A stretch of 32,000 nt of DNA. Source: Paramicrosporidium saccamoebae KSL3 (lineage: Eukaryota > Fungi > Cryptomycota). Of this stretch, positions 1 through 32,000 are shown one piece after another (positions within the stretch are counted from its first letter, which is position 1; every line of letters begins with the position of its first letter). The notes beneath the pieces were generated by a model. The model was given only the letters and a program-made list of their open reading frames with translations, was not told where the DNA came from and did not search any database. The translations under genes were made by a program, and so were the position numbers. The stretch is from NCBI GenBank assembly GCA_002794465.1, contig MTSL01000178.1, positions 54,025 through 86,024 on the forward strand, in the 5' to 3' direction.

Positions 1-2
1 CA

Positions 3-65
3 AAAGGGTCGTTGGATCGACTGAATAAATTCTCTTCTCGTCCCACCTCGTCTCTTCTCGCCTAA
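3..65 (+). CDS. Possible 3' end of a gene entering from upstream of the window
   Basis: Frame open from the window edge (KGSLDRLNKFSSRPTSSLLA) to TAA at 63-65; no recognisable motif. Confidence 0.25.
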   Translation, partial: KGSLDRLNKFSSRPTSSLLA

Positions 66-226
66 ACTGGGCCGTGGTATTATCCCCACTACGCGACATA
101 TGTGTCACAGACTTTAATAAGAAATACGCTCTCAGTATTCAACAGATTGACTATTGGCCCCTACTGTCGACCGCGATAAGACATGTTCACACCTATAAGC
201 TGTTTATTACTGGCTAAACCACAAGT

Positions 227-1350
227 CTAATAGATTGGTATAAAGTGGTGAATGTTTTCCTTCTGCTGCTGGGCAATACACTCGGCAATCCAGACAATGT
301 TGCGAATTTCTTGCTCCTTGAGCTTTACCCACGCATAGAAAGGACACATGCTGAATTGGTACAGCATCGCATCTTTGCACATGCTAACCTCGCGCTCAAA
401 AAAGTACTCTTCCAACGACCGCACCCCCGCATCTAGTGTACTGGCGGTCATGTTCATCTTGCCGTCATCTTTCTGATTTGACATGGCAGCATCTAGCAGC
501 TGTCGGTACTCGGGACACTCGGCTTCCACAATAGACTTTACCTGCGTCAATTCTTCCGCATTTGCCAACTTGAGCGAGACACCCAGTTCATGCAGTCTTC
601 CAAATTTGGGGAGCAATGCAATCTTAGTCTCTCTAGGGATGCTGGTGCCCAGAGAATTGATAATGACATTTAATGTACGGCGGTCTGCTTCGTGAGCCAG
701 TACCATACCCATCACTTCTGCCGTGGTGCTATCGCATTGGCCACAGAAACGATTGAAATCCTCCAAATACGCTCGGTGCAAAGTGTTGCGGATAATTTCT
801 ACATTAAAGTCATCCAAGTCCTTGGCCTTCAGACATTCCTTAAAGTATGGCGCAAGGGGCGTCTCCACCAGCACCGTGTTGTACAGCTCCTCCACATTTC
901 TGGCAACTGTCAAGGCGGGCAACGCCTCGAACAGACCCAACGGATGGCACCGTTCAATCAACTCTTCCGTTGTCGCCGACTCATGCAACATGGCAGTGAT
1001 GAGAAAGACGACATTATCAATCTGGTATTCATAGGTAAGATAGGCGAGGAAGTGCGAAAGGGCACCCGTGGCGTTGGCCTGGAGGTAACGAAACTCTTCA
1101 ACAAAGTTGCGACGGAGAGTGGCGCTGAGAATGGAGGTGGTGATGGGGGAGGGAAGGGAGTGCGTGAGCTCACCGTACTCGGTGCCGTTCAGTTGTACCT
1201 TCAAGTCTACAGTGTTATGGCAGTCGCAGCATTACCTTCAAGACTCTCACACTGGCAAAAATTATTATACTGGGTAGAGTTAATTATCCCGAGACGATAT
1301 CCCCGCACAATGGCTTCCATGAAGCCGTGTTCCGTATTGAAAAGGAGCAT
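227..1350 (-). CDS. VMA6: V-ATPase V0 subunit d
   Basis: Exons 1350-1236 and 1206-227 with a 29-nt GT-AG intron at 1207-1235; 364 aa. MLLFNTEHGFMEAIVRGYR, RCHPLG, VLVETPLAPYF and KLKEQEIRNIVWIAECIAQ match the Vma6/ATP6V0D family. Confidence 0.96.
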
Positions 1351-1940
1351 CTTCCAGGTGGGGCTGCTCTGTAGCAGTAAAAGAAAACAACGGGGCAAAC
1401 GGCAAGCTACTGGCCAATCAAATTTGAATTGGGTTATTTAAGAACCGGGAATCAGCATGCAATGAACCAGGGATGAAGGTCCGTATAACCATTACTTGCA
1501 GAAATAACGAATGCTGGCATTTTTAACCATCTTTGCCTTGAATAGAATCAGCTGTACATTAGATGTGTCTGATTGATCTATCATGTATCGGGGATTTCAA
1601 TGGCGCGAGGTTAGGTAATACCGCGTACTTTATTTGAGCGGCAAGGGAACCCTTCTTGATAAATGGTGGGCCGATCCGCATTTAAGGGATGATAACCCAT
1701 GATTACAACAGGATCAGATAAAGGAACCCACTCACCGATGCGTTCTACCCCACGAAGGCAGCTCCTGTCAAGTGGATGCGATAGTAGTTCCTATGGTACA
1801 AGAGCCTTTTACGTCACACCTCTTACTAATTAAACTGTATTTGTAGTCTTACAAATCAGATGGTAAACGATTCCCACAAAATGGAGCCTTTTCCCTTCCA
1901 ATTGGTTGGCTTCAAGCTCAAGAATTTACTAATTTGTGAA

Positions 1941-3110
1941 TTATTTGTAAAATTCGTAATCGTGATCTCGCTTCTTGACATGAGCTTCGTATCCCTTTTC
2001 AAAGTCTTGCTGTAGAACCATGTAGCGATTCTTGCGAATGGCCTGCATACCGGCCTCTTGGCAAATGGCAGAAATGTCAGCACCGCTTAGCTTATCAGCA
2101 CGGGATACAAAGTCTTCCAAGTCAACCTCCTCAGACAGACTCATTTTGTTTGTGATTGTTGTAAAAATAAGACGTTTCTGACGACGATCCGGCATGGGAA
2201 ATTCAATCTTACGGTCAAGACGGCCAGGACGGAGCAAAGCCGGATCAATAGTATCAGCCCGATTTGTCGCCATAATAACCATGACGCTGCTTGTTTGGTC
2301 GAAACCATCCATCTGGTTCAGCAACTCTAGCAAGACACGCTGTACTTCGCGGTCAGCCCCAGTTTGGGCATCAAAGCGTTTCGTGGCAATGGCGTCAACT
2401 TCGTCGATGAAAATGATGGTGGGAGCCTTCTCCCGAGCCAGACGAAAGACATCACGCACCATTCGAGGACCTTCACCGAGGTACTTTTGCACAAATTCAC
2501 TTCCGTTGATCCGGATAAAGGCAGCGGTGCTATGATGGGCCACTGCCTTGACGAGCATAGTCTTGCCTGTGCCAGGCGGACCGTAGAGAAGAACACCACG
2601 AGGGGGGTCGATACCTATTTGGCGATACAGTTCGGGATGTGTAAGGGGTAGCTCGATGGCTTCACGAATCTCCTGCTTCTGTTGGTCCAGACCTCCAATG
2701 TCGCTGTATTGGACTTCTGGGCGTTCAGAGTCGCCCAGGACTGCAATGGCACTATCAGCCTCTGGGGGAAGTACGTCAACTAGAGCATTAGAGTGACGGT
2801 GCAAGGCAACAGTGGCACTTGGCTTAAGTAGCTCACGGTCCACCGTACTCAAAATCTTTACAATATGATTGCTACCGCTGGTGGAGGAGACAATGGCAGT
2901 TTGCTCGTCAATGGGCTCCAAGAACTGGCCAATAAGTAGCGGCACAGCTTTGATGCGCTTCACCTCCTCTTGAGCATGTAGTAGCTCCCTCTTCAGGTTC
3001 CGGTACTCGTCCTTAATGTACTCTTCTTGCAAATTGAGCAATTCAACTTGACGCAGAAGCTTCTTGTACTCCATGTAAAGGTCTTGCTCTTCCCCATTGC
3101 CTGCCATCAT
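1941..3110 (-). CDS. RPT3: 26S proteasome AAA-ATPase subunit Rpt3 (PSMC4)
   Basis: Intronless. N-terminal coiled coil ([26 protein letters not shown]), Walker A GPPGTGKT, Walker [19 protein letters not shown]-terminal EFYK. First ATG at 3110 (or 3107); the track start at 3146 is not ATG. Confidence 0.97.
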
Positions 3111-3230
3111 CTCGAAACAATTTAATAGTTGTTCGTTTCGTTTCAAGATCTATCCACTGGCATCGACAAGGTATTTTAGAAATGAATTTAGTTTTAGATA
3201 TTTGGCGGGCTGAGTCGATACACGGAAAAG

Positions 3231-4397
3231 ATGGACTTTATCCTTGACAGCGACAGCGACTCGGTGTACAGCCCGCACATAAAGTCGCGCCTTCCTGTAA
3301 AGTCTTCAGTCACCAAGGCGATCGCCAGCAGCTTCCAGCAGACTTTGAAGACGAGCAAGGCGGATTTAATGGAGGCATATCAAAAATTGGAGACTCCCAA
3401 GATGGTTTCGCGAGTAGACCGGCATTCAGGGTTTGATGCGAGTCGGGACCGCATGAAGTTGGCGAATATTATTGATTCAGAGACCAATGGAGACGACACT
3501 GATAACATGTTCCTTCTTCCCATCACTATGCAGTCACTGGTAATTAAGGATTTGTTTGTCTAATGGTTAGGAAGAGTATGAAAAGAGCAAGAATACACAG
3601 ACACGCAACTCGTTTGAATTAGATTTGAGCGGCATCTCTGATGCTGAAGATTTGCTGAGTGAATTTACCACGTCGAATGTAAGAAGACCACATCATGTGA
3701 TTGAAACCTCCCCCAATTCCATGTCCGAATCTGGCTATGCCAAATTGCTTCAGCTCGATAGCGAACAGTCCACACCGAAAATCAAGGCCATTAGAGAAGA
3801 GTTGGATCAAAGTAAGACGCGCTTTCGTCAATCCATCAACGACCTCTTGAACAGCAGTCCCATCAGTGTATTACAATACGAAAGACTAACATTTTTAGGC
3901 TGCATCATTAGAAAAAGCCCCCGACTTTAAAGACTTGGTAAAGATGGGAAGCAAGTTGAGTGAAAAGGTCTACAGTGAAATTGAATCTGTTGAAAAGCGT
4001 GCACCTTCCAATTTTGTACTCCGGACAAATCCAATCCAATGCTCTTCTCCCATTCAGCCCAAAAAGGTAACACGCATTAGTAACTCACCTTTAGTTGAGT
4101 ACTGAAGAGTTGCTGTCCTTTAGTGAAACTAATGATGCCACTAAGACCAAGGTTGACGAGCCGACAGAAGTAGAATCAAAATTCTCAATTTTTATGGGGA
4201 GGATTCTGTGGGCATTTTCCGTGATTGCACTCATCTTTGTGGTCGATGTACTTCTCCAGGTAGCGGTAACTCGTCAGCAGGCTGGGCTGCCTTTGTTTGA
4301 GTATGAGCCAGCTCAAAAGTGGATAAGTGTAATCGAAGAATTCTGGCACGACATGTATTCATGGGTTTCTGGTTTTAACACGATCGCCCCTCACTGA
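3231..4397 (+). CDS. Unknown 358-aa protein with one transmembrane helix near the C-terminus
   Basis: Three track ORFs join in frame through phase-0 introns 3540-3570, 3868-3898 (CTAAC branch point) and 4067-4094. Acidic, Ser-rich N-terminal part; hydrophobic segment ILWAFSVIALIFVVDVLLQVAV. No family recognised. Confidence 0.7.
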
Positions 4398-4717
4398 AGA
4401 CGGTATTCAGTACATAATAAATACACGACCTATAGCGGTGCAGGGTTGATAATAAAAGGATTGTTAAGCAGCACCGCCCATGATTGGCAACTTCGATGGC
4501 TATTCCACAGTCTGATGTCAATAGTGGTAGCCTATCTGCTATATACTTTAATAAAGAAGTACTTTCGCGCACTAAAAAGACTTTTATTGAACGTCATGCT
4601 GATACAGACCGACTTGACCGTTTATTGGCATTCTGATTCGTTACATGCCAACTCGATCACAGGGTGTTAGGCTAAAGTGAGAGATACTAAAATTTCGGCA
4701 TTGTTATACATAGCCTT

Positions 4718-5471
4718 TTATACTGAACGTCGTCGTGAGAGAATCTGAGCAAATATGGCTCGCAGCTGAGTATCATGTATCCCTTGATCACACGATTTAA
4801 AGAACTCGTCCAAGTTGATTTCGTATTTGTGCTCATATTCCATCGCTTGCTGAGCAAGCTCCAATTTATCCATATCGTGAACGAAATTTGCCTCGGGTGT
4901 TTCATTGCGTTCGTATTCCCACCACAGAGACTCAATCTTATTGGCGGCATTTGTAGTTCCCAAGCTACTCACAATCTTTTTCATTGCGTCCTACACCGAT
5001 TAGGCATGCAGTATGGATACTGTCTCAAGACGGTGCTTTTCCTCTTTGTCGATGCCACACCATGGGGTAATGTCGCCAACTATTGATTCGGCCAGATCGT
5101 GGACGAGCGCCATCTGGCCACATCTATTCATGTCCAGATTTGGAGACTCCAACACCATTGACATTAGACCCATCCTGTACATGTGTCCCGAGACAGTCTC
5201 AGAGTCCTTCAAATTATAGTATTCCCAGCCACGACGCTTAGTCTCCTACAAGTTGGATAGGCCTGAGTCAAGTGGGAACTTTGATTAAGTGTCCGTATTT
5301 GAAAAAATCAACAAACTGTTCAGCCGTTGGATAGCCGGTGCGCCGAGGCTGACTCATTTGCGCTTTGAGCAGCTTTACTGCCTCTTGGCATTGCTCCGGT
5401 GATTCTGCTGTCCGTAGTATGGCCATTATGCCTTCATCGAGTTGCACCGTAGCCATTTGTGCGGTCGGCAT
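4718..5471 (-). CDS. HDDC2: HD-domain 5'-deoxynucleotidase (HDDC2/YGK1 family)
   Basis: Exons 5471-5280, 5245-5021 and 4990-4718 with introns of 34 and 30 nt. Motifs FFKYGHLIKETKRRGW, ETVSGHMYRM, VHDLAESIVGDITP, LWWEYE, DMDKLE. Start may be 5471, 5456 or 5426. Confidence 0.9.
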
Positions 5472-5525
5472 TGGCACTGTTTTAAATTGACTAAATTCGG
5501 GTACTTGGACCGGGGTATAGCAAAT
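5472..5525. promoter_or_regulatory. Inferred bidirectional promoter, HDDC2/IMP3
   Basis: Only 54-99 nt between divergent ATGs; AT-rich core gttttaaattgactaaatt. Inferred from gene geometry only. Confidence 0.45.
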
Positions 5526-6071
5526 ATGGTCCGTCAGTTCAAACACCATGAGCAGAAGCTGCTGAAGAAGGTTGATTTCTTTCAGTGGAAAAGCGACAAC
5601 CCGAAGGAGCAGACGATGGTACGTCGTCACCATCTCCACAAGCGCGAGGACTATGTCAAATACAACAAGATTTGTGGTTACATTACAGAACTGGCTAGCC
5701 TGGTGTCGCAGTTGCAGCCGGATGACCCGTTTAGACAAAAAGTTGCAGCGCAAATACTGGACAAGCTGTATCAGTGTGGCTTGATAACAACAAAAAACAC
5801 CATGTCGCAGTTGGCGCGAGTCACGGCCACATCCATGTGCAGGAGACGTCTCTCCTCAGTGCTGGTCAGTTTAAAAATGTGTCAAACTTTGCAAGAGGCG
5901 ACCACGCTAGTGGAGCAGGGTCATGTGCGAGTGGGCACAGAGGTTGTGAAGGATCCCGCATTTTTTGTTACGAGAACGCTGGAAGACTTTGTAACATGGG
6001 TGGACAACAGCAAGATTAGAAAGAAGATTGCCACCTACTACGGAACTGTAGACGACTATGATATGAAATAA
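5526..6071 (+). CDS. IMP3: U3 snoRNP protein Imp3 (S4 family)
   Basis: MVRQFKHHEQKLLKKVDF, CRRRL, GHVRVG, EDFVTWVDNSKI. The family-typical start is ATG 5526, not 5442. Confidence 0.97.
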   Translation: MVRQFKHHEQKLLKKVDFFQWKSDNPKEQTMVRRHHLHKREDYVKYNKICGYITELASLVSQLQPDDPFRQKVAAQILDKLYQCGLITTKNTMSQLARVTATSMCRRRLSSVLVSLKMCQTLQEATTLVEQGHVRVGTEVVKDPAFFVTRTLEDFVTWVDNSKIRKKIATYYGTVDDYDMK

Positions 6072-6387
6072 TAATTCGACATTGTAGCGTCTATAATTTG
6101 GTTGTCTGGCACCTAACATAGCATAGTGATTTAGTAGTGAATAGTCACCAGCGATGGGTACCGTAACAAAGTGATTTGGTGAGGAATAGTAAATAGTGAT
6201 AGGTGGTAACTTTCAAGTAGGCTCAAGCGACAATTGCCACAGCAGCACTGGAGCAAGTCGATGCCAACCACACCAAAAATGGAACAAGCAAAATTCCAAA
6301 GCTTCTATCCGAGCACACGGCGCCGATCCATCCGGTATACCTTGCTCAATATAATTCTCTGTTGGAACGGACGAATGGAAATCGGCC

Positions 6388-7769
6388 ATGTTTACACCGA
6401 GGTCAACACCCTCACACTCGCCATTGCTGAAGGATGGCTCTCCAGAATCATTATTCAGTGACATGAACCTGACAATCTTGCGACAGCTGATGAATGATTG
6501 TGATGTTTCTGGTAATCTTAGACTCTCAGCGATGGATATTCTGCAGAGGGGGTCGGAGAGATTCCTCCTCCATGACCAGTATTTGGTGCACTTGATGTTG
6601 ACAGCTCTAGGCTAGATGTTAGGGAAAAGGCACAGTCACTCATCAAGAGCATTTTAAAGGAAAATCGTGCCTCTACTCTGCTATTCGACTCGCTGACTAC
6701 TTCCCGCCATGCGACCACTTTCATGCGTTCCATCACTGCAGGCTTCCTTCGTTTCCTGGGACAGGATAGTCGGCCCTACGTCCAGATACTGGCGCTGCTA
6801 GCTTCCGAGACTGGCCGCGGCGAATTGCTTGGTGCATCGGTGCTGAGTAGATTGGTGGCGGGGCAGCCGGAGCTGGTGCAAGGAATAGTATATGGCCTGG
6901 TTAGGACAATCCTGGGTGCAGAATATTGTCCCGTAGCTGGCGCAACATTGTCCTTTGTGCTGGAGCATCCTGAATCGAGGGTTTTGGGATGTGAAATGCT
7001 GATGCATGCACTCCTAGAGGATGCCCAGTTGTCAGAGAGGTTGCACGAGTTTTTGTGGGAGAGGTTGCTGATGGGGGATCTGATGGCCGAGTTTATTCTC
7101 TTTCGTATTCTTCACGGAAGTGAAACTAAAGCTATTTGCATCGGCAAGACACCTTCTAAGCTGGTCAAGTTGACAAAACTGATTCGAAGCGATTTCGCGA
7201 CTCCAGGAAAATACCCAAATGTTTATCTGCACCTTTGCTTGTTGCACACTGTCCTCGACAATGAGGAAACATTAGGAACCCTCTCACAGGCAAACTCGCC
7301 AAAGCTAGAGCTCAAAGGATGGTTCAGTCCCAGGCCTGTCGCTGAACCAGATCTCGAGTTTGTGCTGTGCGCTCTGTTGGACATACTAATTGAAAACTTG
7401 AACAGCCAGCGGGATCTCTACCAGCACTCAGTGGTGTCGGCCATTCTGACAAATATTTTTGTTGATCAGGGGCCGCGTTGCACGGAAATGATAATGGAGT
7501 ATCAAGAAAGGTAACAAACTCGATGACAATGTCCAACGTTATGTAGACTGCGCGAGTGCTCTATATTGCTGCCCGGAAATGTAAAGATTGACCTGGACAG
7601 GATGGTTGATTTGTGGGTGTCCAGTGCAAGCATGACATGCCCAAAGTCACCGGTGATAGCAAGCAGAACGAGGCTGCAGGAAGAGAGTTCATCTGCAGCT
7701 TTCTTCCTTCCCTTAATACACGCCACGCTCTTCCAGCTGCTAAATCAGAACACAAGATCAATTTATTAA
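6388..7769 (+). CDS. Unknown Leu-rich alpha-helical (HEAT/ARM-like) protein, at least 439 aa
   Basis: Track ORFs join in frame via introns 6579-6604 (26 nt) and 7511-7546 (36 nt). The 5' end is unresolved: it could extend to ATG 6261 via a 31-nt intron at 6402-6432. No family confidently recognised. Confidence 0.6.
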
Positions 7770-7822
7770 AGCGTAAATATTATACAGTATGGGAGTCGTC
7801 GATCCATTAAATACACTAACAC

Positions 7823-10800
7823 TCACACAGGAGAGTGCATTCCGAGTTTGGTGTTGAATTGTAGCTTTGCGCGCTTCTCTGATCGTTCCGTTTCAACATG
7901 CCAGAAATACTTTACAGTCTCGTTCGATCCCAATGCAAGCAATACAAGAATAGCAACTTGTACCAGCGCCATGGCTAGACCTTGTATTTCTTGGACAAAC
8001 AGTGTCACGATGCAGATTGACAAAAGCGATAGTAACATCAAATACGACCAGTATGCATGCTGACAAAGTCCAAATTGAATGAGTGGCAAATGAACATGCA
8101 GACACGTGGCCGACATGGACATTACTGCAACTGAAAGTGCAGCTGGCACAAATGGTTGGCTAATCAACCTAGATGCACAAGCTAGAATGGCTCCGTTCAT
8201 AAATGATCGGATCCCGTAAATATTTCTGACGGATTGTTGGTATTCAGGATCCCAGGCCTGCTTGGGCATTAGCCTTAAAATATTGGGCTCGTAAGGCGCA
8301 AACATAAACTCGATCACGGTAGCAAGTACAATAATCATCATGGAACCAATCGAAGCAATTGATATTCGTCCCATTAATAAGCCGATAGCCAAAGATTGGG
8401 CCATGCATAGAGCGTAGAGGTGGGCAGAAGTTGTTCCACGAGCAAGACACCGAGCCTCTCTGATGATTTCCGTCAGGACATATGGACTGCAATCAAAAGG
8501 GATAACTATGGGACAGGTAAGCGAAGTCAACGCTGCTGATAGATGCATAGAAGACATTTTGCCAAACTGGGTCGGCTCCCGAAGGTTCTGGGGTTCCATC
8601 CCTATGGAAGTTTTGGTGCTTGCAAATACTTCCGAGTTTCTCCAATTGAGCGTAGACCCCACAGAAATTACAACTCTAGCATTCTCTGCATAAATGCTGT
8701 TCATCTCCACGACTGACTGGGGATCACATTCGGCAAAGAGTGATATATTCAAGGGAATGTCGTCGACGTCGGCCAGATGGGGACGGATGTTGTATACCCC
8801 GCGAGGCAATTTGGATTTGGGATCGGTAAAATCTGGCAGTGCAGCATTAGTGCCCTTTGACAGAATTATACAGCTATTCCAATCAGTCTCTAAACCAAGA
8901 CGATCACCAAAGGCTTTTGTAATGCTCTCCGAATAGGGCGAAAAGTAAACAAAACGTATCCCACTATTCTCCAAATCGTCAATAAGCTCCTGCATGTCCT
9001 CTTTTGGGACGTAGCCTGAAATCAAAACTCCAAGAAATATATGTCCGCGGGCAAACTTGGCAATATCAGAATTGTTGGCCTCATCCGAGGCGGAGACAAA
9101 ATTGATCAAGTGGGGAGATTCCTTGAAGTGGGGAAGTTTACATCCATCCTCCACAATTGGCTTGTACGACATGCCAATACATTGAAGATCAGAAGCCGCC
9201 AGATTGTCGTCCAATTCAATCAATTTCTTCCTCAGCGTGTCGCCCATTTTTTCAATCACTCGCGAGTTCCAAGTATAGCGGCAAAGACAGGCGGCCGATG
9301 TCAAATCTCCAAAGGAAAACATGTGCATTTCATTGCTGCTTTGGTCACGAAATATCCTCGAAAAAAGCCCTTGATATTCAATGGGCGTCAGGGTTGTTGA
9401 TATTCCCACGTCGCGTATAATCCAAAAATCAAGAACACGGCTGTAATTGTTGATGGCTCTGGCATGAAACCCCAGTTCACGAGAGACTGTGCAGGTGCAG
9501 GTTCGGAAAACTGGATCCAGCTTTCGACCGGGATGAATGCTCCAAGGAAACCGAACATGCCAATCACGACGGAATTGCCCATGGTGCACCCCACATGAAG
9601 CCGAGACAAGAAGTGACAGTCCTAAAGCCTTTAAATCCTCATCGGTTGCCCTTGGGTCGGCATAATTTGTTCTCATCAAATTCAAATTAGAGGGATCCAT
9701 GATGAATTCTCCAAATGCAAGTTCTCCCTCAGCCTCAGGACTAGGAAACACCACTTCCATGGGAACCGGGAATGACTAAAATTTAATCCAAAGGCGCGCT
9801 CATACATTAGCAATTGGGCCTTCGCGATCTAGAAATGACAAAACTGAGACTGACGAAAAAGACTCGGTTAGATCGTACTGCCAAAATAAAAAGTGTGAGA
9901 GATTCTGCTGGAACGCAGACTTGATGGTCCTTAGGATGTCGAGTGGATTAAGATAGATATCCTTGGTTGGAGGTGGGGCCTCTTCATCAAATTCATCGAC
10001 ATCCTCCGCCTCCAGATAGGGCGTCTTTGACTTTTGAAGCACTTCGGTTAGTGCAATAAGGCGTGCGTTTCCGAAGCAAAAAAAGAGCATGGTCCAAATG
10101 GGAGATACTAGAACAAATGAAATGAATAGGCCCACAAGCATTGATTGGCAAAAGGCATTATCCTGCACACCAATGCAGCACAAAAAGAGTGTCAGAGCGG
10201 CTATGAATATTTGGCACATGTACAACCATCCTGTGACTGGCTGCAGGCTGTTCTTCCAAGGATTGTCGATCGAACAAAGGAAAGAGGACACTTCCAACTG
10301 GCGCTGAAGGGGAGTCTCCATAACCTCAAATAGATCAGTGGTCATCCCTGCAATGTCTCTCTTTCGACATGAAATTCCAAGATCATCTCCAGGTGAAAGC
10401 TGAAACGTATCGCCCTCTACAAGCAAATTGACTGGCAATAGTCTCCAATTGCCATCTCTAAGGACCCTTACGAGATTAATAGCCCGACTAGGCGGCTCCT
10501 GGACCTCGCCGTACTCCATGCCGCGTTGGACAAACTCGTCATGGATCCTCCTTAGTCGATCGGGGATTTCTGCAGCACGAGACAGCAAAAAGAGCTTCCC
10601 AATGAAAAACTCGAGTGCTGATACGACCATAAGCGCAGATGTGGTCAACAGAAACCAGCGTTTTCCTTGCGGCAAGGAGAGTATGACGATAGCAACCAAG
10701 GTGCATGCGCGTCTCCAATCTCTCTTTGAGCACGGAGGTTTGCATTTGACAGCCGCCTTCAATGCACCGAAAATTGTCTTCTCCAAAATACTACACTAAT

Positions 10801-10934
10801 CAATAACCTCTGCATACAGACCTGGTAGCATCGGAGGTATATGTGGATGGTATATGATCGCGCTTCTTTACAGGACGACCGAGTTTTACAGAATTTCGTT
10901 TGGAAGCTGTGTGTGGGGACTTGCCATGAACCAT
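7823..10934 (-). CDS. TMEM94: TMEM94-like protein (degenerate P-type ATPase fold)
   Basis: Intron 9776-9805 plus a first intron at 10791-10821 (ATG 10934) or 10791-10817 (ATG 10831); about 1000 aa. Actuator-like RVLRDGNWRLLPVNLLVEGD; GIRFVYFS...LGLETDWNSCIILS; KLPRGVYNIRPHLADVDDIPLNISLFAEC; C-terminal TM bundle. These match TMEM94/KIAA0195 as I recall it. Confidence 0.82.
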
Positions 10935-10940
10935 TATTTA

Positions 10941-11887
10941 TCATTTACTCTTTGATAAGCCTCTAAAACTATGAGGGTGCTTGTAAAGCTGCCATGTGAG
11001 CGTCACCGGTAGCCATTTGTCTAGTTTATATAAAGAGGCACTGGACAGATCAAAGTCTTGCATTTGGAGAGCGTCCAAATATTGGGCCGATAATTTGGCT
11101 GGGAGAAAGATCCTCCGCAAGAGGGGGTGCTTGGGAGATGCTTTTTCCATATACTTTTCAGCATGTGACAGGTGAATGTAGGCAGTATCCGCCATATTGT
11201 GTATACAGTTCCGTGGTCCTTCCTCTGACCAAATGGCATCTTGTTTCAAGGATTCTTGTGATATTCCTGCTTTGGATAGCAAGCTCATCGGAATACCCGA
11301 ATCTAGGCCTTTGCGGCTGAGAGAGACGGCGCTTTTAATAAAAGCTACAATTCCCAGTGCCTTTCCCACATGAGACGCAACATGATCAGCATCCAAATCC
11401 TTGATTCCGCAGTACTCTAGTAGAATACACAACAAATTAGAAAACGTCTTCTCAGAGTAATTTTCAATCTCAGACATGTCAAAGTACACGGGCTTTGTCA
11501 GATCATTCGTCTAGCCGATATTAAACATTGGAGGTGTGTACCTTTGCGTCAAGGAATTGACGCAGTCGGAACTGTATGGTGCCGTGTCCGGAGCTGTACA
11601 TGTTGAGAATCGATAAAATTGGATTGTCCATTTCCCTGTTCTAAAATTATGCCGGAAATATGTCATACATTCATTAGGCCATTTTCCCAAAACTGTATCC
11701 GGTTCAGTGACAAATCTAGTCTGGTACTGGTTGCTTTTATGCGAGCAGCCTCGATATTGAAAGCTCCCAGAGCAAACTTGAGGGTGCATACATCAGGTGG
11801 GAGATAACCTGCACAGAGATAATCCAAGTAATCATTCCTCTTTACGAGACTTTTGCAATGGTCGATGGCCGCCTTGGAAACTTTCAT
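10941..11887 (-). CDS. NDUFAF6: Complex I assembly factor NDUFAF6 (squalene/phytoene synthase fold)
   Basis: Exons 11887-11669, 11640-11542 and 11510-10941 with introns of 28 and 31 nt; 295 aa. HCKSLVKRNDYLDYLC, FALGAFNIE, RIQFW, ENYSEKT, ADHVASHVGKALGI, MADTAYIHLSHA. Confidence 0.85.
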
Positions 11888-11995
11888 GGCCCGCCAATCA
11901 GGTCACTCCTGAGGGCACGGTGTTACTAAAAGTAGTGATTTGATTAGGTTATAATTAGAGGGACTCTGCTACTGGCTGGCATTGAATACTCCATC

Positions 11996-12388
11996 ATGAT
12001 CCAGCTAGTCGATTTCATTTTCATGTGCATGGCCATTTGCTCAGTTGTGGCATTGCCAACTAACCCTTTGAACACATGGGATCCCGCAGTACATCAGATG
12101 CCAGAATACGATGCATGGGTGGCACGTCTACGTGATGACATTACCAACAAAAAGTATGAAATCTTTAAGCCCGAAGACTTGATCGCCCACGACAAGTTTA
12201 ACATTGCAGATGGATTCAACGTGGACCTCACAGTCGTGGAAGAGATTCAGTTTAAAGGCGATCCCGTCATTGCTGTCGAACAGGAGATGCACAAAATTAG
12301 AGAGTTGCTGCGTGTGAACAACGACAAGAGCAAGAAGAAAGGTAGCTGGAACTGGATGTTATCCAAGCAAAAGGCCAAGAAAAACTAA
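11996..12388 (+). CDS. Small orphan protein with a predicted signal peptide and a Lys-rich C-terminus (130 aa)
   Basis: ATG-started ORF that fills the gap between NDUFAF6 and ARP4. Hydrophobic N-terminus ending VVA|LP; C-terminus KSKKKGSWNWMLSKQKAKKN. Confidence 0.7.
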   Translation: MIQLVDFIFMCMAICSVVALPTNPLNTWDPAVHQMPEYDAWVARLRDDITNKKYEIFKPEDLIAHDKFNIADGFNVDLTVVEEIQFKGDPVIAVEQEMHKIRELLRVNNDKSKKKGSWNWMLSKQKAKKN

Positions 12389-12420
12389 AAAGAAATAAAC
12401 CATTTCTGTGGTAAAATTTC

Positions 12421-13728
12421 ATGACCTTTGTAGCTGGTACGCAGACTGGTTTTGCATTTATACCCTTTTGTAGACGAAGTGTGCAGTATTGTCGTGGATT
12501 TAGGGACTCGTCAGCTCAGAGTGGGATACTCGGGCGACGAGCGACCAAGTGTGGTGATTCCCTCGCAGGTTGGAACAGTTACAGACGGACAGTATTTCTT
12601 TGGCGATCTTGCCCTGTCCTTCCCTCGGGCCAGCATGGAAATTAAGCCAGTAATCAGCGGCACTGAAGTGCTTGACTGGAATCTGTTGGAAAAGCTACTG
12701 GTGCACTCGGTGGGAGAGAAGTTGGGCGCAAAATGGACTGAACACCCAGTCCTGTTCGTGGACAATCCCATGTGGAGTCGTGAGACCCGGGAAAAGTTGG
12801 TGCAAATGTTCTTTGACAAATTCGACGTTCCTGCCGTCTTTTTAGGACGCGCTCCAGTGCTTGCCGCGTTTGCTATGGGGAAACACTCTGCGTTGGTCAT
12901 AGACTGTGGAGCGTCCGCTATTCGCGTCGGTCCCATTTTCGAAGGATACCTGATCAAGGCCGGTGCACTGCACCAGCCCCTTCTTGGAGGAGATGCTTTG
13001 ACATCTCAAGCACGCACAATTCTGCTGGATGATTTAAAAATTGGTCCTCTGCACATTCCACAGCAAGTGGAGCACAAATTTCCGGTGGAGTTATCCCAGC
13101 CCGCAAAGATGGAACCAAAGATGCTTAAAGACGTTACCGATTCGTTCATGACGTATCACCAAAACCTGGTTCTTGATGATTTCAAAGAGAGCACTGTTCA
13201 GATCAGCGAGCTCTCGTTCAACGGAACCGAGCTTGCTCGTCGTCCTCCCAAATACTATGAATTTCCTGACGGATATAACCGTAATTTTGTCATTGATCGG
13301 TTCCGTCTGGGCGAGCAATTGTTCCATCCGGGCCAATTTCGTCACCAAACTGGCGAACCCGCTCCTAGTTCCGTGATCGGCTTGGCGGAACTGATTAATA
13401 AGAGCTTGCAACAGTGTGACGCAGAAGTGCGCGGTTCCCTAATTGGAAATCTGATACTTACTGGTGGAGGAAGTTCGCTCAATGGACTCTCCGAGAGGCT
13501 CAATTTTGAGTTGGGGCGCATGCCAACATATGTAAGATTTCTTAATGGGTAGTCATTTCATAGGGTCGCGTTCGTGTTCAGATTAGTCCTTCAAGCCACG
13601 AGCGTCGTTTCGGAGCCTGGATTGGCGGGTCTATTTTGGCATCCCTATCCACGTTCCAGCAATTATGGCTTACCAAACAAGAGTACAAGGAGCATGGAGC
13701 ATCTTACATTGATCGAAAATGTCCGTAA
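12421..13728 (+). CDS. ARP4: Actin-related protein 4 (NuA4/INO80/SWR1)
   Basis: Introns 12437-12473 and 13532-13563; 412 aa. N-terminal [44 protein letters not shown]-terminal RKCP typical of Arp4/ACTL6. Confidence 0.92.
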
Positions 13729-14086
13729 ATAAAATATTGTGAGATATAGCATATTGGTAGAGTAATGAAACATTTAACCAGGTGCTGGGCGCTGGATAGT
13801 GGCCCAAATATGGAAGGAAAGTCAGGGGCGAGTAATAAGCGTATTGACTTTCCAATGTTAGAACGCTTCCGATGAAGCCTTAATCTGTTGCTAGTTCTTT
13901 GTCGTCCATTTAAAAATATATTGGCCCTGCATAGCGTATCGGCAGATTAGAGATCCCAACAAAAATACAGAATTGTGAGTAGTTTATAAGTATTTTTGTC
14001 ATATCCCTGGTCCGTCGATACACTATCCCACATTTATAATATCTTTATTGCTGCGCCCCGGCCAAGGCGGTCTCAGGCTCGTGAAA

Positions 14087-15478
14087 ATGACGAAAAATGC
14101 CAAGGACTCGGCACCTATTAAAGTCACAGTGGTATCGGCATCCAATTCTGAAACAAGCATTGGAAAGCCTTTAATAGGTAGACTGTCGAGACTCGGTTTA
14201 ATAATTCTAGTCGACGATGCTTCATTCTGTACATGTGAGAAAGACTTTACTCTGGAACGAAACCGTCAACCGCGCAAGTGGTCGCATCTCCAGCTAACCT
14301 CCGAGACCGACCGTATTAAATATCGTGCAGTCAATTTCGGCGAACATTCTGCGGTTACGCTTCCTTACCGATATGCAGTCGCCCTTGTTGACACTGCGAA
14401 GCAGTCTGCACAACTTTACGATGCCGATCTCCTAGTAACTAGTCGTATCATTAAGAGTCTGGAGGCTTCAGACAATGTGACTAGAGATGAACCAAAGGTC
14501 TTGACTGGAAAAGAGGCCACTAGCGAATACTACAAAGCCAAGGCTCTATTGGGAGAGTCCTTTGGTACGAAAAAGACGAGACAAATGCTCAGCTCCCTTG
14601 ACCGGAATAAGATTGATATGGAGCAGCTCGCTACGCAATCAACGTTCATCTCGCGTAACCTGGACTCCTCCATCAGTCGCATTTCGGAAAAAAAAGATGG
14701 GGATGCCGAATCGGCCGTGGAGACGACATCTGAGGGCGGTACTCTGGTTAGTAATGACGGTATTCTACCGCCACACAGCACGTCGACAAGAAAGGTGGAT
14801 GAAATTTATCGAATGCAAGACTTGATTCCACAGGAAATCTACTATTCCCTGGATGTTTCGCCGATTGTCGATGCTCTAAATAAGAAGGATGCTAATGCGT
14901 TGACAGAAATCACTACGCCTTATAATTTCCACGAAATGGTCGGACACCGACTTAGATCCTTGGCAGCGCTAACTAGTATGCCCTCAGATGCTGATTTGAC
15001 CCATACTGTCCGGTGTCTTGTGTACTTGAATTACTTGATGAGCTTCCGGACTCTGAATGAAGCAAAGATCAACGGTAATGTGGGCCATTTCCTATCCATG
15101 GCCACCTTTGATGTGACAACTGGATTGCTCCGTCAATTTACAGAAGTGGTCACGGTCGGAAATGGAAAGCAGCGCTACAAGCTTTCGTCCATTTGTCGGG
15201 ATCGTCTGGTCAGCTACATTTGTATCCTCGTCCTCACCTTGGATGGTTTCCGTACCAACACTGCCCGCTTAAGTGTGGCGTTGCAGCAGCCAGCTACAAA
15301 GACGGCAGACTATCTCCGAGCAGTCGGATGCACCGTGGAGAAGCCTGATCGGGAGGAGCCCACAAAGTTTGTCGTCCCAGGAACCGGTCGGGAGATTCCG
15401 GTAAAGATGGCAGTGTTAAAGGCACCATTGACAATAATCTCCTCAAAATCTCGTGGCCCACCTCGCGGAAGAAAATAA
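14087..15478 (+). CDS. RPA49: RNA polymerase I subunit A49
   Basis: LLGESFGTKKTRQMLSSLDRNKID, HSTSTRKVDEIY, YICILVLTLDGF, YLRAVGC, AVLKAPL. First ATG at 14087. Probable in-frame intron at 14178-14210. Confidence 0.85.
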   Translation: MTKNAKDSAPIKVTVVSASNSETSIGKPLIGRLSRLGLIILVDDASFCTCEKDFTLERNRQPRKWSHLQLTSETDRIKYRAVNFGEHSAVTLPYRYAVALVDTAKQSAQLYDADLLVTSRIIKSLEASDNVTRDEPKVLTGKEATSEYYKAKALLGESFGTKKTRQMLSSLDRNKIDMEQLATQSTFISRNLDSSISRISEKKDGDAESAVETTSEGGTLVSNDGILPPHSTSTRKVDEIYRMQDLIPQEIYYSLDVSPIVDALNKKDANALTEITTPYNFHEMVGHRLRSLAALTSMPSDADLTHTVRCLVYLNYLMSFRTLNEAKINGNVGHFLSMATFDVTTGLLRQFTEVVTVGNGKQRYKLSSICRDRLVSYICILVLTLDGFRTNTARLSVALQQPATKTADYLRAVGCTVEKPDREEPTKFVVPGTGREIPVKMAVLKAPLTIISSKSRGPPRGRK

Positions 15479-15539
15479 TGACAGTGCACGTTTATTTACA
15501 AAGCTCTGATATAGAATTATATAAAGCCAAAACATTTCC

Positions 15540-16373
15540 TTAATCAGCCTCTAGTTTGGCTCTCAACTGCTTGCGCTCGGCAGCTTGGCGCATCCTCATC
15601 AAGGTCAAGCTTTCAAAATCTTTTGGATTCGCCTTTTTAGGCTCATCTGGAGTGTCAATTACCACTGGAGGATGTCCCTTTGCCCAAGAAAAGGACAATG
15701 GTTTGAGCAGATGCCTGTCAGCGTCCATCATTACACTTTTTGCAGTAAGAATATCAGTAAATTGAACAATGCCACTTTTCTGTTTTTTCGAAATCAACAC
15801 GCTCTCTACTGTGCCATAGGGCTTTAGAGTTTCTTTGATTTTCTCTTCGCTTAGAATCGACTCGGCAGATATCTTTAGTGTTCGATCCAGATCATCAAAC
15901 AGTGCTTTCCCCGGCACGCCCTCCTCAGTCTGTTTCTCGCGTTCCTTTCTATCGGCTTCTAGTTGGGCCTCTTTCCGAATCCGCTCCATTTCGTGCTGTA
16001 ATCTGATTTCAGCCTCCTCTTCATCCGCTTTCCTCTTTCTAGCTTCCTTCTCCTTCCTAAGCAGTTCATCACGCATTCCCCGTCGTGTAGAGTCAAACTC
16101 AGCCTCTCTCTGCTTTTGAGCCATTCGACCGGCCAGCACCGCATCAAAGGCACGGCGTGCCTCGACGTCAGTCAAGACTTGGTATGCCTTGGAAAGGACG
16201 TGGAATCTCTGTACAGACTCTGTAGACGTGCTCTTGTCCGGATGATATTTCAGCGCCAGGCCACGATATGCAGATGAAATTTCCTTTGCAGTGGCGTCGC
16301 CACTGATTCCAAGAACCTGATAATAGTCGACCCATTCCCTGCCGCTCATCCACCTCCCTGGTCTTTCTCTCAT
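15540..16373 (-). CDS. CWC23: J-domain plus RRM spliceosome co-chaperone (Cwc23/DNAJC17)
   Basis: DYYQVLG...YHPDK J domain, charged coiled coil, RRM-like C-terminal part (YGTVESVLI...GIVQF) and DFESLTLMRMRQAAERKQL. Start at 16373 or 16349. Confidence 0.88.
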   Translation of the reverse strand: MRERPGRWMSGREWVDYYQVLGISGDATAKEISSAYRGLALKYHPDKSTSTESVQRFHVLSKAYQVLTDVEARRAFDAVLAGRMAQKQREAEFDSTRRGMRDELLRKEKEARKRKADEEEAEIRLQHEMERIRKEAQLEADRKEREKQTEEGVPGKALFDDLDRTLKISAESILSEEKIKETLKPYGTVESVLISKKQKSGIVQFTDILTAKSVMMDADRHLLKPLSFSWAKGHPPVVIDTPDEPKKANPKDFESLTLMRMRQAAERKQLRAKLEAD

Positions 16374-16377
16374 TCAA
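16350..16377. promoter_or_regulatory. Minimal divergent junction, CWC23/MRPS16
   Basis: CAT-TCAA-ATG at 16371-16380; a 4-nt or 28-nt gap depending on which CWC23 ATG is used. Confidence 0.4.
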
Positions 16378-16748
16378 ATGCCAGTTCGAATTCGTCTTGC
16401 TCGCATTGGATGCCGCCATGATCCCCACTACCGTATTAATGTGGCAAATTCATGGGCTAAGAGAGACGGGCGACATATAGAAAAACTGGGCGAGTATCAT
16501 GCCCAACCTGACCAAAGCGGAGTCAAGAGAATTTCGTTGGATTTTGCGAGGACAAAATATTGGCTTAGTGTAGGCGCACAGCCCACTGACACGGTTGCAA
16601 GACTGTTGGGAAAGGTAAAGCTTATTGAGTGTATTGACATCTGTAGGCCGGAATCCTTCCTTCCATTCCGCGAGGCCCCGTCCGTGTAAATAATACTTGC
16701 ATCCTGGAGAGTGCCGATTCAAAAAATGCTCCCAAGTATGTTGAATAA
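16378..16748 (+). CDS. MRPS16: Mitochondrial ribosomal protein bS16m
   Basis: VRIRLARIG...HYRINVA...RDGRHIEKLGEY...KYWLSVGAQPTDTVARLLGK; intron 16615-16646 then AGILP; 112 aa. Confidence 0.92.
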
Positions 16749-16799
16749 AGAATATCCGTGTTAATACACTAGACTGCAGGATAGCCATGTTGCAGGGCC

Positions 16800-19475
16800 A
16801 TGGAGGAAAAGGAGTCGACAGGTGACGGCACGGCCAGAAATAATGAATTTGGACAGCACATCGTAGTGAAGCAAGAAAACCTTGGTCCTCGACAGGCTGA
16901 GGGACTTGCCCAGCGCGGTAAAATATTCTCTGGTATTGTCGCCCAAGTTAATGGCCCTCCTCAACACGAATTAGAGGACATGATTGTACAGCATGGAGGT
17001 CGCTTCGAACAGTATCACGCTTCTCCTGTCACCCACATGATTGCTACAACACCTTCAGATACCGAAATAGGACAGCTACAACTAGAAAGGCTGGTTGTCA
17101 AGCCTCAATGGATTACAGACAGTATAAGAGATAAAAGACTATTGCCGGTTGATGAGTACCAGCTATGTGCGCAAGCTCATAACAAGAACCCGTCAACTCT
17201 TTCAGTTGTTAAAGCAACTAATAAGATTGATGTGACTAAGAATGAGAATGAGAATGAGAATGGGAGTGAGAACGAGAACGAGACTTGTCGGTTTTCTGAC
17301 GATTTCGTGGCTGAGAACGAGACTTGTCGTTTTTCTGACGATTCCGTGATCGAAGATGAGACCCGTCGTTCTTATGACGACTTTGTGGCCGAGAATGAAA
17401 CTTGTCGTCCATCTCTTGAAGAGGCATGGCACAGTGACATTGCTGATTCTGAAATTGGGACTGGAAATCCGATCCATCACCTGCGTCTGACCGACGCCAA
17501 TGATCCTAATTTCTTGGAGCACTATTTTGCTGCATCCCGCCTGCACCATCTATCAACTTGGCGTGAAGATTTGAAACTTTTTGCCCAGTCGCTAATGCGC
17601 AAGAGAAAGAAGAAACTACATAGTGGTCCACGTGTGTTATTTCACGTTGACATGGATTGCTTCTTCGCTTCCGTTAGTCTTCGCGATAGGCAAGATCTGG
17701 TGGCTAAACCTGTGGCCATTACTCATGCAGCGAACCGTCAAGACGGCGCCATGAAGCTAAAAGATTCTAGTAGTGATTTAGCATCTTGTAATTATGCAGC
17801 AAGAGAGTTTGGGTTAAGGAATGGAATGTACATTAAAACTGCTCTGCAGCTTTGCCCAAGCCTCACTCTTTTGCCTTATGAATATGAAAAATACCAACAA
17901 GTTTCCTACGAGCTCTATCGAATATTGGCCAATTATGCTGATGAGCTTCAGGCTGTGAGTTGTGATGAGGTGTTTATTGATGTCTCATCTGCATTTCCCA
18001 ATGACCCATCTACAGTAGTTGATCCTTCAAATTTGGCTGAGGAGATTAGAAAAGTAATATACCAAAAACTGGGTTGCAATGCATCCATCGGAATTGGCTC
18101 CAATCTGCTACTCGCACGATTGGCTACCAAGAAGGCTAAACCAAATGGTCAGTTCTATTTAAAGGAGGACATGGTCTCTGAGTATTTCCAAACCTTGCCT
18201 TTGTCGAATATTCCCGGTGTGGGCTGGTCAATTGAGCGTCGACTGAGTGAGAACGGATGGAAAACTTGCGGCGATCTATTGTCAGTTCCATTGTCCAGGT
18301 TGCGAGAACTCTTTGGTCCAAAACAAGGATCCACGCTATATGAACGGGCACGCGGAATCGATAATCGACTAATATCTGAATCGAAGCCACGTCAGAGTGT
18401 TGGTGCCGATATTACCTGGGGAGTTCGGTTTGAAACTCGAGATCAATTGTATGATTTTGTCAACCGTCTCTCAGTTCACGTGTTTTCAAAGTTAGAAGTG
18501 GCTCGGCTGGTATCTTATAAGGTTCAATTCCGACTTTTACGACGGACACCTGGTGCAGGTGAGCCGATTAAGCGTCTTGGGCATGGAGAGTGTGATGCCT
18601 TTTCCAAGACCAGGCGTTTGGGAGGCGGTATAACTTCTGCTATGGCTTTGCAAGAAGCGTGCCGGGTGCTTTGTAATTCTTTAAGTATTCCTCCCGGAGA
18701 AATCCGTGGTGTCGGCATATTTCTTAGCGATCTTGCAGAGAAGGAGCCGGGTCCAAAGCAAACCAGTGTTCTTTCACTAATGGAACAAGGCCAAGTCGAT
18801 CCTATCGAAAGGGTTCTTAAAATGTTGGGCTACAGCCAGGATGTTTTTGACGAACTTTCAGAGGAGCTTCGTCAAGAAATCATTTCAGAAGCAACAATGA
18901 AGAGGCACGCCGAGATTTCACCTACCAAGCAGTGTCAGCCACCAGCTAAACAGCGTAAATTACCTGTCAAGTTATCCGCTGTGAAAAGGGAAACCAAGAT
19001 GGCAAAAACATCAATTATTGACATGCTTGCGTCTCGACCCTCCGCTCCCACTGGAGTGCCGCAAGAAATCGATCAAACTGTTTTTGATGCGCTGCCAGAG
19101 GAGATTCAGAACGAGTTACGAGAACACTACAGGCTTGCTAAACCTATGACGCACGAATTGCTGACTGCTCCAATAGCTGATTGTATACCAGGCTTTTGCG
19201 GAATGCATAATATTGAAGAAATCCACAAATGGTTTTCAAAAAGACTCCAAGATGAACCAGCGGCAGTGGTCAAAGTGGATATCCTTGACCTGACCGAATA
19301 TGCAATCCAACTTGTCAGCCTCGGTGGATTTACAGAGTACGTTCGTGTCGTGTTCAGGTATATTGTTGCAATTCCAAAGGAAAACGTGCATCTATTGCCA
19401 ACTGTTCAGTTGGCCGTAGACAAACTGCAGAATGCATTCAAATCGGCATACGGGACATCGATATCTTTAGAATGA
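16800..19475 (+). CDS. REV1: Rev1 translesion deoxycytidyl transferase (Y-family polymerase)
   Basis: N-terminal BRCT, SRLHHLSTW, HVDMDCFFASV, SCNYAAREFG, SCDE catalytic motif, UBM-like DQTVFDALPEEIQNEL; 891 aa with no intron needed. Confidence 0.96.
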   Translation: MEEKESTGDGTARNNEFGQHIVVKQENLGPRQAEGLAQRGKIFSGIVAQVNGPPQHELEDMIVQHGGRFEQYHASPVTHMIATTPSDTEIGQLQLERLVVKPQWITDSIRDKRLLPVDEYQLCAQAHNKNPSTLSVVKATNKIDVTKNENENENGSENENETCRFSDDFVAENETCRFSDDSVIEDETRRSYDDFVAENETCRPSLEEAWHSDIADSEIGTGNPIHHLRLTDANDPNFLEHYFAASRLHHLSTWREDLKLFAQSLMRKRKKKLHSGPRVLFHVDMDCFFASVSLRDRQDLVAKPVAITHAANRQDGAMKLKDSSSDLASCNYAAREFGLRNGMYIKTALQLCPSLTLLPYEYEKYQQVSYELYRILANYADELQAVSCDEVFIDVSSAFPNDPSTVVDPSNLAEEIRKVIYQKLGCNASIGIGSNLLLARLATKKAKPNGQFYLKEDMVSEYFQTLPLSNIPGVGWSIERRLSENGWKTCGDLLSVPLSRLRELFGPKQGSTLYERARGIDNRLISESKPRQSVGADITWGVRFETRDQLYDFVNRLSVHVFSKLEVARLVSYKVQFRLLRRTPGAGEPIKRLGHGECDAFSKTRRLGGGITSAMALQEACRVLCNSLSIPPGEIRGVGIFLSDLAEKEPGPKQTSVLSLMEQGQVDPIERVLKMLGYSQDVFDELSEELRQEIISEATMKRHAEISPTKQCQPPAKQRKLPVKLSAVKRETKMAKTSIIDMLASRPSAPTGVPQEIDQTVFDALPEEIQNELREHYRLAKPMTHELLTAPIADCIPGFCGMHNIEEIHKWFSKRLQDEPAAVVKVDILDLTEYAIQLVSLGGFTEYVRVVFRYIVAIPKENVHLLPTVQLAVDKLQNAFKSAYGTSISLE
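17239..17282 (+). repeat. Coding GAGAAY hexanucleotide microsatellite (Glu-Asn repeat) in REV1
   Basis: aagaatgagaatgagaatgagaatgggagtgagaacgagaacgag encodes KNENENENGSENENE. Confidence 0.9.
17274..17409 (+). repeat. 39-nt coding tandem repeat, about 3.5 copies, in the REV1 linker
   Basis: Units start at 17274, 17313, 17352 and 17391: ENETCRFSDDFVA / ENETCRFSDDSVI / EDETRRSYDDFVA / ENETCR. Confidence 0.92.
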
Positions 19476-19485
19476 CAAACAACGT

Positions 19486-20596
19486 CTATTTATGTTTCAC
19501 GATGGGAGGGATCCTACGAATAGCCTTTACCTCGGCAATCTCGGCCCAATCTTTGGTTAGAGTAAAGATGGTTGCCTCACAATCAAGCTCATTAATCTCT
19601 GTTAAGACGCGATCATGCTCGACTTTCATCTTGTCTCTGCGAAGCTGGGCCTTATTGGCAGTTTCCTGGAGAGCCTCCAACTCTTCACGTGCCACCTCCT
19701 ACAACGTTATAACGACAAAATAATGTACAATCTCGCCAATGAGCGCCTCAGTCTCCTTGGCTTGGTGTGTGTCGCTTTCTTGCCTCAAAGTACAAATGCG
19801 TTTTAAGAGATTCTGACGTACGTGGATCCGGTGGGATGACATTTCCAGTTCATCTGCCAAGTCGTAAAAAGAATCTAGACAAATAAATAAGCGGCTCACT
19901 TGGTCAGTACCATTTACTAGATCCAACAGATCCTCTCCCGGCTGCCGCGGCGCCTGGTTTTGTGCAGGGACTGCAGAGACTTTTCGTATTGTGACTTGTT
20001 TAGGTCCAGCCGTTGAACCAAAGCCCTGTAGACCAGGAGGTTGCATCGGAGACCTAATTGGAGGCCTTGCCATGGCGGCCTGCACACGTAAGTCAGGATA
20101 TGCCAAATTTGGAGCTTTTGCGGCAACCGGAGGTGCCACAAGCGATTCTCGCGTCAAATAATGTACAAAAATTAGGCGATTATTGGGCAGCATCAAGCGG
20201 TATTCCAATCTTACAAGATTTGGAGGCCCAGCGGACTCGAAGCGGGCGATTTCCAAGGTCTACGATAAGAGAGACAACGGTCTATATTACTTGATTGCCA
20301 AAGATTTTGTTTGATACGTCCGGCAGCTTCTTCCATTGATAGCCATCTGGCGCTCGAAAAGAATTATTTTCAGGACGAACAAGCAGAAAGCACTCTCCGT
20401 TCTTTGGGTGTTTCAAGATGACCCAGTGGAAACTCATTCGAGAAATGGCCTCACGGGCTTTGTTCAGAAGCATGACTACGCGGTCCATTCCAAGGGGTTG
20501 CGTAATGATAGGATAACGTATACTGGCCATGTAGTGCAGCTCGTTCTGCGCCATGCCTGGTATAGGACGCACCGCCGAATTGGTGGGAAATGCCAT
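19486..20596 (-). CDS. SSR4: SWI/SNF-RSC subunit Ssr4-like (DUF1750) protein
   Basis: Introns 20260-20290, 19875-19910 (in frame, inferred) and 19699-19728; about 337 aa. HYMASIRYP, HPKNGECFLL, DGYQW and YRL...LIFVHY resemble the Ssr4 N-terminal domain, followed by a Pro/Ala/Gln linker and a C-terminal coiled coil. Confidence 0.65.
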
Positions 20597-20830
20597 GGCG
20601 CAATGTACAATGTGACAATTCTTGCAGCTCGCGTAGAGGGCACAAGGCTACGAAAAAGAAACGAAAATTAAATTGTATCAAAGTGCAGAGCCGTTTGATT
20701 GGCTCCTTTCACCACAAAAGTTTTACCCGTGGCACCGGGCCTCGTCCACAGACACAGACAACTGCTCTCATAACGGCACAACCTCGGTAGCTTTCCTCTT
20801 CCAAGTGTTTTGATTGTTGAAGAAATAGAA

Positions 20831-21434
20831 ATGGCTGATTCTCTCAAGTATTGCCCAATCTATGCCCCCGTGCTTGGTTCCATCGGTATTGCCTCAGCCA
20901 TCATCTTTTCCTGTAAGGCGCTGACAGAGTTGCTTATATTCTAGCTCTTGGTGCTGCTTACGGCACTGCCAAGGCAGGACTGGGCATTATTAATGTCAGT
21001 ATTACCCGTCCTGACTTGATGATGCGTTCTGCGATGCCTGTCATTATGGCCGGTATCCTCGCTCTCTACGGAGTGGTAGTTGACGCTATTATTCTCACCT
21101 CAAGTAAGCTTTGGCCTGTTTTGTTCTGATTTTTGCTAGTGGACCGCAGCACATATTCCCTCTATACGTAGTCCTGTTGGGTGGATGTAATAACTGTAGT
21201 GGTGCTATGCATCTTGGCAGTGGTCTTCTTGTGGGATTCAGTGGTTTGGCTGCGGGTATTGCGATTGGAATCGTTGGTGATGCTGGTGTACGAGGAGTGG
21301 CTCAACAGCCGCGTGTATTCGTGGGAATGGTGCTCATTCTAATTTTCGCCGAGGTGCTTGGTATTTATGGCTTTTTCCTGGGCATTATGATGTCCCACGT
21401 AGGAACCAAAGGTATGGGCTGTAGCAATGCGTAA
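20831..21434 (+). CDS. VMA3: V-ATPase proteolipid subunit c
   Basis: Exons 20831-20912, 20945-21103, 21140-21167 and 21200-21434; 167 aa. [38 protein letters not shown] and FAEVLGIYG with the proton-carrying Glu. The Vma11 paralog is not fully excluded. Confidence 0.93.
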
Positions 21435-21522
21435 AACAGTGCCGCAATAAACGGAACATTTAAGCGCGCGCATCACTTATAAACAATTCTGGGGCGTCCC
21501 GGCTGGGATTCGTCGCCGGCTC

Positions 21523-23760
21523 ATGGACGGCTCCCGGGTCCATATTATGGAGGCGCGTCTTCCTGGTGGCGTTCCTTCGTTCCAAATTATAACTGAAAAT
21601 GAGCAGCGGATATCGCCCCCTTCCAGTCCGAATGCTCGCTCGCCTTTTCTAGAGGAAGTCTTTCCTTGCGAATGCCGTTTCGTCGACAGTTGGCCGTACT
21701 GCCTTTGCGTTGACCTGTGTAGACGCGAATGATCCGGAAGCCCAAGCGTGTGGAGAGCGTTCTAATTGTATTAATAGAACGCTATCGATTGAGTGTAATG
21801 CCGACGATTGTCCGTGTCGGGATAATTGCCGAAACCAAAGGTACGTCCAATGGAACTCTTGGTCATTCTGGCAGATTTCAAAAACACCAATTCGCCGACG
21901 TGGAAGTATTTGAGACGCCAGGAAAAGGCTTTGGTCTTCGCACTAGACAGGACCTGGAAGCGTGAGACTAGGCGTCTGACTTGTACTAAGTTGTAGGGGC
22001 CAATTTATCATTGAATATGTCGGCGAAATTTTGAACCAAGAACAGTTTGAGGAGCGCTCCGATATTTACACCGACCGAGGCCAGCGTCATTACTACTTTA
22101 TGACCCTGCGAAATGATCAAGTACACCTCTTCGGCGTGTAATTGATTGATTTTAGGTGATTGACGCCACCAAGAAGGGAAATCTTTCAAGATTTATGAAT
22201 CATAGCTGCAACCCTAATTGTGCTACACAGAAATGGATTGTTTCTGGTAGATTGAGGATTGGATTGTTCACTCTTCGTCGCATCAAAGCCAACACCGAGT
22301 TGACCTTTGATTACAAATTCATCCGATTTGGTGCATCAGCGCAGAAATGTCTGTGTGGCGAAGAAAACTGCAAAGGAGTGATAGGAGAGGAACAGAAAGA
22401 GTCACGTCCAGTAGCAGTTAAGAAGCCCACCTCACAGCAGGAAGAGGATGATGCCAACATGGCACTAGAACGTTTCACTGGTGAGCTGGGTGTTGAAAAC
22501 TCGGAAGACATGGCCCTGCTGGCGAGATTGCTGTTGAGGACTGAAGACTTGGAGGCAGTCAATCCTCTCATCTGGACGCTAACATTAACTGAAGATCCGG
22601 TTTTGCTGAAAAGATTTGTTTCACTTCACGGACTACAGATTATCAACGTTTTGCTAGGATCCCATTGGAGAGATCCAAAGATTGTATCGGCAATGGTTTT
22701 AATTCTCTCCAAGCTTCCCGTGGCTAGTCGAAACTCTCTCGAAGATGCCCACATTGAGGACAAAATTGCACGGCTAATCCAACGGGAAGATTTGTCTAAG
22801 GAGACTATTGAAGCGGCCAAAAATCTAGTTGAAAAGTGGGCTTTACTTGAGCACGTTTTTAGAATCCCAAAAGTGGCTGTTGAAGAGCCAAAGGCTGCAC
22901 CCGCGATCCCAGTTGCCGGATACTCTCTATTAGAAGACGGCGCCCGCTTCAAAAAATCGAAATGGACAGGGACGGCGGCTGCGAGTGAAAGAACTGCAAG
23001 CCTGCCGCTCGGTTCCTACAACCCAGTGGGCTGGAGAAAGGCACGAGCTCCTGACGGCCGCACATATTATTATCATGAGCAGACAAGGGAAACGAGATGG
23101 GATCCACCAGCTGGTCATCAGACAAGGGAAGCAAGATGGGATCCACCGGCTGGTCATCAGTCAACCTTTGACGGTACGCACGCAAGGGAGAATCATTCTT
23201 ACGAAAAGCGCGACCATCGTGAGTATGATAAAGAACGGCATGGTAGCAAGAACGTTGATCCCAAGCCTTTAGATCAAGAAGTGCGACTTCGAGAAATAAT
23301 CGAGCGAGCAAAGAGCGCTGCACTGTCTAGAAACTCCCTCGCAGTTGATCTTGGCAATGGCAAGACTGTGAACGGAGACTGTACCTCTGGAGACAATTTG
23401 CGTTGGCGTCAATTTGAGAACCAGCTTTGCGAGCAAATCTCTCATATAGTTGTAAAGTACATGAGTCGATGGTGCCGAGACCAGATTCTTTCTCCAGGTG
23501 TTTTTAAAGAGACAGCCCGTAAGCTCACTCATCGGATTACTGAAAAGGAACTGCGTGCGTTAAAGAAAGAGTACAATCTGCCTCCTTCAGACATGAGCGA
23601 AAGTGAGTTGATATCCGGCCAAAAGAAGGCCAAGATAAAGACGTATCTTGCGCAATACCTGAGAGACCATGGCTATCGGGTTGAGGAGGATTCCACTTCC
23701 CTTGTGGCTTTGAGTTCGACTTCAAGCACGAAAAGTTCATCTGTTGCTCCGCCGAGCTAA
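21523..23760 (+). CDS. SET2: Histone H3K36 methyltransferase Set2
   Basis: Introns 21689-21722, 21841-21874, 21962-21996 and 22121-22155; 699 aa. AWS cysteines, [23 protein letters not shown], post-[13 protein letters not shown] domain and SRI-like C-terminus. Confidence 0.95.
23080..23160 (+). repeat. 39-nt coding tandem duplication at the end of the SET2 WW domain
   Basis: cagacaagggaaacgagatgggatccaccagctggtcat (23080-23118) followed by cagacaagggaagcaagatgggatccaccggctggtcat (23119-23157): [13 protein letters not shown] / [13 protein letters not shown]. Confidence 0.95.
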
Positions 23761-23856
23761 TTTCTTGTTTTAGATAGTTGTAGTTTATTATTGAATTATT
23801 TCACATTATCTGATCTACACAACTAATAGGGGGCGATAATTTTTCGGGTAAAAGCA

Positions 23857-25849
23857 CTATTCCTTGGGGTCTGTAGATGCTTTGGCCAAATTGCGTTGCT
23901 AGACTCATGAGTGCACAGTCTTATACAATATATACCTGTAGCATCAGCAAGAGAGCACTCATTTGTGCCATCAAAGTATTCCCGGGTGACGATGACTCTT
24001 CAATGGTAGACTTTCCACCCTGTTGGCAATTGTTTTTGATGGCCGACGTGCTATTTTGGGCATTAGTATAGGGAGTGGCAAGATTTTCCTTTTCCTCAAA
24101 TACAGTACAGTGACCAGTCATTTGTGGAACTTGATCTACAACGCGTGGGTTTGCCGAACCGGGCATCACAACGTGTTGTTCTTGGGATGCCGAATCCAGT
24201 AAAGACGGTGTCTTTTCCCTATTAATTTCGCCAGGAGCAGCATCACCGGGATATCTCTCAACGCGGCGGATGTCTTTACTAGGTGGAGATTTGGACCTAC
24301 TTCTTAGAGTCAAAAGTTCCGTATCAGGACTCGACTTTTTATCCCCGAATCGTTGAATCCCAGAGCTTAATCGCCGGTCGTGGAGCTCCTCGGCGGCTGG
24401 ACTCGGCCTCTTTTCATAAAATCGCTCTACACCAGGACTTGGCTTGTTCCCATAAGACTTTTCTTTTCTTTCTAGATCAGCTCGGATTTGATTGGGAATC
24501 GCTCGCATGTCGCGAGGATAATCCCAAGAAAATCTAATGGAGAGCTTACCACCTTTAAAAGAGTTTCCGTTCAACGACACGTATGCAGATTGGCAGTCTC
24601 GTTCATCGAAGAATTCCACAAATTTTTTGTTTGATATCCGATGAAAATCACGCACACCCTTGATGTCGCCGTGCTTTCCAAACAGCCTCTTAACGTCGGC
24701 ATTGGTGTAGGGATAAGTTGTGTTTTGAATGCAAACAATAAGGGTGCCTTGGTGCTTATCTTCAGAGCAGGGCCCGCTCACTTCATCCTTCCATCTTGGT
24801 AGAGAAAAATGCAAATCCCACTACAACATCAATCTCAATCAAGTGGCAATAGAACCTTTCTTCCCATCATAGCAAAGCCCTGGAGTTCCTCCTTGGCCCG
24901 TTCGGCGTGTCTTAGATCGAACTAGAAATCAGCGTCAAAAACTATATGATACATAGGAGACGAATACGAACCCTTTATCTTCAATGTGCTCATCATGGAG
25001 AACACGGATTGCTCCATATTTCTCGAGCACTCGGGATACTTGGGATTTTTCAGCATGCGCAGACACATTTCTAATAAAAAGCGTTCGACATGGAAGCTCT
25101 CTCTTGGCCCGTGACTTTATGAAATCCTGCTCTACCAAAGAGTTCCCGTCTTCTTTCTTGGTTGCATTGCCACATTGTTGAACATGTCGGGTTGAAGGAG
25201 ACTCGGAAACGTACTCGATCACTTGGGAGCTGCGACGAGAAGACGGAGAATCCTTGCGGGTTTGCTCCTCTCTCTCCAGTAAGATATGAGATTGAGGGGT
25301 ATGATACAAGAGCCCATGGTAGGCGTACACCGGTGCCGGCACTGGAGTAGAAAGAGGTGTCTGTGGGTGCATCGATGACTGATAGTTTGGATCATAAGCC
25401 CCCAGTTGTTCGTTGTAGAATCCACCTCGGCCATAATCAGGTGGGTGGTTTGTGTAGTGTGGATGAGCAGGAGCCGAAGGGTAGGCTGGCGGATAGCCAG
25501 CGGGAACAAAGTAGCGGTCATCATACCTCTCCACATCATATTCTGCACGTATGGATGCTGGTCCTCGGGGATCTTCGTGGTATCCTCGGTGATGCGCTCC
25601 GTAATTGTCAAATCCGGAGAATGCACCTCCTGGGTAGCAAGGTCCGGCTGGGGGACCTCCGTAGTAGAGCCCCGCTCTAGAACGCTCTTCTCGATGATAG
25701 TAATTGCCATAAGGGTCGCCCACATACTCCTGAGATGGGTGGCGAGGCACTTGCCGAGGATAATATCCCGTCTGATAAAGGTCGTCTTGGCTGCCGTAGG
25801 GACGTTGCATTTGCGAGGCTTTACGCTCCCAGGGTGACTTGGGAATCAT
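23857..25849 (-). CDS. Mei2-like RNA-binding protein with two RRMs and a Tyr/Gly/Pro-rich N-terminus
   Basis: Introns 24922-24952, 24821-24855 and 23899-23935; 629 aa. PCRTLFIRNV, GFVFVSYFDLRHAERAKEELQG, DLHFSLPR, HQGTL and KFVEFFDER match the Mei2-like RRM1/RRM2 pattern. Confidence 0.8.
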
Positions 25850-25894
25850 GCGCTACCGATGGCTATATGCCTTTATAAGCTTTTACATGTATTA

Positions 25895-26170
25895 TTACAA
25901 CAAATCTGATGAGTCTTCTTGATTGATAATAGCAGGCTTTAGCTGCGTTAGTTGCACCCGGGCAATGCTGAGATCATTTTTAAGAGCAATAATCCCCGAA
26001 TTCATGCATTTTGCCCTTTCTTGTGACGTTGTGATTCTTTCTATTAATTTTTCCGACCCAATTGCAGGCTGCTTCACAGAACTTTCTTGAAGTGGCATGG
26101 CTACAGGAGAGTCAAAGACATCCAGAACCACTTGGCCAATGGTCAAGAGTGGTGCAGGCTTTGACGTCAT
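25895..26170 (-). CDS. Small orphan protein (91 aa), possibly coiled-coil
   Basis: ATG-started ORF filling most of the gap between two assigned genes; heptad-like EKLIERITTSQERAKCMNSGIIALKNDLSIARVQLTQL. No homology recognised. Confidence 0.45.
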   Translation of the reverse strand: MTSKPAPLLTIGQVVLDVFDSPVAMPLQESSVKQPAIGSEKLIERITTSQERAKCMNSGIIALKNDLSIARVQLTQLKPAIINQEDSSDLL

Positions 26171-26203
26171 ATTTACAGGTCGGCCAGGGACAAGCGTGAA
26201 TTA

Positions 26204-27505
26204 ATGAGTGATGCACGGAACGACAACTCGGAGAGGCTGGGGAATGACGCGGATAGCATTGCTGGGAAAGCGTCCCAGATAATGAAGCTCATGGAACAAC
26301 TGTCGCGTATGAAAGCCACAGAAGAACCAACCGAAACGGCCCGAGAACACAAATTCTGGACTACACAGCCGGTGTTAAAGTCAACTGCTTCGCTCAAAGA
26401 TATCCAGGATGGACCGATCGAGCCTTTGAAACAGATAGAAAGTGTTCGGGCAGAACCATATCTTCTCCCTGCAGAATTCCAATGGTGCAGTGTCAATGTC
26501 CATGATCCAGTGCAACGGGACGAGCTGTACCAACTTTTGAATTTGAACTATGTCGAGGATGTAGAGTCGCTGTTTCGATTTGACTACCCCCCACAATTCC
26601 TTGAATGGGCACTGAGGGCCCCAGGATGGCGTCCTGAGTGGCAAATTGGCGTTCGTGTCGCTGAAACTGGTAAGCTGGTTGCTTTTATTAGTGCGGTGCC
26701 GACTGCCCTGAGTATTAGATCCTGGGACGTACCGTCGGTGGAGGTGAATTTTTTGTGTGTTCACAAAAAGCTACGGTCAAAGAGATTGGCCCCACTTTTG
26801 ATTAGAGAAATTACGCGCCGTGTCAACTTGGAGGGCATCTTCCAAGCCCTCTATACTGCTGGTGCAGTTCTTCCAGGAGTCCTCTGCAAGGCTCAATACC
26901 ATCATCGTCCACTCAACTATAAAAAACTGGTAGAAGTGGGATTTACAGCCGTTCCACTGGGAAAGTCCATAGACCAGATGATAATGCGGCATCACCTTGC
27001 CAGAGAACATCAGCTCGGAGACTCCATCAGGCCCATGAGCCTTGCCGATGTACCAATGGTCACAACGCTGTTATCCAAATATCTTCAGAAGTTCCCCTTG
27101 CATCCGAAATTTGCTGAACATGAGGTTGCCCACTGGTTAGTGCCTCGAGAAAAGGTAATCTACTCCTATGTCGTCGAAAATTCGGGAGAAATCACAGACT
27201 TTGTTAGTTTCTACTCGCTACCCTCTACAGTTGTGGATAACCCTCTTCATGATCGCATTAATGTCGCCTATCTTTTCTATTATGCAACAAGCTCTTCTGA
27301 ACGACTCGTCAAAATCGTACATGCCGCATTGGTGATCGCCAAGGAACTAGACTTTGACGTCTTCAATTGCGTTGAAATTATGGACAATTCGCATTTTCTG
27401 AAAGACTTAAAGTTTGGCGGAGGCGATGGATGCCTGAATTACTACCTTTATAATTGGCAGACCCGACCTTTTAAGACACAAGATGTCTCGATTGTCATGC
27501 TCTAA
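26204..27505 (+). CDS. NMT1: Glycylpeptide N-myristoyltransferase
   Basis: HKFWTTQPV, LNYVEDVESLFRFDY, VNFLCVHKKLRSKRLAPLLIREITRRVN, ALYTAG, FGGGDGCLNYYLYNW; intronless. Confidence 0.98.
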   Translation: MSDARNDNSERLGNDADSIAGKASQIMKLMEQLSRMKATEEPTETAREHKFWTTQPVLKSTASLKDIQDGPIEPLKQIESVRAEPYLLPAEFQWCSVNVHDPVQRDELYQLLNLNYVEDVESLFRFDYPPQFLEWALRAPGWRPEWQIGVRVAETGKLVAFISAVPTALSIRSWDVPSVEVNFLCVHKKLRSKRLAPLLIREITRRVNLEGIFQALYTAGAVLPGVLCKAQYHHRPLNYKKLVEVGFTAVPLGKSIDQMIMRHHLAREHQLGDSIRPMSLADVPMVTTLLSKYLQKFPLHPKFAEHEVAHWLVPREKVIYSYVVENSGEITDFVSFYSLPSTVVDNPLHDRINVAYLFYYATSSSERLVKIVHAALVIAKELDFDVFNCVEIMDNSHFLKDLKFGGGDGCLNYYLYNWQTRPFKTQDVSIVML

Positions 27506-27564
27506 CAATATAAACACAAGTTCGAGATATAAAGTCGGTTTTCGTTAAAGAGTTACTCCGTCAC

Positions 27565-28383
27565 ATGGCAGATGATTGCACGCTACTGGATGGCTACGCG
27601 CTCTTCATCCAGTGCATTGTCGGTGTGTTGGCAGTTTCCAGTTTGTTTTTCAAGAGGCACATTGAACGGCCTCAAAGACCATGGATAGTCTGGTTTTTTG
27701 ACACCTCCAAACAGCTCTTGGCGGCTGGCGCCATGCACTTGGTCAATGTCTTGGCTGCGACCATTAGTGGAGAGAGCCAGCAGCGTCCAACAAACGAAGA
27801 CGCGTGTGTTTGGTATCTCACTTGGCTATTAGTCGATGCTACACTTTTATTGTTTCTAATGTCGGCGCTCTTGAAGATATTGCATGGCTTCGTTGAGCAA
27901 CGCAACATTGTCACACTGAGACATGGAGAGTATGGTGACCCTCCCAGATGGTCCATTTGGACCTTGCAGCTGTCAATTTATGCTCTGATTCTTTTCTCTG
28001 CAAAAGCAATCTGCCTTTACATTCTTTATCGGCATTCAGGCGTCTTTGTTAGTATTGCAAGATATATCCTGTATCCATTAGAAGGGCATCGGAGGCTAAA
28101 GTTGTTCACTGTGATGCTTATTGTGCCGCTAATTATCATGATATTCCAATATTGGCTTCTGGATAGTCTTATTATGGCCAACTGGCAACGAAGCACCTCG
28201 ACCGACTGGCAGTCCGTAGCAACAGAAAGTACTGAGGATGACTTAAGCAGATCTAATTCTATTCTAACAAAACGCTATGAAAAACAAATGGCCCGAGACT
28301 TGACGGAAAATCAGGGCGTCATACTGGACTACTTGCCGCGAGAGGCCCATTTCCATGCAGGCTCCTCACAAGAGGAATCCTAA
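27565..28383 (+). CDS. STIMATE/TMEM110 (yeast YPL162C, vacuolar membrane protein) family multi-pass protein
   Basis: CTLLDGYALFIQ, KRHIERPQRPWIVWFFDTSKQ, ACVWY, GEYGDPPRW, MLIVPLIIMIFQYWLLDSLI; five or more TM segments. Confidence 0.85.
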   Translation: MADDCTLLDGYALFIQCIVGVLAVSSLFFKRHIERPQRPWIVWFFDTSKQLLAAGAMHLVNVLAATISGESQQRPTNEDACVWYLTWLLVDATLLLFLMSALLKILHGFVEQRNIVTLRHGEYGDPPRWSIWTLQLSIYALILFSAKAICLYILYRHSGVFVSIARYILYPLEGHRRLKLFTVMLIVPLIIMIFQYWLLDSLIMANWQRSTSTDWQSVATESTEDDLSRSNSILTKRYEKQMARDLTENQGVILDYLPREAHFHAGSSQEES

Positions 28384-30065
28384 CGATTAGTAATAGATAC
28401 TCTGTACCTTGACCGATATCCCACAGGTTCCCAAGTTGACACGGAATTCATCACATAGCTGCAGCGTTTGCTGAGAAGCCTCCATGTTTCCTTCTTTCAT
28501 TTGGCTCAACCCAAGGGCTCTCACTCTGCTTCGAAACTTGATTGCTTCATCAATAACCAGACCTGATTCTAGTCGTGAACTCTGTAAGGCTTGCTGTGAA
28601 AAGCCAAACAAACCTAGCATTGAGCCGAGCTCGTCAATTGCGTGCATCAGAACTAGTGGGTGGGCTTCGTCGCCGTAGTTATCAATGTAAGCAGTTAGTC
28701 GTTTGGTAATATCAACAAATATTGGGCCTATCACCTTGGACCAATTGAAATCGCGACAAAGCTCCACTTGACAGGCTATACGAAAGTTGGAGATTCTACA
28801 AGGATCGTTATTACAATAAGGATGGCATACGCCAAAAGCACTTCTTTGTCCACAGTCGAAAACCGTCGCGCTATTGCAGGATAGTTTCGTTGATAAGCAT
28901 TGGTGAGGTTCTGGAGCAGATCCATTACCTCTTTTAGCTTCCTAGCGGCCAATGCCATCTTGTTCTCGCTATATTCCAAAGAATCACCATATTTGTGTAG
29001 GATGAATAGCATGCGTAGCTCAGCAGGCGAATGCACAGAAAGCGCATCCTACATGATTAGCGCCAAATCCATAGCAAGCCTTTATGGACACGTAATTCTT
29101 TAGGGATTTAGACATTTTTTCCTGATTGACGATCAGATGGCCTGCATGAGTAAAATGGGGGCACCAGGGAGAATCGCCATAAAAGCTCTCGCTCTGAGCA
29201 ATTTCGTTCTCATGGTGTGGGAACTCCAAGTCCACCCCTCCTGTATGCCAATCAATGTTTCTTCCAAACGCTGAATGGACTAAGAACAAGTCAGTGTCTC
29301 ACATACACGCCTGTACTGATGCTTGAACATTCGATATGCCAACCAGGACGGCCGAGCCCCCAAGGAGAGTCCCAGTATGGTTCCCCGGGTTTTGCTGGTT
29401 TCCACAGCGCAAAATCACGACGATCCGCTTTGGTAGCGGCGCTGACTTTTGTTTCGTTGCATGCACTAGATGGACGAAATTTTGGATAGCTATAACCCTT
29501 TTCCGTGTATCGAGAGATTGAGAAATGAATGCTGCCGTCCGGTGATTTGTAGGCGTATCCGTCTTCCAGTAGCCGGGCGATAAAATGGATAATGTCATCC
29601 ATGTGCTCCGATACTCGACTAAACTGCATCGGATGTGTGATCTAAAGTAAATGATCAAATGAAATTGCGATACATTAAGAGACTCCAATCCCTCAATGAA
29701 TTCGAGCTCAAATCGCCGAGATAATTCGTGGATTGTTTCGTTAGTCCGTGCTGCTTGCGAGATTATTTTGTCGTCCACATCCGTGATCCCCATTGACACT
29801 CGAACTTCCATTCCATAATGCTTTAATATCCTCTTCATTATATCAAAAGTCATGTATGTCCTATCAAAGCTGAGTAATGTGCAAATTTCATACCGCGCAT
29901 GGCCCAAATGGGGACTATCGTACACTGTAGGGCCACAAATATACCTTTAACATTAGCTCTCGCGTCACTCATGTACCAGTTTAATACACCTTTGGTCGAA
30001 GTTTGCAGCGTCTCGACCTTTTTGGTCAAAGAATTGTACACCTGGAACAGAGACGGAAATCGCAT
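28329..30065 (-). CDS. CARS: Cysteinyl-tRNA synthetase (class I), short type, 8 exons, 502 aa
   Basis: Introns 29945-29976, 29861-29893, 29642-29673, 29280-29316, 29049-29079 (GC-AG), 28796-28830 and 28380-28407, all with consistent phases. [13 protein letters not shown] (HIGH motif), [40 protein letters not shown]. Confidence 0.93.
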
Positions 30066-30099
30066 TGGCCCCGCCGCTCTGCAGACAAAGAAATCATTT

Positions 30100-31492
30100 T
30101 TATTCTACAACTAAATTGTAAGTTTCGGCAAGCGATTCTTCATCCTTTACAATCTGTTTCTCCAGCGGTACTGATGGAAAAACTAGGTCTCCACGCTCAG
30201 GGATGGTAGCCGATGGCGCCGTAGTCTGGATCATTTCTTCTAACTCTTTTTCCAAGTCTTCGTCGCTAGAATCGAGCATTCCATTCGGCTGTCCAAGAGC
30301 GGCAGAAATTTCTCCTTGTTGTATGAACGCTTCCTGAAGCAGTACTACGACATTGTCGACCTTTGAGACACTAAGATCATCTCTGGCGAGAATTTGTTTC
30401 AGTGTTGATTCGCCAGTTTTGTAGGCTTCATATATCTGCACATCCGAATGGGCGTCCGCAATCTTGAGGAGAATCTCATGAATCGTAGATGATGCTTGTA
30501 GTCTTTGATTCCTAGAGCTTTCGATAGTCTTAGATCTGCGCAGCTCGTGCAATGCCAACGAGCGATCATTCGTCTTTAGTGCTGCTATGGCAGCTTCCTT
30601 TGAGTCCTTAATTTTCAAGGCAAGCATGTGGAGTTGATCATCAAGGGAGGTGATAATATTCTTTAACTTTACAATGTTCGCTTCTTCTGGAGTAATGATT
30701 GGCGCTCTAGTTTCTCCAGGAAGTCTGATCTTTACAGCGCAATTTTCCAGGTTACTAGAGCTGGCCACAGCTATCATGTTCGTTTTTCTCATGTACTTTA
30801 AGAGCAGTTCAAAGTCGCGCTTATCATTGATCTTGCTCCAGCCTGCCCTTGACCGAGACTCTTGTACAATACTACAAAACTCCTGGAACGATATTGCACG
30901 AAGGAGCTGATCTTTCTTTTGCTCCCCATTAGCTCGGCTCACCAAATCGGCACACTCCTATACATTAATAGCAAATCTCGACTATACCTTTACAAGAACA
31001 TCCAGGATTAAAGGCCCACAATCAACAACCGTTTCAGGGACATCATTGTCTGCGGCATCAGTTCCAGAAACCCAGTGCCAACTCAAGGTCAGCGGTCCTG
31101 TAATGACAAGTTTCGCAAGTTTGCTGAGGAGAGAGGCCTCGCCTAGAGAGTCTCGATGTTCAGACTTTGCTAAACCTGTTTGCATGAGGTGATCCTATAA
31201 AGTTGATTTCATAGTCAGGGAAACATACCATCACATAGGCCACTCCAAGCGGTCTGTTGCCATTCCTGGAAAACAATTTGGCGACCAAAGAGGAGTCTGG
31301 AAGACGAAAAACACTGTTGTCGCAGAGACCAAGTCGAGTAGCGTTGAGCATATGTTCCTTCCAAAACAGTAACTTTGAGTCAAACGACTCGGGATTCACA
31401 CTCCTTGGTTGGGAGAATGAAGAGAACAAGCTCCGACTGCGTTGTTCATCCATCCATTCTGGCAGAGAGTTAAGGTATTCTTGAAGGTTCAT
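30100..31492 (-). CDS. CHMP7: CHMP7/Chm7-like ESCRT-II/III hybrid protein
   Basis: Exons 31492-31229, 31194-30988 and 30957-30100 with introns of 34 and 30 nt; 442 aa. SLFSSF...NPESFDSKLLFW N-terminal domain plus a Snf7 coiled-coil domain (ALHELRRSK, YEAYKTG, DEDLEKELEEM). Confidence 0.85.
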
Positions 31493-31572
31493 GGCCTGGG
31501 CGGCACGGGTTTGCCGCTGTGAGCTATTCGGTTCGGCTACCGCGGGCGACTTGGTCTGATACCGTGGGATAA

Positions 31573-32000
31573 ATGTCGATTCAAGCGTACACGGTGTGTG
31601 TCTCGGTGCCACCTATGGTTCGCATGGAGCTTTATAATTTATGGGTGAATGGGAACTCAGGTTGTTAACTATCAAAATTAGTGCTAATGTTCAGACAAAC
31701 AGGCATTGTCAACTTGGAAGAATATTTCCGAAGAGGATGCTACTCATGTAGAAATAGTTGTGGTCCAGAACCAATTCAGGCTCTACGAATCTTTAGAATC
31801 ACTACTGCGCAGACCAAAGTATTTTATGGGGCAGCGTTCGTATTTTCCATTCTCGGCTGCCCTCAAATTGTCTCTGATTGGAGGATACTTTGCTTTGGAT
31901 GAAGCCGTCGTCCGGGAATTAATAGGGAAGAAGCTCATCGGTAAAACCCGGCGTGACTTGGATGATATCAGCGAGCACACATTTGTACCTCTCGCCAGTT
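31573..32000 (+). CDS. FIBP: FIBP (acidic FGF intracellular-binding protein) homolog, 5' part, truncated by the window end
   Basis: Missed by the ORF track. Exon 31573-31660, intron 31661-31694, exon from 31695. ELYNLWVNG, QFRLYESLESLLRRP and YFALDEAVVRELIGKKLIGKTRRDLDDISEHT match FIBP (human [29 protein letters not shown], from memory). Confidence 0.85.

Follow-up and report, generated by a model that had tools for sequence, protein, structure and literature searches.

Are the short segments that interrupt conserved reading frames along one contig of Paramicrosporidium saccamoebae genuine introns, and, if so, of what kind? The organism was placed sister to Microsporidia in its genome paper (PMC5701793); it belongs to the Rozellomycota and is closely related to the microsporidia. 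A sequence-only reading of a stretch of this contig had described a window-wide system of 39 introns of 26-37 nt, at about 1.6 per gene.

Curation of the window (the whole 32-kb stretch analysed, from contig MTSL01000178.1 of assembly GCA_002794465.1; genome accession MTSL00000000) gave 36 introns between positions 1207 and 31694, in 15 of its 24 genes, or 1.5 per gene (Table 1). Lengths run from 28 to 37 nt (mean 32.2, median 32), and the terminal dinucleotides are GT-AG in 35 introns and GC-AG in one. The system and its upper size bound thus stand, whereas the count and the density have been lowered and the minimum raised. The two outermost introns lie exactly where they had been drawn, and the seven introns claimed for the gene of cysteinyl-tRNA synthetase (CysRS) number exactly seven after curation. 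Five further introns, of 30-37 nt, were found in the flanks adjoining the window, bringing the sample to about 40 kb of a single contig. UTR introns escape these methods, as do stop-free in-frame introns of poorly conserved genes; longer introns in untranslated regions are therefore possible. That every intron is tiny is correct for the window but not for the genome, since a 120-bp intron has been reported in the S23 gene of P. saccamoebae (PMC6349667) and the 28-37-nt class is consequently not universal.

Table 1. Curated introns of the window. Lengths after the name of a relative are those of its intron there; "same site" denotes equal codon and phase.
Gene	Intron	Position	Strand	Length (nt)	Details
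V-ATPase subunit d		1207..1235	-	29	phase 1; relative A (L010) cleanly without intron, alignment uninterrupted
g4 (unknown protein)	1	3540..3570	+	31	phase 0; GTAATT...CTAAT...TAG; relative A 35 nt, equivalent position
g4	2	3868..3898	+	31	relative A 46 nt, same site
g4	3	4067..4094	+	28	frame restored; relative A without intron
HD-domain (HDDC2-like)	1	5246..5279	-	34	GTT donor; relative A 40 nt, same site
HD-domain (HDDC2-like)	2	4991..5020	-	30	relative A 43 nt, same site
g7	1	6579..6610	+	32	relative A 36 nt, same site
g7	2	7511..7546	+	36	relative A 28 nt, same site
g8	1	10791..10821	-	31	GTC donor; links short ATG exon (start 10934) to ORF 10790-9806
g8	2	9776..9805	-	30	relative A 37 nt; L011, L012 without intron
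SQS_PSY family	1	11641..11668	-	28	relative A 39 nt, L012 47 nt, same site
SQS_PSY family	2	11511..11541	-	31	relative A 38 nt; L011, L012 without intron
Actin-related protein	1	12437..12473	+	37	phase 1 (after MTFVA); relative A 42 nt, L012 57 nt, same site
Actin-related protein	2	13532..13563	+	32	relative A, L012 without intron, alignment continuous
Mitochondrial ribosomal protein S16		16615..16646	+	32	relative A 32 nt, L012 44 nt, same site
g14 (CG-1-domain protein)	1	20260..20290	-	31	Pfam CG-1 23-115/116 over junction
g14	2	19699..19728	-	30	in-frame stop removed; GTACAT...TTATAAC...GTAG; motif and frame only
V-ATPase proteolipid c	1	20913..20944	+	32	PDB alignment of spliced protein
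V-ATPase proteolipid c	2	21104..21139	+	36	PDB alignment of spliced protein
V-ATPase proteolipid c	3	21168..21199	+	32	PDB alignment of spliced protein
Set2	1	21689..21722	+	34	GTT donor; L006 45 nt, same site
Set2	2	21841..21874	+	34	L006 43 nt, same site
Set2	3	21962..21996	+	35	GTG donor; relative A 45 nt, L006 42 nt, same site
Set2	4	22121..22155	+	35	relative A 44 nt, L006 61 nt
RRM (Mei2-like)	1	24922..24952	-	31	RRM_1 stretch spans junction
RRM (Mei2-like)	2	24821..24855	-	35	GTT donor; RRM_1 stretch spans junction
CysRS	1	29945..29976	-	32	phase 2; five distant homologues; relatives 37, 42, 48 nt
CysRS	2	29861..29893	-	33	in frame, no stop; five distant homologues; relatives 35, 49, 41 nt
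CysRS	3	29642..29673	-	32	six of six distant homologues; relatives 35, 39, 42 nt
CysRS	4	29280..29316	-	37	six of six distant homologues; relative A without; L006, L008 46 nt each
CysRS	5	29049..29079	-	31	GC-AG (donor GCTTGC); six of six distant homologues despite GC penalty; L006 42 nt (GC-AG), L008 38 nt (GT-AG), relative A without
CysRS	6	28796..28830	-	35	2 distant homologues; relative A 31 nt, L006 40 nt, L008 without
CysRS	7	28380..28407	-	28	TACTAAT branch site; 3 distant homologues; relative A 40 nt, L008 63 nt
CHMP7	1	31195..31228	-	34	relative A 34 nt, L006 39 nt, same site; L008 without
CHMP7	2	30958..30987	-	30	relative A 33 nt; L006, L008 without intron
FIBP-domain gene		31664..31694	+	31	GTT donor; relative A 29 nt, L008 44 nt, same site

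Removal of the introns restores conserved, uninterrupted proteins, as is expected of U2-type introns. Splicing raised the Pfam scores of V-ATPase subunit d (vATP-synt_AC39 2-337/339, 280.6 bits vs 250.9 unspliced), of the actin-related protein (Actin 2-409/410, 378.9 vs 289.5), whose C-terminus was restored by removal of intron 2, and of Set2 (SET 1-105/105, 95.4 vs 57.9), in which the AWS domain was also complete (1-39/39). Single stretches were obtained for HD_3 (4-150/165, unbroken over intron 1 of the HD-domain gene), SQS_PSY (3-261/263) and RRM_1 (1-69/70, over both introns of the RRM gene). The spliced V-ATPase proteolipid contained two full ATP-synt_C stretches, and its alignment with yeast subunit c (3j9t_Y) spans residues 3-160 of 160. 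Spliced CysRS aligned free of gaps at all seven junctions, HIGH and KMSKS motifs included. At the second junction of g8, which encodes a P-type-ATPase-like membrane protein of about 1016 aa, the single-ORF homologues P0243, P0244 and P0245 aligned unbroken.

Comparison with syntenic uncultured relatives gave a second line of evidence. Among 29 comparable introns, 25 share codon and phase with an intron in at least one relative, its sequence being unrelated and its length different; the remaining four are cleanly absent from the relatives. The GC donor of CysRS intron 5 is common to the L006 orthologue. For the seven introns outside this comparison, splicing restored full Pfam or PDB alignments, with the exception of g14 intron 2. 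The weakest boundaries, which rest on frame and motif, are those of this intron and of g8 intron 1; for the latter, a weaker call, relative A shows an intron in the same region as judged by eye. Some probable calls of the earlier reading failed the comparison with relatives and were dropped, among them a pair of 26 and 37 nt fusing an upstream 130-aa ORF to the actin-related gene.

Orthologous introns in four relatives have means of 37, 44, 46 and 49 nt. In paired comparisons with P. saccamoebae these correspond to 37.2 vs 32.3 nt (p=0.004), 44.4 vs 33.8 nt (p=0.001), 46.0 vs 32.0 nt (p=0.016) and, for the fourth relative with n=3, 49.3 vs 32.3 nt. Because orthologous introns are longer in the relatives, the lineage appears to have miniaturised its introns; and because the relatives keep the same introns at 38-63 nt, this shrinkage would be recent and lineage-specific.

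The introns carry recognisable splice signals. A YTRAY-like heptamer, the putative branch site, occurs in all 36, its A lying mostly 6-13 nt before the 3' end and about 20-25 nt (range 11-28 nt) from the 5' end. The 3' site (~7.1 bits) is a strong TAG and shows an excess of T at -5, while the 5' site is GT (once GC), mostly GTA, and degenerate past GTA (~5.7 bits). Taken together, these data point to ordinary U2-type introns of P. saccamoebae that have been miniaturised, within the window, to a narrow, near-minimal 28-37 nt, a reading to which we assign a probability of roughly 0.88. The spliceosome would recognise the whole intron as one unit (intron definition), most of the information being carried by a compact branch-site/3'-site module with little contribution from the 5' site beyond GTA, and length may add specificity. 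From general knowledge, the introns would lie near the steric minimum at which 5' site and branch site can be engaged simultaneously, and their narrow lengths most likely reflect deletion-biased shrinkage under genome compaction, halted at a lower limit.

The sequence-only reading had instead proposed that the spliceosome recognises introns chiefly by distance. In that case a fixed 5'-to-3' spacing would be measured and sequence signals would be nearly irrelevant. The very narrow length range and the low information of the 5' site would fit such a mechanism, as would the fact that a strict motif, GTA...YTRAY(6-13 nt)...TAG, by itself picks up only 18 of the 36 introns. Yet there is clear conservation of the TAG acceptor and of the spacing from branch site to 3' end, whereas total length varies by 10 nt and the distance from 5' end to branch site by more. 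Moreover, the relatives splice the same introns at 38-63 nt, lengths that the clade's machinery therefore tolerates, and the genome of P. saccamoebae itself accommodates the 120-bp intron noted above. We therefore regard recognition by distance as unlikely, and this part of the earlier proposal was not upheld.

Whether miniaturised U2-type introns are also well spliced bears on a further alternative, in which they are real but poorly spliced relics of a decaying system. This would resemble Encephalitozoon cuniculi, whose short introns are spliced at below 20% (PMC6349667), and both the size of the introns, equal to that of microsporidian miniature introns, and the degenerate 5' splice site are compatible with it. 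However, retention would produce a premature stop for 35 of the 36 introns, at a density of 1.5 introns per gene, and with less than 20% splicing per intron a seven-intron mRNA such as that of CysRS would almost never be correct. Intron positions are, in addition, conserved in at least four species. The relic reading is accordingly a poor prospect. Since retention brings a premature stop and up to seven introns interrupt an essential gene, splicing of the window introns is probably efficient. Seven introns have a length divisible by three, six of which contain an in-frame stop while CysRS intron 2 reads through, in a sample that is small and subject to biased detection.

A more basic concern is that hand-calling itself created the system: GT...AG pairs abound, a frame can always be repaired with short segments, and the lengths would then be those the caller expected. 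Candidate GT-AG pairs linking frames indeed exceed 2000 per strand at 18-70 nt, and a dynamic program seeking the longest ORF chooses wrong, too-short "introns". Against this stands a spliced protein-to-DNA aligner whose intron-length prior was flat from 15 to 600 nt and which penalised GC donors more heavily. With distant homologues of CysRS from animals, archaea and protists, this length-agnostic alignment returned introns 1-5 from five or six of six queries and introns 6 and 7 from two and three, respectively. Applied to the related genomes, it returned introns of 28-63 nt at equivalent positions and is thus free of a bias towards 37 nt or less. A frame-blind scan with the strict motif gave 24 sense vs 6 antisense matches in the 26-37-nt bin, compared with 2-6 sense vs 1-7 antisense in the remaining 12-nt bins from 18 to 85 nt and an expectation of 8.5 +/- 3.2 in random sequence, both strands summed; only at 26-37 nt, then, does the sense strand show an excess. 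As positions and phases are also common to relatives at other lengths, an artefact is scarcely credible, and sequence comparison confirms that the tiny introns are genuine and located where they were first placed. Still less probable are frameshifts or stops that stem from faulty assembly or from pseudogenes in decay: although the public models of these loci are fragmented or fused, each interruption runs from GT or GC to AG and carries a branch-site motif, independent metagenome assemblies of related species are interrupted at the same codons, and the genes include essential housekeeping functions (CysRS, V-ATPase c and d, mitochondrial S16) whose exons are otherwise conserved.

Public product lengths or sequences disagree with ours for all 15 intron-containing genes; the faults comprise fusions, skipped catalytic exons and one uncalled gene. 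The genome paper states that the transcriptome of P. saccamoebae was sequenced (PMC5701793). The public protein at the CysRS region is PSACC_02835 [Paramicrosporidium saccamoebae]. An exact look-up of 10 of our spliced products found no match, and no description of a tiny-intron system in P. saccamoebae was found in the literature searched.

Known systems of short introns offer several parallels. In many fungi, ordinary short introns have modes of about 50-60 nt; like those described here they are U2-type, carry their YTRAY branch site close to the 3' end and are probably recognised by intron definition, but the introns of P. saccamoebae are about half as long with almost no tail in our sample. 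The lengths in the syntenic uncultured relatives, 38-63 nt, bridge the two states. In Paramecium tetraurelia, Jaillon et al. in 2008 reportedly found AT-rich introns of about 20-34 nt with a mode near 25 nt. The likeness lies in many introns per gene, narrow lengths near a lower limit and a premature stop upon nearly every retention; the ciliate belongs, however, to an unrelated lineage and its introns are shorter and AT-rich, and the depletion of 3n lengths in our sample (7 of 36), a trait of tiny introns under translational surveillance, is statistically not established and may owe something to the way the introns were detected. Nucleomorph introns of Bigelowiella natans are said, from work by Gilson et al. 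in 2006, to measure 18-21 nt. Here too introns of high density were miniaturised instead of lost during genome reduction, although they are shorter, span a 4-nt range and reside in the nucleomorph, not the nucleus, of an unrelated lineage.

The miniature introns of microsporidia are GT-AG introns of nearly equal length in related, compacted genomes, with a branch site near the 3' end, as in P. saccamoebae, and the 28-37 nt found here falls within their range of about 23-52 nt (PMC6349667, PMC6944219). Ordospora has 28 introns with a mean of 31 nt (PMC6944219) and E. cuniculi 36 of about 25 nt (PMC6349667). At about 1.5 per gene, the density in the window is roughly a hundred-fold higher than in microsporidia, bearing out the earlier claim of a density far above theirs in a narrow, near-minimal size class; the 5' site is degenerate and the host, a member of the Rozellomycota, stands outside Microsporidia proper. 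E. cuniculi carries a few tens of introns per genome, the first 16 described being mostly in ribosomal protein genes right after the ATG. By contrast, the window holds 36 in 32 kb, with junctions from aa 6 to 486 and no 5' bias, there is no enrichment in ribosomal protein genes (RPS9 is intronless), and splicing is probably efficient where E. cuniculi is reported to be below 20%.

The earlier suggestion that introns shrank before being lost gains support from the longer orthologous introns of the four relatives, and the few introns still present in microsporidia (about 25 nt in E. cuniculi, a mean of 31 nt in Ordospora) match those of the window in size. We tentatively raise the further possibility that the graded series of about 50, 45, 37 and 32 nt, at orthologous sites in Paramicrosporidium and its uncultured relatives, represents miniaturisation caught just before introns and spliceosome were lost in microsporidia, with a streamlined spliceosome, although we consider this more doubtful than not. 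If it were true, an intron-rich ancestor would have miniaturised its introns before their wholesale loss in microsporidia. The organism would then sustain efficient splicing of introns of about 30 nt by means of a compact branch-site/3'-site module, together with an upper limit on length and nonsense-mediated surveillance, with minimal recognition of the 5' site.

Introns were inventoried by spliced alignment of the window with its relatives in both directions, with difficult 5' ends settled by eye and the products compared with Pfam and PDB. The relatives, all uncultured, were found by searches with the N-myristoyltransferase (NMT) gene and a 645-aa ORF; their metagenomic contigs retain the gene order of the window, at a protein identity of 48–71%. 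Relative A (contigs L003, L009 and L010) spans nearly the whole window, and L006, L008, L011 and L012 are more distant. The result was a set of 36 introns in 15 of the 24 window genes, 28–37 nt in length (mean 32.2, median 32). The sequence-only reading had described a window-wide system of tiny introns, with seven in the cysteinyl-tRNA synthetase (CysRS) gene. That system is real and forms a narrow length class, although its count falls from 39 to 36 and its minimum rises from 26 to 28 nt; the seven CysRS introns were upheld, being recovered by an aligner with a flat length prior and yielding a protein free of gaps at all junctions.

With 46–47% GC and housekeeping genes on either strand, the window is compact eukaryotic DNA. 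Paramicrosporidium saccamoebae (genome accession MTSL00000000) is placed as sister to Microsporidia by its genome paper (PMC5701793), for which a transcriptome was also sequenced, and under Rozellomycota in the NCBI taxonomy. Introns were assigned to the genes for V-ATPase d (1), g4 (3), an HD-domain protein (2), g7 (2), the P-type-ATPase-like membrane protein g8 (2), SQS_PSY (2), an actin-related protein (Arp; 2), mitochondrial S16 (1), the CG-1 protein g14 (2), V-ATPase c (3), Set2 (4), an RRM protein (2), CysRS (7), CHMP7 (2) and FIBP (1). Nine genes are intron-free: Rpt, RPS9, the 130-aa ORF, RPA49, DnaJ, Rev1, a 91-aa gene, NMT (which matches a protein on MTSL01000178.1) and STIMATE. Genes flanking the window (Tfb4, a proteasome subunit and a WD40 protein) contributed five further introns of 30–37 nt; a HYOU1-type HSP70 gene in the flank has none.

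CysRS was read as a minus-strand gene interrupted by seven short GT/GC…AG segments, removal of which leaves a 502-aa synthetase with HIGH and KMSKS motifs that aligns without gaps at every junction to homologues from animals, archaea and protists. So that short introns would not be favoured, the protein-to-DNA spliced aligner charged the same penalty for any intron of 15–600 nt. Introns 1–5 (32, 33, 32, 37 and 31 nt) were identical with five of six distant homologues; the alignment of the sixth starts only at intron 3 and gives introns 3–5. Two of the six recovered intron 6 (35 nt) and three recovered intron 7 (28 nt). In the relatives, matching codons and phases hold introns of unrelated sequence and different length: 37, 35, 35, none, none, 31 and 40 nt for introns 1–7 in relative A; 42, 49, 39, 46, 42 and 40 nt for introns 1–6 in L006; and 48, 41, 42, 46, 38, none and 63 nt for introns 1–7 in L008. 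The clean absences fix the boundaries of the CysRS introns. The GC donor of intron 5 is also found in the L006 orthologue; L008 has GT. The 3' ends of CysRS (minus strand) and STIMATE (plus strand) are convergent and overlap.

Relatives were available for genes carrying 29 of the introns; 25 of these coincide in codon and phase with an intron of one or more relatives. The other four are cleanly absent from the relatives; g8 intron 1 is uncertain among these, as relative A seems by eye to carry an intron nearby. For the seven introns in genes without relatives, removal restores full-length matches. Spliced V-ATPase c matches the yeast protein in PDB from residue 3 to residue 160 of 160, and spliced products match Pfam RRM_1 over 1–69 of 70 and CG-1 over 23–115 of 116. 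Splicing raised the Pfam Actin match from 289.5 to 378.9 bits (2–409 of 410) and the SET match from 57.9 to 95.4 bits (1–105 of 105), and an AWS match emerged (1–39 of 39).

Two automated approaches were set aside. A codon-usage Viterbi gene finder, for which the coding signal was too weak, either overlooked the majority of genes or placed splices everywhere. Dynamic programming for the longest ORF, with or without motif penalties, favoured the shortest link, missed in-frame introns and gave a wrong CysRS, and was kept as a seed only. Aligner candidates marked in the table as gap substitutes were rejected, each lying within an uninterrupted ORF. A motif match in RPA49 was taken as chance, the ORF being continuous and the relatives aligning through it. 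An N-terminal extension of CHMP7 via a 37- or 43-nt intron was rejected because the relatives and the public start favour the downstream ATG. Fusion of the 130-aa ORF to Arp via 26-nt and 37-nt introns gave way to a short MTFVA first exon followed by a 37-nt intron, which is common to relative A and L012. The 130-aa ORF, joined to Arp in the public annotation, is apparently a separate gene; its product begins with a hydrophobic stretch, matches no Pfam family and has a conserved counterpart in relative A (HDKFNIADGF motif).

Coordinates of introns, rejected candidates and other features (window positions unless a contig is named)
Feature	Position	Strand	Length or remark
V-ATPase d–Rpt spacer	1351-1940		590 nt; ~250 nt in relative A
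Spacer motif TACTAAT...TTTGTAG	1813-1846	+	
Gap substitute	3318–3338		21 nt
Gap substitute	6437–6458		22 nt, GC donor
g8 and SQS locus	7823-11887	-	
Intron in g8	9776–9805		30 nt
SQS stop to next ATG	10934-10943	-	~5 nt
130-aa ORF	11996–12388	+	
RPA49 motif match (rejected)	14178–14210		33 nt
Gap substitute	14717–14734		18 nt
Gap substitute	15905–15919		15 nt
Mitochondrial S16 and Rev1	16327-19475	+	
Intron-like segment	16736-16772	+	37 nt
Rev1 ATG	16800		
Gap substitute	17291–17434		144 nt, low-complexity Rev1 stretch
Gap substitute	18891–18932		42 nt
Set2	21523-23760	+	
CysRS region read	28300–30200	-	
CysRS/STIMATE overlap	28329-28383		~55 nt
PSACC_02835	28329-31492	-	
CysRS intron 5	29049-29079	-	GC-AG, donor GCTTGC
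CHMP7 ATG	31492		
Flank intron, L001	33630-33666 (window-extended)		37 nt
Flank intron, L001	33808-33837 (window-extended)		30 nt
Flank intron, L001	37418-37451 (window-extended)		34 nt
Flank intron	L002 20741-20771		31 nt
Flank intron	L002 20485-20514		30 nt
FIBP intron after aa 94	L003 8120-8156		
FIBP intron after aa 94	L006 8091-8127		
FIBP intron after aa 94	L008 6432-6477		
Arp intron after aa 71	L009 7012-7052		

The 5' site reads A/C-A-G|GTA and is degenerate beyond (~5.7 bits), the donor being GTA in 29 cases; GTT occurs 4 times, and GTG, GTC and GC occur once each. Some 20–25 nt into the intron comes a YTRAY motif (CTAAT, TTGAC, CTGAC, TTAAT or ATAAC), in most cases with 6–13 nt left before the 3' end. 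Of the 36 introns, 33 end in TAG and 27 have T at -5 (3' site ~7.1 bits), and intron GC is 39% compared with 46.5% for the window. On every sequence-level test for U2-type introns, these introns behave as members of that type. Retention would introduce a premature stop for 35 of the 36, including an in-frame stop in six of the seven whose length is a multiple of three.

Could such a length class arise by chance, or from the aligner? A frame-blind scan for GTA…[YTRAY 6–13 nt from the end]…TAG in 12-nt length bins (18–85 nt) returned 24 sense and 6 antisense matches at 26–37 nt, against 2–6 and 1–7, respectively, in all remaining bins; first-order Markov sequences gave 8.5 ± 3.2 matches on both strands combined. 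Eighteen of the 24 sense matches are curated introns, and a further four represent nested alternative donors for such introns. With the flat prior, the aligner found introns of 28–63 nt in the relatives; it is therefore without bias towards ≤37 nt.

Two further stretches carry intron-like signals. A well-formed intron-like segment (GTATGT...TTAATAC...CTAG) spans the mitochondrial S16 stop codon a short way 5' of the Rev1 ATG, and may be a Rev1 5'-UTR intron or the source of the public S16–Rev1 fusion. The V-ATPase d–Rpt spacer holds a strong branch-site/3'-site motif; no convincing ORF or Rfam match was found within it, and a small gene or a non-coding RNA missing from the annotation may lie there. 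Scans of the whole window for Rfam families and tRNAs returned no match. Gene packing is extreme, as between the SQS stop and the next gene's ATG.

For all 15 intron-containing genes, either the public product differs in length or the exact spliced sequence is missing from the protein collection; exact look-up of 10 spliced products found none present. PSACC_02835 of P. saccamoebae is a CHMP7–CysRS fusion that leaves out the catalytic exons bearing HIGH and KMSKS, and its introns of ~60–70 nt in CHMP7 remove conserved residues. The public 645-aa model covers only the C-terminal two-thirds of the ~1016-aa g8, while the SQS model has taken in the N-terminal exons of g8; homologues encoded by a single ORF (943–1116 aa) align across the 30-nt intron in the table. 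Mitochondrial S16 and Rev1 are merged, Set2 has no public gene, and the NMT model begins 26 codons downstream of the start of a 433-aa ORF. The P. saccamoebae proteome is widely used for inferring gene loss toward microsporidia, and its genes should probably be re-annotated under a model that allows small introns.

At shared positions, mean intron length is greater in each relative than in P. saccamoebae: 37.2 versus 32.3 nt for relative A (20 positions, Wilcoxon p 0.004), 44.4 versus 33.8 nt for L006 (11 positions, p 0.001), 46.0 versus 32.0 nt for L008 (7 positions, p 0.016) and 49.3 versus 32.3 nt for L012 (n=3). The lengths thus form a graded series with P. saccamoebae as its shortest member, which supports a lineage-specific miniaturisation. 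The FIBP intron after aa 94, present in relative A, L006 and L008, and the Arp intron after aa 71 of relative A are missing from P. saccamoebae, so intron loss goes on beside shrinkage. The longer orthologous introns of close relatives also favour the earlier suggestion that introns shrank before being lost. A spliceosome defining introns mainly by distance, as the same reading proposed, fared worse: there is no sign of distance being measured, and the relatives splice shared introns of 38–63 nt. A 120-bp intron in the S23 gene of P. saccamoebae itself (PMC6349667) likewise counts against measurement.

We infer instead that the introns are of the ordinary U2 type and that recognition is by intron definition, in which a compact branch-site/3'-site module would hold most of the information and length would lie near the steric minimum for joint engagement of the 5' site and branch site. 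Deletion-biased shrinkage under genome compaction, halted at this steric limit, would produce the narrow distribution. Splicing would have to be efficient, because an essential gene carries seven introns and retention nearly always means nonsense.

The tiny introns of Paramecium and those of the Bigelowiella nucleomorph are among the closest systems. The near-universal premature stop on retention resembles Paramecium, a likeness that may partly stem from the way introns were detected. Microsporidian miniature introns are of the same length (~25 nt in E. cuniculi, PMC6349667; mean 31 nt in Ordospora, PMC6944219). Unlike those of P. saccamoebae, they are few per genome, those first described (16) lying mostly in ribosomal protein genes with a strong 5' bias, and in contrast to the efficient splicing expected here, the short introns of E. 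cuniculi are reported as spliced at <20% (PMC6349667). A literature search on intron length, short introns and the spliceosome in Paramicrosporidium found only the note of the S23 intron, and neither the text of the genome paper (PMC5701793) nor its accessible supplements mention introns or splicing. The sequence is public, and this kind of system is already known.

For the loss of introns and of the spliceosome, microsporidia are the standard example. That a sister lineage carries ~1.5 introns per gene, all as short as those of microsporidia, suggests that miniaturisation came first. Close relatives with longer versions of the same introns offer a tractable comparative series, and ~28 nt would be a lower bound for efficient removal by a fungal-type spliceosome.

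Follow-up and report, generated by a model that had tools for sequence, protein, structure and literature searches.

In Paramicrosporidium saccamoebae KSL3, an amoeba parasite with a very compact genome, the last exon of the cysteinyl-tRNA synthetase (CysRS) gene is predicted to be encoded antisense within the 3′ end of a neighboring STIMATE-family CDS, and the stop codon of the latter shares its bases with the acceptor site of the terminal CysRS intron. This layout can be regarded with good confidence (probability of about 0.82) as a case in which two housekeeping genes, both conserved, overlap convergently in a genome that is highly compacted, and the overlap is most plausibly a side effect of this compaction and not a new mechanism. 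The analysis was carried out on a 32,000-nt stretch of contig MTSL01000178.1 (hereafter, the window; Table 1) and on a comparison set of nine lineages, namely, the window and eight environmental relatives designated by L numbers, all of which had the convergent STIMATE–CysRS junction. In the C-terminal domain of CysRS, the relatives shared 31–85% identity with the window, and on the longer contigs of the set the junction was also flanked by the NMT and CHMP7/FIBP genes.

Table 1. Features of the STIMATE–CysRS junction (window coordinates)
Feature	Position	Strand	Characteristics
STIMATE-family CDS	27565..28383	+	272 aa, intronless; TAA stop at 28381–28383; PF12400, residues 81–204, E = 5.9e-26
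CysRS gene	28329..30065	−	8 exons, 502 aa; PF01406 (tRNA-synt_1e), residues 22–329, E = 2.4e-100
CysRS exons 1–4	30065–29977, 29944–29894, 29860–29674, 29641–29317	−	
CysRS exons 5–8	29279–29080, 29048–28831, 28795–28408, 28379–28329	−	
Terminal CysRS intron (predicted)	28380..28407	−	28 nt, phase 0, GTACAG...TACTAAT...TTAG; same position in 9/9 lineages
In-frame TAA	28387..28389	−	Within the branch-site motif TAC-TAA-T; ends the unspliced product (VQSIYY*)
Last CysRS exon (micro-exon, predicted)	28329..28379	−	51 nt: 16 codons and TAG stop; GAT TCC ... AAG TAG
Tail-to-tail CDS overlap	28329..28383	both	55 nt with both stops; 28332–28379 (48 nt), sense codons in both CDSs
Shared tetranucleotide	28380..28383	both	Plus CTAA (Ser third base and STIMATE TAA); minus TTAG (CysRS 3′ splice site)

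The two genes and their deposited models

The eight-exon CysRS model, in which the intron positions were set by homology to other CysRS, was translated without interruption and contained the class I CysRS catalytic domain, including the HLGH (residues 42–45) and KMSKS (residues 272–276) motifs, which were invariant or nearly so in an alignment of 44 sequences. A sequence search of the PDB with this protein gave CysRS matches down to E = 8e-88 and exposed an in-frame 33-nt intron that had been missed earlier; the alignments ended short of the CysRS C-terminus, so that the last exon was not anchored on a solved structure. The gene was intron-rich, with seven introns within 1.7 kb, one of them in frame and without a stop codon. 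The six introns other than the terminal one were 31–37 nt in size, five having GTAYNN donors and the sixth being of the GC–AG type, and the spacers between genes in the window were 34–59 nt. A program-made census of introns in the window was noisy and showed just that plausible introns of about 26–37 nt are common.

The plus-strand CDS belonged to the STIMATE/TMEM110 family of multi-pass membrane proteins, with animal STIMATE among its homologues, and was colinear with the sequences of the relatives from the start through the tail in the unspliced frame. The protein ended in ...SQEES, followed by TAA, and the deposited model P0126 was identical to this ORF.

Meanwhile, the deposited CysRS model PSACC_02835 was a chimera of CHMP7 and CysRS in which several exons were skipped and the C-terminus was truncated and unspliced, termination occurring at the intronic TAA. 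The deposited gene models were obtained with Augustus trained on Rhizopus, and stranded RNA-seq of P. saccamoebae has been published (PMC5701793); introns, intergenic spacers, and gene overlap are not mentioned in the P. saccamoebae genome paper. The present result corrects PSACC_02835, which is the only public CysRS gene model. In this lineage, introns of 28–37 nt escape gene finders trained on ordinary fungi, and the protein sets used in the comparative genomics of Rozellomycota and Microsporidia may therefore be systematically damaged.

The terminal intron and last exon of CysRS

The 28-nt intron and the exon following it had been proposed in the preliminary description, and all the coordinates and sequence strings given there were reproduced. 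The intron (minus strand, 28407–28380, GTACAGAGTATCTATTACTAATCGTTAG) had U2-type signals, namely, a GT donor, an AG acceptor, and the YTRAY-like branch motif TACTAAT located 7 nt from the AG. It should be noted that the GTAC..CTAAY..AG pattern was found four times in the window, where 1.5 occurrences were expected, and thus the splice motif alone was not above chance. That the predicted intron goes beyond chance was confirmed by the comparative evidence: in nine of the nine lineages it occupied the same phase-0 position between conserved coding flanks, while its length and sequence varied. The GT directly followed an ...[IV]-[KQE] codon in every lineage, and the nine introns (28, 28, 32, 40, 38, 36, 55, 57, and 57 nt) had diverged in sequence and represented all three length classes modulo 3. 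Intron retention would lead to a stop codon or a frameshift in each of the nine, and the D[SA][SG]..W.W peptide, present after the intron in all of them, is reached only by splicing. In two of the three close pairs, divergence was faster in the intron than in the exon: in L011/L012, identity was 65% for the intron vs. 80% for the exon, and the introns of L002/L008 differed in length by 2 nt. The window/L006 pair, with identities of 89% and 79% for the intron and exon, respectively, did not display this contrast; such high intron identity fits a 28-nt intron made mainly of splice signals.

Splicing would join ...GISVK to the 16-codon exon (predicted junction 28408|28379). The exon aligned with the common CysRS ending G-I-x-I-K-D..S/T-W, including endings of the GITVKDQQNSTSWSW type, and its first residue, D487, was conserved in at least 90% of sequences. 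The ending of the anticodon-binding domain, G-[IV]-x-[IVL]-x-D-x(5-7)-[ST]-W, was obtained only with the spliced exon, and against a profile of 101 unrelated CysRS the spliced end scored 4.6 bits higher and reached nine positions further (529 vs. 520), so that the match to the usual CysRS ending noted in the preliminary description was borne out.

In the CysRS frame, the pN/pS values of the last exon were 0.18, 0.24, and 0.16 for the close pairs (pooled Fisher test, p = 2.5e-6), similar to those of the penultimate exon (0.20, 0.14, and 0.23), which shows that the predicted last exon is under purifying selection in this frame. The putative terminal intron and micro-exon are strongly supported, because they are conserved in eight relatives, the CysRS frame is under purifying selection, and the C-terminus is homologous to that of other CysRS. 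We infer that the intron is removed from the CysRS mRNA.

It is exceedingly improbable that splicing does not occur here, in which case CysRS would end at 28387, the two CDSs would lie side by side, 3 nt apart, and the exon would be a chance ORF. The unspliced frame does read VQSIYY* with its stop at 28389–28387, as described previously; the GenBank model PSACC_02835 has precisely this end, and prokaryote-style gene calls on the relatives place the CysRS stop either within the intron or behind it. Some reduced parasites related to P. saccamoebae (Encephalitozoon) splice inefficiently, and given this, an unspliced isoform may coexist. However, the GenBank model is a chimera with missing exons produced by a Rhizopus-trained gene finder, the post-intron peptide is kept in 9/9 lineages despite intron lengths of all three modulo-3 classes, pN/pS in the spliced frame is about 0.2, and the truncated form would be without two residues of the usual CysRS end, the highly conserved Asp and the Trp.

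Geometry of the overlap and selection in the two frames

The predicted last exon lay wholly inside the STIMATE-family CDS, in agreement with the preliminary description, and the pair thus consists of two homology-supported CDSs sharing an antisense segment. The preliminary description had given 51 nt as coding on both strands; the CDSs share 55 nt when both stops are counted and 48 nt when only sense codons are. Within the overlap, the third codon positions of CysRS and STIMATE coincided, and in this phase an antisense stop is possible only where the other strand encodes Tyr, or where it has a His or Gln codon preceded by a codon ending in T. The last exon lacked Tyr and His codons altogether and had no Gln codon in such a position, and the STIMATE frame is consequently necessarily open across it; the H-F-H of STIMATE is the mirror of the W-K-W of CysRS. 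According to the proposed course of events, the U2-type 28-nt intron would be removed from the CysRS pre-mRNA to add the 16-codon micro-exon after ...GISVK, supplying the conserved anticodon-binding-domain end D-x6-7-W-K-W. The STIMATE frame, meeting no stop ahead of the exon, runs through it in antisense, and the first in-frame triplet within the intron is the complement of the acceptor, so that with this codon phase and a YTAG acceptor the sharing of stop and acceptor arises automatically (TTAG giving TAA). CysRS is the constrained partner, and the STIMATE tail would be translated as its ORF is open. Judging from the ORF structure alone, translation of the tail is to be expected, and both mRNAs presumably extend into each other.

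The STIMATE ORF crossed the last CysRS exon in eight of the nine lineages. The use of the same bases as stop codon and acceptor, pointed out in the preliminary description for the window (plus-strand CTAA as the reverse complement of TTAG), was found again in L002 and L008 (TTAG/TAA) and in L007 (CTAG/TAG). In L011, L012, L013, and L005, the STIMATE stop was located 10–37 nt before the start of the exon, in L005 beyond the 5′ end of the intron. The equivalent overlap amounted to 64–106 nt in L002, L008, L007, L005, L013, L011, and L012 and was absent in L006, where a derived in-frame TGA ended STIMATE about 32 codons earlier; the overlapped tail is thus dispensable, at least in that lineage.

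The overlap would exist at the ORF level only if the functional STIMATE mRNA ended or were spliced before 28329. This is improbable, although L006 demonstrates that a STIMATE protein shorter by about 32 codons is tolerated. No in-frame STIMATE stop was found in the window before 28381, in accordance with the earlier reading of the plus-strand ORF, and an earlier transcript end would give a non-stop mRNA; moreover, alignments of the tail stay colinear in every relative when it is read unspliced. The sole GT..AG candidate noticed, a plus-strand intron of 22 nt (GTACTG..CAG, approximately 28230–28251) that would end STIMATE before the overlap, was rejected, as it falls within the conserved peptide EDDLSRSNSILT and L006 lacks its GT.

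A further alternative to the compaction by-product is adaptive dual coding, in which the micro-exon and the STIMATE tail would each be under purifying selection and the overlap would be kept for both peptides; this is doubtful, yet it is the alternative with the most to be said for it. The ORF is open across the exon in 8/9 lineages, and the motif HG[LF].S..(V)L....DH.H...ES of the tail reappears across deep lineages, its HGL being outside the CysRS CDS in L011, L012, and L013 and inside it in L002, L007, and L008. In the STIMATE-only part of the tail, pN/pS was 0.45 (L002/L008) and 0.23 (L011/L012). However, the open frame, being guaranteed by the CysRS peptide through the geometry described above, was rejected as a sign of selection, and the tail motif was absent from more distant STIMATE proteins. 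The 13 codons following the TGA that truncates the L006 tail had a pN/pS of about 1.3 relative to the window. At the shared third positions, transversions altering only STIMATE (6/60) were not rarer than doubly synonymous ones (1/40), and the apparent depletion in this third-position test (0.30 vs. 0.71) disappeared after transitions were separated from transversions. The analysis of selection in both frames suggested in the preliminary description, performed here as pN/pS, thus gave a value of about 0.2 for CysRS, whereas inside the overlap, where third positions are shared, no separate signal was obtained for the STIMATE frame; the hints from the tail outside the overlap were mixed. In the sequences compared, selection was shown for CysRS alone, and the STIMATE tail is probably weakly constrained or unconstrained.

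GISYYVLGSAEH is retained in the STIMATE tail of L010, where the CysRS exon seems degenerate. This was discarded as proof of an independently maintained tail and is considered only a weak hint, as the L010 contig seems error-prone, with frame breaks typical of long-read assemblies.

Comparison with known overlapping genes

Coding overlap coupled to splicing had previously been noted as rare among eukaryotes, a statement to be qualified, as overlapping neighboring CDSs are no rarity where eukaryotic genomes are compacted; of the genes of Giardia muris, 441 (9.5%) overlap a neighbor, by 1–327 bp (PMC7641422). As in the compacted genomes of G. muris, microsporidia, and nucleomorphs, intergenic DNA is gone at the P. 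saccamoebae junction, and adjacent CDSs or transcripts run together, whereas here the overlapped part forms a micro-exon of its own, predicted to be spliced separately, in the gene of a conserved enzyme, the stop of the partner lies within the intron acceptor, and the arrangement is common to 8/9 lineages. We know of no comparable clade-wide conservation for the overlaps of Giardia or microsporidia. The junction offers a clean eukaryotic case of an antisense coding overlap that is conserved clade-wide and simply explained by codon geometry: with third positions opposed, stops are barred opposite most codons, and the YTAG acceptor provides one. It is also an example of how far compaction goes while introns remain, and a natural test case for separating constraint in overlapping frames.

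The mammalian genes THRA (c-erbA alpha) and NR1D1 (Rev-erbA alpha) are likewise a convergent protein-coding pair sharing a terminal coding exon antisense; the last exon and the 3′ splice site that take part in their overlap are used alternatively, and the antisense transcript is reported to affect the choice of the THRA alpha-2 splice form. By analogy, the overlap might be put to use, in that pairing of the STIMATE transcript with the CysRS pre-mRNA over the 28-nt intron, its acceptor, and the micro-exon might modulate removal of the terminal intron and couple the expression of both genes, which we consider very improbable. Such pairing would determine how much full-length CysRS is made relative to the truncated ...VQSIYY form, which lacks the anticodon-binding-domain end, and the long conservation of the layout would then reflect selection for coupling. 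In contrast to THRA/NR1D1, the P. saccamoebae overlap is accounted for by compaction together with the geometry of the codon phase, with nothing here demonstrating regulation, and its intron is by design constitutive, its removal being required for the conserved end of the protein.

The junction also resembles overprinting, best known in viruses, in that a frame extends over an older coding sequence and CysRS dictates the letters. CysRS is the older partner, its ending being conserved from bacteria to animals; unlike in overprinting, a cellular gene has here had its tail extended in antisense, and no new gene has formed. Very short spliceosomal introns are a feature of reduced parasites, and the 28-nt GT–AG intron with TACTAAT near its AG, together with the 31–37-nt introns elsewhere in CysRS, is similar to them, whereas P. 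saccamoebae differs in being intron-rich, as seen from the seven CysRS introns, the GC–AG one included.

Terminal intron and last exon of CysRS

In the cysteinyl-tRNA synthetase (CysRS) gene, the codon closing ...GISVK ends at 28408 and is followed on the minus strand by the intron GTACAGAGTATCTATTACTAATCGTTAG (28407-28380) and a last exon reading GAT TCC TCT TGT GAG GAG CCT GCA TGG AAA TGG GCC TCT CGC GGC AAG TAG, whereas the unspliced frame terminates as VQSIYY-TAA. The strings and coordinates given for this intron and exon in the preliminary description were all correct on re-reading of the sequence. The motif GTAC..CTAAY..AG, of which the window has four copies where chance would give 1.5, is weak evidence for the intron by itself. 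Six other CysRS introns of 31-37 nt, positioned by homology to other CysRS, had GTAYNN donors in five cases and GC-AG in one, with YTRAY-like branch motifs in most of them. In view of these similar introns in the same gene, the comparative evidence, and an exon that evolves as, and is homologous to, a CysRS end, the terminal intron is very probably real (probability about 0.93) and predicted to be spliced.

Positions of the features and terminal sequences of CysRS in the compared lineages
Feature	Position	Strand	Remark
NMT	26204-27505	+	neighbour of STIMATE
STIMATE	27565-28383	+	272-aa ORF
CysRS	30065-28329	-	8 exons, 502 aa
CHMP7/Snf7 gene	ends at 30100	-	neighbour of CysRS
PSACC_02835	window 28387-31492; L001 10001-13106	- (window)	deposited gene model
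Last-exon peptide, window	28379-28329	-	16 residues; terminal intron 28 nt
Last-exon peptide, L006			DSFCEGPVWKWSSRGK; terminal intron 28 nt
Last-exon peptide, L005			DSSRESPDWKWSGCANDSLEKS; terminal intron 32 nt
Last-exon peptide, L002			DASLSSTWKWSSVARTDRLSKP; terminal intron 40 nt
Last-exon peptide, L008			DASVSSTWRWSSVARTDKLSKP; terminal intron 38 nt
Last-exon peptide, L007			DAGSSSSWAWSSGVRRGKRELSKP; terminal intron 36 nt
Last-exon peptide, L013			DSSSLSSQWKWSVVPRT; terminal intron 55 nt
Last-exon peptide, L011			DSSSSQSKWEWSADPRT; terminal intron 57 nt
Last-exon peptide, L012			DSSPSQSKWKWLADPRT; terminal intron 57 nt

Related environmental contigs were found by searching with the C-terminal 145 aa of CysRS, and further ones by searching with the convergent STIMATE-family gene (STIMATE). 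The comparison covered nine lineages: the window, L006, L005, L002 (counted once, its sequence being identical to L003, L004 and L009), L008, L007, L013/L014, L011 and L012. Every relative contig contained the STIMATE><CysRS junction, and the longer contigs also extended into neighbouring genes in the order FIBP-CHMP7-CysRS><STIMATE-NMT. In all nine lineages the CysRS exon ended at the same codon, followed by GT, and the intron ended in TAG, after which came an Asp codon and the conserved peptide. Modulo 3, the intron lengths cover every class, and an unspliced intron would introduce a stop or frameshift in each lineage, so that the conserved peptide is reachable by splicing only. Between L011 and L012 the intron diverged faster than the exon (65% vs 80% identity), and the introns of L002 and L008 differed by a 2-nt indel; the 89% identity of the 28-nt introns of the window and L006 is expected, because the splice signal makes up most of this length.

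The pN/pS of the last exon in the CysRS frame was 0.18, 0.24 and 0.16 in three close pairs (0.20, 0.14 and 0.23 for the preceding exon; pooled Fisher test on the last exon, p = 2.5e-6). Against a profile of 101 CysRS from outside the clade, the spliced end added nine aligned positions and 4.6 bits; direct alignment matched the exon to CysRS endings such as GITVKDQQNSTSWSWKQ, GIEIKDRANASTWTF and GIQLEDKKPGEPATWKF, and its first residue, D487, was conserved in at least 90% of 44 CysRS. Thus, the proposed extension of CysRS by a 28-nt intron and a last exon agrees with the position kept in 9/9 lineages, the pN/pS in the range of 0.2 and the C-terminal homology, and the exon does correspond to the usual CysRS ending.

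The deposited PSACC_02835 is a 796-aa CHMP7/Snf7 and CysRS fusion in which several CysRS exons are skipped and the end is unspliced. This model is wrong, an error readily explained by the use of MAKER with a Rhizopus-trained Augustus; the published annotation seems to miss tiny introns systematically. CysRS intron 5 (29049-29079, minus strand; GCTTGC...CTAAT...GTAG, 31 nt) starts with GC, this boundary being the sole one preserving the conserved spacing between a 13-residue segment and DALSV; its orthologue is an ordinary 32-nt GT-AG intron in L005, and the intron is absent from L002 and L008. A 33-nt CysRS intron (29861-29893, minus strand; GTATGA...GATAG) is in frame and stop-free, therefore invisible to ORF logic, and came to light when alignment to CysRS of known structure showed an 11-residue insertion following GHAR.

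Overlap with STIMATE and its codon phase

The STIMATE ORF is identical to the deposited model (P0126), has its domain at residues 81-204 and aligns colinearly with relatives from start to tail; no in-frame stop was present ahead of 28381 in the window sequence. A candidate 22-nt GT..AG intron in the tail, at ~28230, was rejected on comparison with relatives. The plus-strand end reads ...CAA GAG GAA TCC TAA, with TAA at 28381-28383, and CTAA at 28380-28383 pairs with the TTAG acceptor of the CysRS intron on the other strand. Consequently, both the placement of the last exon within the STIMATE CDS, whose tail is presumably translated, and the sharing of bases between stop and acceptor were retained from the preliminary description.

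The ORF traverses the CysRS last exon in all relatives but L006, with CDS overlaps of 64-106 nt in the overlapping ones. L002, L008 (both TTAG/TAA) and L007 (CTAG/TAG) have the stop at the acceptor. L011 and L012 have it inside the intron, 10 nt ahead of the exon start; the distance is 19 nt in L013 and 37 nt in L005, where the stop falls beyond the intron 5' end and within the penultimate exon. In L006, the closest relative, a TGA at 665-667, where the window and L005 have CAA, shortens STIMATE by 32 codons, leaves a 41-nt spacer and removes the overlap, a derived loss. Its presence in 8/9 lineages shows the overlap to be old and of wide occurrence in the clade, and its absence in L006 that it can be lost. 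Past this TGA, the L006 frame still reads through without a stop until the TAA that sits at the acceptor, as in the window.

The exon opens with the codon GAT at 28379-28377, and the last STIMATE sense codon, TCC, lies at 28378-28380; the two frames share their third positions and have positions 1 and 2 exchanged, each STIMATE codon being the complement of positions 2 and 1 of CysRS codon i and position 3 of codon i-1. An antisense TAA or TAG requires a CysRS TAN codon after a T- or C-ending codon, and an antisense TGA requires CAN after a T-ending codon. The last-exon peptides contain no Tyr or His, and their few Gln codons all follow A-, C- or G-ending codons; therefore, the antisense frame is unable to close within the exon. 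Beyond the exon, the acceptor xyAG sets the next STIMATE triplet as its complement, T, comp(y), comp(x), so that TTAG gives TAA, CTAG gives TAG, and ATAG and GTAG give Tyr; the tails of L005, L011, L012 and L013 read ...ESY, then a few extra codons. The stop/acceptor sharing is thus a direct consequence of codon phase and the local acceptor consensus, and the conserved HFH of the STIMATE tail results from mirroring TGG-AAA-TGG (WKW).

The sequence AATAGAAT on the CysRS strand (28256-28263; ATTCTATT on the plus strand), some 66 nt past the end of the CysRS CDS in the direction of CysRS transcription, is conserved at the nucleotide level in the window, L006, L005, L002, L007 and L008 and forms STIMATE [SD]-S-I codons. 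It could be a CysRS polyadenylation signal inside the STIMATE CDS or a conserved STIMATE motif.

Constraint on the two frames

In the overlap, CysRS is clearly under constraint. The STIMATE-frame pN/pS on the overlap bases was 0.12-0.42, which alone proves nothing because it is coupled to CysRS. At shared third positions, STIMATE-only changes stood at 0.30 versus 0.71 for doubly synonymous ones before splitting by change type. Of the 29 doubly synonymous differences, 28 were transitions and one a transversion (window, L002, L005-L008, L011-L013), and transversions amounted to 6/60 STIMATE-only versus 1/40 silent. With transversions taken alone, the apparent depletion disappeared, STIMATE-only changes being no rarer than silent ones, and no independent STIMATE-frame signal was found at shared third positions within the overlap; so strong a bias towards transitions can look like selection when overlapping frames are tested. 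Of the two frames for which dN/dS had been proposed as a check, CysRS retained its signal (0.16-0.24), and STIMATE was left without one of its own inside the overlap.

Outside the overlap, the sequence evidence on constraint of the STIMATE tail is mixed. Its motif HG[LF].S..L is common to lineages with the motif inside and outside the CysRS CDS, and is absent from the more distant STIMATE proteins compared. The tail pN/pS was 0.45 and 0.23 in two pairs, and about 1.3 over 13 codons past the L006 TGA. The motif is also retained in the more distant relative L010, where CysRS apparently ends ...ISIKDQ-stop, which is weak evidence on a contig with frame breaks. The tail is probably an overprinted extension, translated by default and at most weakly constrained. 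It should be noted that the CysRS end of L010 (4828-4873) apparently lacks the terminal intron and has a degenerate WKW region, that its STIMATE retains GISYYVLGSAEH, with a CysRS overlap of only about 7 nt, and that this contig, judged by its name and its frame breaks, is probably from a long-read assembly prone to errors.

Known overlaps and gene packing

Overlap of neighbouring CDSs is a recognised result of genome compaction, and the rarity stated in the preliminary description for coding overlaps coupled to splicing needs qualifying: Giardia muris has overlaps of 1-327 bp between adjacent genes, affecting 9.5% of its genes (PMC7641422). The CysRS/STIMATE overlap belongs to this already known type, with splicing, transcript extents and STIMATE tail translation being predicted. 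Overlapping transcription occurs in Microsporidia and nucleomorphs, and THRA/NR1D1 is the classic convergent coding overlap with a terminal spliced exon. Three features are particular to the present overlap: the segment shared by the two strands is a micro-exon, spliced separately, from the gene of an essential enzyme, the stop of the partner gene sits in the splice acceptor, and the layout is common to 8/9 lineages with no more than 31-85% identity to the window over this domain.

The closest match of the CysRS product was PSACC_02835 of Paramicrosporidium saccamoebae, on contig MTSL01000178.1, in which the window occurs exactly, in reverse orientation. Paramicrosporidium saccamoebae, an intranuclear parasite living in amoebae, represents a lineage sister to Microsporidia and has a 7.3 Mb genome of 47% GC; its genome paper makes no mention of introns, intergenic spacers or gene overlap (PMC5701793), and stranded poly(A) RNA-seq has been produced for it. 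Packing around CysRS and STIMATE is tight (spacers of 34-59 nt). The spacer between the CHMP7 stop and the CysRS ATG is only 34 nt long (30066-30099), and that between the NMT stop and the STIMATE ATG only 59 nt (27506-27564); therefore, promoters and 3' ends must sit within adjacent coding regions. The order FIBP-CHMP7-CysRS><STIMATE-NMT is kept in the whole loci of L002, L011 and L012 at 31-47% identity to the window in the CysRS C-terminal domain, and microsynteny is thus very stable in the clade. A second convergent pair in the window, at about 19475/19486, has a gap of ~10 nt by the deposited models.
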